The position numbers and the translations under genes are program-made. A stretch of DNA of 64,000 nucleotides from Bacteroidota bacterium (lineage in GTDB: Bacteria > Bacteroidota > Bacteroidia > Chitinophagales > Saprospiraceae). Location: assembly GCA_006226345.1 (NCBI GenBank), contig SBHD01000176.1, forward strand, positions 5,036-69,035. The letters run 5' to 3'. The notes below the pieces were generated by a model that did not search any database, had not been told where the DNA came from, and saw nothing but the letters and a program-made list of their open reading frames with translations. Of the stretch, positions 1 to 64,000 are shown one piece after another. Position 1 is the stretch's first letter. Each line of letters opens with the position of its first letter.

Positions 1-194
1 GGGAGAGTACTTAGCGGCGGAGCGCTTAGTATTACCTTGGAATTATTGGTATTTACGCTGAAACACTGCTGTGCCCCGGATGGTCCGGGGAAGAGTAATA
101 AGAGTAATGCTATGATTAATCCGGATAACCGGCGTACTTGGAAGGTATACACGTTACAGGATTTAAATCGGTTAAAGAGATTAATTGGATTCAT
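1..194 (-). CDS. partial CDS (N-terminus only, runs off left edge): exported protein of unknown function
   Basis: Not in the ORF track because there is no stop in the window. Manual minus-strand translation from the ATG at 194-192 gives MNPINLFNRFKSCNVYTFQVRRLSGLIIALLLLLFPGPSGAQQCFSVNTNNSKVILSAPPLSTL... This has a basic n-region, a hydrophobic core and a cleavage-like SGA-QQ, and stays open to position 1. Confidence 0.4.
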   Translation of the reverse strand, partial: MNPINLFNRFKSCNVYTFQVRRLSGLIIALLLLLFPGPSGAQQCFSVNTNNSKVILSAPPLSTL

Positions 195-363
195 AAACAC
201 ACTAGTGGTCTGTGCGAAAAATTCTTTTGGTTTATGGCGGCAGATGATGAGCCAATTCTGCGCAGCTCGTCAGTCATTTAAGAGTAGCTATATTCCTTTC
301 CCATGCCTTGACCTGTCTCAACCCCCGCTCCCTGTAATTCCAAATCACTTATCGTACTAACTG

Positions 364-1791
364 CTAGCCTTTTTCTTCCCAGGCTTCAATTTCACGTAGT
401 GTTTTGTTGTATCTATACCTGCGCCAGGCCCTGACTAAAGGTTTGTACGCGAAGGACAATAGCAGTAGACCTAAAACGGCAAAAGCTCCGGCATTGTAAT
501 AGTTGATCTTGCGTATATGGATGGCGCCCTCTACCCGTAATAATAACGTACTGAAGTCGCTGTTATACACTTCCAGTGTATGCTTCCCTGTTTTACAGGA
601 TGTGCAGGAAGCCTTGCTGAAGGCCCAGGTCGTATCAGTCTGGTTCAAAATATACCGGATCTTATGCACCTTGTTCTGAGAAAGGAAAATGATGAATGGG
701 GGAGTGCCGCCCATCGTTTTGATCCGGAATGAATCAATATCTTCTCCTGCCAGCTCCACCTTGATTTGCTCAAACGGACTTAACTCCCTGGGGCGGTTAT
801 ATGGAGCATTCTTGCCGGGGTCTGCAATGCGGATATAATGAACAGTGTCACCCAGGTCATCAAGCGTCAGGCGAAACCGCCCAAATCCTTCGGGTGACAA
901 ATTGGTGCGCCATCCGGAGGAAGAGTCGACTCTTGGGTTTACGGCATTGTCAATGATATAGGAAATAGCATTTTCATTTTGCCGCTTTGGCAGGCTGGTA
1001 CCCAAAGGAATATTCTTTATGGCTTCGGCAACCAATCCGGAACGCGGATTCGCTTCAGCGTACGTGTCAACGAAATCAATCAAGGCTTTGATCCGCTCCT
1101 GGGTATCGGCCAGCCGGACTGCTTCTGCATAGGCTCTCTCTTCATCCGTATTGGGTTGGACAGAAGGAAGTGTGCTGATCGGTTGCGTGCGACGTCGCGT
1201 ACTGTCCTGACGGGTTCGGGCAGGTTCCGCTGCAGTAACAGAAAGCGTGGGCGCGGTAACTGTAAACCCGATAATAACAGGTGTCGCCTGCGTTACGACC
1301 TGATATTGGTCGGAAGGCGTCCGTCGCCAGATCTTGGGACTAATGGTCAGATAGGCATCGCCGGTCCCGGATAAGTGGAAGCGTTGGAACAGGTCTACGC
1401 TCCGGGATATCTTTTCATTCCGGGCAGGGGTAATAAGGTTTCCACCCTGTTCAAACTGAAATCCCCATACCAGGTTGGGATCTTCCGGCACCGTGTCGTT
1501 CTCAAAGGCAAAGTGTACAGCCAGATCAAAATTATCGGCGCCGGTGCGGTCTAAAGCATGAGCGGTTTGCTGCCTGTAGGTAACGCCGTTGTGTTTGACT
1601 ATCCAAACAATATTTGCACGGTAAAGCTTGCCATTGGCGTTAAACTGGATCGTCTCCTGGGCTGTACCGAAGTTTGGCTGAACCCAAAAAACTAGAAATG
1701 GTAAAAATGCCAAAAACAAACCGGTACGGTTAACCTGGTTCCAATACTGCAATCGGCCTGTCTGTACCAATGTTTGTAGTAATTCGGACAT
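364..1791 (-). CDS. hypothetical bitopic membrane protein (N-terminal signal-anchor, C-terminal TM helix plus basic tail)
   Basis: 475-aa ORF. Hydrophobic segments are LFLAFLPFLVFWV near the N-terminus and AFAVLGLLLLSFAY near the C-terminus. No family motif recognised. Confidence 0.6.
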   Translation of the reverse strand: MSELLQTLVQTGRLQYWNQVNRTGLFLAFLPFLVFWVQPNFGTAQETIQFNANGKLYRANIVWIVKHNGVTYRQQTAHALDRTGADNFDLAVHFAFENDTVPEDPNLVWGFQFEQGGNLITPARNEKISRSVDLFQRFHLSGTGDAYLTISPKIWRRTPSDQYQVVTQATPVIIGFTVTAPTLSVTAAEPARTRQDSTRRRTQPISTLPSVQPNTDEERAYAEAVRLADTQERIKALIDFVDTYAEANPRSGLVAEAIKNIPLGTSLPKRQNENAISYIIDNAVNPRVDSSSGWRTNLSPEGFGRFRLTLDDLGDTVHYIRIADPGKNAPYNRPRELSPFEQIKVELAGEDIDSFRIKTMGGTPPFIIFLSQNKVHKIRYILNQTDTTWAFSKASCTSCKTGKHTLEVYNSDFSTLLLRVEGAIHIRKINYYNAGAFAVLGLLLLSFAYKPLVRAWRRYRYNKTLREIEAWEEKG

Positions 1792-2121
1792 ACAATATAT
1801 TCTGAACTACCCGGACGAATGGAGGGTCCGGAGTGGAAGCGTTGAAGGCGAGTGATCTGCTGGGGGTAAGTGGATTAACCTGATTGCGTTACAGGTGGAA
1901 ATGCTTCCGATCTGGATCTAAACAGCTCCAAGAGCCGGCAAGTTTATACTATTTAAATAAAGTTGCAAAATACTACCCGAACAAAAACTATACCTGAAAA
2001 ACGAATGCGACATCTAAACATACGAAAAAAATAACCACGGTGATATACCTCAAACAGGGTAGTGTAAAGGTTCCTTCCTGGAATAGGATGCAAAATATTT
2101 CGGGAGGTGTACCTTTAAGCA

Positions 2122-3117
2122 ATGGATATTGCAGTTACCGGCGCCTCCGGACACCTGGGGGCTGCGCTTTGCAGGCAACTTCTGGCCGATGGTCACCAAT
2201 TACGAGTATTGGTGCGTTCTGATGCCCGGGCACTCGATGGTTTGCCGGTCCGGTCAATGAACGGTACCCTGGAGGATGCTGCTGTTCTGGAAAATTTGGT
2301 AGAAGGGGCAGATGTTGTTTTTCACCTGGCTGGCCAGATCAGTATTGGCGCGGTTCCGGAGCAGATACTTTGGCGCACGAATGTCGGGGGAACAGCAAAT
2401 GTAATTCAGGCGTGCCAAAACGGCCGGGTGAAACGGTTGATCCATTTTAGCTCTGTACATGCTTTTCAACCGGTTGCCAAACACTTGGTTTTTGACGAAT
2501 CGGCTCCCCCCGCCACGATGTTTCCATACGAACGATCCAAAGCTGCCGCACAACGTCTGGTCCAGGATGCGAACGGACATTATGGCCTGGAAACAGTATG
2601 CCTTAACCCCACCGCTGTATTAGGGCCCTGGGATTTCAAGCCTTCGTTGCAGGGAAAAATGATGCTGGACCTCCTTGCTCGCCGGATCCCGATACTTACG
2701 CCAGGTGGGTTTGACTGGGTGGACAGCCGCGATGTGGCACGCGCTGCCGCCGCTGCAATTACCCGGGGCAAGCCGGGTGTGGCTTACCTGCTGTCAGGAA
2801 GTTTTGCTTCTATGGTTGAACTGACCAAAATCCTGGGGGGGATTTCAGGGAGGCCAATGCCCAGGCGGACATTGCCGTTCCGGATTCTGAGGGGTATGGC
2901 GCCCTTTATCCAATTGTGGAGCAGGATAAACGGTACCGAGCCCTTGTTTACAGTAGAGTCATTGTCACATGTGGAAGCTGGCCATCCGTCCGTTTCGCAT
3001 GCGCGTGCCCGTCAGGATCTGGGCTATATGCCAAGACCCCTGGAGGAGACCGTACGGGATATGTACGAATGGCTGACAATGCACTACCTTTCTATGCGTA
3101 AAACACATACACAATGA
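2122..3117 (+). CDS. NAD(P)-dependent epimerase/dehydratase-family SDR (dihydroflavonol-reductase-like)
   Basis: N-terminal Rossmann motif VTGASGHLGAAL. About 330 aa with extended-SDR layout. Confidence 0.85.
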   Translation: MDIAVTGASGHLGAALCRQLLADGHQLRVLVRSDARALDGLPVRSMNGTLEDAAVLENLVEGADVVFHLAGQISIGAVPEQILWRTNVGGTANVIQACQNGRVKRLIHFSSVHAFQPVAKHLVFDESAPPATMFPYERSKAAAQRLVQDANGHYGLETVCLNPTAVLGPWDFKPSLQGKMMLDLLARRIPILTPGGFDWVDSRDVARAAAAAITRGKPGVAYLLSGSFASMVELTKILGGISGRPMPRRTLPFRILRGMAPFIQLWSRINGTEPLFTVESLSHVEAGHPSVSHARARQDLGYMPRPLEETVRDMYEWLTMHYLSMRKTHTQ

Positions 3118-3872
3118 CCTGGGTACATTATCAATTATTAACCTGGTGCTGGATTGCACTCGGCTTTCTGACCTTTCTGTACCTCTTACGGGTGGATGCG
3201 CCGTTTGGGCGTCACACCCGCACAGGATGGGGCCCCATGATCGATAACCGGGCAGGGTGGGTGCTAATGGAATTTACGGTGTTGGTGGTGTTGTACCTGA
3301 CAATAGGGCTTTCCGGCGGCTTGACGAATTCCGCCGTGGTATTACTTATTCTTGTGTTGTTCACTGCCCATTATATCCACAGAAGCCTGATCTTCCCCCA
3401 TTTCCTGCGTACTGGAGGTAAGCAAATGCCGGTAGTTATCGTGCTTTCTGCAATGGGGTTCAACACTATGAACGGATTTTTGATCGGGTATTACTTTTCG
3501 CACTTTGCGGTTTACCCGGAATTTTGGATGGCTGACTGGCGCTTTCTGCTGGGCATATCCGTATTTCTGACCGGTGCCTGGATCAATGTCAAAGCCGATT
3601 ATTACCTGATCCGGCTTCGAAAGCCCGGAGAGACCGGTTATAAAATTCCGCGGGGTGGGTGGTTCAACTACCTGAGTTGCCCCAATCATTTTGGCGAAAT
3701 ACTGGAGTGGTCTGGTTTGGCCTTGCTCAGCTGGAGTCTCCCGTTCGCGACCTTTACTTTTTGGACTGCTGCCAACCTGGTTCCGCGGGCGCTTGCCCAC
3801 CATGCCTGGTACAGGAGCCGCTTTCCGGACTATCCGGCAGCCCGGAAAGCGGTATTCCCCTTTTTGCTTTAA
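3114..3872 (+). CDS. steroid 5-alpha-reductase / DUF1295-family membrane reductase
   Basis: Polytopic membrane ORF with the C-terminal signature YLSCPNHFGEILEWSGLAL. Its start overlaps the upstream stop (ATGA), which suggests translational coupling. Confidence 0.8.
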   Translation: MTWVHYQLLTWCWIALGFLTFLYLLRVDAPFGRHTRTGWGPMIDNRAGWVLMEFTVLVVLYLTIGLSGGLTNSAVVLLILVLFTAHYIHRSLIFPHFLRTGGKQMPVVIVLSAMGFNTMNGFLIGYYFSHFAVYPEFWMADWRFLLGISVFLTGAWINVKADYYLIRLRKPGETGYKIPRGGWFNYLSCPNHFGEILEWSGLALLSWSLPFATFTFWTAANLVPRALAHHAWYRSRFPDYPAARKAVFPFLL

Positions 3873-3884
3873 TTGTTCTTCTGT

Positions 3885-5738
3885 TTACTCAGCAGTCCAC
3901 ACATCATTCTCCGTGCGGGCGTCGGTAACCAGGCGGTCTCCGAGCGTGACACGTTTTACGGTATTTCCTTTCCGGACGGGCAGCTGAATTGTTTTATTGC
4001 CTGATTTCCAGACGGAAGCAGTTCGCCGGATGTATTCGTCCGTTCCGTCGGTGTATTCAACATGGGCAACTACTGTGACTGGCATGGTACCGGTATTTTC
4101 AATGGTGATGCCGGCATTATCCACTCCGGTGACAGCAAGGTCAGGGTACCCCCAGTCAAAAAACCAGGGCTTCCAAAACCAGTCCAGGTTTTCTCCGGAA
4201 GCTGCGTTCCAGGAGTGGAAAAAGTCGAAGGGTTGCGGGTGTTTGCCTTTCCACCGGTTCATATATTCGACCATGCATTGGTGAAAACGCTCATAGCCCA
4301 ACATCTGGTACAAGGTGATATAAGCAGCCTGCGGGCGATTGTAGGAGGCAACACGGTAGGCCGGGTTGTCCAGGTGTCTGGAAGGCGTCATCGGGGGCAT
4401 ATCGATATCGGTGCCTGCCTGGTTGCCGTAGCCCCGCAGGCGGCCTTGTGGTTTTCCGGCTAGCGAGTCGGTGACCAGTACATCAAAAAATGCAGCCCAT
4501 CCTTCATCCATCCAGGCATAGTATTGTTCGTTGATCCCCATCATGAAGGGGAAATAGGTGTGCGCGGATTCATGGACCGTAAGGGAGATCGGACTTCTTG
4601 GATATGTGCTGCCATCGTTGCACATCATGGGGAATTCCATACCTCCCTGACCATTGAAAACGGTCATGCGCGGGTACGGGTATGGGTAACCCGGAAGGTA
4701 CGTGGACATTACTTCCAATCCTTGTGCAGCAATCCGGCATACCTCATAATAATCTTTGGAATCCGGGTTATAGGCAGCACTGACCAGTGCCTGCCTTCCG
4801 GTAGCGGGATCTACCAGCGCATTAGTGGCATCCCAGTAATAATGATCGCTAAAGGCAAAGGCAAAATCAGGAACCTGTTCAGCCTTAAAGAAAAAGGTGT
4901 GCTTGGCGGATTCCTGAAAAAACGGCTTGCCTCCGGCATAATCCGCTTCCCCGAAAATGGACACTACCTCCCTGGATTGTAAGGCCGTATTGTACCGGTT
5001 TAAATATTCTTGCTGCAGGATTGTCGCCGCATTTTGCCAGACTCCTGTTGCCCAAACCATAATATTGCCGGGAACTGTGATGTTGACTTCATAATCAGAA
5101 AAATCATTGTACATCTCCTGCAGGCCATTGTATGGCGCATCCGCCCAGCCGTGCAGATCGTCATATACCGCTACCTGCGGATACCAATAGGCCAGGAACC
5201 AGGTGGTAGAATCACATACACACTCCCTTGGCGCACGGTCTTTGGGTGCTATATAAGACCAGTCAATTTGCATCTCGATCGATGCCGATGGGGTAAGTGG
5301 TTCATCCAGACGAAGGGTTAAAAACGTATTGGCTTGCGTGTATTTATCTGGGGTGAGGTTGGTACGTCTGGCAGAAACACGCTTAATGGTTACGCCATCG
5401 GTTATATCTCCGGGCGCCAGGTCGTAAGCGCGCTGACCGTTTTTTCGCCACAGGTCATGCGCCAGTTTCAGGCGAATTATGTTTAGCGTGTCCGGGCTGT
5501 TGTTGAAATACCGGATGGCCGCTGTTCCGGAAACTTCCCGTGTCGGAACATCGACGTTAACATCAATCTTGTATTGAGCAGAATTCTGCCAGTATGCCGT
5601 TCCGGGCTGGCCATCAAATGATCGGGTATGCTGCTCATAGGCTTTCCGGATATTCCGGTGCATAAATAACCCCTGTCCAAAAACAGGAAGGCCGGAAACG
5701 AACATGAACAGCAGAACAGAAATGACAAGGCGTATCAT
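3885..5738 (-). CDS. M1-family zinc metallopeptidase (aminopeptidase N-like), secreted
   Basis: HESAH ... WMDEGWA matches the HExxH-x18-E gluzincin motif. I moved the start to the internal ATG (5738) that yields signal peptide MIRLVISVLLFMFVSGLPVFGQ and removes the overlap with the ABC ATPase gene. Confidence 0.85.
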   Translation of the reverse strand: MIRLVISVLLFMFVSGLPVFGQGLFMHRNIRKAYEQHTRSFDGQPGTAYWQNSAQYKIDVNVDVPTREVSGTAAIRYFNNSPDTLNIIRLKLAHDLWRKNGQRAYDLAPGDITDGVTIKRVSARRTNLTPDKYTQANTFLTLRLDEPLTPSASIEMQIDWSYIAPKDRAPRECVCDSTTWFLAYWYPQVAVYDDLHGWADAPYNGLQEMYNDFSDYEVNITVPGNIMVWATGVWQNAATILQQEYLNRYNTALQSREVVSIFGEADYAGGKPFFQESAKHTFFFKAEQVPDFAFAFSDHYYWDATNALVDPATGRQALVSAAYNPDSKDYYEVCRIAAQGLEVMSTYLPGYPYPYPRMTVFNGQGGMEFPMMCNDGSTYPRSPISLTVHESAHTYFPFMMGINEQYYAWMDEGWAAFFDVLVTDSLAGKPQGRLRGYGNQAGTDIDMPPMTPSRHLDNPAYRVASYNRPQAAYITLYQMLGYERFHQCMVEYMNRWKGKHPQPFDFFHSWNAASGENLDWFWKPWFFDWGYPDLAVTGVDNAGITIENTGTMPVTVVAHVEYTDGTDEYIRRTASVWKSGNKTIQLPVRKGNTVKRVTLGDRLVTDARTENDVWTAE

Positions 5739-5871
5739 CAGTAGTTTTTTCGGGCAAAAATAAGTTTCCGGAAAGGAATATTGAAATGGATGGTCCTTTA
5801 CCACACAGAAACATGTTGCTCCAGGACAACGCCTTTTAATAAGGGGTAAACTGTGTTTTACACCGCTTAAC

Positions 5872-6546
5872 TCAAATGGATTTGTCCTCCCGGACAAACC
5901 CATCCTCAATGTGGATAACGCGCGTTCCGTACTGTGCGTTCTTATCAGAATGGGTGACCTGCAGGATCGTCATGCCTTCCTGATGCAGTTGCCTGAACAG
6001 GTCCATGATCATCTCGCCCTGGGAGGAATGCAAGTTGCCGGTTGGTTCATCTGCCAGCAGCAATCGGGGTTTGCCAATGATTGCCCGGGCGACACCGACC
6101 AATTGTTGCTGGCCGCCCGAAAGCTGAGCGGGAAAGAGGTCTTTTTTCGCTACCATATTAAACCGGTCGAGGATGTCGGCCACCATCGCCTTACGCTCGG
6201 ATGCCTTGATCTTGCGGTAAAGCAGGGGCGTTTCAATATTTTCATAAACCGTCAGTTCATCGATCAGATGGTATGCCTGGAAGACAAAGCCGAGGTAGTG
6301 TTTGTGCAGGTCGGTCCGTTTCCGTTCGTTAAACTGATGCACCGGCTCATCAAAGAAAAAGTACTCCCCTGAAGAAGGTTCATCCAGCATGCCGATAATA
6401 TTCAAAAGGGTGGATTTTCCAGCCCCGCTGGGTCCCATTATGGTGACGAATTCGCCTTCATTGATATCCAGGTTGATGGCTTTTAGCACCCATGTTTTCT
6501 GCGGGCCGTTGCGGTGGAAACGTTCAATTTCGCGTAGTCGGATCAT
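5872..6546 (-). CDS. ABC transporter ATP-binding protein, MacB/LolD type (paralog of 24909-25595)
   Basis: Walker [10 protein letters not shown], signature LSGGQQQ and Walker [12 protein letters not shown]. It aligns well by eye with the ATPase at 24909-25595. Confidence 0.9.
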
Positions 6547-6640
6547 GGTGTATTGCTTATACAGGGTTATTTACCGGCAATTATAACTTCTTATCAGTTA
6601 GAAAATATTATACCTGGCCGACAAACGGCTGAAATATGAA

Positions 6641-7159
6641 CTATATGGCTTTTTCCAGGATCACAAATTCCAGCGGCATCTTTGGAATTCCAAAGGCGGT
6701 TGGTGAATGGAACGGCTTGTGTTCACCGGTCTGGGCATAACCATGGCGTTCATACCAGGCGATTAACTCGGAGCGGAGCGAAATCACCTGCATAAAGATG
6801 TGTGAGCAGCCTTCTTTCCGGGCATGTGCTTCGGCTCCATCTAACAGACATTTTCCGAATCCCTGATTTTGCAAGCCTGGTAATACGGACAACATTCCCA
6901 GATACATTCCCCGGTCCTGCCGTTCCAGGTACACACAACCACAAATTACATCTTTCGCATCCCGTACCTGGAGAAATACAGCTCCCGGAGTGTTGAATAA
7001 CCGATCCAGATCAGCAGCATCCGTGCGCAGCTTTCCGTCAATAAAATCCGCTTCAGTGGTCCAGCCCAGCCGGGACGGGGCACCTCGGTAGGCTGGATTT
7101 ATAATACTTAACAGCTCGGGTATATGGTCCGGGGTTGCATAACTCCAGTCGGGCATCAT
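6641..7159 (-). CDS. GNAT-family N-acetyltransferase
   Basis: 172 aa. Acetyl-CoA motif LQNQGFGKCLL (Q/R-x-x-G-x-G/A) and GNAT-typical length. Confidence 0.85.
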   Translation of the reverse strand: MMPDWSYATPDHIPELLSIINPAYRGAPSRLGWTTEADFIDGKLRTDAADLDRLFNTPGAVFLQVRDAKDVICGCVYLERQDRGMYLGMLSVLPGLQNQGFGKCLLDGAEAHARKEGCSHIFMQVISLRSELIAWYERHGYAQTGEHKPFHSPTAFGIPKMPLEFVILEKAI

Positions 7160-7180
7160 TGTTGTTTTTCCAAAAAGCGA

Positions 7181-8095
7181 TCAGATCTTTCTTTCCGTCC
7201 CCTCAAGGTCAGGAGCGGTAGAACCCGGTTGGAAAAAGTGGGCGCCATATTTTGCCCCGGAAGCATCAGGAGCACCTGTACCACCTGTTTTCGCCGTGAA
7301 GTCAGACAGCGGTTCCAGGAAAAGTCCGGTAAACCCGGAAGGATTAGGCGTTTCATTGGTGATTTTCCGGATAGATGCTTCCGCTTCGGCCAGCAGGCCG
7401 GTATTTTGGACCCGAACGTACGTTTCTGTCAGCTGAGCCGTCCAGTTATGCATAAAGGCGAAATGCTGCATGCCAGAGCTCTTGGACGTGGATGACCAAC
7501 TGGCCAACAGGTCAAAATGGAGCGGGGAGTGTTTCGGGAGGTCCTGAAGTACAGCCTGAACTGTATAAACCTGCCCTCCCATACCTTTCAGTGGGAACCC
7601 AACCGCATTGGAAATCCCAAATATCGCCCGGGCAGTCCGCTCTGTGAGCACTACGTGACCAGGATCTGAAAGCGCATTTTCCAGCGAGCCATGTAAAAGG
7701 TTGAATCGAAACAGGTGTAAAATTGCCGGATCAGAAAAAGCCCAGCCGTTCAGGTCTATTGTGCGGTTGGGGGAGGTGACGGTCACCGGCTCCGGCCATG
7801 GCATATACCGACCCACTTCAGCAATGGAGCCTGGTTGGCTGGCTTCCAATGCAGGTGCCAGCATACCGGGTGTTTTGATTGATTGCGTTTGTGATCCATC
7901 CGGTCCGGTCATCCATTTGCATATCCGGTAGACCCCGTCTGTTTGAAAACCAGCCTGTTTGTAATCCTGCTGGATAAAGGCGGAAGCAATCAGTACGGAA
8001 CCCAGTCCCAACAGCAAACTGCCCATGGCCAGAAACAATTGTTGGTGACTGAAAAATGCCTTGCGTAAACGGGGAGTAGAAATGCGCCGGTCCAT
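7181..8095 (-). pseudogene. truncated MacB/FtsX-family permease: TM1 plus periplasmic core domain only, no FtsX transmembrane domain
   Basis: 304 aa. One N-terminal TM (LFLAMGSLLLGLGSVLIASAF) precedes a MacB-periplasmic-domain-like region (VVLTERTARAIFG..., HFDLLASW..., LEPLSDF). The ORF ends where paralogs continue into TM2-4. The GNAT gene follows after 21 nt on the same strand, so no frameshifted remainder is present. Confidence 0.6.
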
Positions 8096-8156
8096 AGCTT
8101 AATTTTTTATCTGGAAAAGGGTGTATTATGAACTATTGTTTTCACGATTATCCAGT

Positions 8157-8172
8157 TTCAATGATTGTGCCA
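8157..8172 (-). promoter_or_regulatory. candidate sigma-54 (-24/-12) promoter, TGGCACAATCATTGAA
   Basis: The minus strand reads TGGCAC-N5-TTGAA, 62 nt upstream of the ATG at 8095. Spacing is canonical but -12 is TTGA rather than TTGC. The same variant precedes the HlyD operon. Confidence 0.5.
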
Positions 8173-8225
8173 TTGATATAATATGAAGATAATCAATGGT
8201 TTGTGAAAGTGGTGGGCGAATTTGA

Positions 8226-8243
8226 CTGTTCATTTTCGAACAC
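8226..8243. promoter_or_regulatory. candidate enhancer (UAS) site CTGTTC-ATTTTC-GAACAC
   Basis: Matches the GTGTYC-N6-GAACAC motif seen twice at 27013-27118. Lies about 55-70 bp upstream of the -24 element. Confidence 0.5.
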
Positions 8244-8341
8244 CATGTGTCCGGAATCAAACGTTGGATTACTGTATTTTGGCCCTGAAATATCGACCAT
8301 GCCTGTAAGACAGATTTTTTACCCTGAATGTTACACATGTT

Positions 8342-9541
8342 ATGCCTGTATTTGATTTTATAGTTGTCGGCGCCGGTATTTTTGGCGTGACTACCGCTAT
8401 CGAACTGCAAAAGCGCCGGTTTCGGGTTGCCTTGCTGGAGCAGGGCCCTGTCCCGCACCCGCTGGCTGCCTCCACGGATATTAGTAAGATTGTCCGGATG
8501 GAATACGGCGCCGATGAGGAATATATGGATATGGTAGATGAGGCTTTTGCAGGCTGGAAACAGTGGAACGACTTTTTCCAACAAACCCTTTATCACGAGG
8601 TCGGCTTTCTCATGTTATGCAAACATCCGCTTGCTGCGGGGAAGAATACTTTTGAAGCAGCCAGTTACCACAACCTGATCAAGCGTGGATATTCCCCACA
8701 ACGGCTGGATGCAGGAATGTTGGAACGGAAATTCGGCGCTTTCCGCCCCGGAACATATGCCGAAGCCATTTTTAATTCACGAGCGGGCTATGCAGAATCG
8801 GGCAGGGTAGTGGAAGTGTTAGTAGATTACGCCAGGCAACTGGGCGTAACTGTACTCACCAATCATACGGTACAGACCCTGGAGCTCCAAAATGGCAATC
8901 TGACCGCGATCCGGACGCAGGAAGGTGTCCGCCTGCAAGCCGGCCATGTTGTTATCTGCGCAGGTGCATATACGCCTTTACTGCTTCCGGAACTTCAATC
9001 GTTTATGCGGGTAACCGGGCATCCCGTTTTTCATATCAGGCCGGAAAATCCCGGCGCTTTCGCGCCGCCGTATTTTTCTGTTTTTACCGCCGATATTTCA
9101 AATACAGGCTGGTATGGCTTTCCGCTGCACCCCCGGGAAGGGGTGGTGAAGATCGCCAATCATGGTGCCGGGCAGGTGCTGCACCCGGAAAAGGACCCGA
9201 GGATCGTATCGACAGCAGACGAACAGGAACTTCGGTCTTTTCTGCGGGAAAGTATACCTGAGCTGGCTGATGCCCCTGTTGTGTACACCCGGAGGTGTTT
9301 GTATAATGATACTCTTGACGGCCATTTCTGGATCGACCGGCACCCGGAGATCAAGGGAGTCACAGTGGCTGCCGGTGGCAGCGGACACGGTTTTAAAATG
9401 GCGCCAATACTGGGAGAAATGATCGCGGCAGTAGTGACAGGAGGCCGCCATAAATGGTCGGCGCGGTACGGCTGGCGTAAACTGGATACTGGTACCCGTC
9501 AGGAAGAGGAAGCCCGGTTCAAACCGCCTGCGGATGCGTGA
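8342..9541 (+). CDS. FAD-dependent oxidoreductase (monomeric sarcosine oxidase / N-methyl-amino-acid oxidase-like)
   Basis: N-terminal dinucleotide fold DFIVVGAGIFGVTTA and C-terminal GGSGHGFKMAPILGE, typical of the DAO/MSOX family. Confidence 0.85.
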   Translation: MPVFDFIVVGAGIFGVTTAIELQKRRFRVALLEQGPVPHPLAASTDISKIVRMEYGADEEYMDMVDEAFAGWKQWNDFFQQTLYHEVGFLMLCKHPLAAGKNTFEAASYHNLIKRGYSPQRLDAGMLERKFGAFRPGTYAEAIFNSRAGYAESGRVVEVLVDYARQLGVTVLTNHTVQTLELQNGNLTAIRTQEGVRLQAGHVVICAGAYTPLLLPELQSFMRVTGHPVFHIRPENPGAFAPPYFSVFTADISNTGWYGFPLHPREGVVKIANHGAGQVLHPEKDPRIVSTADEQELRSFLRESIPELADAPVVYTRRCLYNDTLDGHFWIDRHPEIKGVTVAAGGSGHGFKMAPILGEMIAAVVTGGRHKWSARYGWRKLDTGTRQEEEARFKPPADA

Positions 9542-9824
9542 TCTTCCGCTGCTCGGCCCATTCGTCTTTTTTTACAAAGATGATCGGGATAAAGTCCTCA
9601 TTCGGTTCGCCGATCAGGTATAACATCCACTCCTGGTCATATTCGTTCAGTATACCCCGTATGCATTCCACACGATTGACCTGTGGCATTTCACATTCCG
9701 ACCAGTAGAATAATTCTACCCGGTAGTGTACCTGTTGCTGGACACCGTTTATGGTCATCTCAATTTCGATTTCCTGTTTTCCGGGACTTGCCGGAATTGG
9801 TATGGCTATGTGCGGCATAAGCAA
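9519..9824 (-). CDS. hypothetical protein
   Basis: 101-aa ORF with no recognised motif. Its 3' end overlaps the convergent oxidoreductase by 23 nt. Confidence 0.35.
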   Translation of the reverse strand: MLMPHIAIPIPASPGKQEIEIEMTINGVQQQVHYRVELFYWSECEMPQVNRVECIRGILNEYDQEWMLYLIGEPNEDFIPIIFVKKDEWAEQRKITHPQAV

Positions 9825-10003
9825 ATATTTAGGACATGAAACATTCCAGTTTTAACCCTTCGTAACTCTGGCAGCCTCTTGGATATACCCACATAACCCA
9901 TGCCTGATTTTCAAATATCTGATAATCAGTTTATTATATATTAATAGTGCGGCGTGGACTGTGCGAATGCGGACAATGATGTGCGTATGCGTACACTGCA
10001 GGC

Positions 10004-10120
10004 TTACCGGAACAGGGCGAGGGATTTTTCCAGGGTCTGTAATATACCCCACAACAGTGGTATTCCGACAAACAGCCAGGACAGCCATAGCGGCCAGTTT
10101 TGTTGAGTTTTATTCTTCAT
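10004..10120 (-). CDS. 38-aa single-TM small protein, possible MFS transporter small subunit
   Basis: Below the ORF-track cutoff. Manual translation gives MKNKTQQNWPLWLSWLFVGIPLLWGILQTLEKSLALFR*. Its ATG (10120-10118) lies inside the last codons of the MFS gene (ATGAAGAATAA overlap), which suggests coupling. Confidence 0.55.
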   Translation of the reverse strand: MKNKTQQNWPLWLSWLFVGIPLLWGILQTLEKSLALFR

Positions 10121-11498
10121 GGGAATCCTGATAATAGTACTTCGGATGAACGGGGCGCACACTGATATTACATACAAAGCCGATCAGTAATAACCCGGCC
10201 ATGATATACATCGTCGTGGAGTAAGCGTTGGCCGGCGGTACTTGCAGCGTTTCGATCTGATAGGCCCGCAGGTTATTGACCAATTGTGGGCCCAGCAGCG
10301 CTGCCAGGGACCAGGCCAACAACAGTCTGCCATGGATTGCACCTACTTCCATTGTGCCGAACAGATCCCGCAAATAAGCCGGTATGGTTGCAAACCCGCC
10401 GCCGTACATGCTCATAATGATGCAAAAGGCACACACAAAACCCACGATACTGCCCATCCTTCCGATCCAGGGTACAGTGAAGTATAATACTGCCCCCAAC
10501 AAAAAGAAGATGGTGTAAGTGTGCCTCCTGCCTATCTTGTCAGATAGCGAAGACCAAAAAAAACGCCCACCCATGTTGAACAAGCTAAGCAAACCGACAA
10601 AACCACCTGCCGCAGCAGCAGAAACAGCACGGGAAGCATCGACAACCCGCGTGGAAAACATTTCCTGGATCATGACTGATGCCTGCCCCAGTACACCTAT
10701 ACCGGCGGTTACATTGAGCATCAACACTCCGAACAATAAATAGAACTGTGGGGTCCGTATCGCTTTACCGGCCTCTACATTGACTTCCTGATATTGGGCG
10801 CTGCCTCCTAGTGAAGGTTTGGACCTGCTCTCGGGCTTCCAGTCATTTGCCGGAATACGTACGGTTAGTACACCAAACATCATAAAGAGCAGGTAAATAG
10901 CACCCATCGCTAGGAACGCTTCTGCCACTCCGGTAGAATGATCGTTTGAAAAGAGGTCCATCATCCGGATGGACAAAGGAGCCGCCACCATTGCTCCTCC
11001 GCCAAAGCCCATTATTGCCAATCCGGTTGCCATGCCCGGCCGGTCCGGAAACCATTTAATGAGGGTGGAAACAGGCGAAATGTAACCCAGGCCCAATCCT
11101 ATGCCGCCAAGTACCCCATGTCCCAGGTAGAGCAGCCAAATATTGTGGAGCCAGACACCAAATGCTGATAACACAAAGCCACCGGAAAAGCATATTGCGG
11201 AGACAAACATTGCCTTGCGCGGCCCGGCTCTTTCCAGCCATTTTCCAAAAACCGCTGCCGCTGCCCCCAGACAAAACAAGGCAATAGAAAAAACATGACC
11301 GATCTCCACCAGGGTCCAGTCTTCAGGAGTGGAATGATCCAGGCCAAGGACCTGGGTCAGCGGTTTGTTAAATACGCTGTAAGCATAGATCTGGCCAATG
11401 CATAAGTGAATGGCCAGCGCAGCAGGCGGTACCCGCCAACGGTTGAACCCGGGCGGTGCTATAGTATTGGATCGGTCCAGAAACCGGGCAAATGACAT
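10110..11498 (-). CDS. MFS transporter, oxalate/formate antiporter (OFA) family
   Basis: 462 aa and about 12 TM. The N-terminus (...RWRVPPAALAIHLCIGQIYAYSVFNKPL) is characteristic of OFA-family MFS proteins. Confidence 0.85.
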   Translation of the reverse strand: MSFARFLDRSNTIAPPGFNRWRVPPAALAIHLCIGQIYAYSVFNKPLTQVLGLDHSTPEDWTLVEIGHVFSIALFCLGAAAAVFGKWLERAGPRKAMFVSAICFSGGFVLSAFGVWLHNIWLLYLGHGVLGGIGLGLGYISPVSTLIKWFPDRPGMATGLAIMGFGGGAMVAAPLSIRMMDLFSNDHSTGVAEAFLAMGAIYLLFMMFGVLTVRIPANDWKPESRSKPSLGGSAQYQEVNVEAGKAIRTPQFYLLFGVLMLNVTAGIGVLGQASVMIQEMFSTRVVDASRAVSAAAAGGFVGLLSLFNMGGRFFWSSLSDKIGRRHTYTIFFLLGAVLYFTVPWIGRMGSIVGFVCAFCIIMSMYGGGFATIPAYLRDLFGTMEVGAIHGRLLLAWSLAALLGPQLVNNLRAYQIETLQVPPANAYSTTMYIMAGLLLIGFVCNISVRPVHPKYYYQDSHEE

Positions 11499-11591
11499 AA
11501 CAGAACGGCTAGTTTTTACCGGTTAAAGTAAAAAGAAATCCATGGTTGCGAAAAGCGTTCTCTGATTTAAGTCCATTTGCCATAACCAGTA

Positions 11592-14042
11592 TTAATCCGA
11601 CCGCAGACTTTTTACAGGACTGCCCAGCGCTGCGCGAACGCTTTGAATACTGATCGTAATAAACGCGATCAGGATCGCTGCCAGCCCGGAAAGCAGGAAT
11701 ATCCACCACGGCACCTGAATGTGATAAGAGAATGTTTCCAACCATTGTTGCATAAAATACCAGGTCAGTGGAGCCGCAACCAATAGCGCGAGTCCGACCA
11801 GGAGCAGATATCCCTTTGAGAGCATCCCGACAATACCTGCTACACTTGCTCCCAGTATTTTACGTATGCCGATCTCTTTGGCTTTCTGGTGGATAGTGAA
11901 ACTGATCAGACCAAACAGGCCGAAACAGGAAAGGAAAATGGCAATTGCAGAAAAATACCCGATCAGGCTGGCCAGCCGCTGCTCTTCCTGATATGCCAGT
12001 TGCAGGTTGTCATCCAGGAATGCGTATTCAAATGCCTTTTCGGGAAAATAGTCCTTCCAGTGCCGCTCGATCAGATCAAGTGTTGCCGGGATATTATCCT
12101 GCTTTACCCGGATCGCAAATGTGGTGAAAGCACCTACGCCAACGTCCATAATAACAGGCTCCAGAGCTGCTTGCAGTCCGCGGGTGTGAAAATTATTGAC
12201 AACCCCAACGATATGACCTCTTTTACCACCCTTGGTCATTGATTTTCCAATGGCTTCGGCAGGCGAATTCCAGCCCAGCGTTTTTACAGCCATTTCATTG
12301 ATAATAAAGGCATCTATGTGGTCGCTGCCATATTCTTTACCAAAATTCCGCCCCTCCAGGATCTGTAGCCCGAATGTTTGTGCAAAATCGTAATCTGCGG
12401 AGATGCAGGGCAGGAATACATTATCCTCAACCGTGATCTTGTCTGTCGTGATCGGATGCCGGACCGCACCTACTCCCGGCAGGTTGGATGCCTGCGTGAT
12501 CGCTTCAATTTGCGGATGCTGTAACAGTTTTTCCTCAAATGCCAGTGTGCGGCCCCGCAGGGTAGAATCTCCTGGCATAAACGCCGCATTCATATTCGGG
12601 CTGAATAAAGGCACGGCGAGTACCTGATTTCGTTCAAATCCCAACGGCATATTTTCCCAATACCGCAGTTGGGACAGGATAACAAACGTGCCACTCAGCA
12701 AGGCAATACCAACGATAAACTGGATTGTGATCAGCGACTTGCGTAACCACTGGCGCCCACCGGTGTGGCCGGTATGGTGCTGGAATATACGAGCCGGCTG
12801 AAACCGGCTGGCGATTACGGCCGGATACAGACCTGCCAGCAGTCCGGTTACAAGTGCTATTCCCGCAAACAGAGCAGTCTGGGGCCAGTTCCCTAGCAGG
12901 TTGAATGAAATGGTACGGGCCGTCAAAGCATTCAGGTAAGGCAAAACCAGGCTAACCCCAATTAATGCCAGTATGCAGGCAAAAATACAGATCAGAACTG
13001 CCTCGCTGACCAACTGGCTGATCAGACCTCCTTTTCCTGCACCTAACACCTTGCGAACGGCAACTTCTTTCATCCGATCCAGGTAGATCGCATTGGACAG
13101 GTTTATAAAATTGATCGCCGCGATCAGCAGGATCAGGAGCCCTACAATTGCGAACAACCGCAGGTATGCCAGGTTGGCTACCGGCTCCGGCTCGCCCTCT
13201 GCCTCCGACAACAAATGGATTTCCGAGACAGGGAACAAAACAAAGGCCTGCTTATCAATGAAATTTGGGTCGCCAAACCGTTTCAGAAAGTCCGGGAAAG
13301 CGGCATCAACCGCTCCACTTGAAGTGCCTTCACGGAGTCGAACATAGGTATAGGTATATGATGCTATCCAATTGGCATTTTGTGCGATCAGGATAGATTC
13401 CCGTGCATAGTCCGGTTCAGTATCTACAATATTGGAAAAGGGTACCAACAGATCAAAATGCAAATGTGCCTGCTCGGGAAAGTCCCTGACCACAGCATTG
13501 ACCTTGAATGGTTGTTGTTGGCCAGCCAAAAGCAGGGTCCGGCCCAGGGCCTGCCGTGTACCGAAAAAACGTTCGGCTGTTTCTTCCGTAAGTACAACAG
13601 TAAACGGTTCCTGCAAAGCCTGTTCCGGGTTGCCTTGCACAAATTCAAAATCAAATACTTGTGTGGCCGTACTGTCGGCAAACAATGCATTGGGGATCTC
13701 GATCTGCCTGTCCTGTTCCGGGTCCCGTACGCTGATACTCCGCGGGTAAAAGCGCGCGGCCGTTTCAATTTGGGGGAAATTATCAACTAACCGGGGCCCT
13801 ATCGGTGCGGGTATGCGTGTCAGTTCAAATGTACTGCCGGAAAACTTTGCCTGATAATTGACTCGATAAAGCCGGTCAACACTCTCGTGGAACCGATCAT
13901 ACTGCCGTTCGTGCCGGACATACAACAAGATCAGGAAACAACACATCAACCCAACTGCCATACCAAACAGGTTGATGGCAGTATATCCCTTTTGCTTCCA
14001 AAGGTTCCGGCTGGCGATTTTCAGGTAGTTTTTGATCATCAT
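11592..14042 (-). CDS. ABC transporter permease, fused double MacB-periplasmic/FtsX module (paralog 5)
   Basis: Start trimmed to MMIKNYLKIASRNLWKQKGY. Two FtsX-type TM bundles, each preceded by a large periplasmic domain. C-terminal tail SPVKSLRSD is shared with the paralogs. Confidence 0.9.
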   Translation of the reverse strand: MMIKNYLKIASRNLWKQKGYTAINLFGMAVGLMCCFLILLYVRHERQYDRFHESVDRLYRVNYQAKFSGSTFELTRIPAPIGPRLVDNFPQIETAARFYPRSISVRDPEQDRQIEIPNALFADSTATQVFDFEFVQGNPEQALQEPFTVVLTEETAERFFGTRQALGRTLLLAGQQQPFKVNAVVRDFPEQAHLHFDLLVPFSNIVDTEPDYARESILIAQNANWIASYTYTYVRLREGTSSGAVDAAFPDFLKRFGDPNFIDKQAFVLFPVSEIHLLSEAEGEPEPVANLAYLRLFAIVGLLILLIAAINFINLSNAIYLDRMKEVAVRKVLGAGKGGLISQLVSEAVLICIFACILALIGVSLVLPYLNALTARTISFNLLGNWPQTALFAGIALVTGLLAGLYPAVIASRFQPARIFQHHTGHTGGRQWLRKSLITIQFIVGIALLSGTFVILSQLRYWENMPLGFERNQVLAVPLFSPNMNAAFMPGDSTLRGRTLAFEEKLLQHPQIEAITQASNLPGVGAVRHPITTDKITVEDNVFLPCISADYDFAQTFGLQILEGRNFGKEYGSDHIDAFIINEMAVKTLGWNSPAEAIGKSMTKGGKRGHIVGVVNNFHTRGLQAALEPVIMDVGVGAFTTFAIRVKQDNIPATLDLIERHWKDYFPEKAFEYAFLDDNLQLAYQEEQRLASLIGYFSAIAIFLSCFGLFGLISFTIHQKAKEIGIRKILGASVAGIVGMLSKGYLLLVGLALLVAAPLTWYFMQQWLETFSYHIQVPWWIFLLSGLAAILIAFITISIQSVRAALGSPVKSLRSD

Positions 14043-14064
14043 AATCTTGTTTTTTCGCTGCTGC

Positions 14065-14949
14065 TTACGGCAGTTCGATCCGGCATATTTCAAAATTATT
14101 CGCCCCCCGAAACCCGGTTATCAGCAGGTGCCTGCCATCTGGGCTCCAGGAAGGCAGGGTGTCACCATCGGAATTATGGGTGATCTGCTGTTTTTTCTTG
14201 CCGTTGCGACGCATGATAAATATTTCCGGGCGGCTTTCTGCCATCGATTGAACATAGGCGATCTGCGTTCCATCCGCCGACCAGGCGGGGCAGAAACTGT
14301 GGCCGGACACATTTGTGCACCGTTTCCATCTGCCGGTATCCAGATTTAGTGTGTAGACCTCATCGTAAAGGTTGCCGGTTTCGTGCCGGGCATGAAAGGT
14401 CAGACTTGACCCGTCCGGCGACCAGTTTGCATAAGCATACCGGTAATTACCGATGGTCAGCAACCGGAGCGAACGGTCGCTTATCCGGTACAGATAAAGG
14501 TGAAACACAGCCGTATCCACCTGTAAGGTAAAAACAATGGACCCGCCATCCGGCGAAACTCGGCCAAAGTGCATGTCCCCTCCCGGAACAGCAACCTGCA
14601 CGGCCTTTTCAACCACGTCACTGTCCAAACTGAACCAGTACAGGATTGAGTGGCCGCTGCGATCAGACTCAAACAAAACAGACCGGCCGTCCGGGTGCCA
14701 GGATGGCTGCCGGTTATTGGCGGTATCCTGTGTCAGTTGCCGGACATTGTTGCCATCAATATCCATTTGATAAATATCCCAGGTGCCGCTTCTGTCGGAC
14801 TCAAAGATGATCGAACGCCCGTCCGGAGCGTAACTGGCATACCGGTCATTAGCCGGATGCCTGGTCAGACAGGTCTCCTGGTAAGTGGCCTGTGCGGGTA
14901 GTGTCCCGGGTCCACAAAGCAATGCGAACCACAGCCAGTGCCAATTCAT
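14065..14949 (-). CDS. TolB-like WD40/PD40 beta-propeller protein, secreted
   Basis: Repeated PD40 motifs (PDGRSIIFESDRSGTWDIYQMDIDG, PDGRSVLFESDRSG, SPDGSSLTF, SADGTQIAYV, SPDGRHLLI). Start set to the ATG that gives signal peptide MNWHWLWFALLCGPGTLPAQA. Confidence 0.85.
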   Translation of the reverse strand: MNWHWLWFALLCGPGTLPAQATYQETCLTRHPANDRYASYAPDGRSIIFESDRSGTWDIYQMDIDGNNVRQLTQDTANNRQPSWHPDGRSVLFESDRSGHSILYWFSLDSDVVEKAVQVAVPGGDMHFGRVSPDGGSIVFTLQVDTAVFHLYLYRISDRSLRLLTIGNYRYAYANWSPDGSSLTFHARHETGNLYDEVYTLNLDTGRWKRCTNVSGHSFCPAWSADGTQIAYVQSMAESRPEIFIMRRNGKKKQQITHNSDGDTLPSWSPDGRHLLITGFRGANNFEICRIELP

Positions 14950-15043
14950 AAAGAAGCGCTGACGTAGCGAAGAGTTAACCCAACCGGAAATCACATGCAT
15001 ACAGGCAACAATTTTACTGGTCGCCCGACTACGACCGGGACTA

Positions 15044-17452
15044 TTATTCCGTTCTTAATTGATTTGCCGGGTTGTTAAGGGCTGCCCGTACGGTCTGTGA
15101 ACCGATGGTCAGCATACCCAGACCAAACAGGACCAGAATGCCAGGGATGAATACAAGCACGTTTAGCGGGATATGGAACGCAAAACTTTCCAAAACTTTA
15201 CTACCGAGGAGAAAGCTGGCCGGGACCGCCAGCAATGTAGCGACCACGAGTAAAGAGAGATATCCTTTGGATAACATGCGTATCAGATCGGCCGGGGCTG
15301 CACCGATCACCTTTCGTATACTGATTTCCTTGGCCCGGGTTTCGACGGAATAAATGGCCATGCCTAATAATCCCATGCAGGCGATCAGAATCCCCATGGC
15401 GCCGAAATAGGCAACGATCCAGATGATATCATACAGATTGGCAAAGTTCTCCTGAACTGTTTCATCATAAAATTGATAGGAGAGATCGGTAGACGGGTCG
15501 ATACGTTTCCAGGAACGCTCCAACGCTGTGATGGCAGCAGGGACATCCGTTGTTTTCAGCCGTACATTCAAAATATTCCATTGGGCCGGGTCGTATCGCA
15601 GCAACAGGGGTTCTAGGGCATAGTTGAGGGGCTTATACAGAAAATCTTCTACCACGCCACGGATGGTGAGAGTCGTACTGTCGCCGATAATAATCGGTTT
15701 ACCGATCGCTTCTGCTGGAGTTCCAAGTTTGAATTGCTCCAGGAATTTGGGATTAACAACGGCAAACAATTCCCTTTGCTGCGTAGGGTTATCCGGAAAG
15801 GAAGTGCCGGCAACCAATTTCAGGTCCATGTTGTCCAGGTACTGATCATCGACAAAGTAATCCCGTACCCCAAACGGTTCAGCCTGCATCTCTGTGCGGA
15901 CGTCAATTTTGCTGTCCTCCCAGGTACCCATCAGATGGGACACCGCCGAAACCTGTTCCACATGTGCGTTTTGCCGGAACTCAGCGAACAAGGGGCCCAG
16001 TTCTTTGTCTTGAGTGTCAATATTGACCAGGGTGTGTTCTCCAAAACCAAAATTTCCCTGCAAGGCATAGTTCACTTGTTTCCAGATGATGGTCAACATC
16101 ACCATAAAAAATAGTGAAACCGCAAATTGCGACACCAACAGCACCTTGCGCAACCCGATCCGGCTGAAAAGCCGGACGTTCTGCAGTTTCTGCATGATCG
16201 CCAGCGGCTGAAACCGCGACAAGACCAGTGCCGGCAGCAAGCCGGCAACCAAGCCCACTACGATGGCGAAGGCCAGGAACCATCCTGCTACAGGAGCATC
16301 CAGAACAAGGCTTACATCGGAAAACTCCAGGAATTGCAGTTGGTTGAATAACGGGATCGTCAGTTGTAAAAGCCCGAATGCCAGCACCAGAGCGATGCCG
16401 GCCACAACTATGGATTCACTGATAAATTGCCGGAATACCTGCCAACGTGACGCACCCATAACTTTTCGCACTCCAATCTCTTTGGCCCGGTTCAATGCAC
16501 GGGCAATGGTCAGGTTGGTATAGTTGAAACAGGCAGAGAGGATCACGATACCGCTCAGAACCCCAAGGAACCAGAGCAGGAGTTCGGGAAGGCCCCGGCC
16601 CATATTATTGGATAGTACCGGCCCCGGTGTGATCTGGCCCAGGGATTGCAGGCGGAAGCGGTAGCCGGCATCCCGGCTTTCCAGTTCCAGGTCCGCAAAG
16701 GCGTCTGTTGCGATCTGCTTTAATGCCTGCTCCGCTGCTTCTTTCGATACGCCTTCCCGTAGCCGTACAAAACTGTATGTACTATAATAGTTGTTCCAGT
16801 TATCCAGTACCGGCGATAACTCTGGATTCGCCTGCTCAATACCAGTAAGTGTGCTTAATGCGCCGAGGGCCTCGAACTCCAGGTGGGTCTTTCCGGGAAA
16901 AGGAGCCAGCACACCAGTTACCTTGAAATTGCCCAGCACATCATTTTCCAGCACCTGGCCGACCGGGTTACTGCCCGGGAAAAACTTTTGGGCGGTTTCA
17001 CTTGTAAGAACGATCGAGTTTGGTTCGGTCAGCACGGTCAGAGGGTTTCCATACTCCAGCTGAAATCCAAAAACATCAAAAAATGCACCATCAGTGAGCA
17101 ATCCCCTTACGGGCAATGTCTTACCGTCATACCGGAAATCGCCGTTCAGACGGCGTACTAAAGGCACCCAGGACTGTACATAAGAAAAGTCCTCGGTCAG
17201 TGCTTTGCCGACCGGAAGTGGTATGGTGGCGTAACTTTCCTCACCTCCGCCTTTCCGTTGAGCGTCCGTGATCATCCGATACACCCGGTCACTTTCGGGG
17301 TGGAAACGGTCAAACTGGTAAGCATCCCGGATCAGCATGATCACTAATAAGCAAACACTCATGCTGGCGGCGAGACCGAAAATATTGATAAACGAAAAGG
17401 ACTTGTTTTTGAACAGCGACCGTAGCGCCACTTTAAGGTAGTTGGTCCACAT
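15044..17452 (-). CDS. ABC transporter permease, fused double MacB-periplasmic/FtsX module (paralog 4)
   Basis: 802 aa. N-terminus MWTNYLKVALRSLFKNKSFSFINIFGL and C-terminus NPANQLRTE, with the same architecture as the neighbours. Confidence 0.9.
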   Translation of the reverse strand: MWTNYLKVALRSLFKNKSFSFINIFGLAASMSVCLLVIMLIRDAYQFDRFHPESDRVYRMITDAQRKGGGEESYATIPLPVGKALTEDFSYVQSWVPLVRRLNGDFRYDGKTLPVRGLLTDGAFFDVFGFQLEYGNPLTVLTEPNSIVLTSETAQKFFPGSNPVGQVLENDVLGNFKVTGVLAPFPGKTHLEFEALGALSTLTGIEQANPELSPVLDNWNNYYSTYSFVRLREGVSKEAAEQALKQIATDAFADLELESRDAGYRFRLQSLGQITPGPVLSNNMGRGLPELLLWFLGVLSGIVILSACFNYTNLTIARALNRAKEIGVRKVMGASRWQVFRQFISESIVVAGIALVLAFGLLQLTIPLFNQLQFLEFSDVSLVLDAPVAGWFLAFAIVVGLVAGLLPALVLSRFQPLAIMQKLQNVRLFSRIGLRKVLLVSQFAVSLFFMVMLTIIWKQVNYALQGNFGFGEHTLVNIDTQDKELGPLFAEFRQNAHVEQVSAVSHLMGTWEDSKIDVRTEMQAEPFGVRDYFVDDQYLDNMDLKLVAGTSFPDNPTQQRELFAVVNPKFLEQFKLGTPAEAIGKPIIIGDSTTLTIRGVVEDFLYKPLNYALEPLLLRYDPAQWNILNVRLKTTDVPAAITALERSWKRIDPSTDLSYQFYDETVQENFANLYDIIWIVAYFGAMGILIACMGLLGMAIYSVETRAKEISIRKVIGAAPADLIRMLSKGYLSLLVVATLLAVPASFLLGSKVLESFAFHIPLNVLVFIPGILVLFGLGMLTIGSQTVRAALNNPANQLRTE

Positions 17453-17464
17453 GACTGAGCAGTT

Positions 17465-19924
17465 TTATTCGTTACGCAATGCCTTTACAGGGTTGGAGAG
17501 TGCTGCACGGATACTTTGCAACCCAACGGTCATAAAGGCTACCAGCAGAGCGATTATTCCGGCAAGCACAAACACCCACCAACCTACCTCAATGCGATAG
17601 GCAAAATTTTCCAACCAACGGTCCATGAATAGCCAGGCGAGCGGCGTAGCCAGGACCAGCGCGATCAATACGAGTTTCAGGAATTCAGCGGAAAGCAATC
17701 TGACAATTCCGGTGGTGGTAGCGCCCAGGACTTTACGGATCCCGATTTCCTTGGTGCGCCGTTCTGCGGTATAGATCGCCAGCCCGAAAAGTCCAAGACA
17801 AGAAACAAGCACCGAAAGCAAGGCAAAAATTCCGGCGATCTTACCAATCCGTTGTTCGGAAATATACACCTTGGAAAAAGCATCATCCATAAACCGGTAA
17901 GCAAATGGCTGGCCTGGCGCCAGTCGTTTCCAGGAATTCTCCAGTGATGCAAGCAGCGGTTGTGTTTCAGCGGCCTTATACCGTATGGATATGTACGACC
18001 TTGAATCGCCCAACCAAAAGGAGAGCGGCCCGATATGGTCCCGCAGACTGGAAAAATGAAAGTCCTTTACTACACCGATCACGGTATGTTCTTCAAAATC
18101 GTCCGGCACCTGGTCCCCTTTAATGCGACCTTTAGGTGAATATATTTTTGATCCCAGTGGCTCGCTGAAGCCAAAAAGCGCCGCGGCTGTTTCGTTAATC
18201 ACTACAGCAGAACTGTCTGACGGGAACCGTTCCGGATCAAAATACCGGCCGGATACTATTTCCAGGCCGAGTGTTTTAATATAATCCGGATCCGTTACCC
18301 AGCGCTGCATATTGACCGACTGATCCTCCCGGAACGCCCGTACCTTGCTGAAGGTCTGATCACTCCGGTTGGAAGGCACCGGCAGATACCCGGAAATGGT
18401 AGCGGTTTCTACCGCCGGATGCTGCAAGGCCTCATGTTTAAAGGCACTGATGGCATCTCCCAGCGCATAAGCATCCTCCAGGATCAGTACCTGATCCTTT
18501 TGGAAACCGAGTTTTTTTTGCTGGATGTAGTTTAACTGATTATATACAACTGCCGTGGCAATGATCAGTGCGATGGAAGTTGCAAACTGGAATACGACCA
18601 GAACACTGCGTAAACGGCCTCCTCCTCTTTTTCCCTCAGACTGCCCTTTCAGCGTATGGATCGGCGAAAAGGACGAGAGGAAAAATGCAGGGTAGATACC
18701 AGCCAAAAATCCCACGATGGCAATACCGGCAACCAATGCCAGCCAGAAAAATGGCTGCCCCCATGGCATGGTAATTGGCCGCACTGTGATATCGGCAAAC
18801 CAGGGCATGACCAGTGCCGCTATACAGACGGCCAGTCCTACAGCAATAGTGGCCAGTATAATGGACTCTCCTAAAAACTGCCGGATCAATGCTGTCCGGG
18901 GGCTGCCTAATACTTTGCGCACACCAATTTCGCGCGCCCGGTGTGCCGAGCGTGCAGTCGTAAGATTCATGAAATTTATACAGGCGATCAGGAGTACAAA
19001 TAATGCAATGGCACTAAATATCCAAACATGCTGGATACTGCCATTAGGCTGCAACTCTGCAGTTTTATCCGAAAAAAGATGGATTACGGTTAGTGGTTGA
19101 AGGGAGTACCGCACATATTGCCCGGTTGACTCCAGCATGGAAATGTCCTGACCAAAAATACGTCGGGCTGTTTCATTGACCTTCTCTTTGGAGAAAGCCA
19201 GGAATTTCTTTTCAAAGTCCTTGAGGTTTACACCATCCCGGATCAGGATGTATGTCTGAAAGTTGTTGCTGGATGCCCACAGCGGCGTGTCGTTCAGTAC
19301 CTCCTCATTTCCATTCATAGAAAGCAGCAGGTCGGCTTTGAAGTGGGTAGTAGGAGGAAGGTCTTCATAAACAGCCCGTACCACCCAGTTTTCCTTATTG
19401 TCCAGGATGAGCGTTTGACCGATCGCCATTTGCAAAGCACCGAAATATTTGATCGCCCGGCTTTTTGAAATTGCCAGTGACTTGGGTTGGGTCAGACAGG
19501 TGCGCGGGTCGCCTTCCAGCACCTGTACCGGGAACACTTGAAAAAAACTACTATCCACTGTCAGCGCGTCCTCTTCCCGGATATTCTGCTGGTCTTCCCC
19601 TTCGCGTTTGACGAGATAGGAACCGTATTGCCTAAACCGGCAGTAGGCCTCCACCTCGGGGAATTGCTGTTTCATGTCCGGTCCGATCGGACTACCCGTC
19701 ACTGCCAGGTCAAAATGCGAACCGCCAAACTGGATCTCGGTTACCGGCCGGAAGATCCGGTCTGCATTCGGATTCCATTTGTCATATGCCAGCTCGTAAA
19801 CAACAAAAAGCAGGATTAGCATACAGCAGGCTACGCCAATGGCCAGGCCGGCGATATTGATCAATGTGAATGCTTTGTATTTACGCAGATTTCGAATGGT
19901 GATCTTCAGATAGTTGTACAACAT
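17465..19924 (-). CDS. ABC transporter permease, fused double MacB-periplasmic/FtsX module (paralog 3)
   Basis: 819 aa. N-terminus MLYNYLKITIRNLRKYKAFTLINIAGL and C-terminus NPVKALRNE. Confidence 0.9.
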   Translation of the reverse strand: MLYNYLKITIRNLRKYKAFTLINIAGLAIGVACCMLILLFVVYELAYDKWNPNADRIFRPVTEIQFGGSHFDLAVTGSPIGPDMKQQFPEVEAYCRFRQYGSYLVKREGEDQQNIREEDALTVDSSFFQVFPVQVLEGDPRTCLTQPKSLAISKSRAIKYFGALQMAIGQTLILDNKENWVVRAVYEDLPPTTHFKADLLLSMNGNEEVLNDTPLWASSNNFQTYILIRDGVNLKDFEKKFLAFSKEKVNETARRIFGQDISMLESTGQYVRYSLQPLTVIHLFSDKTAELQPNGSIQHVWIFSAIALFVLLIACINFMNLTTARSAHRAREIGVRKVLGSPRTALIRQFLGESIILATIAVGLAVCIAALVMPWFADITVRPITMPWGQPFFWLALVAGIAIVGFLAGIYPAFFLSSFSPIHTLKGQSEGKRGGGRLRSVLVVFQFATSIALIIATAVVYNQLNYIQQKKLGFQKDQVLILEDAYALGDAISAFKHEALQHPAVETATISGYLPVPSNRSDQTFSKVRAFREDQSVNMQRWVTDPDYIKTLGLEIVSGRYFDPERFPSDSSAVVINETAAALFGFSEPLGSKIYSPKGRIKGDQVPDDFEEHTVIGVVKDFHFSSLRDHIGPLSFWLGDSRSYISIRYKAAETQPLLASLENSWKRLAPGQPFAYRFMDDAFSKVYISEQRIGKIAGIFALLSVLVSCLGLFGLAIYTAERRTKEIGIRKVLGATTTGIVRLLSAEFLKLVLIALVLATPLAWLFMDRWLENFAYRIEVGWWVFVLAGIIALLVAFMTVGLQSIRAALSNPVKALRNE

Positions 19925-19961
19925 GGCGCATTGTTTTCAATGATATTGCAGAACAGATGGG

Positions 19962-22346
19962 TTATTCGGATCGGAGGCTGTTGACTGGATTGGCCAGGGC
20001 TGCTTTTACACTTTGGACGCTGACCGTAGCCAGGGCAACCAGCAATGTAACCCCTATCGTCGTTGCAAACACACCTGCCCCCAGGGAGATGCGATAAGTA
20101 TAATCCTCGAGCCAGGTATGCATGGCCCACCAGCCCAGGGGTGCGGCCAGGAAATAGGCGAAAATGATCAACCGGACGAATTCCTGTCCGAATAAATTCA
20201 GGATTTGCGAAACGGATGCCCCCAACACTTTCCGTATGCCGATCTCTTTTCTTCTGCGTGCAGCCATAAACGAGATCAAACCATATAATCCCATACAGCC
20301 GATGAACAGTGCAATCCCGCAGAATACCTGAGTCAAGCCCAGCAGGGCGTTTTCCAATTGATAGAACCTGGCAATAGATTCATCCAGGAACGTATAACTG
20401 TAAAAATCGTCCGGAAAAATCCTGTTCCATTTTTCTTCCATGGCAGAAAGAACTGTCTCTGTCTGGCTCAGGTCAATGCGTACACCGCAGGTCTCGTAAC
20501 TTTCCAGGCTCGTCATGAGCACTACCGGATCGATAGCATCATGGAAGGAGCGGGAGTGAAAATCCTTGATCACGCCAACAACCGGTCCGGTGCGACCCCA
20601 TACCGTGAATTGCTTGCCCAGTACTTCTTCCGGGGAACTGAATCCGAGTTTGTTCACCGCTGATTCATTGAGGATGAATTCCCGGATCGTATCCCCAGGT
20701 AACAGGTTTCGGCCTGCGACCAGGCTCAGACCAAAAGTGCTGAGATACCGGTCATCCGCAGGCTGGGTGGTGATATACCATTGCTCGTCCTCCTGCCGGC
20801 CTTCAAACCGGCAATTGGACTGATTTTGCGAATGGCCTGCCGGAGCATCGTAGGCAAAACTGGTTTGCCTGACCCCTGGTATTTGTTCAAGTTGTTGCCT
20901 CAGTGCTTCCACCTTCGGCTTCCCGGCATCCGGTACCGGAAGCAATACGATTGATTCGGTACGGAAACCCAGACTGGCGTTTTTGATATAATTCATTTGT
21001 GCCGTGATCACTATGGCGGCAATGATCATGATCTGACAAATGATAAACTGGGCCACGACCAGCCCCCGTCGTACGGAATAACCACCCAGTGTTTGAGTGT
21101 TGATCCGTCCCTTCAGGGCCAAAACGGGGCGGAATCCGGCCAGGATCAGTCCCGGATATGCTCCTGAGCAAAGGGTGACCCCGGTCAAAGTAGCGGCCAG
21201 CGTTCCCCATAACCCCCAATCCGACCGCAGATCTATGCTGATCTTGGAATGGGTCAGTTCGTTCATAAATGGCAATAATGCCTGGGTAATCAATACGGAT
21301 ACAACTACGGCGAACAGCGTGATCAGGCCGGTTTCCAGTAAGAACTGTAAAAACAATTGCCCACGGCTGCTGCCCAGTACTTTACGAACGCCCACTTCCT
21401 TGGACCGGATTAAAGCCTGTGCAGTGGCCAGGTTGATAAAGTTAATACAGGCAGTGCCGATCAGGAATAAGCCGACCACTGCCAATGCCCAAAGCACTGA
21501 TTTCGGAACATTTCCATTGTAGGCGGTATTAAAATACACATCCCGGAGTGGTTGGAGGTGATGACTCCAGCGGTCGTACTCGGGTTGATGTTTTTTTAAA
21601 AAAGCCGGGAGCCTTGAATTTATTTGCTCGGGTTTCATGCCTTCGGGTAAGACCACATAGCAAATGTGGTTACCGCTTACACCAGACCAGTGCTCCATAC
21701 TTTCCTTTGTATTGATGGCGCGGTAGCTGGCGTAGGACAGGAAAAGTTCCAGCCGGGCTTCCGTATTAGCCCTGACGGGCCCTAAAAGTCCTGCCACGGT
21801 ATATGTATGTTCATTGTTGACCATGAAGGTGCGTCCGACTGGATCGGTATTGCCGAACAACCGTTGTGCCAACGGCTTTGAAATGACGGCCTTGAAGGGT
21901 TCCGTCAGCACACCAGGCGTGCCTTTTACCCAGGTGTAGTCAAATACATCGAAGAACTCGGGCTCAACATACCCCAGTTCGCGTTCAAGCATGAACTTCT
22001 TCCGTTCTCCCGTTTCGGTTGCAGGCAATACGGTAACCAGTTGATCATTTTGCTGCCGGCTTTGCGCAACCGTTTCTACTTCCGGGAAATCCAGCCTGAA
22101 TGCCGGGCCAAACGGGTAGGGCACTCCGGGGGTTTGGACTAATCTGCCGAACTCAATATCTGTAACGACCCGGTACGTCCGGTCTGCCTTTTCATGGTAC
22201 CGGTCCATGCTGAGGTGAAAACGAACGATCAGGAAGATCATCAACCCACATGTAATGCCCAATGCCAGCCCGGCGATATTCAGCAGACTGTAATTCCGGT
22301 AGCGCTGGAGGTTGCGTAAAGCGATAGTCAGGAAATTCCGGATCAT
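19962..22346 (-). CDS. ABC transporter permease, fused double MacB-periplasmic/FtsX module (paralog 2)
   Basis: 794 aa. N-terminus MIRNFLTIALRNLQRYRNYSLLNIAGL and C-terminus NPVNSLRSE. Confidence 0.9.
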   Translation of the reverse strand: MIRNFLTIALRNLQRYRNYSLLNIAGLALGITCGLMIFLIVRFHLSMDRYHEKADRTYRVVTDIEFGRLVQTPGVPYPFGPAFRLDFPEVETVAQSRQQNDQLVTVLPATETGERKKFMLERELGYVEPEFFDVFDYTWVKGTPGVLTEPFKAVISKPLAQRLFGNTDPVGRTFMVNNEHTYTVAGLLGPVRANTEARLELFLSYASYRAINTKESMEHWSGVSGNHICYVVLPEGMKPEQINSRLPAFLKKHQPEYDRWSHHLQPLRDVYFNTAYNGNVPKSVLWALAVVGLFLIGTACINFINLATAQALIRSKEVGVRKVLGSSRGQLFLQFLLETGLITLFAVVVSVLITQALLPFMNELTHSKISIDLRSDWGLWGTLAATLTGVTLCSGAYPGLILAGFRPVLALKGRINTQTLGGYSVRRGLVVAQFIICQIMIIAAIVITAQMNYIKNASLGFRTESIVLLPVPDAGKPKVEALRQQLEQIPGVRQTSFAYDAPAGHSQNQSNCRFEGRQEDEQWYITTQPADDRYLSTFGLSLVAGRNLLPGDTIREFILNESAVNKLGFSSPEEVLGKQFTVWGRTGPVVGVIKDFHSRSFHDAIDPVVLMTSLESYETCGVRIDLSQTETVLSAMEEKWNRIFPDDFYSYTFLDESIARFYQLENALLGLTQVFCGIALFIGCMGLYGLISFMAARRRKEIGIRKVLGASVSQILNLFGQEFVRLIIFAYFLAAPLGWWAMHTWLEDYTYRISLGAGVFATTIGVTLLVALATVSVQSVKAALANPVNSLRSE

Positions 22347-22350
22347 AGCG

Positions 22351-24768
22351 TTATTCGTTGCGTAAACTGTTGACAGGGTTGGCAGAAGCCGCTTTAACTA
22401 CCTGAAGGCTGACGGTAAAAAAGGCCACTCCCAGCACGAGTACTGCGGTCAATAAGAAGATCCACCAATGAATCGGGGTTCGGAAGACAAAATCTTGTAG
22501 CCATACCTGCATCATATACCACGCAACAGGAGCAGCAACCAGAAACGCAATCAGGACCAGTTTGACAAAATCCACAGACAATAAGCCAACCACACCGGTC
22601 ACGGATGCCCCCAATACCTTTCGGATGCCGATCTCCTTGGTCTTTTGTGCTACGAGCAGAGAGGCCAGACCAAACAGTCCGAGGCAGGAAATAAAGATCG
22701 CCAGAACAGCAAAGGCCTTGGCAAGGGCAGCAAACCGGTTTTCAGCCCGGTAAAACTGAGCGATCCGGTCATCCAGGAATTGCCCATCCAGTACCTGATC
22801 GGGAAATGTAGCTGCGAAGGTTTGACCAATGTGTGCAATCGTTTGATCCACATTGCCAGGTTTGATCTTGATACCAACGGTACTGTAAAACTGTTTGGCC
22901 GGCAGGATGGTCATGGGCTTTACAGGTTCTCTGGCTGAGTTTGCCGTAAAGTCCTGAACAACTCCGACAATGGGTCGCCAAACACCACCTCCCAGTCTAA
23001 GCTCCTTGCCTATTGCTTCCTTCGGGTCGGTTATGCCCAGCCTTTCCAGTAACAACATGTTGACCACCACTGTACGCGTGGTATCCGATTCCCGGTAGGG
23101 GACTCCGGCCAGTAACCGGAATCCATAAGTATTCAGATATTCTGCGTCCGCAATTTTCAGGGAAGTATTGAACGGGGCATCGTTCGCCTGATGGCCAAAA
23201 CTGAAATTACTATCCCAGTTATTGCCTGATGTCGGCGGGTCGCTTGAATAACTGACCGACTGTATTTCAGGCATCTGCAACAGCTGGTTTTTAAAAGCAG
23301 CCAGTAAAGGGGTGCTGGAGCTGTCGGCATTTAGCCCGTTGATCGTGTACACCAGGTCGGGCTGATAGCCCAGGTCCAGGTTGCGGATATACTCCATTTG
23401 ACTGATCGTCACCAGTGTGCCAATGATCAATACCTGGGCAATGCCGAATTGCAGAAAAACGAGCACCTTACGCAGGGACAAGCCGGCAAAAACACGGGTT
23501 TGAAGGTTGTTTTTCAACGCCTGTACCGGGTCAAACCCAGCCAGTACGAATGCCGGATAAAATCCGGCCAGCAGGCTGATCCCCAAAAACAGCAAACCCA
23601 GAAATGCCAGGGTCTGCCAGTCTGAAAAGAATGGGAGGCTCCGGGGCACTTCGGATATCATAGGCAGGAACGGCGAAAATGTCGTTGCCAACAGGGCGCC
23701 GGCAACTACGGACAGAAAAACGGTTACAGCCGCTTCCCCGAGGAACTGTTGCATCAATTGGTTTCGGGTGCTGCCTAATGTTTTCCGCACGCCGACCTCC
23801 CTCGACCGGGCGCCGGCCTGGGCAGTGGCCAGATTGATAAAATTAAAACAGGCCATGATCAGAACCAGAAGTCCGATCAGAGATAACGTCCAAAGCCGTT
23901 CGGGAGTGACCGAATGGGTGCCGAGGTGCCCGATCTGGTCGTTGAAATGTTGTTCTGAAAGGGCCTGCAACAGATGTTTCTTTTTAAAGACATCATCGGC
24001 ATATTCTTCCTTTCCGACCTCTGCGAGCAATCGAGCAGCTTCCTTCTCCTGGTCCGGATGATGCAGCAACGCCCAGGCCTGATCGTTACTGCTGATGTTG
24101 TTCCAGTTGGGTGTATACCCGAATATATCCGGGTGTTTACGAAGCGTCTCGTAAGAAGCCAGCAGGTTAAACTGAAAATCCGAATTGGCCGGCGGGTCAA
24201 CGATTATACCACGAATGGCCAATTCAAGATCCTGATCCAACAGCAGGGTTTTACCCATTGCAACCTGCCAGGAGCCAAAACATTTTTCAGCCAGGCTTTC
24301 CGTCAATACGACTGTATTCGGCTCGGAAAGCGAAGAGCCCGGGTCGCCGGCCAGCCAATCCCAATCGAAAATCTGGAAAAAGTTCGGTTCGGCGAAGGCA
24401 GCAACTTCCTTCAGCCCATCAGTCGAAAACTTCAGGCCGGGTGCATCCGGCGAAGCGATCTGCGGGTAAAAGGAATGGAGCCGGGTAAACACCTCAAATT
24501 GCGGAATGTTGGCCGCCATGGCATCCATGGCAGGGATCGGAATGCCCGATGTGAACTGCGCATCATGCTCATTCTTTTCCGTGGTCACGATCCGGAAAAT
24601 GCGATCTGCCTTTTGGTGGTGGCGGTCGAAACTTAATTCATACCGGACCATCTGGAACAGCAGGAGACATGCCGCAATGCTGACCGAAAGACCGAGGATA
24701 TTGATCAGGCTGAAATGCCGCTGGCGAAGAAGCGCCCGCCAGGCAATTTTAAGGTTGTTTAGCCACAT
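22351..24768 (-). CDS. ABC transporter permease, fused double MacB-periplasmic/FtsX module (paralog 1)
   Basis: 805 aa. N-terminus MWLNNLKIAWRALLRQRHFSLINILGL and C-terminus NPVNSLRNE. A 4-nt gap separates it from the next permease. Confidence 0.9.
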   Translation of the reverse strand: MWLNNLKIAWRALLRQRHFSLINILGLSVSIAACLLLFQMVRYELSFDRHHQKADRIFRIVTTEKNEHDAQFTSGIPIPAMDAMAANIPQFEVFTRLHSFYPQIASPDAPGLKFSTDGLKEVAAFAEPNFFQIFDWDWLAGDPGSSLSEPNTVVLTESLAEKCFGSWQVAMGKTLLLDQDLELAIRGIIVDPPANSDFQFNLLASYETLRKHPDIFGYTPNWNNISSNDQAWALLHHPDQEKEAARLLAEVGKEEYADDVFKKKHLLQALSEQHFNDQIGHLGTHSVTPERLWTLSLIGLLVLIMACFNFINLATAQAGARSREVGVRKTLGSTRNQLMQQFLGEAAVTVFLSVVAGALLATTFSPFLPMISEVPRSLPFFSDWQTLAFLGLLFLGISLLAGFYPAFVLAGFDPVQALKNNLQTRVFAGLSLRKVLVFLQFGIAQVLIIGTLVTISQMEYIRNLDLGYQPDLVYTINGLNADSSSTPLLAAFKNQLLQMPEIQSVSYSSDPPTSGNNWDSNFSFGHQANDAPFNTSLKIADAEYLNTYGFRLLAGVPYRESDTTRTVVVNMLLLERLGITDPKEAIGKELRLGGGVWRPIVGVVQDFTANSAREPVKPMTILPAKQFYSTVGIKIKPGNVDQTIAHIGQTFAATFPDQVLDGQFLDDRIAQFYRAENRFAALAKAFAVLAIFISCLGLFGLASLLVAQKTKEIGIRKVLGASVTGVVGLLSVDFVKLVLIAFLVAAPVAWYMMQVWLQDFVFRTPIHWWIFLLTAVLVLGVAFFTVSLQVVKAASANPVNSLRNE

Positions 24769-24908
24769 ACTGTTTTGAATACGGGTAAGTGTATGTATCG
24801 TTCCGAACCGGGGCGGGTGCCACCGGCCGGAACATCAAAACAAAAAGAGGGGCAGCGTGGCGATGTTTGTTTTCATAGCTTAATCGCAGTTGCCAGCCCC
24901 GGTTGGTT

Positions 24909-25595
24909 TTAGAGGTATTGCTTCACCAGGTTTTCTGTCACGACCTGCCCATCCAGCATCCGGATGATCCGGTTTCCAAATTCCGCGCAATACTGCGAGT
25001 GCGTTACCATCAGGATTGTCGTGCCTTCGGAATTGAGTTGCGACAGGATCTTCATGACTTCATCGCCATTGGCGCTGTCGAGGTTTCCGGTCGGTTCGTC
25101 TGCAAGGATCAGTTTGGGGCGGTTAACGATGGCACGGGCTACGGCCACCCGTTGTTGCTGTCCGCCGGATAGCTGTTGCGGGAAGTGGTTGCGGCGGTGC
25201 ATGATGTTCATACCTTCCAGCAGTTCCTCCACCCGGGCTTTCCGTTCGCTGTTTGGCACCTTGGTGTACAGCATCGGCAGTTCGATGTTTTCGAACACCG
25301 TCAGTTCATCGATGAGGTTAAAACTTTGGAAGACAAAACCTAGGTTGTGTTTTCGGACATTGGAGCGTTTGCGCTCACTCAGGCTCCCGACTTCCTCACC
25401 CAAAAAATGATAGGTGCCACCGCTCGGGCTGTCAATCATGCCCAGTACATTGAGCAGGGTGGATTTTCCACAGCCGGAAGGGCCCATTACCGATACGAAT
25501 TCACCCTCTTTGATCTCCAGGTCTACGTCGTTCAGGGCTGTTGTTTCCACTTCTTCCGTACGGTAGACTTTTGAAAGGTTCGTTGTTTTGATCAT
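24909..25595 (-). CDS. ABC transporter ATP-binding protein, MacB/LolD type
   Basis: Walker A GPSGCGKST, signature LSGGQQQR and Walker [13 protein letters not shown]. Confidence 0.92.
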   Translation of the reverse strand: MIKTTNLSKVYRTEEVETTALNDVDLEIKEGEFVSVMGPSGCGKSTLLNVLGMIDSPSGGTYHFLGEEVGSLSERKRSNVRKHNLGFVFQSFNLIDELTVFENIELPMLYTKVPNSERKARVEELLEGMNIMHRRNHFPQQLSGGQQQRVAVARAIVNRPKLILADEPTGNLDSANGDEVMKILSQLNSEGTTILMVTHSQYCAEFGNRIIRMLDGQVVTENLVKQYL

Positions 25596-25644
25596 ATCTG
25601 CCTTTAATCTGATTTACATGGTGATGGTCTGGATATCCGGACCG

Positions 25645-26895
25645 TTATTGCAGTACTAACTCATCTTTGTCTCCAAAATTTTCATATCCGGAAACGATAA
25701 CGATATCGCCTGTTTGTAAGCCGTCCAAGATCTCGTAGAAGTTGGGATTCTGCCGGCCCAGCCGGACGGAGCGCTTCCGGGCATTGCCTGAAGCGGGATC
25801 GATGACATATACCCAATTGCCGCCGGTGGTCTGGTAAAAGCCACCGCGTTGGAGCAACAAGGCTTGTTCTTCAGCGCTTAGTTCGAGTTTGACGGAAACG
25901 GATTGCCCGCGTTTTATACCTTCTGGTGCCTGACCTACAAACACCATGTCCGCCTCAAATGCGCCGCTTACCACTTGTGGATAGATCTTTTTTATCTTCA
26001 GGGTATACGTTTTTCCGGCAAACTGGAAACTGCCTTCCTGCTCGTTAAAGACTCTGGAGATATAGAATTCATCGATCCGGACCCGAACTTTAAAGTTGCT
26101 CAGATCGTCTATCTGCCCGATATTTTCGCTGCGGGCAACGCTTTCGCCAAGTTCCTTGTTCAGACCGGAGAGTTGCCCGGCAATGGGCGCCCGTACGGTC
26201 AGTTGTTCCAGACTTTGCCGGGTAATCGCCAGGTTGCGTTGCATCAGGTCGAGCGATGACTCCATTTGGGTTTGTTGCAGGGCCTGATAGGCACTGTCCT
26301 TTCGGATGGTAGCCCGAAGCAGATCCTTTCGGCGCGTGAGGTTGTTGAAAAGCGCCTCGGTCTCTTCGAATTCCACCCGGGCAATGACCTTGTCCCGGTA
26401 TAACTCTTTATTGCGGTGCACGCGTTTGCCGGTAATGTCGATCTGGTAGTCCACATCCAGTGCTTGCTCCCGCAGGTTCAGGCTCTGTTGCTCCATTAGC
26501 AAGGACGTATTCCGGATCTGGTTGATCTGGGAAATGATGTTCGCTTCCTGGTTCAGGTAGTTGATCAGCAGGTCGGGGTTGGATAACCGTAGAATCGGTT
26601 GATTCGGTTGTACAAACGCACCGTCTTCCACAAATTTCTCCTCGACCTTGCCCCCTTCCACGGCATCGATCAATACGGTGCGGATTGGCTCTACAATTCC
26701 GGTGACCGGAATAAACTCCTGGAAATTGCCGGTGCTGACGGTGTCTGCCATTAGACGCTCTTTCTGCACATTCAACCGGGAAGTGCCGGCACTTTTCCAC
26801 ATCGAAGCGATCAGATAGACCACTACTATCAGGCCGACCGCTCCCAGAATAATGCGGGGCCAGGTAAATCGCTTCTTTTCAATTTTTCTATCCAT
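25645..26895 (-). CDS. HlyD-family efflux transporter periplasmic adaptor (MacA-like)
   Basis: 416 aa with an N-terminal TM anchor (IILGAVGLIVVVYLIASMW), a long coiled-coil middle and a beta-barrel-like C-terminus. Sits first in the operon with the ATPase and permeases. Confidence 0.85.
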   Translation of the reverse strand: MDRKIEKKRFTWPRIILGAVGLIVVVYLIASMWKSAGTSRLNVQKERLMADTVSTGNFQEFIPVTGIVEPIRTVLIDAVEGGKVEEKFVEDGAFVQPNQPILRLSNPDLLINYLNQEANIISQINQIRNTSLLMEQQSLNLREQALDVDYQIDITGKRVHRNKELYRDKVIARVEFEETEALFNNLTRRKDLLRATIRKDSAYQALQQTQMESSLDLMQRNLAITRQSLEQLTVRAPIAGQLSGLNKELGESVARSENIGQIDDLSNFKVRVRIDEFYISRVFNEQEGSFQFAGKTYTLKIKKIYPQVVSGAFEADMVFVGQAPEGIKRGQSVSVKLELSAEEQALLLQRGGFYQTTGGNWVYVIDPASGNARKRSVRLGRQNPNFYEILDGLQTGDIVIVSGYENFGDKDELVLQ

Positions 26896-26932
26896 GGTTA
26901 TGTATTGCTGCGCTTAAGTCCGCCTCTAGATC

Positions 26933-26948
26933 TTCAAGGGATATGCCA
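26933..26948 (-). promoter_or_regulatory. candidate sigma-54 (-24/-12) promoter, TGGCATATCCCTTGAA
   Basis: The minus strand reads TGGCAT-N5-TTGAA, 38-53 nt upstream of the HlyD ATG (26895). An NtrC-type activator is encoded divergently. Confidence 0.55.
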
Positions 26949-27012
26949 AATTAAATACTGGATTGATAATGAGTTTGTTATGTTTGAATATGCAGATTGA
27001 GCCTAACTAAAA

Positions 27013-27030
27013 GTGTTCATTTATGAACAC
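27013..27030. promoter_or_regulatory. perfect 8+2+8 palindrome GTGTTCAT-TT-ATGAACAC, candidate enhancer-binding (UAS) site 1
   Basis: Read directly from the sequence. Centred about 75 bp upstream of the -24 GG of the candidate promoter. Confidence 0.55.
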
Positions 27031-27100
27031 CCGTTTGTCCGTTTCCGGCCAGAAAAGCAGAAAAACTTTGTGGAGAAAAAGCAGCCTTTTTATTCGAAAA

Positions 27101-27118
27101 GTGTCCATTTTCGAACAC
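27101..27118. promoter_or_regulatory. GTGTCC-ATTTTC-GAACAC, candidate UAS site 2
   Basis: Second copy of the GTGTYC-N6-GAACAC motif, 88 bp centre-to-centre from site 1 and 27 nt upstream of the response-regulator ATG. Confidence 0.5.
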
Positions 27119-27144
27119 TTATTTACAACTTTGGCTCCAGAATC

Positions 27145-28524
27145 ATGAAACAGAAAGGTACCATATTAATAGTAGATGATGAGGAGGATATCCTGATTTC
27201 GGTCAAGATGTTCCTGAAACAACATTTTGAACGCGTTTTTACCGAACAGAATCCGCAGCACCTGCCGCGGCAACTGGGGCAGTGCGAGCCGGACGTGTTG
27301 CTGCTGGACATGAATTTCAGGAAGGGCGACACAAGTGGGGAAGAAGGCCTGCAATGGCTTCAAAAAGCACTTGAGTTAAAACCCGGGCTTCAGGTTATTA
27401 TGATCACGGCCTATGGCGAGGTGGAAAAAGCCGTCCGGGCGCTCAAAACCGGGGCAGCAGACTTTGTGGAAAAACCCTGGCGGAATGAAAAACTGCTGGC
27501 AACCGTACAGGCAGCCTTCAAACTGGTACAAAGTCAACAGGAGGTTCAACAACTACAATCGCGGCAACGCGCGCTAACGGACCACCTTGATTCCAGCGCC
27601 GGTGACATCGTAGGCAACTCGCCGGCGATGAAAGAGGTGTATAAGACCATTGAAAAAGTAGCGGACACAGATGCCAATGTCCTGATCCTGGGCGAAAATG
27701 GTACGGGAAAGGAACTGGTGGCGCGGGCTATTCACCGTCGTTCACTCCGGAATGAGCAAGTGTTCGTCAATGTAGATCTGGGCGCTATTCCGGAATCCCT
27801 TTTTGAAAGCGAACTTTTCGGACACAAAAAAGGAGCATTTACCGATGCCCGGGAGGACCGGGCCGGCAGGTTCGAGGCATCTGATGGCGGCAGCCTGTTT
27901 CTTGATGAGATCGGGAATCTGTCCCTGCCCATGCAGGCCAAATTATTGGCCGCACTGCAAAACCGCGAAATTGTCCGGGTAGGCTCTAACCAGCCGGTTG
28001 CCATCGATATCCGTCTGATTTGTGCAACCAACATGCCTCTTTATGAAATGGTCCGGGAAAAAACCTTTAGGCAGGACCTGCTCTATCGTATAAACACCGT
28101 AGAAATTCAACTGCCCCCGCTGCGGAACCGGGAGGGTGATGTCATATTGCTGGCTAATCATTTCCTGCGACAATATGCCAGAAAATACCAAAAGTCGGGA
28201 CTGGAGCTACATCCTGCAGCCCAGCAAAAACTGGAACAATATCCCTGGCCCGGCAATATCCGGGAGTTGCGCCATGCAATGGAACGCGCTGTGATCCTTT
28301 CTGAAAAATCTATCCTGACCCCTGGTGATTTTCTGCTGCATCCTGATTTTCATCAATCACCGGATTTTAGGCTTTCAGATGATACTCTAAACCTGGAGGA
28401 AATGGAGAAAAAACTGGTTCAGCGTGCTATGACCAAACACCATGGTAATATTTCAAAGGCAGCGGATGAGCTTGGCCTGACCAGGGCCGCATTGTACCGG
28501 CGGTTGGAAAAACATGGATTGTAA
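27145..28524 (+). CDS. sigma-54-dependent Fis-family response regulator (NtrC-type bEBP)
   Basis: REC domain (ILIVDDEEDIL...LLLDMNF), AAA+ domain (GENGTGKE, ESELFGHKKGAFTDA as a GAFTGA variant) and C-terminal HTH (GNISKAADELGLTRAALYRRLEKHGL). Start trimmed to MKQKGTILIVDDE. Confidence 0.92.
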   Translation: MKQKGTILIVDDEEDILISVKMFLKQHFERVFTEQNPQHLPRQLGQCEPDVLLLDMNFRKGDTSGEEGLQWLQKALELKPGLQVIMITAYGEVEKAVRALKTGAADFVEKPWRNEKLLATVQAAFKLVQSQQEVQQLQSRQRALTDHLDSSAGDIVGNSPAMKEVYKTIEKVADTDANVLILGENGTGKELVARAIHRRSLRNEQVFVNVDLGAIPESLFESELFGHKKGAFTDAREDRAGRFEASDGGSLFLDEIGNLSLPMQAKLLAALQNREIVRVGSNQPVAIDIRLICATNMPLYEMVREKTFRQDLLYRINTVEIQLPPLRNREGDVILLANHFLRQYARKYQKSGLELHPAAQQKLEQYPWPGNIRELRHAMERAVILSEKSILTPGDFLLHPDFHQSPDFRLSDDTLNLEEMEKKLVQRAMTKHHGNISKAADELGLTRAALYRRLEKHGL

Positions 28525-28562
28525 GGTCTTCTATAACTGCATTTAAAACCTGTTGGCTGTAT

Positions 28563-29894
28563 ATGTTTCGACTGTTTAAAACAAAGATCCTGTTACACGT
28601 CCTGTTACTGGTTATACTCCTGGGAGGCGTGGGATACGGGTTTAATACCGAGGGGCAAACTGGTCTGGCAGTGCTGTCTGGACTGGCTGTTGCAGTAGTG
28701 GTATTCAGCCTCTTCCGGCTGGTGGACAAAACGAATGCGGAGATTGCGTCATTCCTCCTGAATATCCAGTATGATGACTACACCGCCACCTATTCCGTCC
28801 AGGAGCCTGATCAATCGTTTGACAAACTGTACAATGCCTTCAACATCATCACCGATAAGTTCCGGGATATCCGGCAGGAGAAAGAAGCGCAGTTTCAATA
28901 CCTGCAGGCTATAGTTGAGCATGTAGACACTGGGCTGATCTGTTTTGACAATACCGGCAATACGTTACTAATGAATCGCGCCTTGCAGCGGTTGTTACAT
29001 AAATCCTATTTTCCGGACCTGGGTTCGGTGGAACGATTTAATCCTGGACTGTACGGTGCAATGGAAAACCTGAAACCAGGAGAACGGCAGTTGGTAAAAC
29101 TGGTCGTCAACGGGCAGATCGTGCAACTGGCGGTCAGAACGACAATGCTCAAACTCCGGAATGGGGAGTATCATCTTTACTCCATCCAGAATATCAGTGC
29201 CGAACTGGAAGAACAGGAAGTTCAGTCCTGGCAAAAGCTGATCCGTATCCTGACGCATGAGATCATGAATTCGGTCACTCCGGTTGCCTCACTTGCTGCC
29301 ACAGCCAGTGATATGGTCAGCCGGTTTTCCACATTTGATGCTGACTCAGCCGACGATATCAGAACAGCGGTGATGGCCATTCAAAAACGCAGTGAAGGCT
29401 TGTTGAACTTTACTGAAACCTATCGCCAACTTACCCGTATCCCTCCCCCTAAATTTCAGGAAGTCGAACCGGAAGCATTGCTGGAAAGGGTGTTGACCCT
29501 GTTCCGGCCAAAGCTGACTGAAAAGCGGATCAAGGTGGACAAGCAGTTTGCTACAAACACGGGTTCTATTCAGGCAGACCCGGATCTGCTGGAACAGGTG
29601 TTGATCAACCTGGTAAAAAATGCGATCGAGGCAGTTGAGCAGACAGACAGTCCAAAGATAGCCCTGGGTATTGCCAAAGATACGGAAGGAACGGTGATCA
29701 TACAGATCGCCGATAACGGTCCGGGCATACCTGATGCATTGCAGGAGCAAATATTTGTCCCCTTTTTTACTACTAAAAACGAAGGCTCCGGCATCGGATT
29801 AAGCCTGTGCCGTCAGATCGTTCAGTTGCACAAAGGCAGTCTTTCGGTAGTGTCGAAAGAAGGGGAGGGGGCCTCTTTTGTTATCCGGCTGTAG
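28563..29894 (+). CDS. sensor histidine kinase (two TM helices joined by a ~7-aa loop, PAS-like region, HisKA plus HATPase_c)
   Basis: H-box LTHEIMNSVTPV, N-box NLVKNAIEA, and G-boxes DNGPGIP and GSGIGLSLCRQIV. The TM1-NTEGQTG-TM2 arrangement leaves no periplasmic sensor domain. Confidence 0.9.
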   Translation: MFRLFKTKILLHVLLLVILLGGVGYGFNTEGQTGLAVLSGLAVAVVVFSLFRLVDKTNAEIASFLLNIQYDDYTATYSVQEPDQSFDKLYNAFNIITDKFRDIRQEKEAQFQYLQAIVEHVDTGLICFDNTGNTLLMNRALQRLLHKSYFPDLGSVERFNPGLYGAMENLKPGERQLVKLVVNGQIVQLAVRTTMLKLRNGEYHLYSIQNISAELEEQEVQSWQKLIRILTHEIMNSVTPVASLAATASDMVSRFSTFDADSADDIRTAVMAIQKRSEGLLNFTETYRQLTRIPPPKFQEVEPEALLERVLTLFRPKLTEKRIKVDKQFATNTGSIQADPDLLEQVLINLVKNAIEAVEQTDSPKIALGIAKDTEGTVIIQIADNGPGIPDALQEQIFVPFFTTKNEGSGIGLSLCRQIVQLHKGSLSVVSKEGEGASFVIRL

Positions 29895-29927
29895 GTTTGG
29901 CAGTTGCTTAAAGGCAGCCTTAAGAAG

Positions 29928-30314
29928 TTAGTCAGACTCTTTATCAAACTCCCGTTGCAGGTCTGCCCTCAAATGGGCAGGCTCCACTACTGCGCCGTTG
30001 AGATGGGCGTTGGGAAGCACGGCGATCAGTAAGTTGTCTTCCTCCATGTCTTCCAGCCAGCTCATGAGTTCGTTCAGGTCAAGGATCTCTACCTGGTATT
30101 CCCGGAGGTCTGCTCCCTGACGGAATGCCTCCGCAAAGCCGGCAGTTGGGAAAAGTGGCAGAATGTCGGCGTCGAGATCATCTCCCAGCAGTGCCCAGCC
30201 CTCTTCGTCTGCCAGTCCGAACACCTCCTCGTTCTTCACCACTTCCTTGATGAAATAATCATAGCGTTTTTCGCCCGGGCGTTTAAATATTTTTTCTATT
30301 TCGGGTGGTAACAT
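29928..30314 (-). CDS. DUF2750-like small cytoplasmic protein
   Basis: Start trimmed to MLPPEIEKIFKRPGEKRYDYFIKEVVKNEEVFGL. The ERYDYFIK...W.L pattern resembles DUF2750. This assignment is from memory only. Confidence 0.55.
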   Translation of the reverse strand: MLPPEIEKIFKRPGEKRYDYFIKEVVKNEEVFGLADEEGWALLGDDLDADILPLFPTAGFAEAFRQGADLREYQVEILDLNELMSWLEDMEEDNLLIAVLPNAHLNGAVVEPAHLRADLQREFDKESD

Positions 30315-30479
30315 AGTTGTACAGATTGTGAAGGTCAGTATGCCGGCAGGCAGATGCCGCAAAAGTATAGATTTATATGTTTTATTGTTGAATTAGCCTG
30401 GTGTGTCCAGCAATTTGATACGGTATACTCCATATTTCCCAAAAAATTTGAACATTTGCCCTAAACAACCAATTCTCCC

Positions 30480-31250
30480 ATGCCTCGACTTTCCATAAGC
30501 CTCTTGATACTTACTGCCCTGCTGACCGCCACTTGTGAAAATCCCAAACCGTCGAATTCCGGCGATCCCAGCCTTAACCCGGAAGGAAAACAGGAATTTA
30601 TTGCCTTGTACGGCTCCCCGGTGTTGGATGGTAGCGGCTCCGATGATGTCTGGAGCCAATGTGAGTGGTACAATATTGATCAGGTTTGGTTCGGCGAACC
30701 ACCGACCCCGAAAGATTTCTACGGCCAATATAAACTTGCCTGGGATGAGAATAATCTGTACATCCTGGCGGAAATTGTAGATGATTCGCTCCTGGATATC
30801 CATCCGGAAAGTCTCGAACGCTATTGGGATGATGATTGCCTGGAGATCTTCCTGGATGAGGATGCCTCTGGCGGTATCCATCAGTATTCGTACAACGCTT
30901 TTGCATACCACATTAGCCTTGACGGCCACATTGTTGATATCGGCCCTGACAGCCTGCCTCATTTCTACGATGATCATTGCCTGACACGGCGGATCACCCG
31001 TGGCAATACCAGCACCTGGGAAATTGCAGTGCGCATTTTTGACGGAAATCAGTTTGACGACACATCGGAAAATGTCCCCAAGTTGTTAAGCGCAGGTAAA
31101 AAAATGGGGTTCGCATTGGCCTATTGTGACAATGACCGGTCGCTGGAGCGCGAGAATTTTATCGGAAGTGTGGCGATACCAGGCGAGGACAAAAACCGGG
31201 GGTGGATCGATGCGGATGTCTTTGGAATTTTGGAATTACACCAACATTGA
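30480..31250 (+). CDS. lipoprotein with CBM9-like (carbohydrate-binding family 9-like) domain
   Basis: Lipobox LTATC. Pattern [19 protein letters not shown]...[17 protein letters not shown] is typical of CBM9-like sugar-binding proteins. Confidence 0.6.
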
Positions 31251-31267
31251 ACGTACAAACAAATAAT

Positions 31268-32149
31268 ATGGAATTACTGGACGGAAAAGTATTATCCGAA
31301 ACGATCAAGGCGGAACTGGCCGCCGAAGTGGACAAGATTAAACAGGCAGGCGGTAAGATCCCGCATCTTGCCGCAGTGCTGGTAGGCGAGGATCCCGCGA
31401 GCCAGGTGTATGTAAAAAGCAAGATCCGCTCCTGCGAGCAGATCGGTTTTAAAAGCACCCTGGTACAACGACCAGCCGAAACCACGGAAGCTGAACTGTT
31501 GGAAATCGTTCAGCAGCTGAATGATGACCCGGATGTCGATGGTTTTATTGTTCAACTCCCGCTTCCCAAGCATATCAATGAGGAAAAGGTTACGCTGGCC
31601 ATTGATTACCGAAAAGATGTGGATGGATTCCACCCGGTGAATTTTGGACGGATGGCGCAGGGCATGCCTGCATTTTTACCGGCTACGCCATTTGGTATTA
31701 TGGAAATGCTTCGCCGGTACAATATCGAAACTTCCGGAAAACATTGCGTAGTGCTTGGAAGAAGCAATATTGTAGGCACTCCTATGAGCCTGTTGTTGTC
31801 CCGGAAAGGGTATCCCGGTGATTGTACGGTAACCCTGACCCACTCCAGGACCAAGGATCTTCCTGCCGAAGTTCGCCGGGCCGACATTGTGGTCGCTGCG
31901 ATAGGTATTCCGCAATTTGTAAAGGCCGACTGGGTGAAAGATGGTGCGGTGGTGATTGATGTCGGGATCAACCGCATTCCGGATGCTACCCGTAAATCGG
32001 GCAGCCGTCTGGTGGGGGATGTGGATTTTGACGGAGTAGCACCGAAGTGCAGCCACATCACACCGGTACCAGGCGGGGTAGGCCTGATGACAGTGACAGC
32101 GTTACTGATGAATACGCTTAAGGCCTGCCGCAAGGAAATTTATTCCTAA
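31268..32149 (+). CDS. folD: bifunctional methylenetetrahydrofolate dehydrogenase / methenyl-THF cyclohydrolase
   Basis: [17 protein letters not shown]..., [23 protein letters not shown] and [13 protein letters not shown]. Start trimmed to the conserved N-terminus. Confidence 0.92.
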
Positions 32150-32246
32150 CCAATTGATTCGGGACAAAACAGTCCGGATACGGCTGTCCGCCCCGGATCA
32201 ACTTCTGTATACGATCAATTCCACCGGGATAGAATATCTGTTGGAT

Positions 32247-32280
32247 TAAAACAAAAACGGCCGCGCGGTAGCGCGGCCGT
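32247..32280 (-). terminator. rho-independent terminator of the coiled-coil gene
   Basis: Perfect 10-bp GC stem ACGGCCGCGC-GGTA-GCGCGGCCGT, followed on the minus strand by TTTTGTTTT. Confidence 0.8.
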
Positions 32281-32325
32281 AATCTGTTGCCACAGAGAAG
32301 GAAGCCTTCAATTTGTTGTTTTACT

Positions 32326-33348
32326 TTACTTCAGGTTGAAGGAGCCGGTACCTACCAGGTACCCTTTATTAAAGATCTTCACATCGTATTTGCCTTTTAC
32401 AAAGCTTTGGCCGGGTTCCCAGGCGCCGCAAACATTCGTTTCGCCATTGTCATAATTGCAGGTAGCGACCGTCGTGTAGCGGAACTCTTCTTCCTTACGC
32501 TTGTCCTGTGCAATACCAGAGCCAAGGCTCTCGATAGCCAGCGTAGCGCCGGTCGGGTCGATAACTGTAATGTAGAAGGTCTCTTCGCCGGAAGGAACAA
32601 CATCGTTCGGTTCCGTTACAAAGCAGATGTTCAGTTTGTCCACTTTGCTGGCGCGGGTCTTCGAACGCTCTTTACCACTGCTGCGCACATCAACTGCTTT
32701 CATCGTGATATTCTTAACACGGATAGCGGATGCGATGTCCACTTTTTTGCTGAGAGCGTTGCGCTCAGTTTCCAGCTGGGTCTTTTCGGAGATCAGAGCT
32801 GCTTTGGCAGTGGACTCTTCCGAAAGCATCGTCTGGGTCTCCTGGAGTGAGGACGTCAGCGTCTCGTTCTCCGATGTCAACTCGGTGTTGCGATCGGTCA
32901 AAATGCCGATCTCCTCTTTTAACTTGTCGATTTCAGCCAGGTACTCCTGCTTTTGACGCTCCAGGCGGTTCATTGCAGAACGGTAGTCGCGCTTTTCACG
33001 GATCAGGGTCTCGATCTGGGCTTTGTTCTGTTCCAGTGACTGCAGTTGCTGGTTGATCTTTTCATCCAGCTGGGCATTCAGGCCTTTTTGCTGCTCGAGT
33101 TGGGCAACAGCATCATTGTACTTGGTATCCAATTCGGCAAAAGCCTGCTTCTGTTCCGTAAGTTCAAGCGAAGTCGCCTCGAGTTCCTGTCCGGACTTAT
33201 ACTTGCTGATCATCAGGAAGATACTCAGGCCGAGCAGAACGGCAATGGCAATACCGGCCATAGTCAGCAGACGGCGGGAGTTGTCATTGGGCGATTCGCC
33301 ATAGTTCGGGGTTGGGTTGGGCTGATTGAAATTAGTGGGTGTGCTCAT
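32326..33348 (-). CDS. membrane-anchored coiled-coil protein with C-terminal globular domain, unknown function
   Basis: An N-terminal Pro/Asn-rich tail, one TM (LLTMAGIAIAVLLGLSIFLMI), about 170 aa of heptad-like Q/E/L-rich sequence, then a ~120-aa beta-rich C-terminus. Confidence 0.7.
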   Translation of the reverse strand: MSTPTNFNQPNPTPNYGESPNDNSRRLLTMAGIAIAVLLGLSIFLMISKYKSGQELEATSLELTEQKQAFAELDTKYNDAVAQLEQQKGLNAQLDEKINQQLQSLEQNKAQIETLIREKRDYRSAMNRLERQKQEYLAEIDKLKEEIGILTDRNTELTSENETLTSSLQETQTMLSEESTAKAALISEKTQLETERNALSKKVDIASAIRVKNITMKAVDVRSSGKERSKTRASKVDKLNICFVTEPNDVVPSGEETFYITVIDPTGATLAIESLGSGIAQDKRKEEEFRYTTVATCNYDNGETNVCGAWEPGQSFVKGKYDVKIFNKGYLVGTGSFNLK

Positions 33349-33647
33349 AAATAAAAGGAGAATGAAAGGTTTAACGTTAGTGGATAGATGTCTTGCGATC
33401 AGCGCAATAGGCAGCCTTTCAATCGCAAATGGTTTACATTTTGTTTTACACTGTTTTTAAACGTTGTGTGCTGCAAAAGTCACGCAATAAACATCGGCTG
33501 TCAAGCCTTTATTGCCTTTTTCCCGGGAATAATTGCTAAATTGGTTGGAAATCCCAAGCGCCTTTTCAGGGAATACCCCGAGAATTATTTCCATGGCCGG
33601 ATGGCAATCCTGCGAATTCAATAACCCGTGAATCCGATCCGAACGCG

Positions 33648-33655
33648 TACCTTTG
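33648..33655 (+). promoter_or_regulatory. Bacteroidota -7 promoter box TACCTTTG (TAnnTTTG)
   Basis: Exact match to the TAnnTTTG consensus, 37 nt upstream of the exonuclease start. Confidence 0.45.
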
Positions 33656-33691
33656 CTTCAAAATATACGTTAACCGAATACCTGTCCGGAA

Positions 33692-34450
33692 ATGTCACTT
33701 TTTGATGCCTTTGATCTGCAGAACATCCTCTTCCTAGATATCGAAACAGTGCCGGCTGTAGCAGACTTCGACGAACTTGGTGAGGAAATGCAGGAACTGT
33801 GGGGGCTCAAGGCCCGCCAGATCCTGCGGCAGCCTGATGCCGAGCTGGAATACGATGAAATGGCGGCCACTTTTCACGACCGGGCCGGCATTTTTGCCGA
33901 GTTCGGTAAAATTGTTTGTATTTCCGTTGGTTTCATGACTATGCAACCGGATACCGGGAAGCCCCTGCTCCGGTTAAAGTCCTTTACCAACCATATGGAG
34001 GCCAGCTTGCTGGAAGACTTCAGTGAGTTGCTGAACAAACACTTCGGGAATCCGGCAAAATTTGCGCTTTGTGGCCATAACATCCGGGAGTTCGACGTGC
34101 CATATATCTGCCGGCGCATTATGGTTAATCAGTTGCCTTTTCCCAGAATGCTGGATATTGCCGGACTGAAACCATGGGAAACCAAGCATTTGCTGGATAC
34201 CATGGAAATGTGGAAATTTGGCGATATAAAAAAATACACCTCCCTTCGGTTGTTGGCCGCAGTTTTTGGCTTTCCATCGCCCAAGGATGATATCGATGGC
34301 AGTGAAGTTGCCGGCGTTTATTGGGTGGATCGCGATCTGGACCGGATTGCAGCGTACTGTGAAAAAGATGTATTGGCTACGGTGCAACTATTCCTCAAGA
34401 TGAAACGCTTGCCCCTGCTGGAACCCGAGCAGGTCGTGATAGTGCGTTGA
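33692..34450 (+). CDS. 3'-5' exonuclease, PolB-exonuclease-like / RNase H-fold
   Basis: ExoI-like ILFLDIETVP and further acidic motifs (HNIREFDVPY, YCEKDVLAT). Confidence 0.7.
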   Translation: MSLFDAFDLQNILFLDIETVPAVADFDELGEEMQELWGLKARQILRQPDAELEYDEMAATFHDRAGIFAEFGKIVCISVGFMTMQPDTGKPLLRLKSFTNHMEASLLEDFSELLNKHFGNPAKFALCGHNIREFDVPYICRRIMVNQLPFPRMLDIAGLKPWETKHLLDTMEMWKFGDIKKYTSLRLLAAVFGFPSPKDDIDGSEVAGVYWVDRDLDRIAAYCEKDVLATVQLFLKMKRLPLLEPEQVVIVR

Positions 34451-34527
34451 TCAGGCTATATTTACACAAGCAGGTGGCCTGGATACCAGGCCTTTTTATT
34501 GATTCCTATTCCTAAATCGATCATATT

Positions 34528-35199
34528 GTGAAAAAACATCTTGTTGCCCCTTCCGTACTGGCTGCTGATTTTACCCGGCTGGCCGATGAATTTGACATGG
34601 TAAACCAAAGCCAGGCCGACTGGTTTCACCTGGACGTCATGGATGGCCGGTTTGTTCCGAATATCACCTTCGGAATGTTTGTGATCGAAGCAATGCATCA
34701 AATGGCGGAAAAACCGCTGGATGTGCACCTCATGATCGTTGAACCGGAAAAGTACATTGAGGAATTCCGGAAAGCGGGCGCACATGTGATCACCGTACAC
34801 TATGAAGTTTGTCCGCACCTGCACCGCACTATCCAGCAGATCAGGGAATGTGGTGCGCTTGCCGGTGTTGCCTTAAACCCGCATACACCGGTAGAAGTTT
34901 TGGAAGACATTATTGAAGATATAGACCTGGTCTGCCTCATGTCGGTTAACCCGGGCTTTGGCGGGCAGAAGTTTATTTACCAGACGATACCCCGTATCCG
35001 CAAATTGCGCAACCTGATTGATACTGCCAATGCCCAAACCCTGATTGAGATCGACGGTGGTGTGGGTCTGCAAAATGCTGAAACGATCCTGCAGGCCGGA
35101 GCAGATGTGCTGGTCGCCGGCAGCAGCGTGTTCAAAGCGCCGGACCCCCGCGCAACGATTGCCGCCCTGAAAGCGTTTAAAGCAGTGGTCGAAATCTGA
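34528..35199 (+). CDS. rpe: ribulose-phosphate 3-epimerase
   Basis: PSVLAADF, HLDVMDGRFVPN, VNPGFGGQKF and IEIDGG. GTG start. Confidence 0.92.
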   Translation: MKKHLVAPSVLAADFTRLADEFDMVNQSQADWFHLDVMDGRFVPNITFGMFVIEAMHQMAEKPLDVHLMIVEPEKYIEEFRKAGAHVITVHYEVCPHLHRTIQQIRECGALAGVALNPHTPVEVLEDIIEDIDLVCLMSVNPGFGGQKFIYQTIPRIRKLRNLIDTANAQTLIEIDGGVGLQNAETILQAGADVLVAGSSVFKAPDPRATIAALKAFKAVVEI

Positions 35200-35225
35200 A
35201 AAAAACCTGTTCCGGACGCAGCAAC

Positions 35226-36803
35226 ATGAAAAAAGTTGACAAACTTCTGCTTACCAGTTTTATCGGGCCTTTTATTGTCTCCTTCGGCATTGCCCTGTTT
35301 GTGCTGGTTATGCAGTTCCTGTGGTTATATATAGATGAGATAGCAGGAAAAGGCGTCAGTGTTTTCATTCTGCTGGAACTGATCGGCTATCTGTCGATCT
35401 CTACCTTCCCCATGGCTTTGCCTATCGCCGTGCTCATTGCGTCCGTCATGGTCCTGGGCAACCTGGCGGAGCGCTATGAGTTGTCCAGCCTGAAATCTGC
35501 CGGTATTTCGCTGATGCGGATTATGCGATCGCTCATTGTGATCGCCGCCGGTATTGCATTGTTCTCTTATGTGTGCTCGGACTTTTTAATACCGGTAGCC
35601 AATCTGAAATTTAAATCGAGGTTGTACGATATACGGAAACAAAAACCTGCTCTTACACTGGAAAAGGAAGTTTTTAACGAAGACTTCCAGCAATTTGTGA
35701 TCCGGATCGGCGATAAGGCCCGCGATGGTGAAACGATTAAAGATGTATTGATCGAAGACCAGACTAACAGCGGCAAATTGCGGTTTAACCAGATACTGGC
35801 CGACAGTGGTCAGATGTTTACTACCCGCGATAAGCGGTTTTTTGTCATGAACCTCTTCGACGGTGCGCAATACCAGGAGCCGGCCACTCAGAGTTCAAGT
35901 GGCGGCGAGCGGTATCCGTTCATACGGACCAATTTTAAATCCTGGACCAAGGTGTGGGCGCTGGAAGAATTTGAAATGAGCCGTACGGATGAAGACCGGT
36001 TCAAGAATCAGCGCTCCATGCTCAGTATGACTCAGCTACGTCGCAACATGGACTCTCTGAATATGGAAGTGGATACCAACCGGTATCGCCTGGTGGTAGA
36101 TCTGATGGCTAACATAGAGCGTACGTACAACAGCCGCTTTTTAAATGTTGAGATGGATACTACAGGGCAGGGCGCGGACTCGGCTGGACTTGCAACCACG
36201 CCAGGAAAACAGCTTGTCCGGGAGGCACGCCGCCGGCAAACTTCCGGTACTACTATTCGTCCGGATCAGGTTTATACGCAAAAGATCGATAAACCGCTGA
36301 CTGATTACTCCTCTATCCTGGAAACGTTTGTTCCGGAAGACCAGGAGCGCCTGCTCCGGGGAGCCATTGGTCAAAGCCGGTCCGGGCAAATTGCCCTTGA
36401 CCGCCGGATGGACCAGATCGTAAGTCGCCGGAAAGAAGCGATCAAAACAGGGTATGAGTTGTACACCAAATATAGCTTTGCGATCGTCTGCCTGATCTTC
36501 CTGTTCATCGGCGCTCCTATGGGGGCGATCATCCGAAAGGGAGGCTTTGGTTATCCAATATTGGTGTCGATTATTTTTTTCGTGACTTTTATCATGCTCA
36601 CGATCATGTGCCGCAAGCTGGCTGAAGCCTATATTCTTACCCCTTTCTGGGCCGCAATGGCGCCAAGTGTCACCCTGATACCGATCGGTACATTCCTGAC
36701 CCGGCGTGCCATGAATGACTCGCAGATGTTCAGTACCGATCGTTTGGACCGGTTCATGATGAAAATGCGCAAGCGCTTTCAGAAAAACGAACCTGCCGTA
36801 TGA
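35226..36803 (+). CDS. LptF/LptG-family (YjgP/YjgQ) permease
   Basis: N-terminus MKKVDKLLLTSFIGPFIVSFGIALFVLVMQF, a large periplasmic insert and three C-terminal TM helices. Confidence 0.8.
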   Translation: MKKVDKLLLTSFIGPFIVSFGIALFVLVMQFLWLYIDEIAGKGVSVFILLELIGYLSISTFPMALPIAVLIASVMVLGNLAERYELSSLKSAGISLMRIMRSLIVIAAGIALFSYVCSDFLIPVANLKFKSRLYDIRKQKPALTLEKEVFNEDFQQFVIRIGDKARDGETIKDVLIEDQTNSGKLRFNQILADSGQMFTTRDKRFFVMNLFDGAQYQEPATQSSSGGERYPFIRTNFKSWTKVWALEEFEMSRTDEDRFKNQRSMLSMTQLRRNMDSLNMEVDTNRYRLVVDLMANIERTYNSRFLNVEMDTTGQGADSAGLATTPGKQLVREARRRQTSGTTIRPDQVYTQKIDKPLTDYSSILETFVPEDQERLLRGAIGQSRSGQIALDRRMDQIVSRRKEAIKTGYELYTKYSFAIVCLIFLFIGAPMGAIIRKGGFGYPILVSIIFFVTFIMLTIMCRKLAEAYILTPFWAAMAPSVTLIPIGTFLTRRAMNDSQMFSTDRLDRFMMKMRKRFQKNEPAV

Positions 36804-37468
36804 ACGTAAATATCTGGTCGGTGCCCTGGTTTACGATTCCGGTACTGTTGTTCTTTAATGTCGGGCTGGCCCTACTGCTCTTCGTACCATATGGAGCGGA
36901 GATCCTGTACCTTAATCCCTGGCGTACAGAGCCGTTAAATACTTTTTTTCGTGGCGCTACTGAATTGGGCGAAGCAGTGGCTTTTGTGGCCCTTGGTTTA
37001 ATATCGCTGCTTTGGCGATTCCGGTTTGCTCTGCTGATTGCCTTAACAGGTCTGCTCGTGATGCCAGTTTCGTATTTGCTGAAAGACAAGATCGGGACGG
37101 ACCGGCCGGTGACTTATTTTGAAAAAAATGGTGTGCGGGATGCGGTGGTCCTGGTACCAGGGGTCAAGCCCAATGGTGGAAAAACAAGTTTCCCATCGGG
37201 TCATACCATGGCCGCGTTCAGTTTGTACACCTTACTAGCCTTGCTAACACGCCGCAAATGGCCATGGTTAGGGCTGGCATTGGCCTGGACTGCCATGCTG
37301 GTGGCTATATCAAGAGTGTTCCTGGTGCAACATTTTCTGGCAGATATTCTGGGTGGTGCATTCTTTGGTATGGCCCTTGCCTGGTTGGTGTTCAGCCTGG
37401 ACCGACGCTTTTTTGCACGGATGACGGTACTTGACCGGGGGCTGTTGTCTGCCAGCAGAACCTCTTGA
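36800..37468 (+). CDS. PAP2-family phosphatase
   Basis: PAP2 motifs KD...RP, PSGHT and SRVFLVQHFLADILGG. ATGA overlap with the upstream gene. Confidence 0.85.
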   Translation: MNVNIWSVPWFTIPVLLFFNVGLALLLFVPYGAEILYLNPWRTEPLNTFFRGATELGEAVAFVALGLISLLWRFRFALLIALTGLLVMPVSYLLKDKIGTDRPVTYFEKNGVRDAVVLVPGVKPNGGKTSFPSGHTMAAFSLYTLLALLTRRKWPWLGLALAWTAMLVAISRVFLVQHFLADILGGAFFGMALAWLVFSLDRRFFARMTVLDRGLLSASRTS

Positions 37469-37500
37469 ATCCCGGTTGGCGATATGCAGCATCTATAAGA

Positions 37501-38427
37501 TCACCCAGACGTCTCCCTTCCCAGCTGTTTTCGGATAAAAGCAAGTATCGCCCCGGTTTCATCCGGGTGAAATGTCGCCCAATCCCCGTGTTTCCGAAAC
37601 CAGGTAGCCTGCCGCTTGGCATAATTCCGGCTGTGCTGTTTGATTTTGGCTATAGCCGTTTCCCGGTCGATAAGACCATCAAAAAAGGCAAACCACTCCT
37701 CATAGCCTACTGTCCGTAACGCTGGTTCATTCCGGAACGGCAACAGCTTTCGGGCTTCCTCCTCCAACCCTTCCCGGATCATCAGGTCAACCCGTTTGTC
37801 AATCCTGGCGTACAGTTCAGGTCGCGGTCGTTCAATCAAAATGAAGATTGGAGTAAAGGGACGGGCAGGTCGCTTTTTACCCAGGAAGGAAGAATACGGC
37901 TGGCCGCTTTCTATGCACACTTCCAGAGCCCGTCGCAGCCGTGCGGGGTTCTGCCGGTCTACCTGCTCAATATAATCAGGATCCCGGTCGGCCAGTTCGG
38001 ACTGCAGCCAGTTTATCCCTCCTGTGTGTGCTCCCTGCCGCACCAGTTCGCGGGTTTCGTCCGATATCGCGGGAAATTGATCCAGGCCTTCATACACTGC
38101 ACGGAGGAACAACCCGGAGCCACCTGCCAGAATAGCACAATCTGACTGCTGATAAATTTCTTCTAGTTTTTGAAGGGCATCCCGTTCAAAGTCGCCGACA
38201 CTGTACGGGTCGACAACACTCAGAAAATCAATGAAATAATGCTGTGCAGCAGCCTGCTCTTCCGGAGTAGGCTTGGCCGTGCCGATGCTCATTTCCCGGT
38301 AAAATTGCCGGCTGTCAGCGGAAAGTACCGGGGCATTCAATTCCCTGGCCAGGTGTATCGCTACGCCTGTTTTCCCGATTGCTGTTGCGCCACCGATGAC
38401 GATCAGGTATTTTTTGTTAGGCTGCAT
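37501..38427 (-). CDS. miaA: tRNA dimethylallyltransferase
   Basis: P-loop GGATAIGKT and SADSRQFYREMSIGTAKPT. Confidence 0.92.
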   Translation of the reverse strand: MQPNKKYLIVIGGATAIGKTGVAIHLARELNAPVLSADSRQFYREMSIGTAKPTPEEQAAAQHYFIDFLSVVDPYSVGDFERDALQKLEEIYQQSDCAILAGGSGLFLRAVYEGLDQFPAISDETRELVRQGAHTGGINWLQSELADRDPDYIEQVDRQNPARLRRALEVCIESGQPYSSFLGKKRPARPFTPIFILIERPRPELYARIDKRVDLMIREGLEEEARKLLPFRNEPALRTVGYEEWFAFFDGLIDRETAIAKIKQHSRNYAKRQATWFRKHGDWATFHPDETGAILAFIRKQLGRETSG

Positions 38428-38558
38428 AAGTTGTGGCCCGCTCCGGCGGTATTGACAAGGAGGTAAATATAGGCGCCATCAAATAATATCCGGATGAGTT
38501 GGCCTGCTTAAGTGTACAGTTTGCAGGAATTCACGTGCAGGCATTCTATTTTCGCCGC

Positions 38559-39872
38559 ATGAAATTTAGTCTCCGACATCAAAGTACGGGAAAGTTATAC
38601 CGATACCTGGTTCCTTCCGGCCATCTGATGCTCCGCGGTTTTTTTAAAAAGATCTATACCGGGAACCGGAATGTGGTTCCGGAGGACAAACCTGTTCTGA
38701 TCGCTGCCAATCATCCTACGGCCTTTGTGGATCCCTGTTTGTTGTGTGTCATGATTGACGTACCCATTTACAACATGGCACGGGGGGATATTTTCCGCAA
38801 GCCATTCTTCCGCAAATTGTTGGAAAGTATCAATATGTTCCCCGTCTTTCGCGTTCGGGACGGGTACACTGGCCGGGACCGCAATGATGCCGTGTTCAAA
38901 TTTTGTTCAGACCAATTAGTACACCATCGCGTGGTAACGATCTATGTTGAAGGAGAGCACCGGCTCGTCAAGCAGGTCAGGCCGGTACAAAAAGGCATTG
39001 TCCGCATCGCCTTTGGCAGTTACGAGCAACATCAGATGGATGAATTACAGATTATTCCAGCCGGCTGCACCTATATGTATGGAGATCGGCCGCGCGATGA
39101 GGTAATGGTTCAGTTTGGTAGTCCGATCTTTGTGCGGGACTACTGGGAGGAATACCAGACCGACCCAAATGCTGCCACCAATCGTCTGATCGGTGATATT
39201 GAAAGTGGCCTCCGGGAAGTTTGTTTGCACCTTGACGATCTGGAGGATGCCCCCCTTTTGGAGGACGTGCTCACGTTGCACCGCTCCAGTCACCCGGAGC
39301 CACCATTGCCATTGATCACCTACAGCTCGGTGCCCTTTCAGCGGGAAAAGGCACTTTGCAATTGGCTAAACACCCTCCCTGCCGATGCAAAGGGGCGCCT
39401 GGCAGACCAAACTACTGCCTATTTCAATGCACTCCGTCAGGCAGGTATTTCAGATGCGGCCTTATGCAATCCTCAGTGGGGAAGTTGGCAATGGTTGTTG
39501 TTATTTCTGATCGGATTACCTGCATTCCTGGTGGGGTGGTTAACGAGTTGGCCGGTAATTGCAGTAGCCCGGTATGTAGCGGACAAGAAGGTCCGGAAAC
39601 TGGAGTTTTATACCAGTGTCCGAATGGGGGCAGGTCATTTGTCTGGAATGCTGTATTATTTTCTGGTGTTCCTGATCAGTCTTATCACCTGGAATCCCTG
39701 GTGGATCGCATTGTCCCTGGGATTGCCCTTTTTAGGATGGTTTTCGATGTTTTACCGGGAGCAATGGCAAAAGTGGGCCGGAGCGCGCACTGCGCTCCGC
39801 CATCCGGCCCGTGTTCAGTTGAAACAGGCCAGGCAGGCGATCGAGATCCTGGATACTACTGCTGCTGTTTAA
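38559..39872 (+). CDS. lysophospholipid (1-acyl-sn-glycerol-3-phosphate) acyltransferase-family protein with C-terminal TM region
   Basis: HX4D motif NHPTAFVD. FPVFRVRDG and VTIYVEGEH blocks are also present. The start is uncertain and is set to MKFSLRHQ. Confidence 0.7.
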   Translation: MKFSLRHQSTGKLYRYLVPSGHLMLRGFFKKIYTGNRNVVPEDKPVLIAANHPTAFVDPCLLCVMIDVPIYNMARGDIFRKPFFRKLLESINMFPVFRVRDGYTGRDRNDAVFKFCSDQLVHHRVVTIYVEGEHRLVKQVRPVQKGIVRIAFGSYEQHQMDELQIIPAGCTYMYGDRPRDEVMVQFGSPIFVRDYWEEYQTDPNAATNRLIGDIESGLREVCLHLDDLEDAPLLEDVLTLHRSSHPEPPLPLITYSSVPFQREKALCNWLNTLPADAKGRLADQTTAYFNALRQAGISDAALCNPQWGSWQWLLLFLIGLPAFLVGWLTSWPVIAVARYVADKKVRKLEFYTSVRMGAGHLSGMLYYFLVFLISLITWNPWWIALSLGLPFLGWFSMFYREQWQKWAGARTALRHPARVQLKQARQAIEILDTTAAV

Positions 39873-41467
39873 TGATCTCCCAAATCCTCCAGCAGTACAA
39901 AACCCTGTTCCAGCGGATCGAGATGCTCCATTAGTGCCTGAAAAAAACCTTCTCCGTTCTTCAGGTAATAAGGAATAAAATTGTCCGTGCGTTCCTGGAG
40001 GGAATTGCCCGGAAACAGTTTTTCCTTCAGGTTGCGCAATTGATTGAGCGCCACTTCATGCTTTTGTTTTTCGGCCCGGACCAGCCGGCTTTCCCATTGT
40101 TGCAGGTGCCCGGTTGTTTTTACTTCGTCGGCCCGGACAGCCTTTTCCAGAGTAGGGTCGATCGCCTGTGCTTTTAAAGCGATCCGGTCATAGATCTGAT
40201 GCAACAGATCCAGTTCTTCGACCAAATTGACCTCGGCATCAGCCTGCGTTTCCACATAGGACCGGATAAGGGCGTCCGTGTCTTCAAAATAGCGGGTAGC
40301 CGGAAATCCAAACTTCAGGGAGCGCTTAATAGAATCCTTGTCAAACCACAAAACCGAACACCGGCGCACCAGAATGGGGTAGGGGATGTTGAAGAATTCA
40401 AATTGTGTCCGCCGCTCCAGCCAGTATGCCAGTTCGCCACCGCCACCGATATAGGCTAGGTTCGGCAGGATCTGCTCCTGGTACAAAGGGCGCAGCACTA
40501 CATTGGGACTGAACTTTTCGGGGTGTGCCTGCAATTCCGCCAGTATGGACTGCCGGGAGAACGTAATGTCGGTATTTAACACCCGGTATGTATCCCCTTC
40601 CAGCACGATCCGGTCGCGGCGCCCGGGTGTCATATAGAACAGGTTGATATCCCGGGGATTCGCCTGGGTTTTGAAGCCCAGATCGTTCAATTGATCGATG
40701 GTGCGGTTCACCAGTTCATGGGAGGACTGCCGGACGAGTTCGTCTTCCATTACCGGGATGAACAGCCGTTTCAGGTCGGGATGATTCATGTTGAATACCA
40801 CCAGACCATATTTGCCCAGACAGGCGTGCAGCAGGCGTTGCGTTGCTTCCGCAAAGGTGCCGGCCTTGGTATAGGCCTCCTCGATCTTTTGCCTAAGGAC
40901 CTGTGCATGTTCATTATTTCCCAGAATGCCATTCAGTTCCTCCAGTACCGGCACTACACTGGAGGCGGGCATGCGACCAACAGGGCCGCTCAGGCCGGGC
41001 TCCCACCGTAGTTCTTTGTTGAATAACCGGATGTGGTTCAACTCTTCGAGATCGTGGTCTTCACTCCCCAGAACAAAGACCGGAACAATGTGCTTACCGG
41101 TGGCTTGCTGGATAGAAGCGGCCAGGTTGATGGTGGAAATGGCTTTGTAGATAAAATACAACGGCCCCAGCAGCAGGCTGGGCTGATGCGCTGTTGTGAC
41201 GGTAAAAGTATCCGATTCCCGGAGCGCCTCGATTTGCCCGAGCACCGGCCCGGAATCGGGAAGCGGTTGATATTGCTCATTTAGTACACGGGCGAGTGTT
41301 ACCCGGTCTGTTTGCACCTGACTACGCTCTTTTACCAGATCCTTAAAATTATCAAGAGTCGGCGCATACTTGAAAAACGGCGTTAGAACAGGATCGAGCG
41401 TGGCGTAGGCGATATCAGTCTTTGCCAGTTGGGCCACGTCTGAAAATGGAATTATTGTTTTCTGCAT
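39869..41467 (-). CDS. bshC: bacillithiol biosynthesis cysteine-adding enzyme BshC
   Basis: 532 aa. The overall length and N-terminal pattern (IPFSDV...DIAYATLDPVLTPFFKY) resemble BshC/DUF2317. Recognised from memory only. Confidence 0.7.
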   Translation of the reverse strand: MQKTIIPFSDVAQLAKTDIAYATLDPVLTPFFKYAPTLDNFKDLVKERSQVQTDRVTLARVLNEQYQPLPDSGPVLGQIEALRESDTFTVTTAHQPSLLLGPLYFIYKAISTINLAASIQQATGKHIVPVFVLGSEDHDLEELNHIRLFNKELRWEPGLSGPVGRMPASSVVPVLEELNGILGNNEHAQVLRQKIEEAYTKAGTFAEATQRLLHACLGKYGLVVFNMNHPDLKRLFIPVMEDELVRQSSHELVNRTIDQLNDLGFKTQANPRDINLFYMTPGRRDRIVLEGDTYRVLNTDITFSRQSILAELQAHPEKFSPNVVLRPLYQEQILPNLAYIGGGGELAYWLERRTQFEFFNIPYPILVRRCSVLWFDKDSIKRSLKFGFPATRYFEDTDALIRSYVETQADAEVNLVEELDLLHQIYDRIALKAQAIDPTLEKAVRADEVKTTGHLQQWESRLVRAEKQKHEVALNQLRNLKEKLFPGNSLQERTDNFIPYYLKNGEGFFQALMEHLDPLEQGFVLLEDLGDH

Positions 41468-41739
41468 GGTTGCTGTTTGTCAGCATGCGCAACACGCATT
41501 GCTGGTTTGGTTGCCGGAAGGGCAAGTTTAACAAGTTTACAGCCTGAAGGTTGGATTCTCCCGTGTTTTATTCTTGTCAGGTCGTTTTTCCAGTTTGCAG
41601 GCCGCATTTAGTTTGGCTGGATAGGTGATTTACACAGCATTTTTACGACCTTTGCGGCGGCAAACAGACCGCCTTTTTTTGGGCCGTGTTTCTGTTTGAA
41701 AAAACGAAAAAAGTAACCTGTCCAAACTTCATTTTTCCA

Positions 41740-43410
41740 GTGTCAGAGAAGATCATATTTTCCATGTCCGGCGTCAGTAAGACTTATCCGCCGAACAAAC
41801 AAGTGCTAAAAAATATCTGGCTTTCGTTTTTCTACGGAGCTAAAATCGGTGTTCTGGGTCTCAACGGCTCCGGCAAATCCACTTTGCTGAAAATCATTGC
41901 GGGGCTGGACCAGAACTACGAGGGCAAGATCGAATTCGAAAAACAATACAAGATCGGTTATCTGGCGCAGGAGCCGGAGTTGGACGACACAAAGACAGTC
42001 CGGCAGATCGTGGAAGAGTCTGTTTCACATATTACTGCGCTACTGCAGGAAAACGAGGATATTGGCAATAAGCTCGGTGAGGTGACGGATGATGATGAAA
42101 TGATGCGGTTAATCGAACGGCAGGGCGAGGTGCTGGAGCAGATCGAGCAGGTTGGCGGCTGGGAATTGGACCACCGGCTCGGGCTTTTTACCGATGCATT
42201 GCGCTGTCCGCCGGATGACACACCGATCAAGGTTTGTTCTGGCGGAGAACGCCGCCGGGTCGCCCTGGCCCGTTTGTTGCTGAGCCAGCCGGACATTTTG
42301 CTGCTTGATGAACCGACCAACCACCTGGATGCAGAATCAGTAGCCTGGCTGGAACAATATTTACAAAACTTTCCCGGAACCGTCATTGCCGTAACGCACG
42401 ACCGTTACTTTTTGGATAATGTCGCCGGCTGGATCCTGGAACTTGATCGTGGTGAGGGCATACCCTGGAAAGGCAATTACTCCTCCTGGCTGGAGCAGAA
42501 AGCGAAACGTCTTGCCGAAGAAGAACGGGCCGAGGAGAAACGCCGGAAGACCCTCGAGCGGGAATTGGAATGGGTGCGCATGGCACCCAAAGCTCGTCAG
42601 AGCAAAGGTAAAGCCCGTTTGAACGCGTATGAAAAAATGGCCGGCGAACAAGGACGGGAAAAAGAGGCCAAACTCGAACTCTGGATACCGAACGGTCCCC
42701 GCCTGGGTGATAAGGTTATCCAGGCAAAGAACCTGTCCAAATCCTTTGGCGACCGGATCCTGTTTGAGAACCTGAGTTTTGATATCCCTAAAAATGCCAT
42801 TGTTGGTATTATTGGGCCAAATGGCGTCGGGAAATCAACCTTGTTCAAGATATTGGTAGGAAAGGAAAAGCCGGACACCGGAGAGGTTGTCATCGGTGAT
42901 ACGGTTCAAATCAGCTACGTTGACCAGAGCCACGAGGCGCTCCTGCCGGAAAAAAGCATCTACGAGATCATTTCTGCCGGAAATGATATCCTGTCGGTTG
43001 GAAACACCTCTGTAAATGCCCGCGCTTACATCTCGCGATTCAACTTTACAGGGGCCGATCAACAGAAAAAACTGGGCGTATGCTCAGGCGGTGAACGGAA
43101 CCGGGTGCATCTGGCCATGACCCTGAAGGAAGGCGGGAACGTACTCTTGCTGGACGAGCCGACCAATGATATCGATGTCAATACGCTCCGCGCACTTGAA
43201 GATGCATTGGATGACTTCGCCGGGTGTGTTTTGCTGATCAGTCACGACCGTTGGTTCATTGACCGTCTGGCAACGCATATCCTGTCCTTTGAGGATGATG
43301 CGCAGGTGGTGTTCTTTGAAGGCAACTTCACGGAATATGAGGCTGCGAAAAAAGAACGCCTGGGCGATATCACCCCACACCGTCCACGGGTTAAGCATAT
43401 TTTGAAATAG
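41740..43410 (+). CDS. ettA: energy-dependent translational throttle ABC-F protein EttA
   Basis: Two ABC cassettes (GLNGSGKST / GPNGVGKST, CSGGERRRVALA / CSGGERNRVHLA) joined by a charged linker. The conserved N-terminus SEKIIFSMSGVSKTYPP implies the GTG start at 41740. Confidence 0.88.
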   Translation: MSEKIIFSMSGVSKTYPPNKQVLKNIWLSFFYGAKIGVLGLNGSGKSTLLKIIAGLDQNYEGKIEFEKQYKIGYLAQEPELDDTKTVRQIVEESVSHITALLQENEDIGNKLGEVTDDDEMMRLIERQGEVLEQIEQVGGWELDHRLGLFTDALRCPPDDTPIKVCSGGERRRVALARLLLSQPDILLLDEPTNHLDAESVAWLEQYLQNFPGTVIAVTHDRYFLDNVAGWILELDRGEGIPWKGNYSSWLEQKAKRLAEEERAEEKRRKTLERELEWVRMAPKARQSKGKARLNAYEKMAGEQGREKEAKLELWIPNGPRLGDKVIQAKNLSKSFGDRILFENLSFDIPKNAIVGIIGPNGVGKSTLFKILVGKEKPDTGEVVIGDTVQISYVDQSHEALLPEKSIYEIISAGNDILSVGNTSVNARAYISRFNFTGADQQKKLGVCSGGERNRVHLAMTLKEGGNVLLLDEPTNDIDVNTLRALEDALDDFAGCVLLISHDRWFIDRLATHILSFEDDAQVVFFEGNFTEYEAAKKERLGDITPHRPRVKHILK

Positions 43411-43456
43411 TGTGTGGGGCTGCTATACAACTGTTGGTGAGCGGAATACTAGTTTA

Positions 43457-43504
43457 ACGAGGCCGGCCGCAATTGGAACTCCAATTGCGGCCGGCCTCGT
43501 TTTA
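43457..43504 (+). terminator. rho-independent terminator of ettA
   Basis: Perfect 20-bp stem ACGAGGCCGGCCGCAATTGG-AACT-CCAATTGCGGCCGGCCTCGT followed by TTTT. Confidence 0.85.
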
Positions 43505-43576
43505 TCAGATATCCACAACAAATATTTTGAACCTGAATTGGTCATCCACTCATATTTAATTTGGTAGTTTAGCGGC

Positions 43577-44272
43577 ATGAGACGCCCGTTTCTTATCGCC
43601 GGATTGCTTGGAGTACTTACAATGTTGCTGGCCATGCGTATCGCTGCTCCCCTTAAAGGGCATGAATTTGTTTGCCAGACGCCCTTCACCAATCCGGTAG
43701 TTGCCCTGGAATTTATTGGCTCCACTGAAGAATTGGATGCTTTTTTCGGATCTGGTGACCGTACGGCTGCTGTTGCCGCTATGAAAACATCCATTAACCG
43801 CGATAATTTCTTTATTGCAGGATATGCACTGTTCCTGATGGCATTTGCGCTGACCATTTGGATGCTTACACGCAAAAACCGGTACATGGGATTGCTTATG
43901 CTTGGTTTGCTCATCGGGCTGGCCGACTTACTGGAAAATGACACCATGAAGGATCTGATCCGGCAGGTCAATGATACACCTACAGCCATCGGCTTTGGCC
44001 TTTTCCGGCAACTGCATACGTATACCTGGGCCAAATGGCTGGGGCTGGCGGCCTACTTTGCCGCATTGATCCCTTATTTGTGGACAAAGCGCCTGCCTGG
44101 CCGTCTGTTAGCTTTTGCGGGCGGGCTGACTGCTCTTTTAGGGGTTGTTGCCTGGTTTTTGCCTTCCTGGATAGAAAAATATTCCACTGCGGTCTTCCTG
44201 ACTTTCCCGGTTGCTGTGCTCTTTTGTTTTTTGTATGCCGAAAACCCTGTTCCGGGATCAGACCAAGCCTGA
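43577..44272 (+). CDS. hypothetical polytopic membrane protein
   Basis: 231 aa with about 6 hydrophobic helices. Preferred over the antisense 43423-44034 ORF, which is Ser/Arg/Ala-rich. Confidence 0.65.
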   Translation: MRRPFLIAGLLGVLTMLLAMRIAAPLKGHEFVCQTPFTNPVVALEFIGSTEELDAFFGSGDRTAAVAAMKTSINRDNFFIAGYALFLMAFALTIWMLTRKNRYMGLLMLGLLIGLADLLENDTMKDLIRQVNDTPTAIGFGLFRQLHTYTWAKWLGLAAYFAALIPYLWTKRLPGRLLAFAGGLTALLGVVAWFLPSWIEKYSTAVFLTFPVAVLFCFLYAENPVPGSDQA

Positions 44273-44311
44273 ACAACCCTTCCCCGGAACATATACTTGT
44301 CACCGATATTT

Positions 44312-44791
44312 TTAGTAGAGCATATTTCTGGAGGCTACAAAATTAAAGATGTAGACAGAAGTGGTCAGGTAAACCAGTATCAGGAAAATCGTCAGTATGC
44401 CAGCTAACCGGAACAGGTTGCGGAATTGTAGCCAGGCATTTTCAAACATTTCAGCATCATTGAATTGAATGGACTTCCGGATCAGGGAGGCAAACCTGAA
44501 CTGATATAGATACAGCATAAACTGCAGGCCTAATGCAATGAGAATTCCGACTGTGAGCAGGCGCACATAGGGTAGCAATGCATCCAGGTAAGGGCTTTCT
44601 ATTCCCATGGCAGAAAACATCTCAAACATTACGGGGATACTGCCGATACTCAGCAGACTAAACCCGGTTAGTACGAATCCTGCAATCGATAAGAAATTGG
44701 CCCAACGCGCTGTGATCTGCCAGTCATGCAGCATTTGGGTACTACAATGCAGGTCACCGGCGGCTTGGAAATTTTCGTCCAGACTTTCCAT
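44312..44791 (-). CDS. hypothetical 4-TM membrane protein (tandem paralog A)
   Basis: 159 aa. Shares layout and local motifs with 44816-45274 (W.NFLSIAGF / W.MFFSILGF; FRNLFRLAGILTIFLILVYL / LRRLYQLIGILVVFLLFLYV). Confidence 0.7.
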   Translation of the reverse strand: MESLDENFQAAGDLHCSTQMLHDWQITARWANFLSIAGFVLTGFSLLSIGSIPVMFEMFSAMGIESPYLDALLPYVRLLTVGILIALGLQFMLYLYQFRFASLIRKSIQFNDAEMFENAWLQFRNLFRLAGILTIFLILVYLTTSVYIFNFVASRNMLY

Positions 44792-44815
44792 AACAATGTG
44801 GCTTTACAGGATAGT

Positions 44816-45274
44816 TTAAATGTCGCTTCCGACCATTAGCAAACCCAATAGAAAAAGGAAAACGTACAGGAAAAGCAAGAAGACAACCAAAATGCCGATC
44901 AATTGGTACAGCCGGCGGAGACTCGTGAAACCCATTGAAGCAGCCGCAGTATCGTTGTCCCGGAGCGCCTTTCTGATGTTTTGTCCAAACTGGAACATAA
45001 GCCAGGTCGGAATAAAAACAATCCCTCCCAGCAAAAGCAGTGTTACGATGCTATAGCCAGGTACGCGGTACCCGCCAAACAACATTATGCCTGTAATCAG
45101 GATACCGATATAGGTGAACCCAAGTATACTGAAGAACATACCCCATTGGCTTGCTTCCCGCCAATACAACCGAATGTTTTCCGTTATACGCAGCCTGTCT
45201 TCAGTCTGAGATTGTGGGGCCATTCCACTATCAAGTGGTTGATCTGAATGCTCCATACGTGTGTTATTAAGCAT
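44816..45274 (-). CDS. hypothetical 4-TM membrane protein (tandem paralog B)
   Basis: 152 aa. See paralog A. Confidence 0.7.
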   Translation of the reverse strand: MLNNTRMEHSDQPLDSGMAPQSQTEDRLRITENIRLYWREASQWGMFFSILGFTYIGILITGIMLFGGYRVPGYSIVTLLLLGGIVFIPTWLMFQFGQNIRKALRDNDTAAASMGFTSLRRLYQLIGILVVFLLFLYVFLFLLGLLMVGSDI

Positions 45275-45559
45275 TTCCGGTGTTGGAAAAAGTGTTCAAG
45301 GTGTCTTTCACATTTTTACCCCCGGAAAATTACTGAATAAGTTTCCGGAAGATAAATATAGATGTAAATAACTGAAATCCAATTTGGTACCCCTTGTAAC
45401 GTCCGGAAAGAACAGAGGTGAAATACCGACCGTTGTTTGGCATGGTTTTCGTCCCTACATTAAAGCGCTTCTCACTTGACATAATCGCTTGTTTAATCCA
45501 AAAACCAATTATTTCATAATTCCCTGACCGTATTAACGAATTGCACGGTTCAACACAGT

Positions 45560-45595
45560 ATGCGGGCAGACCAAGTAGGTCTGCCCGCATTTTGT
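45560..45595 (+). terminator. intrinsic-terminator-like hairpin with its U-tract on the plus strand, no plus-strand gene upstream
   Basis: Perfect 13-bp stem ATGCGGGCAGACC-AAGTA-GGTCTGCCCGCAT followed by TTTGT. It also lies 36 nt downstream of the stop of the minus-strand regulator gene, but there is no T-run in that orientation. Confidence 0.5.
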
Positions 45596-45625
45596 ATATC
45601 AAATTCTTGGTTTGTGCAAAATGGC

Positions 45626-46669
45626 TTAATTCGGCATGTCACGGAGTTTATCGGGCTTCAGTACAACGATAAACCCATCCCGGATATCGATCAGGCTTTC
45701 AGACTTAAAGTCGGTGAGTGTCCGGATAACGGTTTCTTTTGCTGTTCCGGCAAGGGCTGCCAGATCCTCCCGGAGCAGGTTGATCTCCCGGAACCCCTGA
45801 TCGAACAGGTGTACAATAGCCGTTGCCACCCGTTTGCGCACTGAATTGTAGGCGAGGTCGATCAACTGCTGTTCCTGTTCGGCGACGTGACCAGCGAGCA
45901 ATTTGATAAACCGGGCATTCACATCGCGGTGGCCGTACACCAGGGTAAAGAAATCATCTTTGGGAATAAGCCGGATCGTGGAATCATCAAGCGAAGTGGC
46001 ACTTTCCGGGTAGCGGTCATCCCGAAGAAGCGCCAGATAACCCAGGAATTCACCCGGGCCTGCAACCCGCAGGATGAGTTCCCGGCCGTCATCGTTGGTC
46101 TTGAACAGTTTTACATTCCCTTTTTCAATATAAAACAACCAGCGCGGAACTTCCCCTTCCTGAAAGATCGGATCTTTCTTTCTGTAATGCCGGATCTCGC
46201 GGTTTTCCGATAACCGCTGAATAGCCTCCAGGGCTTTGGCTTCATTGATAAAGTGCTCCAGTCCACCGTTGTTGTTCTTGGCGGAGGCCTGCCGGAGCCG
46301 TTCGTGCTTCTTCAGGCGGGTTTCAATGGTCTGGAGCAGGATCGTATCATCAAAGGGCTTGACGATATAGTCATCTGCTCCCAGGGACATCCCTTTCCTG
46401 AAATCATCCTTTTCTGCTTTGGCAGTGAGAAAAATAAAAGGAATGTCAGCCGTACTGGCCTGATTGCTAAGGATATGGAGCACCCCGAAACCGTCCAGCT
46501 CAGGCATCATCACATCACATAGCACCAAATCAGGAGGATGGGACAATGCCTTTTCAATCCCAACCTTGCCATTCTCAGCCGTGATCGTCTGATAGCCACT
46601 CAGGGACAATATTTCCGAGAGATTTTCTCTTACCTCGGTGTTATCTTCTATGATCAAAATTTTCTTCAT
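45626..46669 (-). CDS. response-regulator receiver fused to a Crp/Fnr-type cNMP-binding domain and HTH
   Basis: REC (ILIIEDNTEVRE...DLVLCDVMMPELDG...FIFLTAK), then a cNMP-binding fold (IFQEGEVPRWLFYIEKGNVKLFK...GPGEFLG), then a Crp-type HTH (REDLAALAGTAKETVIRTLTDF). Confidence 0.85.
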   Translation of the reverse strand: MKKILIIEDNTEVRENLSEILSLSGYQTITAENGKVGIEKALSHPPDLVLCDVMMPELDGFGVLHILSNQASTADIPFIFLTAKAEKDDFRKGMSLGADDYIVKPFDDTILLQTIETRLKKHERLRQASAKNNNGGLEHFINEAKALEAIQRLSENREIRHYRKKDPIFQEGEVPRWLFYIEKGNVKLFKTNDDGRELILRVAGPGEFLGYLALLRDDRYPESATSLDDSTIRLIPKDDFFTLVYGHRDVNARFIKLLAGHVAEQEQQLIDLAYNSVRKRVATAIVHLFDQGFREINLLREDLAALAGTAKETVIRTLTDFKSESLIDIRDGFIVVLKPDKLRDMPN

Positions 46670-46858
46670 GACTTTGGTATTACCACGACAAAATTACACT
46701 AACCAATAGTATATACTTAACTGACGTAAATCATGCAGCCAAATGCGGTCGGTCATCATAAGCGCCTGTTCGCTTCAGCCATTTTTGCAATGTAATGCGG
46801 AGCGAAAATCGCACTTTCTTTTAAAAATCCTTTATACAAAACATTAAAAAGCAAAAAC

Positions 46859-47308
46859 ATGAATGCCTACGCACCGGTTTCTAAAATCATGGTCACGGAT
46901 CTTGTGACCGTCAACCCCGAAGATAGCCTGCTCAAGGTTAAGCAGATTTTTGAACAGCACACCTTCCACCATTTGCCGGTGGTACGGTTTAAAAAAATAG
47001 TCGGAATTATCTCCAAAACGGATTTTGAACACTATACCGGTGGCTTGCGGGTAGGCGTAGAGACAGACCACACCGAAATGCTGGGCAGCTCCAAAGCCGA
47101 AGATATTATGACAAAAGGTGTAGGTAAACTGGAACCGGATGACCGGATTAACGTCGCACTGGAAATTTTCAGCAAAAACTGGTTCCACGCCCTTCCGGTT
47201 GTCGAAAATGATATACTGGTTGGAATCGTAACTACCCAGGACGTGATCAAGGCGATCCTGAATGAAAAACCAAAAGACCCAAGTCTGGTCTACCAGAACC
47301 TAGACTGA
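46859..47308 (+). CDS. CBS domain pair protein
   Basis: 149 aa with two CBS-like repeats (HHLPVV...IVGIISKTD and HALPVVENDILVGIVTTQDV). Confidence 0.8.
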   Translation: MNAYAPVSKIMVTDLVTVNPEDSLLKVKQIFEQHTFHHLPVVRFKKIVGIISKTDFEHYTGGLRVGVETDHTEMLGSSKAEDIMTKGVGKLEPDDRINVALEIFSKNWFHALPVVENDILVGIVTTQDVIKAILNEKPKDPSLVYQNLD

Positions 47309-47377
47309 GGCCGAGGCCTGAACGGTGTGAAATAGGAGCGCAAATTGTTAGGAATTCACCTCCACAAGCCCTTGTTT

Positions 47378-48529
47378 ATGACAACAATTCAACTATTTGG
47401 TATAGGCGATGCGAAGATGCATGAGCTGCGGAATAACCTTTCTCTGGCATTGGCTCATTTTCCGATACAGGGGAAAATTGAGGAAATATCGGAGTACAAT
47501 GAAATGCATTCCAATGGCATATCAACACCGCCTGCCATAATGCTTGATGGAGAGATCATTTGTGAGGGGAATGTACCGAGTGTAGAAGAACTTGAAAAAA
47601 TGCTGCGCAACCGGCATTTGCTGAGAAGCAAACTATACCGGTTGCGTCGCATTATGGTGCCGGTCGATCTGAGCCCTGCATCAGAGAACGCCTTGCTCTT
47701 TGCCTGCCAGATGGCTCACTTGTTTGATGCAAATGTGGAAGTGGTATATGTCATGGACAGTATCTTCGAAGGCGCTACGCCCTCTCCTTCAGGATTTTTA
47801 TCCAGTTACCGGAAAACAATGCAGGACGAGGTAGATGCCTTTGTTCGCAAGACGACGAAAGAAAGCGATGTGAAATGTCCGGGCGATTATGCCCGTCTGC
47901 CGGAAGAAGAAAAGCCGGGATCCAACACACCCTGGGTGCGTACCAATATTGCCTTTGGGTTCCCGGAAGAGGTGCTGAGCGAATTGTCAAATAAAGCTGA
48001 CCTGATGGTCATGGGTACTACCGGACGCGGCGATCTTACGCGTAAACTTTTCGGCTCGGTCAGTATCTCCGTATCCAAAAATGCGCAATGCCCGGTACTG
48101 TTGGTGCCACCCCAATCCAAATTTGCCGGCTTCACTAATATTCTGTACGCCAGTAATTTTGAATCGCTGGACCCTTTAACGATCAAACAAACCGTTACTT
48201 TTTCTCGGAAGTTTGAGGCGCAGCTTCATTTTGTGCATGTAGGCCAGCCAGGCGAAAAAGGGGTTGATCTGGAGAAAAAGCTATTCGAGATCAACTATGT
48301 CTATGCCGATCCGGAACTGCCGTTTCTCTTCACTAAGGTAGTGGGTAACAATGTTGTGGAAAGCCTGCATGATTATGCTTTCGAAAACCGCATCGACATG
48401 TTTGTTTTCGTAACGCATCACCGCTCGTTCTGGGAAGACCTGCTGCACCACAGCATTTCAAAAGACATGTTATTGCATACCAACACTCCGGTACTGGTCA
48501 TTCATGCCGAAGAGGATCTGAATACCTGA
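47378..48529 (+). CDS. thioredoxin-fold (Thioredoxin_3-like, CxxC lost) domain fused to tandem universal stress protein (UspA) domains
   Basis: N-terminus MTTIQLFGIGDAKMHEL...STPPAIMLDGEIICEGNVPSVEELEKML parallels small G-C-x-x-C thioredoxin-family proteins but reads GDAKMH. Two USP modules follow (RIMVPVDLSP...MGTTGRG...VLLVP and ILYASNF...PVLVIH). Confidence 0.75.
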   Translation: MTTIQLFGIGDAKMHELRNNLSLALAHFPIQGKIEEISEYNEMHSNGISTPPAIMLDGEIICEGNVPSVEELEKMLRNRHLLRSKLYRLRRIMVPVDLSPASENALLFACQMAHLFDANVEVVYVMDSIFEGATPSPSGFLSSYRKTMQDEVDAFVRKTTKESDVKCPGDYARLPEEEKPGSNTPWVRTNIAFGFPEEVLSELSNKADLMVMGTTGRGDLTRKLFGSVSISVSKNAQCPVLLVPPQSKFAGFTNILYASNFESLDPLTIKQTVTFSRKFEAQLHFVHVGQPGEKGVDLEKKLFEINYVYADPELPFLFTKVVGNNVVESLHDYAFENRIDMFVFVTHHRSFWEDLLHHSISKDMLLHTNTPVLVIHAEEDLNT

Positions 48530-48634
48530 TCTTTTGCGCGGCAGGGACACCATCCCGTAGAAGGATTTTTTGTCAATACCGTTAGCCATTCAACTTTTTC
48601 CGGCTTTCGGCGTTTGGAATGGCAAAAGAACTGC

Positions 48635-48823
48635 ATGTCTCATGAAACGGACCCTCTGGATAGCAATCCGGTCCTGATCGAAGGTGTCGACTATTATCTG
48701 GAAAAAGGATATATGGTCTTTACGGCGCATTTTCTGTTTAAACGCGGGAAATGCTGCGGTAGTGGCTGCCGGCACTGTCCATACCGCACAAAGAAGAAGG
48801 GAACAGCCAGTAATAAATCCTAG
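48635..48823 (+). CDS. small Cys-rich protein (DUF5522-like)
   Basis: GVDYYLEKGYMVFTAHFLFKRGKCCGSGCRHCPY. Start trimmed to MSHETDPL. Family name is from memory. Confidence 0.6.
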   Translation: MSHETDPLDSNPVLIEGVDYYLEKGYMVFTAHFLFKRGKCCGSGCRHCPYRTKKKGTASNKS

Positions 48824-48837
48824 TGTGATCCGTATTT

Positions 48838-50262
48838 TTACCTGGCCCACTTCTCAATACGAACCACACTTTTGGGATATCCATCCATTTTTAGTTCGCG
48901 TTTTTCGATAGAACTTAGTAGGTCCGGGCGATGCACCTTTTCCGGAGGCACATGTTTCAGCTCGGGACACCAGAGCCGCACATAGTCCCCTTGTGGATCA
49001 TAGTTGCGGGCCTGTGTTAGGATATTAAAATAGCGGTCTTCCCGGGCGTCGCTGCCAATGCCGGCTACATAGTTCCAGTTCCCCCAGTTACTGGTCGGAT
49101 CATAATCGAGTAATAACGACTCAAAATATTCTGCACCGATCTGCCAATTCACTTTCAGGTCTTTTATGAGAAAGGATGCTGTGTTTTGGCGTCCCCGGTT
49201 GCTCATCCAGCCGGTGGCGTTCAGTTCCCGCATATTAGCATCGATGAAGGGCACCCCTGTCCGGCCTTCGGCCCAAACCCGGAATTGCTCCAGGTTGTTT
49301 TTCAGGTGGCGCAGGTTTTTTTTCTGTGGACCGGATCGTAGAAAAATTCGGTTGCCATATTTTTTCCCCATCAAACGGAAGAAATCACGCCACAGCAGTT
49401 CAAAGATCATCCAGTAAGTGCTCTCGTTACTGACGCGTTCACGCTCATATCGCCTGATCTCATAATAAATGAACTTGGGTGACAGGCAGCCGGCAGAAAG
49501 CCAGGGTGAAAATTTGGATGAATAATCGCTTCCGATCATGCCATTACGCGTTTCCTTGTAGGTTGCAATGGCGTTGGACTCCCAGAGATAATGTCGCAGG
49601 CGCATCAAACCTTCGGTCTCGCCACCCTTAAAGGGCAGCGCGATCCGGGGGTCCGACTCAAAAGGGGCATGTCCGAAATCTTTAAGTTCGGGTAGCGCCC
49701 CCGCGTCTAGACCCGCCGGCAAAGGGGGCAGTGCTGTCGGTGACGGAAACGGCGGACGGACAGGAGTGATATTTTCGTTTTCTTTACGGAACTGTGTAAA
49801 GGTATCCGGTGTATGTTGCACCGGTACCGGAAGGTCCTGTGTATGGAACAACATTTTACCTCTTGTATAAAGCAGTTCAACGCCAATCCCCCAGAGTTTT
49901 TGCTCCAGCGCATCCTGAACGGCACTTTCTTCCTGGGTGCGTTCGCGGTTGCATAATACCCAGGATGCTTTGATCTGTTGCGCCAGTTCACTAAGGATAT
50001 GCTCTGGCTTGCCTGTCCTTACGATCAGTTCAGATCCGATATCCCGCAGGTTTTGACGCAGGTTTTCCACACTTTCCAGAATGAACCGAGCCCTGAATTT
50101 TCCTGTTTTAGGAAAGCCAAACCGTGTTTTCCCCAAAAAGACCCGTTCGTCAAATATAAAGACCGGTACGATCTCATCTGCCATTCGCATGCCCGTTACC
50201 AGGGCCTCGTTGTCGTGCAGGCGCAGATCTTGTCGGAACCAAATAATTGCGCGTCGTTTCAT
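48838..50262 (-). CDS. cryptochrome/photolyase family protein, DASH-type
   Basis: N-terminus MKRRAIIWFRQDLRLHDNEAL. FAD-binding C-terminal half (WRDFF, FIDANMREL..TGWMSNRGRQN, DYDPTSNWGNWNY). Confidence 0.85.
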   Translation of the reverse strand: MKRRAIIWFRQDLRLHDNEALVTGMRMADEIVPVFIFDERVFLGKTRFGFPKTGKFRARFILESVENLRQNLRDIGSELIVRTGKPEHILSELAQQIKASWVLCNRERTQEESAVQDALEQKLWGIGVELLYTRGKMLFHTQDLPVPVQHTPDTFTQFRKENENITPVRPPFPSPTALPPLPAGLDAGALPELKDFGHAPFESDPRIALPFKGGETEGLMRLRHYLWESNAIATYKETRNGMIGSDYSSKFSPWLSAGCLSPKFIYYEIRRYERERVSNESTYWMIFELLWRDFFRLMGKKYGNRIFLRSGPQKKNLRHLKNNLEQFRVWAEGRTGVPFIDANMRELNATGWMSNRGRQNTASFLIKDLKVNWQIGAEYFESLLLDYDPTSNWGNWNYVAGIGSDAREDRYFNILTQARNYDPQGDYVRLWCPELKHVPPEKVHRPDLLSSIEKRELKMDGYPKSVVRIEKWAR

Positions 50263-50525
50263 ATTACTGCGGCGGGTGGCAAGTTGTGATAAATGTGCCG
50301 GGGGATAGTCCCATCCGGTACAAAGCACTGCTCAGGTAAAAGTCAGGTTATAAACTAAAAAAAGTGCTATTTGTTTGGCGGACGATTTGTTTTTGATCTT
50401 AATGATAGCCGTCGCGAAGATAACAGGATTCAGATACGTCTGAACGGACCTTCCCGAGCCATGTTTTTCTTATTTGGGAAATACCTTTAAAGGCAAATCA
50501 ATTACTTAATTGGAAATCAACCATT

Positions 50526-51476
50526 ATGCTTAAAATTCCTAGAACCATTTTTACCCGGCCACTGGACCAGGAACTGGGTTTTGGCAAGAACGTGACCACC
50601 GTGGGGCGGATGATGAATCCAGATGGAACCTTCAACGTGGAGCGGCAGTATCTGAACTGGTGGGACAATACCTATTTTCACCTGGTGACCATGTCCTGGA
50701 AATATTTTTTTCTCCTGGTTTTTATCTCCTATCTGGTGATCAACCTGCTTTTTGCCCTTCTGTATATGGTGGCAGGCATGGATCAGTTTTCGGGTTTGCA
50801 GGAACAGGATTTCTGGTCGAATCTTTCCTTTGCCTTTTATTTCAGTACCCAAACATTGACTACAGTTGGATACGGCTATATCAGCCCGACAGGTCACCTG
50901 GCGTCCACTCTGGCTTCCCTGGAGTCTTTTGTCGGCCTCTTGGCATTTGCTTTGATCTCCGGTCTGCTGTACGGACGTTTTTCCAGGCCAACTGCCAAGA
51001 TCGTATTCAGCGATAACATGTTGGTTTCCCCTTACCGGGAAGGAATGGGCTTGATGTTCCGGATGGGAAACGCACGAAAAAGTGAACTGATCGAGACGGA
51101 GGTGGAAATGATACTGGCAATGAATCAACAGGAAGCGGAAGGTGCCACGATACGTAAATTCTATGGCCTGAAACTTGAAATAGCCAAGATATCCTTCTTC
51201 TCCCTGTCCTGGACGGTCGTACATGATCTTTCGAAGGAGAGTCCGTTGTGGGGCCTCACAAAAGCCGACCTGGAAGACGCCAATGCCGAAGTGCTGGTGC
51301 TGGTTAAAGGAACTGACGAGGCGAATCAACAGATCGTACATGCCCGGCGTTCCTATGTGGCGGAGGAAATGGTCTGGAATGCCCGTTTTTCACCAATAAT
51401 CAGCCGCAAATCCAATGGGGTGCCGCATGTACTGATGCGTCAGATCGGTGCGTTTCGGTTGTTGGAACAGGTTTAG
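50526..51476 (+). CDS. inward-rectifier-type potassium channel (KirBac-like)
   Basis: Two TM helices flank a pore helix with selectivity filter TLTTVGYGY, followed by a cytoplasmic Ig-like C-terminal domain. Confidence 0.85.
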   Translation: MLKIPRTIFTRPLDQELGFGKNVTTVGRMMNPDGTFNVERQYLNWWDNTYFHLVTMSWKYFFLLVFISYLVINLLFALLYMVAGMDQFSGLQEQDFWSNLSFAFYFSTQTLTTVGYGYISPTGHLASTLASLESFVGLLAFALISGLLYGRFSRPTAKIVFSDNMLVSPYREGMGLMFRMGNARKSELIETEVEMILAMNQQEAEGATIRKFYGLKLEIAKISFFSLSWTVVHDLSKESPLWGLTKADLEDANAEVLVLVKGTDEANQQIVHARRSYVAEEMVWNARFSPIISRKSNGVPHVLMRQIGAFRLLEQV

Positions 51477-52201
51477 CCCCCGGTTACCTTAAGCAGATCC
51501 TCGGGCGTGTCAATGCCAATGGTTTCCAGTTCTGTGATGCCTACAGCGATCCGGAAACCGTTTTCCAGCCACCGTAGCTGTTCCAGGGATTCGGCCATCT
51601 CCAAGGGCGAGGGCGACAAGCCGGCCAGTTGGAGCAAGGTGTCGCGCCGGTAGGCATACATACCTATGTGCTTGTAAAAATCGTGCGACTTCAGCCATTC
51701 TCCCGGTTTTTTATTCCGCACAAACGGGATCGCTTGCCGGCTGAAATAAAGGGCTCCGGACTTGCCAAACACCATTTTTACTATATTCGGATCATTCAGA
51801 ATGGCCGGGTCATTGATCTTCTTGGCCAACGTGGCAACAGAGCAATCAGACTGTTGTGACAGGGTTTCGGTCAGCAAATTGATCTGCTCGGCTTGGATAA
51901 ATGGCTCGTCTCCCTGGATGTTGACCACAATAGTGGCATCGGGGAAGTCCTGCGCCACTTCAGCACAACGGTCAGTGCCACTTGGATGTGCAGCGCTGGT
52001 CATCCGGACATTCCCTCCGAAAGAACGGACATGGTCGTAAATGCGCGCATCATCCGTGGCTACCACTACATGATCGATGCGGGAAGCACGCTGGACCTGT
52101 TCATACACGCATTGTACCATGGTTTTTCCTTTGATCTCCACAAGCGGTTTGCCGGGAAAGCGCGTGGAGGCGAACCGAGCCGGAATAATGCCTAGAACCA
52201 T
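51473..52201 (-). CDS. kdsB: 3-deoxy-manno-octulosonate cytidylyltransferase
   Basis: GIIPARFASTRFPGKPL, NIQGDEP and the overall 242-aa layout. Confidence 0.9.
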   Translation of the reverse strand: MVLGIIPARFASTRFPGKPLVEIKGKTMVQCVYEQVQRASRIDHVVVATDDARIYDHVRSFGGNVRMTSAAHPSGTDRCAEVAQDFPDATIVVNIQGDEPFIQAEQINLLTETLSQQSDCSVATLAKKINDPAILNDPNIVKMVFGKSGALYFSRQAIPFVRNKKPGEWLKSHDFYKHIGMYAYRRDTLLQLAGLSPSPLEMAESLEQLRWLENGFRIAVGITELETIGIDTPEDLLKVTGG

Positions 52202-52240
52202 ACAGTCTATGTGATTTTAGTGGTTTTCGTAGCGGAATCG

Positions 52241-52248
52241 TATTTTTG
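52241..52248 (+). promoter_or_regulatory. Bacteroidota -7 promoter box TATTTTTG
   Basis: TAnnTTTG match 24 nt upstream of the LysM gene ATG. Confidence 0.4.
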
Positions 52249-52271
52249 CAAGAACATCTTTGAGAAATATC

Positions 52272-53126
52272 ATGCGCACTTTATTGCCCCTATTGCTCCT
52301 TTGGGTTTATATAAGCCCGCACGATCTTTTTGCCCAGCCTGTGGCAAATATCCGCCTGCTTCAACCTTCAGACACGATACTGCTCACTGTTGAACAGGAG
52401 ATCAAAACCATCCATCATTTGGTAAAACCCGGCCAAACACTGTACTCTGTTGCACGTTTTTACGGGCTAAGTCTGGAAGAACTATATGCGCTGCACCCCG
52501 AGTTTCAGATAAGCCCTGTGTTGCAAGCCGGCACTTTGATCAGCATACCTATTCCGAACCGGGCCATTTTGCGTTACAAAGTTAAAGATTTTAAGCGGTC
52601 GGAAGTCGCCCCGATCTATTATGTCGTTCAGCATGGGGATAACTTGTTCCAGATCAGTAAGCGCTATTTTAACATGCCGGTGGACTCGATCATGAAGCGC
52701 AATCAGTTGAAGACCGCGCAGATACAACCAGGCCAGTTATTACACATGGGTTGGATGGGGCTGGACGGGATCCCGGCAGACTGGCGGAACGGAATGCCAC
52801 AACCTGGCACGGTCGGATCATACCGTAACCGGTATGCGACCGAAAAGAAAGGCCGCAAAGAAGTCGTATCGCAGGGTGTTTGCTTTTGGCAGCGCGATAG
52901 TAACGAGAAGGGTGATTTGTATGCCCTGCACCGGGAAGCGGCAATCGGTACGGTCATGGCCGTTACGAATCCAATGAGCCGTAAAACAGTATATGCCAAA
53001 GTGATCGGCAGGATCCCGGCAGGTCATGAACCGAATATCGAAGTCGTATTGTCTGCTGCTGCTGCCCGGCAGATCGGGGCCCGCGACCCGCGTTTTTTTG
53101 TAAAAGTGCGCTTTTTTCGCGATTAG
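52272..53126 (+). CDS. secreted LysM-domain peptidoglycan-binding protein (2 LysM plus a possible RlpA-like C-terminal barrel)
   Basis: Signal peptide MRTLLPLLLLWVY. LysM repeats HLVKPGQTLYSVARFYGLSLEELYALHP and YVVQHGDNLFQISKRYFNMPVDSIMKRN. The C-terminal domain assignment is tentative. Confidence 0.8.
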   Translation: MRTLLPLLLLWVYISPHDLFAQPVANIRLLQPSDTILLTVEQEIKTIHHLVKPGQTLYSVARFYGLSLEELYALHPEFQISPVLQAGTLISIPIPNRAILRYKVKDFKRSEVAPIYYVVQHGDNLFQISKRYFNMPVDSIMKRNQLKTAQIQPGQLLHMGWMGLDGIPADWRNGMPQPGTVGSYRNRYATEKKGRKEVVSQGVCFWQRDSNEKGDLYALHREAAIGTVMAVTNPMSRKTVYAKVIGRIPAGHEPNIEVVLSAAAARQIGARDPRFFVKVRFFRD

Positions 53127-53228
53127 TAGCGCCTCTGGTTTTGATGCCCGGACGGCAGCATCCGGCGCTATTACAGTAAAAATTTATTAAACAGGCGCCC
53201 GGGGCTGGTGCATGCCGGGAGAGGATAG

Positions 53229-53236
53229 TATTTTTG
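53229..53236 (+). promoter_or_regulatory. Bacteroidota -7 promoter box TATTTTTG
   Basis: TAnnTTTG match 44 nt upstream of the lipoprotein ATG (53280). Confidence 0.4.
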
Positions 53237-53279
53237 CGCCCCCGCGGTTCCATTGCGGTGGCCAAACATATACAGCATA

Positions 53280-54110
53280 ATGAAGCACATCCTCTTTTTT
53301 TTCAGCGCAACTCTTCTCCTGTTTTCAGCCTGTGGCGACGATCCGGCCAATGCCGGCGGCCAGCAAAATAATGGCAACTCGACCAATGCCAGTCCGATGC
53401 TGTTGTCCGGACACTGGGTGGCAATAGATTTTTGCAGCCGTGCCAACCAGTATGGTTCGGTGCTGGATGCTATGAATCAGGCGCATTTACCTTATGCCTA
53501 TTCCATTTCTTTTGATCCCGCCAATCCGGATAGTGTGGTGTGCCATAACGGGATTGAATCCTGGACCTGCCTGGTAAAATACAATGTTGACACGCTGGAG
53601 ATTGTAAATGCACGGGACGACAAATCTGTTTTCCTGCTGTACAATTCCCAGGGCGAAAAAGACATCACCATGTTTGATCCGACGCAAGGGCGGGTTCGTA
53701 TGGACCGGTTCATTAAGTCGGGTGCCAATACCCGTGACGGATATTCAGCCTTTACTACTGCCCTGAATCACAACCTTTTCGGTGGGATATTCCGCCAGAT
53801 AGGTAAGGGGGCAACTGCCGATACGATCCAGTTCACGCCAGGCGGCTTTATTATGAAATGGGCTCCGTTCGACCGGTATAATGTCTGTACCTCCGGAAGT
53901 TGCTTTGTATGTGGTAACGATATTGATGTACTTACTGTTTCCAAGTACCGGAAAGAGGGCTCGGAACAGATCTATGGGTTCAGGTTCAATGGAACCAATG
54001 ACACTCTTTCGTTTTTCAACCTGGTACCTCCTCCTGCTTCCAGTCCGGAGGGCGCTGCGTACTCGATCGGCCGGGTGGCTTATCAGTTTGTGCGCATGTC
54101 GGGACAATAA
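53280..54110 (+). CDS. hypothetical lipoprotein
   Basis: Start trimmed to MKHILFFFSATLLLFSACGDD (lipobox FSAC). No family recognised. Confidence 0.65.
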   Translation: MKHILFFFSATLLLFSACGDDPANAGGQQNNGNSTNASPMLLSGHWVAIDFCSRANQYGSVLDAMNQAHLPYAYSISFDPANPDSVVCHNGIESWTCLVKYNVDTLEIVNARDDKSVFLLYNSQGEKDITMFDPTQGRVRMDRFIKSGANTRDGYSAFTTALNHNLFGGIFRQIGKGATADTIQFTPGGFIMKWAPFDRYNVCTSGSCFVCGNDIDVLTVSKYRKEGSEQIYGFRFNGTNDTLSFFNLVPPPASSPEGAAYSIGRVAYQFVRMSGQ

Positions 54111-54121
54111 CTCATGATATT

Positions 54122-54637
54122 ATGGCAAGTGCGCTAAAGAATCTTTCTGCATATGATGAAAGCACCATTCCGGATGCCGGTGACATGACTTTTGGTATCG
54201 TTGTTTCGGAATGGAATGCTGAAGTTACCCATGCTTTATACCAGGGGTGCTACGATACATTGGTAAAACACGGTGCCAGGCCGGACAAAATCTTTACGGT
54301 ACAGGTACCCGGGGCTTTTGAACTACCTGCCGGTGCCCGTATCCTGAACGGACAACAGAAACTGGATGTCTGCATTTGCCTGGGCTGTGTGATAAAAGGA
54401 GCGACCAACCATAATGAATATATTAACCAGGCAGTCGCGCAGGGGCTTACCAACCTGAGCATTGCATCGGGAAAGCCCTTTATTTTCGGAGTATTGACTC
54501 CGAACACAGAGGAGCAGGCCATGGAGCGTGCTGGGGGGAAACATGGAAATAAGGGGGTGGAAGCTGCTGTGACGGCTATCCGGATGGCGGCCCTGAAGCG
54601 TTCAACTCCGGAGGGAACCCGGAAAATTGGATTCTGA
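54122..54637 (+). CDS. ribH: 6,7-dimethyl-8-ribityllumazine synthase
   Basis: FGIVVSEWNAEVT, VPGAFELP and CLGCVIKGATNHNEY. Confidence 0.92.
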   Translation: MASALKNLSAYDESTIPDAGDMTFGIVVSEWNAEVTHALYQGCYDTLVKHGARPDKIFTVQVPGAFELPAGARILNGQQKLDVCICLGCVIKGATNHNEYINQAVAQGLTNLSIASGKPFIFGVLTPNTEEQAMERAGGKHGNKGVEAAVTAIRMAALKRSTPEGTRKIGF

Positions 54638-54690
54638 CAGATTCCGGGTTACCGTTAGGTCATTTGGCCCTATCGAATGAAATTACACGT

Positions 54691-55545
54691 ATGAAACTTA
54701 CACCTGTACATACCGGCTTTTTAAAACTGGACGGTGGCGCCATGTTCGGGGTGGTTCCCAAGCGTATGTGGGAACGCCTGAACCCGCCAGATGCTAACAA
54801 TATGTGCACCTGGGCGCTGCGTACACTGTTGGTGGAAACAGGCGACCGCAAGATCCTGATCGATACCGGAATTGGAAACAAACAGGATGACCGCTTCAGG
54901 AGTCATTTTGAACCACATGGCGAACAGAGTCTCTTTGGCTCGCTTGCCGATGCCGGTGTTTCCCGGGAAGCGATCACCGATGTGTTTTTAACCCATTTAC
55001 ATTTCGATCATTGTGGCGGAGCGTTGTGGCTTGACGAGAAAACCGGAATCGTAGAGCCAGCTTTTCCGAATGCCACTTACTGGTCCAATGAGCCCCACTT
55101 TCGCTGGGCATCAGCCCCCAATGCACGGGAAAAGGCCTCTTTTCTGGCGGAGAACTTCCAGCCGCTACTGGAAATGGGCAAGATGAAGTTCGTGGACGTT
55201 CGTCAGGATATTGAATTCGCTCCAGGATTCCGGGTGCGCTTTTTCTATGGTCATACAGAAGCTATGATGGTACCGGTACTCGACACCGGTAGTCATACCG
55301 TTTGGTACTGTGCAGATGTGCTCCCCTCCCAATGGCATATCGGTATGCCGTATGTGATGGCTTACGATGTTCGGCCCTTGGTGACACTGGATGAAAAAGC
55401 GGCGATCCTGCAGCAGGTACTGGAAGAAAAGCACTTGCTATTTTTCGAGCATGACCCTGTAATTGAGGCCGGAATGCTGACTACCGATTCCAAAGGTCGC
55501 ATTGTACTGGGGGAAAGCGGGAATCTGGCAGACTTACAGAAATAA
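54691..55545 (+). CDS. MBL-fold metallo-hydrolase
   Basis: HxHxDH motif THLHFDHCGG. Start trimmed to MKLTPVHTG. Confidence 0.85.
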   Translation: MKLTPVHTGFLKLDGGAMFGVVPKRMWERLNPPDANNMCTWALRTLLVETGDRKILIDTGIGNKQDDRFRSHFEPHGEQSLFGSLADAGVSREAITDVFLTHLHFDHCGGALWLDEKTGIVEPAFPNATYWSNEPHFRWASAPNAREKASFLAENFQPLLEMGKMKFVDVRQDIEFAPGFRVRFFYGHTEAMMVPVLDTGSHTVWYCADVLPSQWHIGMPYVMAYDVRPLVTLDEKAAILQQVLEEKHLLFFEHDPVIEAGMLTTDSKGRIVLGESGNLADLQK

Positions 55546-55547
55546 GG

Positions 55548-55937
55548 CTATTCAGTTCCAGTACGTGCCAGAAAAAGCACCTGTTCCAGCGTATCCCGCA
55601 TCATTTTTATCTTGAGCGTGTCGGCGGACAGGTACAACACCTTGACCGTGTGCTCCTGGGGCGGGGTAGTGGTGGTATCGGTCAGAAACAAATAGGAGGC
55701 GGAGGTCCGATAAGTGCCAGACTCCCGATAAAACCCCTGGCTGTAAAAACAGTACCCGCCGTCGGGCATAAATTGCAGTGATACTGAATCGAGCACCGTA
55801 TTTACCTGATGCCCGTTTTCGTAAAAGGCGACTGCTTGCCAGTTGCCCGGCAGTTGCTCTTTGTCCAGGAAGCAACCCTGTATCCACCCGGCAATCAAAG
55901 CGAACAGGAAGCACGTAGTTAAATATTGCTTTTTCAT
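55548..55937 (-). CDS. small lipoprotein, lipocalin-like
   Basis: Start trimmed to MKKQYLTTCFLFALIAGWIQGC (lipobox). The W..V.F..NG...L.F..DG...G.Y......L.L pattern resembles lipocalin-like domains. Confidence 0.6.
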   Translation of the reverse strand: MKKQYLTTCFLFALIAGWIQGCFLDKEQLPGNWQAVAFYENGHQVNTVLDSVSLQFMPDGGYCFYSQGFYRESGTYRTSASYLFLTDTTTTPPQEHTVKVLYLSADTLKIKMMRDTLEQVLFLARTGTE

Positions 55938-56128
55938 ATTGGCGGGCAAAAATCGGAAAGCACCGGATACCTGCCAAATCAGGGCCGATAAATAAAAAAG
56001 GAACAAACGTAAATCAGCAATAAGTCCTAATCCCGGGCATAGGTGCTTTGGCATAATTTTCGGGAATGCTAAGCGTTTTACCCTTGCTCCATACACATAA
56101 AACAGACCGAAAAACAACTTTTGTTACC

Positions 56129-56992
56129 ATGCCAAAAATGCCTGTACTGCTTGCCGGTTTTCTATTTTTTTTGTCCTCCTGTGTTTCTTCCAAAATACAC
56201 CGCGCCGAAGTTTCAGCGCGGGAGCAGTGTGAGGCCCGGGAAAAGGTGCTCGTCCAGGAAGGAGTAACCCGGAAAGAGGAAGCTGCTGCTCTGATTAAAC
56301 AGGTGGCAGATCTCAACCGCACGCTTGGAACCCAGGATGCCGAGATCCGGACGCTCAAGCAGGAATTGACCGTTCGGACCCAGCAAATGGGCGAATCTTC
56401 GGTCAAGTTAATCAATGAAAAAACAGAACTGGAGAAGGACCTTGCCGGACTGCAGGCCACACTGGTGCAGAAAGAAGCCTTGCTGGAACGTATTGCTGCC
56501 ACCCAGAAAAGCCGCAATGATATTGTTTCCGAACTCAGACTTGTGTTGAACAAATCATATGGCTCACGAAAGGATGTGGAGGTCGAAATTAAAGATGAAA
56601 CCGTACTGATTACCCTGCCGGATAAGGTCTTGTATGATAAAAACGGGCAGGCGATCAGTGCCACAGGGCGCGATCTGCTCGAGCCACTTGCAAACCTGCT
56701 GAGCAGCAGGCCGGAACTAGATGTGGAAGTCCGGGCCTATACGGATAATACCCTGCCCAAGGTTGCTAAAAACCTGGATGATACCTGGGAGTGGAGCCTG
56801 GTACGTGCCACTAATTTGGTGCGCTTACTGATCCGGGAGTTTAATATAAATGCCAATCAGTTAACTCCGGTAGGGAAAGGTGAATTTTACCCTGTTACAT
56901 CCAATGCCACCGCGGAGGGCCGGGAGAAAAACCGCCGGACTGTCTTGGCGATCACACCTACCTTGCCACCCATGCCGGATGTCCGGAAATAA
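56129..56992 (+). CDS. OmpA/MotB-family lipoprotein with coiled-coil N-terminal half
   Basis: Lipobox FLSSC and a coiled-coil segment. OmpA-like C-terminus (VRAYTDN...LVRATNLVRLL...GREKNRRTVLAI). Confidence 0.8.
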   Translation: MPKMPVLLAGFLFFLSSCVSSKIHRAEVSAREQCEAREKVLVQEGVTRKEEAAALIKQVADLNRTLGTQDAEIRTLKQELTVRTQQMGESSVKLINEKTELEKDLAGLQATLVQKEALLERIAATQKSRNDIVSELRLVLNKSYGSRKDVEVEIKDETVLITLPDKVLYDKNGQAISATGRDLLEPLANLLSSRPELDVEVRAYTDNTLPKVAKNLDDTWEWSLVRATNLVRLLIREFNINANQLTPVGKGEFYPVTSNATAEGREKNRRTVLAITPTLPPMPDVRK

Positions 56993-57029
56993 CCGGATGC
57001 AATGTATTTGCCCAATCACCTGCATCCGG
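56993..57029 (+). terminator. hairpin immediately after the OmpA-family gene stop
   Basis: 9-bp stem CCGGATGCA...TGCATCCGG with a 19-nt loop. The trailing T-run is weak (TTACAG). Confidence 0.35.
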
Positions 57030-57062
57030 TTACAGAATAGCCACGATTACCCGGAACTGCTG

Positions 57063-57070
57063 TACTTTTG
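57063..57070 (+). promoter_or_regulatory. Bacteroidota -7 promoter box TACTTTTG
   Basis: TAnnTTTG match 18 nt upstream of the TTG start of the acyl-CoA reductase-like gene. Confidence 0.4.
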
Positions 57071-57087
57071 CGGCAAAATTTCAGATT

Positions 57088-58128
57088 TTGACCTTAAACG
57101 AACGTATCGAATTGCTTTCGGAACTCGGCGTGTACCTTTTGGCCGAACCGGATGAAGCCTTGCAGCAGGTAATCCAACGCTCCTATATGGAAAACCGGTG
57201 GTTTACTCCGGATAATACCAGGCAAGCTCTCCAGTCTATAGCCAGGGCGTTCCTGGATCCGGAGAAATTACGGGCCTGGACATCCCGGTATTCCTTGCCG
57301 GATAAACCCCATCCGGAGCGAACTATTGGCCTGGTTATGGCGGGCAATATTCCCCTGGTGGGATTTCACGATTGGTTGTGTGTGTTCATCGCCGGCGAAC
57401 GCGCCCGCGTCAAATTGTCCGAAAAGGATAAGCATCTGCTCCCATTCCTGGTAAAATTTATCGGTGACCGGGCTTTTGAAGCCTGGGAGTACACCGAGTT
57501 TTTAGATAACGATGACAAGTTGAGTGGGTTTGATGCGGTGGTGGCAACCGGGAGTAACAATACCGCCCGCTATTTCGAACAGTATTTCAGCCGGTATCCG
57601 CACATCATCCGGCGGAACCGGAACAGTGTGGCAGCGCTGTCAGGCTCGGAGTCCATCGCCGATCTTTATGCCTTAGGCAGCGATATATTCGCCTATTTTG
57701 GATTGGGCTGCCGTAACGTGAGCAAACTTTATGTACCCGAAGGGTATGATTTTGAGCCTCTGTTGGAAGCTTTACACGAATTCCGGGACCTGGCTAATCA
57801 TGATAAGTACAAAAACAACTTCGATTACAACCTCACGTTGTTCATCCTGAACAATACGCCATATCTGAACAACGGGTGCCTTATCTTGCGGGAAGACGCC
57901 TCCTTGCAGGCCCGGATCGCATCCGCACATTATGAGTTCTATTCAGATGCAACCTCCCTGTACCGGGAATTAGACCAGCGTCGCCCGGAGATTCAATGTG
58001 TGGTGAGTAACACCGACCTTCCGGGCTGGACTATTGTGCCGTTTGGAGCAACACAGGAGCCTTCGTTGTCGGATTATCCGGACGGAGCAGACGTGTTGGA
58101 ATTTTTAACCAAACTTAATGTCGGCTGA
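57088..58128 (+). CDS. LuxC-like acyl-CoA reductase family protein
   Basis: 346 aa. Pattern GLVMAGNIPLVGFHD...VATGSNNTARYFEQYF...GLGCRNVSKLYVP resembles PF05893-type acyl-CoA reductases. TTG start as in the ORF track. Confidence 0.6.
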   Translation: MTLNERIELLSELGVYLLAEPDEALQQVIQRSYMENRWFTPDNTRQALQSIARAFLDPEKLRAWTSRYSLPDKPHPERTIGLVMAGNIPLVGFHDWLCVFIAGERARVKLSEKDKHLLPFLVKFIGDRAFEAWEYTEFLDNDDKLSGFDAVVATGSNNTARYFEQYFSRYPHIIRRNRNSVAALSGSESIADLYALGSDIFAYFGLGCRNVSKLYVPEGYDFEPLLEALHEFRDLANHDKYKNNFDYNLTLFILNNTPYLNNGCLILREDASLQARIASAHYEFYSDATSLYRELDQRRPEIQCVVSNTDLPGWTIVPFGATQEPSLSDYPDGADVLEFLTKLNVG

Positions 58129-58131
58129 GTT

Positions 58132-58830
58132 ATGCGTATTGATATTATATCCGTGCTCCCGGAGTTGCTGGAAAGTCCGTTTAGCCATTCCATCCTGAAG
58201 CGGGCGCAGCAAAAAGGTTTGTTGGAGGTGCATCTGCATGCATTACGCAATTTTGCCTCCGGAAAGCATAAACAGGTAGACGACTATCCATTTGGCGGAG
58301 GGGCGGGCATGGTTATGAAAGTGGAGCCTATTGCTGCCTGCTTTGAACACCTGCAGGAAGAGCGGGACTATGACGAGGTCATTTATACGTCCCCGGATGG
58401 CCAGTTGCTGGATCAGGCACTGTGCAATGAGCTTTCCATGAAGCAAAATATTCTGATCCTTTGCGGGCATTACAAGGGGGTGGATGAGCGGATCCGGGAG
58501 AAATATATTACGCGGGAGGTTAGTATCGGGGATTATGTGTTGTCGGGCGGCGAATTGGCGGCAGCAGTGATCGTGGATGCCGTAGGGCGGCTCATCCCTG
58601 GTGTTTTGAACGATGAGACCTCGGCACTATTTGACTCCTTCCAGGACAGCCTTTTGGCGCCTCCTGTATATACAAGGCCGGCAGAATGGCGCGGCATGCA
58701 GGTGCCGGATGTTTTACTTTCCGGGCACGAAAAAAAGATTGAAGAGTGGCGGCATGACCAAAGTGTGCAGCGCACCAAGGATCGCCGTCCGGATCTTTAC
58801 AACAAGTGGGTGGGGGAAGAAGGGGAGTAG
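58132..58830 (+). CDS. trmD: tRNA (guanine37-N1)-methyltransferase
   Basis: [37 protein letters not shown] and [14 protein letters not shown]. Confidence 0.92.
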
Positions 58831-58954
58831 CATTTCAAACAATTTTGGTTTTAAACCTGCATTTGTCAAAAATAAAAACACAAAATGTTTTTAAATAGCC
58901 CGTTTTGTTGTATTATTGCAGGCAGAACTGGTTTACCTTTTACGAACGAATGCA

Positions 58955-59908
58955 ATGAACCGTTGTCCGAATTGCGCCGCCGAATTGATCCCGGGCGCCA
59001 AATTTTGCCATCGCTGCGGTGACCGGGTAGTGGAAAAGACCAAGCAGTGTCCTGCCTGCCATGAAGCCAATCCACTGGCTTCCGTTTTTTGTCATCATTG
59101 CGGACACCATTTTGACCATCGCCGGCAGACCCCGCCGGCCTTCGAGCCCCGGTACCACCTCGATTTCGATCCGGATCTGCTGACTGAGCAGATCAAATCC
59201 TTGTTTTTCAGGAGCCTGCGGGGCAGGGTAGAGGAAGAATATGATCCGGATCTGTACAGTGCATATGTAGAGCGTTTCTACCAGTCCAAGTTTCGGGAAG
59301 TCTATGCGGTGCGGTCTGGCCAGATCGCACAGGATGTGCTTTCACGGTGGGAACGCTTTGGCACGGAAGGGCTTCCGGATATCGACCGGTATATTGAGCG
59401 AAGCTTTGACGGCCTGCTGGACTATTTCACTATACAGTTTTGCCCCGACCTTAGCCAGGTGCTGCTGCCCAGCGCCATTTTGAAATATGAACATGCCACT
59501 CCCGCCAAGACGGATCTCTGGCAGATGATCCAGGATTATCTGGACTTTGAACACGAAGATGAAACACTGTATTTCAACTTCATTTCCATGCCGGGTGAAT
59601 TGATCAGCAATGCCTGCAAAAACTACCTGACGGCACAAGGGAAAGAAAAGGTCTATTTTATCTGTGACCTGTCCATTAAGGGAACCTGTAAAGAAGGGTT
59701 CGCCATGACGGACAAAGGTCTTTACTGGCGGGCGCCTTTCAGTAAAGGACGCTGCGTATTATACGCGGACCTTCGGACGTTGGAGAAAGGAAAAGACTGG
59801 CTAACCATAAATGGCCATTTCTTTACCACCAATCCTTCGCTTAACCTGAAACTATACAAGCTGTTAAAAAAACTGCGCAGTTGGGAAACGCATGCAATCC
59901 CGACATGA
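58955..59908 (+). CDS. double zinc-ribbon protein with uncharacterised C-terminal domain
   Basis: CPNC-x10-CHRC and CPAC-x11-CHHC in the first 50 aa. The remaining ~265 aa have no recognised motif. Confidence 0.65.
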   Translation: MNRCPNCAAELIPGAKFCHRCGDRVVEKTKQCPACHEANPLASVFCHHCGHHFDHRRQTPPAFEPRYHLDFDPDLLTEQIKSLFFRSLRGRVEEEYDPDLYSAYVERFYQSKFREVYAVRSGQIAQDVLSRWERFGTEGLPDIDRYIERSFDGLLDYFTIQFCPDLSQVLLPSAILKYEHATPAKTDLWQMIQDYLDFEHEDETLYFNFISMPGELISNACKNYLTAQGKEKVYFICDLSIKGTCKEGFAMTDKGLYWRAPFSKGRCVLYADLRTLEKGKDWLTINGHFFTTNPSLNLKLYKLLKKLRSWETHAIPT

Positions 59909-59976
59909 GTCAATACAAGTACCTTTTCTGAAAAAAAACCAAGATAAAATGCTTGCCCGTATGCAATTGATAACCG

Positions 59977-59984
59977 TATCTTTG
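59977..59984 (+). promoter_or_regulatory. Bacteroidota -7 promoter box TATCTTTG upstream of tRNA-His
   Basis: TAnnTTTG match ending 18 nt before the tRNA 5' end, with a TTG about 23 nt further upstream. Confidence 0.5.
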
Positions 59985-60002
59985 CGGCGCTTAAGTGCAA
60001 AC

Positions 60003-60077
60003 GGAGGATGTAGCTCAGTTGGTTAGAGCGCTAGTTTGTGGCACTAGAGGTCGGGGGTTCGACCCCCCTCATTCTCC
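60003..60077 (+). tRNA. tRNA-His (anticodon GTG) with genomically encoded G-1
   Basis: Manual cloverleaf: G-1, acceptor GAGGATG/CATTCTC, D-arm GCTC..GAGC, anticodon stem CTAGT/ACTAG with loop TTGTGGC, T-arm GGGGG-TTCGACC-CCCCT, and C73 pairing with G-1. CCA is not fully encoded. Confidence 0.9.
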
Positions 60078-60085
60078 CATCAAAA

Positions 60086-60125
60086 ACGGGCGCGGTGTTT
60101 GACACCTGCGCCCGTTTCTTGTTTT
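60086..60125 (+). terminator. rho-independent terminator after tRNA-His
   Basis: Stem ACGGGCGCGGTGT / ACACCTGCGCCCGT with one bulge, followed by TTTCTTGTTTT. Confidence 0.8.
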
Positions 60126-60160
60126 AGCCTGAAAACAGCTTTATTGGAGCGGGTTGTCTC

Positions 60161-60640
60161 CTAGTTTTTAGGGTTGACCATCCCTTTCAACAATACTTTG
60201 GTTTCATTTGGATGTGTATTGGCAGTAATAGTGATCCACTTATTCTGCTCATGCATTTTGGCCGTAGTGTTGAATTTGGCATTGATCTCTCCAACACCAC
60301 CGGGCGGAATCGGCTCATCGGACCATTCGGGAACCGTACAACCACAGGAAGAGCGGGCGTTCAGGATCGTAAGAGGCACTTTCCCGGTGTTTTTGAACTT
60401 AAACGTGTGTTCGACAACGTCTCCCTCGTCCACTGTGCCAAAGTCAAATTCCGGTTCGAAATAACTGATCCGGGCCAGTTGGTTGGTATCGAGTGGTAAT
60501 TCAGCTGATACCGGATTGCGGACCATTTTACTGACCTCGCCCTCTCCGGAACGGATCTCCCGAACGGCGTCACCACTATCATTTTGACAGGCAAAAAGCC
60601 CCAAAAGCAACAATACAGTTAAAAATAGCGTATTTTTCAT
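60161..60640 (-). CDS. DUF1573 domain lipoprotein
   Basis: Start trimmed to MKNTLFLTVLLLLGLFAC. Hallmark F.F.N.G..PL.I....SSCGCT.P.W. Confidence 0.8.
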   Translation of the reverse strand: MKNTLFLTVLLLLGLFACQNDSGDAVREIRSGEGEVSKMVRNPVSAELPLDTNQLARISYFEPEFDFGTVDEGDVVEHTFKFKNTGKVPLTILNARSSCGCTVPEWSDEPIPPGGVGEINAKFNTTAKMHEQNKWITITANTHPNETKVLLKGMVNPKN

Positions 60641-60716
60641 CCTTAATTGATTGGTTATTGAATGCAGGGGGCAAAGTTGGGGTTTCCTGTCCAGAACTGC
60701 AGAAAAATTAACACCT

Positions 60717-61238
60717 GTGCAACAAACATGTTTTCTGATCGGGCCAATGGCCAGTGGTAAGTCGTATTGGGGAAACAGGCTGTCCAAACGGACCGGACTG
60801 CCTTTTGTCGATTTGGATAACGTTATCGAAACCGTGGATGCAAGGCCGGTCCCGTTGATATTTGAGGACAGCGGCGAAACCTATTTCCGTGAATTAGAAC
60901 GAAAAACCCTTCAAAACCTGGATATGCGCATTCCCCATATTGTTGCCACGGGCGGCGGAACACCTTGTTTCTTTGACAATATGGCGTGGATGAACAAAAC
61001 CGGCACGACTATTTACCTGGAAACACCGGTGGACGTGTTATTAGCCCGGTTAAGGCTGGATGTCCAGATCCGGCCCCTTTTGCAGGGTGTATCGGAGCAT
61101 GATCTCGAAACCTTCCTGGTGCAACATATCGAACAACGCGAACCCTGGTATTCGCAGGCACAGGTCATTTTGCCCTATACGCCAGATGAGGAGTCCTTCC
61201 TGGATACATTGGTAAACTGTACGCTGCCTAACGTTTGA
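60717..61238 (+). CDS. aroK: shikimate kinase
   Basis: P-loop LIGPMASGKS, and DLD...GETYFRELE...ATGGG. There is no in-frame ATG upstream of the P-loop, so a GTG start at 60717 is proposed and remains uncertain. Confidence 0.8.
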   Translation: MQQTCFLIGPMASGKSYWGNRLSKRTGLPFVDLDNVIETVDARPVPLIFEDSGETYFRELERKTLQNLDMRIPHIVATGGGTPCFFDNMAWMNKTGTTIYLETPVDVLLARLRLDVQIRPLLQGVSEHDLETFLVQHIEQREPWYSQAQVILPYTPDEESFLDTLVNCTLPNV

Positions 61239-61245
61239 AATAAGT

Positions 61246-63150
61246 CTATTCGGGAATGCGCAACAGACCATCCTCTGCCTCCAAGACCCTGCCTTCATCC
61301 AGTAAGTACCCCAGTACACGGGCGACCTGATCCTGTCGTCGTGCAGCGAACGCCTTCATTACCTCTTCTGCAGGCAGGGCTTCCATCTTGAGGAGGTTCA
61401 GTATCTTCCGTTCGAGCGTTGCAAAAAGGTCTGCGGGCACATCTGACTCATTTCTTCCGGTACAGACATCACAGATGCCACAATTTTCGGTCTTGTTTTC
61501 GCCAAAATAAGCCAGCAGTTGCACGCTCCGGCACCGTCGGGTTTCTGCATACTGTATGGCCTGTTCGACCCGTTCGGCTGCCCGTTCTTTCCGAAAGTTG
61601 AACTGCTCCAGGTCCAGCGTCAGGTTTTCTGGCGCTACCCGTTCTTTGGTAAAAGTTATGAAAGGTTTGTCCCGGGCCGGATGGTATTCCAGGATGCTTT
61701 CCCGGCTGGCGGATTCCAGCGTCTGCTCTACCTGCCCGGCCGTAAACCCGGCATAATTGGCAAGCGTACCAATGCTGATCTCCGTCAGGCCTTTGTGCAG
61801 CCCCGGATAGGCCCGTAACAATACTTTGGTGAGGATATCGGCTTGTTTATTGCGGATCTGATAGTCGTACAGTGCTTCCCTGGAGGCAGTGATCTGAATT
61901 CGCGGCATCGTGCCGGCAGTATCTGAAAGCGTAATCCAGCCTTCTTGTTGCAGGAGCCGAAGGGCGGCATGTGCCTGCCCCTGATTTAATTGATAGGTTT
62001 GGCAGAAATGCGGAAAGTCAAACACAAAACTCTCCCCCAAGCCGCCGCCCACCGCCAGCTGCGCCAGGCTGCCCAATGCCTGATATGTACGCCGTACAAA
62101 TTTGATATCCGGATAGGCAGTTGTCAGTTGATGCCGCAACTGGTCGGCATCCAACGGGGTGTACAGCAAAACAGCGTATGATTTTTTGCCGTCTCTTCCG
62201 GCACGACCCGCTTCCTGGAAATAAGCCTCCAGACTATCCGGCAAACTCAGGTGGACCACGAGCCGCACGTCGGGCTTGTCTATTCCCATACCGAAGGCAT
62301 TGGTGCAGGCCATGACCCGGGTTTGTCCGGTCATCCAGTTTTCCTGTTTTTTGGTACGTTCTTCCATTGTCAGCCCGGCATGATAAAAATCGGCGCTGAT
62401 CTTCCGTTGCCGGAGGAAACGGGCGATCTCCCTGGTTTCGCCGCGGCTGCGCAGGTAGATCAAACCGCTTCCCGGAACATTATTCAGTATGTCGAGCAGT
62501 TTTTCCCGCTTCTTTTGTTCATAGAGTACCGAGTACGACAGATTGGGACGTTCAAAACTTTGCTGCAAGACATGGTGTTCCCGGAATCCAAGCTTATCCT
62601 GAATATCCTTTACCACAGGTCTAGTAGCAGTAGCCGTCAGTGCCAGTACCGGCACGCCGGGGAGGTGGGTGCGAAAGTCAGCGATTTGGAGATATGGCGG
62701 ACGGAAATCATATCCCCACTGGCTGACACAATGCGCCTCATCGACAGCCAAAAGGTTGACCTGCATCCGGCGGATGCGTTCCCGTGCCAGATCGGTCTGC
62801 AAGCGCTCCGGACTGAGGTACAATAGTTTGTATGCGCCATTGCAGGCGTTTTCAAAAATGATGTCAAGTTCCCGCCGGCTCATACCCGCGTACACCGCAG
62901 CGGCCGGGATGCCACGCGCTTTTAACTGGCTCACCTGATCTTTCATCAAGGCGATCAGGGGCGATATGACCAGGCATATGCCTTCCTGGCAAAGTGCAGG
63001 AATCTGATAACAGATGGATTTTCCGCCACCGGTGGGCAACAGGGCAAGGGTGTCCTGCCGGTCCAAAGCCGCGCGGATGATCGCTTCCTGTTGAGGGCGG
63101 AAAGATGAATAGCCCCAGTATTGTTTTAATATGTGGAGCGGGTCACTCAA
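61246..63150 (-). CDS. recQ: ATP-dependent DNA helicase RecQ
   Basis: FRPQQEAII, TGGGKS, DEAHCVSQWGYDFRP, a Zn-binding Cys cluster (CRSVQLL...CGICDVC) and a C-terminal HRDC-like tail. Confidence 0.92.
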   Translation of the reverse strand: MSDPLHILKQYWGYSSFRPQQEAIIRAALDRQDTLALLPTGGGKSICYQIPALCQEGICLVISPLIALMKDQVSQLKARGIPAAAVYAGMSRRELDIIFENACNGAYKLLYLSPERLQTDLARERIRRMQVNLLAVDEAHCVSQWGYDFRPPYLQIADFRTHLPGVPVLALTATATRPVVKDIQDKLGFREHHVLQQSFERPNLSYSVLYEQKKREKLLDILNNVPGSGLIYLRSRGETREIARFLRQRKISADFYHAGLTMEERTKKQENWMTGQTRVMACTNAFGMGIDKPDVRLVVHLSLPDSLEAYFQEAGRAGRDGKKSYAVLLYTPLDADQLRHQLTTAYPDIKFVRRTYQALGSLAQLAVGGGLGESFVFDFPHFCQTYQLNQGQAHAALRLLQQEGWITLSDTAGTMPRIQITASREALYDYQIRNKQADILTKVLLRAYPGLHKGLTEISIGTLANYAGFTAGQVEQTLESASRESILEYHPARDKPFITFTKERVAPENLTLDLEQFNFRKERAAERVEQAIQYAETRRCRSVQLLAYFGENKTENCGICDVCTGRNESDVPADLFATLERKILNLLKMEALPAEEVMKAFAARRQDQVARVLGYLLDEGRVLEAEDGLLRIPE

Positions 63151-63314
63151 GGTTTTAAAGTTGTACGGACAAAATTACGTCTAATTAAAGGTACGGTAGC
63201 TATCCACAAAATGCATTATGCCATTAAGTCCTTATCTTGCCAGAGCATCTGAACAATCGTACTATTCCGTATTTTCTGTCTGGAAACCGGCCTTAAGACC
63301 AAACTGAATGAAGC

Positions 63315-64000
63315 ATGAAAAAGCTCGGCCTGTTTGACAATTTGTTTCTGCACGTCGATAGGCGGCATGTAACCGCCTTCAATGCCCAGCTCCGGATTGA
63401 TAACCTGAAAAGAGTCTACCTGCTTTCGCTGATCGGCATTCTTTTCTTCGTTCTCCTGATGGGGCTCGATCTGATCCGCTTTTTGAACGGCGTGTTTGAA
63501 ACCAACCCGCTGGCCTTTCCGCTTTTCATCAACCATCTTGCACTGGCCCCCTTCGTTATTCCATTGCTGCTTATTTCCAGGAAACGGGAGGAGATACTCT
63601 CGGGTCGCTTTAAATATGAGCGGCTGGTGATCTATTCGGCTGTAGTATATAGCGGATTGTGCCTGCTCACTATGGCCATACTTAGCCTGTTGGACCGCAA
63701 TTCCATCCTGCTATACGGGATATTTGCCATTGTCACCAATTTTATCGTGATCTTTCCCCACAAGCAAAGGATTGCTTTTAACCTGACCAGTTTCCTGATT
63801 ATTGTGGCCGCGATCGTCCTGATCGATGTGTTTACCGACCGTAGCCTGGTGATCATGTATATCAATATTCTGGAGTGTATAGGTGCTACAATCCCGGCTT
63901 TTTCCATTTCCACTCACTTGTACAATGACCGGGTTAATCGATATACCTACGAATTATTGCTGGAGGGGAAAAACAGGGAAATCGAACAGAAAAACGAAGA
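63315..64000 (+). CDS. partial CDS (N-terminus, runs off right edge): multi-TM sensor-like membrane protein
   Basis: Not in the ORF track because there is no stop in the window. Manual translation gives MKKLGLFDNLFLHVDRRHVTAFNAQLRIDNLKRVYLLSLIGILFFVLLMGLDLIRF... About 5-6 hydrophobic helices are followed by ELLLEGKNREIEQKNE, a coiled-coil start typical of signalling proteins. Confidence 0.6.
   Translation, partial: MKKLGLFDNLFLHVDRRHVTAFNAQLRIDNLKRVYLLSLIGILFFVLLMGLDLIRFLNGVFETNPLAFPLFINHLALAPFVIPLLLISRKREEILSGRFKYERLVIYSAVVYSGLCLLTMAILSLLDRNSILLYGIFAIVTNFIVIFPHKQRIAFNLTSFLIIVAAIVLIDVFTDRSLVIMYINILECIGATIPAFSISTHLYNDRVNRYTYELLLEGKNREIEQKNE

Follow-up and report, generated by a model that had tools for sequence, protein, structure and literature searches.

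A sigma-54-linked type VII ABC locus in Saprospiraceae with five single-chain permeases, one adaptor, and two ATPase paralogs

Why should a bacterium keep five permeases of about 800 amino acids beside one adaptor and, at first sight, one ATPase? The question arises from the initial annotation of a 64-kb stretch of DNA (the window, below), and a scan of its open reading frames and their domains bears out the basic picture: on the minus strand, five intact, full-length permeases (P1 to P5) lie together with an adaptor resembling MacA and an ATPase of the LolD/MacB type (Table 1). The gene cluster is real, it is that of a MacB-type (type VII ABC) envelope pump, and its type is common across its bacterial group. 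The names given to its proteins in public databases are indeed generic, and a comparison of the proteins by profile, sequence, and literature found no characterised ortholog, in line with the claim that no mechanism has been assigned. The puzzling ratio of 1:1:5, however, does not survive, because two ATPase paralogs belong to the conserved system. A single ATPase is correct for the operon and incorrect for the system: the second (ATP2) and several conserved accessory genes had been overlooked.

Table 1. Features of the locus, in order of position within the window
Feature	Position	Strand	Remarks
Second ATPase, ATP2	5872..6546	-	LSGGQQQL signature, NLH D-loop; Walker A, Walker B, H-loop intact
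GNAT acetyltransferase	6641..7159	-	Pfam
PCD-only protein, 304 aa, membrane-anchored	7181..8095	-	TM1 + MacB_PCD only; Pfam MacB_PCD 7.7e-12
Sigma-54-type promoter TGGCACAATCATTGAA	8157..8172	-	GG 63.5 nt from palindrome centre
Enhancer palindrome TGTTC-N6-GAACA	8227..8242	.	Upstream of PCD-only gene; conserved in L087
Conserved ORF, 98 aa	9519..9815	-	Downstream of candidate third promoter
Candidate third sigma-54-type promoter GGCATGGGTTATGT	9891..9904	-	Non-canonical -12; GG 63.5 nt from proximal palindrome centre
Two tandem palindromes TGTNC-N6-GNACA	9960..9995	.	Same class as adaptor-upstream palindromes
MFS transporter	10110..11498	-	Pfam MFS_1; 93 nt downstream of P5
Permease P5	11592..14042	-	816 aa; start set by alignment
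PD40/TolB-like periplasmic beta-propeller	14065..14949	-	Signal peptide; Pfam PD40 1.4e-38
Permease P4	15044..17452	-	802 aa; Pfam, profile matches, TM segments
Permease P3	17465..19924	-	819 aa; Pfam, profile matches, TM segments
Permease P2	19962..22346	-	794 aa; Pfam, profile matches, TM segments
Permease P1	22351..24768	-	805 aa; single-chain double module, 8 TM; Pfam, profile, hydrophobicity
ATPase, ATP	24909..25595	-	MacB/LolD/DarD clade; LSGGQQQR signature, NLD D-loop
Periplasmic adaptor, MacA/HlyD-type	25645..26895	-	N-terminal TM anchor; Pfam HlyD_3, HlyD_D23
Sigma-54-type -24/-12 promoter TGGCATATCCCTTGAA	26933..26948	-	Ends 37 nt before adaptor ATG
Proximal enhancer palindrome TGTTC-N6-GAACA (perfect)	27014..27029	.	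Centre ~75 nt upstream of -24 GG
Distal enhancer palindrome TGTCC-N6-GAACA	27102..27117	.	Likely regulator binding site; motif search
NtrC-type response regulator	27148..28524	+	REC, AAA+ with GAFTDA loop, HTH_8; Pfam Sigma54_activat 1.2e-68, Response_reg, HTH_8
Histidine kinase	28563..29894	+	HATPase_c 5.7e-26; weak PAS match at 113-151

From the adaptor to P5, every intergenic gap is 4-140 nt, as annotated, provided that the PD40 gene is counted; P4 and P5 themselves are separated by about 1 kb, which that gene occupies. These short gaps suggest that the members of the array are co-transcribed. Internal promoters are possible as well, since a sigma-70-type scan is uninformative in Bacteroidota. 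Counted from the methionine at 14949, the PD40 protein has 294 amino acids; counted from the opening of the ORF, at 15000, it has 311. TolB models score it under their cut-off. The gene holds the same array position in one related locus (L087) and adjoins permeases in another (L086), and it is seen in only some arrays. Its neighbor P5 had been read as 833 amino acids, from a TTG start that would overlap the PD40 gene, but alignment with its paralogs and the 815-aa ortholog in L087 agree on a start at 14042; the sizes proposed for the other four (794-819 aa) stand.

The description of each permease as a fused double module holds: all have two MacB_PCD and two FtsX domains (Pfam) and eight hydrophobic segments grouped 4+4. 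Each is a pseudo-dimer in one chain, in which TM1, a periplasmic domain, and TM2-4 occur twice. An AF2 model of P1 (pLDDT 83) finds as its top fold match YbbP (E 1e-20), over the whole length. Heteromeric assemblies, once proposed to account for so many permeases, become unnecessary, since a single chain already makes the pseudo-dimer. Conserved ends on diverged bodies had also been noticed. Full-length identity between pairs is 27-35%, lowest in the periplasmic domains (25-27%, vs 36-44% in the TM blocks), while the termini and coupling helices are conserved across all five, as are the invariant residues of the family, those of both coupling helices included. What P1-P5 keep are the elements that face the NBD: the N-terminal helix, both coupling helices, and the C-terminal tail.

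Are the five recent duplicates? The view that they are old paralogs is supported by related loci in other genomes, where for 120 of 123 array permeases the closest relative belongs to a different genome and the median identity within an array is 35%. Each of the five has its own orthologs: P1 in Saprospiraceae (48-67% identity), P2 in L007, L008, and L010 (59-64%), P3 in L001, L007, L009, L010, and L053 (64-71%), P4 in L001, L010, and L087 (65-74%), and P5 in L087 (66%, directly after the PD40 gene). The related loci, 80 in number and retrieved with the adaptor as query, come from Saprospiraceae/Lewinellaceae, Ignavibacteria, Calditrichia, Cloacimonadota, Marinimicrobia, Balneolales, and Cytophagales, and they share a module consisting of kinase and regulator genes facing away from the adaptor, then ATP, sometimes ATP2, and a variable number of permeases. 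Array content varies even between genomes with adaptors 83-85% identical. To judge from these comparisons, the arrays are mosaics of old paralog lineages, gained and lost between close relatives. The P1 ortholog of L003 is an orphan with no ATPase nearby. Mosaic arrays and this orphan are consistent with ATPases that are shared and act in trans, and this variation in array content, together with the conserved NBD-facing elements, fits the earlier suggestion of interchangeable permeases on shared parts.

Orphan copies are also a trait of ADOP ("Acidobacterial duplicated orphan permease", TIGR03434), which, with DarBCD and YbbAP, is one of the nearest named relatives of the locus, none of which admits its proteins as members. 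Like the array permeases, ADOP proteins have about 800 amino acids and two MacB_PCD+FtsX modules, and the model aligns to them over positions 5-803 of 803, yet at 255-328 bits, below the 622-bit cut-off. Both belong to very large families of paralogs to which no function has been assigned (19,192 clusters at 50% identity, E<=1e-30), one of Acidobacteria, the other of Bacteroidota/FCB. To our knowledge, ADOP is defined by the absence of adjacent ATPases (TIGRFAM description), whereas the array permeases share their operon with genes for both an ATPase and an adaptor.

The two ATPases are 54% identical and form separate orthologous groups across related loci. ATP has orthologs in all of them (65-96% identity). 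In 40 of 69 loci the operon itself includes an ATP2 ortholog, directly after ATP in most loci carrying both; here ATP2 lies 5 kb past the array, behind a sigma-54-type promoter of its own, and the best reading is that it has probably been relocated out of the operon in this genome. Catalytic motifs are intact in both groups. The group-specific changes from ATP to ATP2 fall at the dimer interface (R to L in the signature, D to H in the D-loop, each at least 90% conserved), which may point to an ATP/ATP2 heterodimer. Alternatively, there might be two separate pumps, with ATP and ATP2 each forming a homodimer that serves its own permeases, or the array might consist mostly of redundant spares. 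The separate promoter would suit two pumps, as would the 29 of 69 loci with no ATP2 in view and those in which one to three permeases precede ATP2 (L031, L039, L043, L046, L065, and L077; in L031, L043, L046, and L065 it lies between permeases). The usual place of ATP2 directly after ATP does not suit them, nor do conserved changes that sit exactly in the motifs facing the partner NBD, and against redundancy or decay, all five permeases are intact, with orthologs 60-74% identical in other genera. Two pumps or spares strike us as quite improbable.

If ATPases are shared, what do they power? The adaptor scores 121 bits against TIGR01730 (cut-off 94.9), and among PDB entries it comes closest to MacA, a component of the MacAB-TolC pump (its predicted model, at pLDDT 37, is unusable). 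Besides this adaptor, the locus has in common with MacAB-TolC a MacB-fold permease and an ATPase of the MacB/LolD clade. MacB, however, is a homodimer of NBD-fused 4-TM chains, whereas here the NBDs are separate and of two kinds, the permease is one 8-TM chain, there are multiple alternatives of it, and no TolC gene is linked. The lack of a TolC-family gene in the cluster had been remarked upon, and it extends to all scanned ORFs of the window, in which no OEP/TolC domain occurs; a TolC-like ORF is linked in just 3 of the 80 related loci. A trans-envelope duct is for these reasons only putative. The pump may use a TolC encoded elsewhere.

Or perhaps there is no duct. The machine might be an extractor, like LolCDE-LolA or YbbAP-TesA, rather than an efflux pump, in which each permease would pull a hydrophobic or lipid-anchored molecule from the outer leaflet of the inner membrane and hand it to a periplasmic partner, for which the PD40 beta-propeller, the PCD-only protein, and the adaptor are candidates. 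YbbP, the best whole-length fold match, does extract hydrophobic compounds for a periplasmic enzyme (PMC12646458), 77 of 80 relatives lack a linked TolC just as the window does, and the secreted propeller and membrane-anchored PCD-only protein are conserved within the locus. On the other hand, PD40 is found in only some arrays, TolC genes are often unlinked, and a MacA-type adaptor, which normally bridges to an outer-membrane channel, heads the operon in 80 of 80 loci (though it was the retrieval query). YbbAP-TesA itself, a type VII ABC lipid-hydrolase complex of E. coli (PDB 9GE6-8), resembles the locus in its single-chain pseudo-dimer permease with two periplasmic domains. It differs in having TesA and no adaptor, while the locus has an adaptor and no TesA-like partner; YbbP has 10 TM helices, including a TM5-6 linker pair (PMC12646458), the array permeases 8; and sequence similarity to the cluster proteins is marginal. 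On balance an extractor seems doubtful rather than far-fetched.

A third possibility takes its cue from DarBCD of the darobactin gene cluster of Photorhabdus, a trio of the same kind (duplicated ~780-aa permease, adaptor, and separate ATPase): the locus might export self-made peptides or natural products, with several permeases for several products. DarD and DarC are the top NCBIfam matches of the ATPase and adaptor, and DarB is second-best for the permeases. All fall well below the equivalog cut-offs, and the proteins were rejected as members (DarD 285 vs 375, DarC 212 vs 450, DarB 84-122 vs 700). There is no darA or darE here and no precursor, radical-SAM, or other biosynthetic gene, either in the window or conserved in related loci; the locus has five permeases rather than one, two ATPase paralogs, and sigma-54 control, and an inducible two-component system more typically serves to respond to signals from outside. 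DarBCD is itself weakly characterised, deletions cutting the darobactin titre 2-4 fold (PMC8442675). It would surprise us greatly if the locus proved to be such a dedicated exporter.

The control in question comes from the divergent NtrC-type activator and kinase, both confirmed by their domains. Of 73 related loci, 58 have the regulator next to the adaptor. The kinase has two N-terminal TM helices with a loop of ~8 amino acids between them and no periplasmic sensor domain, a topology kept in orthologs; with so short an outer loop, it cannot bind a periplasmic ligand directly. In this the locus recalls BceAB-BceRS, by which Firmicutes sense and detoxify antimicrobial peptides: there too a type VII ABC transporter is encoded next to a two-component system, and the kinase, anchored by two TM helices, has hardly any extracellular loop. 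The fold search with the P1 model also retrieves BceB. BceB, however, differs from the array permeases in its 10 TM helices and single extracellular domain, and BceR is OmpR-type and works with sigma-70.

The proposed link between the two-component system and the operon is strengthened by a conserved promoter and enhancer site. The promoter consensus is TGGCAY-N5-TTGA, with TTGA at -12 vs the canonical TTGC. Among 76 orthologous upstream regions, its core (searched in relatives as GGCAY-N5-YTG) is found on the sense strand in 50 and on the antisense strand in 1, vs a mean of 0.75 in shuffles. Palindromes of the enhancer class occur in 64 of the 76 (shuffles average 0.3; coding controls 0/47), and both elements, mostly spaced 60-100 nt apart, in 47. 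Their conservation spans several FCB phyla. Over all 64 kb of the window there are exactly three copies of the composite element (0.1 expected), each of them upstream of minus-strand genes in this neighbourhood, and one of the three leads to ATP2. In L087, two of the three were checked and have the identical 63.5-nt spacing. The third promoter has a poor -12; its L087 counterpart reads GGCAC-N5-GTGT at that same spacing, with equivalents of the tandem palindromes at 10903-10940. That sigma-54 and FtsX-type permeases are linked had already been noted in silico (PMC12316311).

Beyond P5, the accessory genes keep their company. The MFS transporter has a 79% identical ortholog in the same position in L087, and the 98-aa ORF, which matched no Pfam family, is about 70% identical by eye to its counterpart there. 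The PCD-only protein has no FtsX bundle, matches P5 residues 45-286 by tblastn, and has a syntenic counterpart in L087, a MacB_PCD protein of 300 amino acids; its gene is a sixth, truncated permease-like member of the neighbourhood. The GNAT gene comes after the last permease in L007 and L053.

Given the gene content, the folds, the ages of the paralogs, and the conservation of the module and of its promoter and enhancer motifs, we think it probable that the locus is an inducible type VII (MacB-fold) ABC export or extraction platform, in which shared ATPases and adaptor serve alternative permeases. The kinase would phosphorylate the NtrC-type regulator, which would bind the TGTTC-N6-GAACA palindromes that precede TGGCAY-N5-TTGA promoters by 60-100 nt and would activate sigma-54 RNA polymerase at three units: adaptor-ATP-P1-P4-PD40-P5(-MFS), the 98-aa ORF, and PCD-only-GNAT-ATP2. 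One MacA-like adaptor and two LolD-type ATPase paralogs would form the shared core, and the array of single-chain permeases the variable part. Since each permease is a complete pseudo-dimer, it should bind two NBDs, as in YbbA2-YbbP, where two YbbA serve one permease and type VII mechanotransmission is established (PMC12646458). That the NBD-facing parts are kept while the periplasmic domains have diverged points to one set of ATPases and adaptor with which the permeases associate as alternatives; such sharing is what the sequences suggest. The genes of the neighbourhood give no clue to the substrate. Transport may be export, or extraction from the inner membrane or periplasm, perhaps of a stress or xenobiotic/peptide compound, and each permease may handle a different substrate or periplasmic partner.

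The locus encodes a type VII ABC system under the predicted control of a sigma-54 two-component pair, and this system is conserved and spread over the FCB group. It consists of one adaptor, two paralogous ATPases and a variable array of permeases, each a single chain of two modules. All the parts are of known kinds (MacB-fold ABC transporter, MacA-type adaptor, NtrC/sigma-54 regulation), and the system is very common. Its annotation is generic, as had been supposed, public names being "ABC transporter permease", "FtsX-like permease family protein" and the like. The adaptor, ATPase, permeases, regulator and kinase of the initial annotation all stand (see the table), with four corrections to the gene list. 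The fifth permease, P5, had been read as 833 aa from a TTG start that overlaps the preceding gene; alignment with its paralogs and with an 815-aa ortholog places the start at 14042 and the length at 816 aa. The overlapped gene, encoding a PD40 (TolB-like propeller) protein, had been overlooked, and the list lacked a second ATPase gene nearby (ATP2) and a truncated permease-like gene, whose product (here PCD-only) stands alone, without an FtsX bundle.

Features of the transporter cluster and its surroundings in the window
Feature	Positions	Strand	Basis or context
ORF, 475 aa	364-1791	-	no Pfam family at thresholds used
Secreted M1-family zinc peptidase	3885-5738	-	directly downstream of ATP2, same strand
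ATPase ATP2	5872-6546	-	after PCD-only and GNAT genes
GNAT gene	6641-7159	-	between PCD-only gene and ATP2
PCD-only protein, 304 aa	7181-8095	-	TM1 + MacB_PCD
Promoter GGCAC-N5-TTGAA	8157-8172	-	before PCD-only/GNAT/ATP2 unit
Palindrome of this promoter	8227-8242
Cytoplasmic ORF, 98 aa	9519-9815	-	no Pfam family; behind candidate third promoter
Candidate third sigma-54-type promoter GGCAT-N5-ATGT	9891-9904	-	before 98-aa ORF
Two tandem palindromes of this candidate	9960-9995
Hydrophobic ORF, 38 aa, MKNKTQQNWPLWLSWLFVGIPLLWGILQTLEKSLALFR	10004-10120	-	overlaps 3' end of MFS gene
MFS transporter	10110-11498	-	ORF listing
Permease P5, 816 aa	11592-14042	-	Pfam 2x MacB_PCD, 2x FtsX
PD40/TolB-like ORF	14065-15000	-	between P4 and P5
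Permease P4, 802 aa	15044-17452	-	Pfam 2x MacB_PCD, 2x FtsX
Permease P3, 819 aa	17465-19924	-	Pfam 2x MacB_PCD, 2x FtsX
Permease P2, 794 aa	19962-22346	-	Pfam 2x MacB_PCD, 2x FtsX
Permease P1, 805 aa	22351-24768	-	Pfam 2x MacB_PCD, 2x FtsX
ATPase ATP	24909-25595	-	ABC_tran; ORF listing, translation, Pfam
Adaptor	25645-26895	-	HlyD_3/HlyD_D23; ORF listing, translation, Pfam
Sigma-54-type promoter TGGCATATCCCTTGAA (TGGCAT-N5-TTGAA)	26933-26948	-	ends 37 nt before adaptor ATG
Perfect palindrome GTGTTC-N6-GAACAC	27013-27030		adaptor-regulator intergenic region
Second palindrome copy, one mismatch	27101-27118		adaptor-regulator intergenic region
NtrC-type regulator	27148-28524	+	Pfam Response_reg, Sigma54_activat, HTH_8
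Histidine kinase	28563-29894	+	Pfam HATPase_c
LptF/LptG-family permease, 525 aa	35226-36803	+	ordinary housekeeping look
Bacillithiol synthase BshC homolog	39869-41467	-	ordinary housekeeping look
KirBac-like inward-rectifier-type potassium channel	50526-51476	+	Pfam IRK_C, Ion_trans_2
ORF, 285 aa	53253-54110	+	no Pfam family at thresholds used
ORF, 346 aa	57088-58128	+	no Pfam family at thresholds used
tRNA-His (GTG)	60004-60078	+	sole RNA gene detected in window

Each of the five permeases has eight hydrophobic segments, arranged 4+4, and the hallmarks of the type VII ABC permease fold: an FtsX four-helix bundle whose TM1 and TM2 are separated by a large Porter/Sabre periplasmic domain. They are 27-35% identical to one another over their full length and keep the invariant residues of the family. 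Divergence is greatest in the periplasmic domains (25-27% identity) and least in the TM blocks, both coupling helices included (36-44%). The top NCBIfam model for all five is TIGR03434 (ADOP duplicated permease), and the runner-up is DarB, the permease of the darobactin exporter. At the sequence level, solved structures match only weakly, YbbP, LolC and MacB being the nearest. P1 was modelled with AlphaFold2 from an alignment of 56 sequences (A1; pLDDT 83, pTM 0.77), and in the PDB this model is closest in fold to YbbP, over its whole length (E 1e-20); MacB, LolC/E and BceB come next. A permease of this kind, as a complete pseudo-dimer, would bind two NBDs and the adaptor by itself. Heteromeric permease assemblies, which had been offered as one way to make sense of the array, would therefore not be required.

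The other puzzle raised earlier, the 1:1:5 ratio of adaptor, ATPase and permeases, is an artefact of viewing the operon alone, because a second ATPase exists, and both paralogs belong to the conserved system. A second ATPase is encoded directly after ATP or among the permeases in 40 of 69 related loci, and the window protein to which it is closest is ATP2, not ATP. The two are 54% identical and form separate orthologous groups. In the window's own clade (adaptors 83-85% identical), ATP2 is not found in the operon. A GNAT gene comes after the last permease in two relatives, L007 and L053; there the array and the GNAT gene are followed by a GH9 cellulase-like gene (L007, 11157-13643; L053, 19726-21246), which in L007 also carries a polysaccharide deacetylase domain. 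In the window, the M1-family peptidase gene may share a transcription unit with ATP2.

Both ATPases belong to the MacB/LolD/FtsE clade of NBDs, their top-scoring models being DarD, MacB-NBD, LolD and FtsE and their best PDB matches Spr0694, MJ0796, MacB and LolD. Both keep an intact Walker A, Q-loop and H-loop, and an intact Walker B including the catalytic Glu. The differences specific to each group (at least 90% conserved) affect motifs turned towards the partner NBD: the signature motif is LSGGQQQR in ATP and LSGGQQQL in ATP2, and the D-loop reads NLD in ATP versus NLH in ATP2. The two ATPases probably pair as an asymmetric heterodimer.

The adaptor is of the MacA type, with 121 bits against TIGR01730 (cut-off 94.9), and its best solved relative is MacA; against the MacA equivalog model it scores 42, below the cut-off of 342. 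An AlphaFold2 model made from the single sequence was unusable (pLDDT 37). The cluster does lack a TolC-family gene, as first reported: no OEP/TolC domain was detected in the scanned ORFs of the window, and among the 80 related loci just 3 have a TolC-like ORF. Nor was any other unannotated gene broadly conserved across those 80.

The related loci were collected with the adaptor as query, keeping one genome per species, and were annotated by BLAST against the window's proteins with flanks of 10 kb. They display a recurrent module, in which the regulator and, beyond it, the kinase are divergent from the adaptor, which is followed by ATP, sometimes ATP2, and a number of permeases. One group of loci, with adaptors 55-85% identical, comes from Saprospiraceae and Lewinellaceae; a second, with adaptors 43-49% identical, comes from Ignavibacteria, Calditrichia, KSB1, Marinimicrobia, Cloacimonadota, Balneolales and Cytophagales. 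The regulator adjoins in 58 of the 73 loci with enough upstream sequence. Where the full 10 kb downstream could be viewed (51 loci, three permeases being the limit of view), full-length permeases number at least three in 27, two in 10, one in 6 and none in 8.

The permeases had been taken for old paralogs, and the wider comparison bears this out: for 120 of the 123 permeases in multi-copy arrays, the nearest relative lies in another genome, and median identity within an array is 35%. The core proteins have evolved more slowly than these permeases. Orthologs of P1-P4 are 62-74% identical in genomes where the adaptors are 83-85% and the ATPases 92-96% identical. Even at that distance the sets of permeases differ. 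In L001, a close relative, the array comprises at least six permeases: P1, P3, P4 and three others; L010 has P2, P3, P4 and one other; L007 has P2 and P3; and L053 has P3 and one other. Since sets differ between close genomes, the arrays are mosaics of old lineages that have often been gained and lost. Orthologs of P1 (48-67% identity) come from Saprospiraceae. A P1 ortholog is also known as an orphan (L003), with no ATPase nearby. The family as a whole numbers 19,192 cluster representatives at 50% identity (E at most 1e-30).

PD40, P5 and the MFS gene are missing from view in all 80 adaptor-centred loci, within their 10-kb flanks. The idea that they are insertions specific to the window was dropped, because one relative, L087, has the same order beyond those flanks: P4 (then two permeases), PD40, P5, MFS, a small ORF, DAO on the opposite strand and PCD-only. 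PD40 has orthologs (45-57% identity) in Lewinellaceae and Saprospiraceae, and of the three contexts looked at, L087 is one; in the second (L086) the ortholog is next to two permeases, and in the third (L088) no link was seen. About 1.2 kb downstream of the ortholog in L086, a HamA-domain gene is followed by a DEAD/ResIII helicase gene (8073-10326), and the two resemble a Hachiman-type defence pair. Searched for homologs, the PCD-only protein matched itself alone; synteny in L087 is what speaks for its conservation. Because a counterpart of 300 aa sits at the syntenic position there, PCD-only is probably a real gene rather than a remnant. The 38-aa hydrophobic ORF is likewise conserved after the MFS ortholog of L087 and may encode a small subunit of the MFS transporter. 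Rfam and tRNA scans gave no match in the cluster region.

The regulator is a sigma-54 activator by its domains (Sigma54_activat, 1.2e-68; HTH_8, 9.7e-14) and its GAFTDA loop. Its presumed target was sought in 76 orthologous upstream regions, with shuffles and 47 coding regions as controls. The core GGCAY-N5-YTG is present on the sense strand of 50 of the 76 and on the antisense strand of one (shuffle mean 0.75; coding controls 0/47). Among the 50, the -12 element is TTGA in 29 and TTGC in 11; thus the C of the usual "GC" is not conserved, and the TTGA variant of this promoter family persists over several phyla. The palindrome TGTNC-N6-GNACA occurs in 64 of the 76 regions (shuffle mean 0.3; coding controls 0/47). 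Core and palindrome appear together in 47, with the centre of the palindrome mostly 60-100 nt upstream of GG. The comparison is strong evidence that the region upstream of the adaptor carries a sigma-54 promoter and a predicted enhancer site for the divergent regulator.

If a composite element is defined as the palindrome followed after 45-72 nt by GGCAY, then the 64-kb window contains exactly three, against 0.1 expected. They sit upstream of the adaptor, the PCD-only/GNAT/ATP2 unit and the conserved 98-aa ORF. L087 keeps the latter two elements, with an identical spacing of 63.5 nt from palindrome centre to GG; the 98-aa ORF is conserved there along with the palindromes and the spacing. One further palindrome with GGCAT (44884-44997) was set aside as a chance occurrence: it lies within a coding ORF, and its two parts do not have the composite spacing. 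A scan of the operon for sigma-70 promoters and terminators gave no excess over shuffles and is uninformative on internal signals.

An in silico survey (PMC12316311) had already found that, in Bacteroidia and other classes, COG0577 (FtsX-like) permeases are enriched for upstream sigma-54 promoters, so the general link between sigma-54 and FtsX-like permeases is not new. No earlier report of the enhancer site, of the regulon of three promoters or of the conserved TTGA variant turned up in the searches.

The kinase has two TM helices (residues 9-25 and 35-51) joined by a loop of about 8 residues, and therefore no periplasmic sensor domain. This topology is conserved in its orthologs; there is also a weak cytoplasmic PAS match. 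The inducer would be a signal at the level of the membrane or of the transporter. By its topology the kinase is like that of BceAB-RS, of the intramembrane-sensing type with two TM helices and a minimal extracytoplasmic loop. However, BceB has 10 TM helices and its regulator is of the OmpR type, while here an 8-TM permease is paired with an NtrC-type regulator.

Other named systems are also approached without being matched in full. MacAB-TolC shares the MacA-type periplasmic adaptor, but MacB is a 4-TM homodimer fused to its NBD, whereas here the ATPases have genes of their own and the permease is an 8-TM chain of two modules. The ATPase scores best against DarD and the adaptor against DarC, but all scores fall below the NCBIfam cut-offs (DarB, 84-122 vs 700; DarC, 212 vs 450; DarD, 285 vs 375), the window ORFs contain neither a darA precursor nor a radical-SAM darE domain, and the relatives share no extra gene. 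The ADOP model TIGR03434 aligns end to end with all five permeases (from position 3-5 to 803 of 803), but at 255-328 bits, under the subfamily cut-off of 622.3. ADOP proteins are described in TIGRFAM as orphan permeases not adjacent to an ABC ATPase gene; P1, in contrast, has one 140 nt upstream, and its orthologs include the orphan already described. For arrays of this kind, no experimental study turned up in the literature on sigma-54 with MacB, on ADOP, on MacB paralog arrays or on COG0577 in Bacteroidetes, as far as it was searched.

As for function, we favour inducible export or extraction of envelope-active compounds. The main rival is a hand-off to periplasmic partners in the manner of Lol or YbbAP. 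YbbP is a pseudo-symmetric single chain of 10 TM helices that binds two YbbA ATPases (PMC12646458). The window permeases differ from it in having 8 TM helices, without the TM5-6 linker pair, and score 34 bits against NF041854 (cut-off 999). The permeases would take turns with one common set of ATPases and one common adaptor, as alternative partners that differ in periplasmic specificity.

Perhaps the parts make up a combinatorial type VII ABC "platform" throughout the FCB group, though we consider this, taken whole, rather unlikely. An ATP/ATP2 heterodimer and one adaptor would serve a library of permeases with fast turnover, five or six or more to an array and further ones as orphans elsewhere in the genome; every permease would have a periplasmic specificity of its own. 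The sensor-less kinase would monitor what the transporter is doing, in the manner of Bce-type flux sensing, and the sigma-54 circuit would co-induce all parts from three promoters. If true, this would make it the first ABC system of the exporter type in which membrane subunits are interchangeable, analogous to the group II ECF importers with their shared EcfAA'T.

The duplicated FtsX/MacB permeases of about 800 aa are among the largest uncharacterised transporter families of environmental bacteria. This locus and its 80 relatives turn them into a concrete, testable system, with a regulator, a predicted binding site, a promoter, two ATPases, an adaptor and a variable array. The TTGA variant of the -12 element and the fixed 63.5-nt enhancer spacing also offer a clean model of sigma-54 control in Bacteroidota. 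If one motor and one adaptor do serve all the permeases, that would be a new route by which ABC exporters broaden their range. The design of two ATPases and many permeases could account for orphan duplicated permeases, and a shared motor, if true, would explain those without an ATPase, such as the ADOP proteins.
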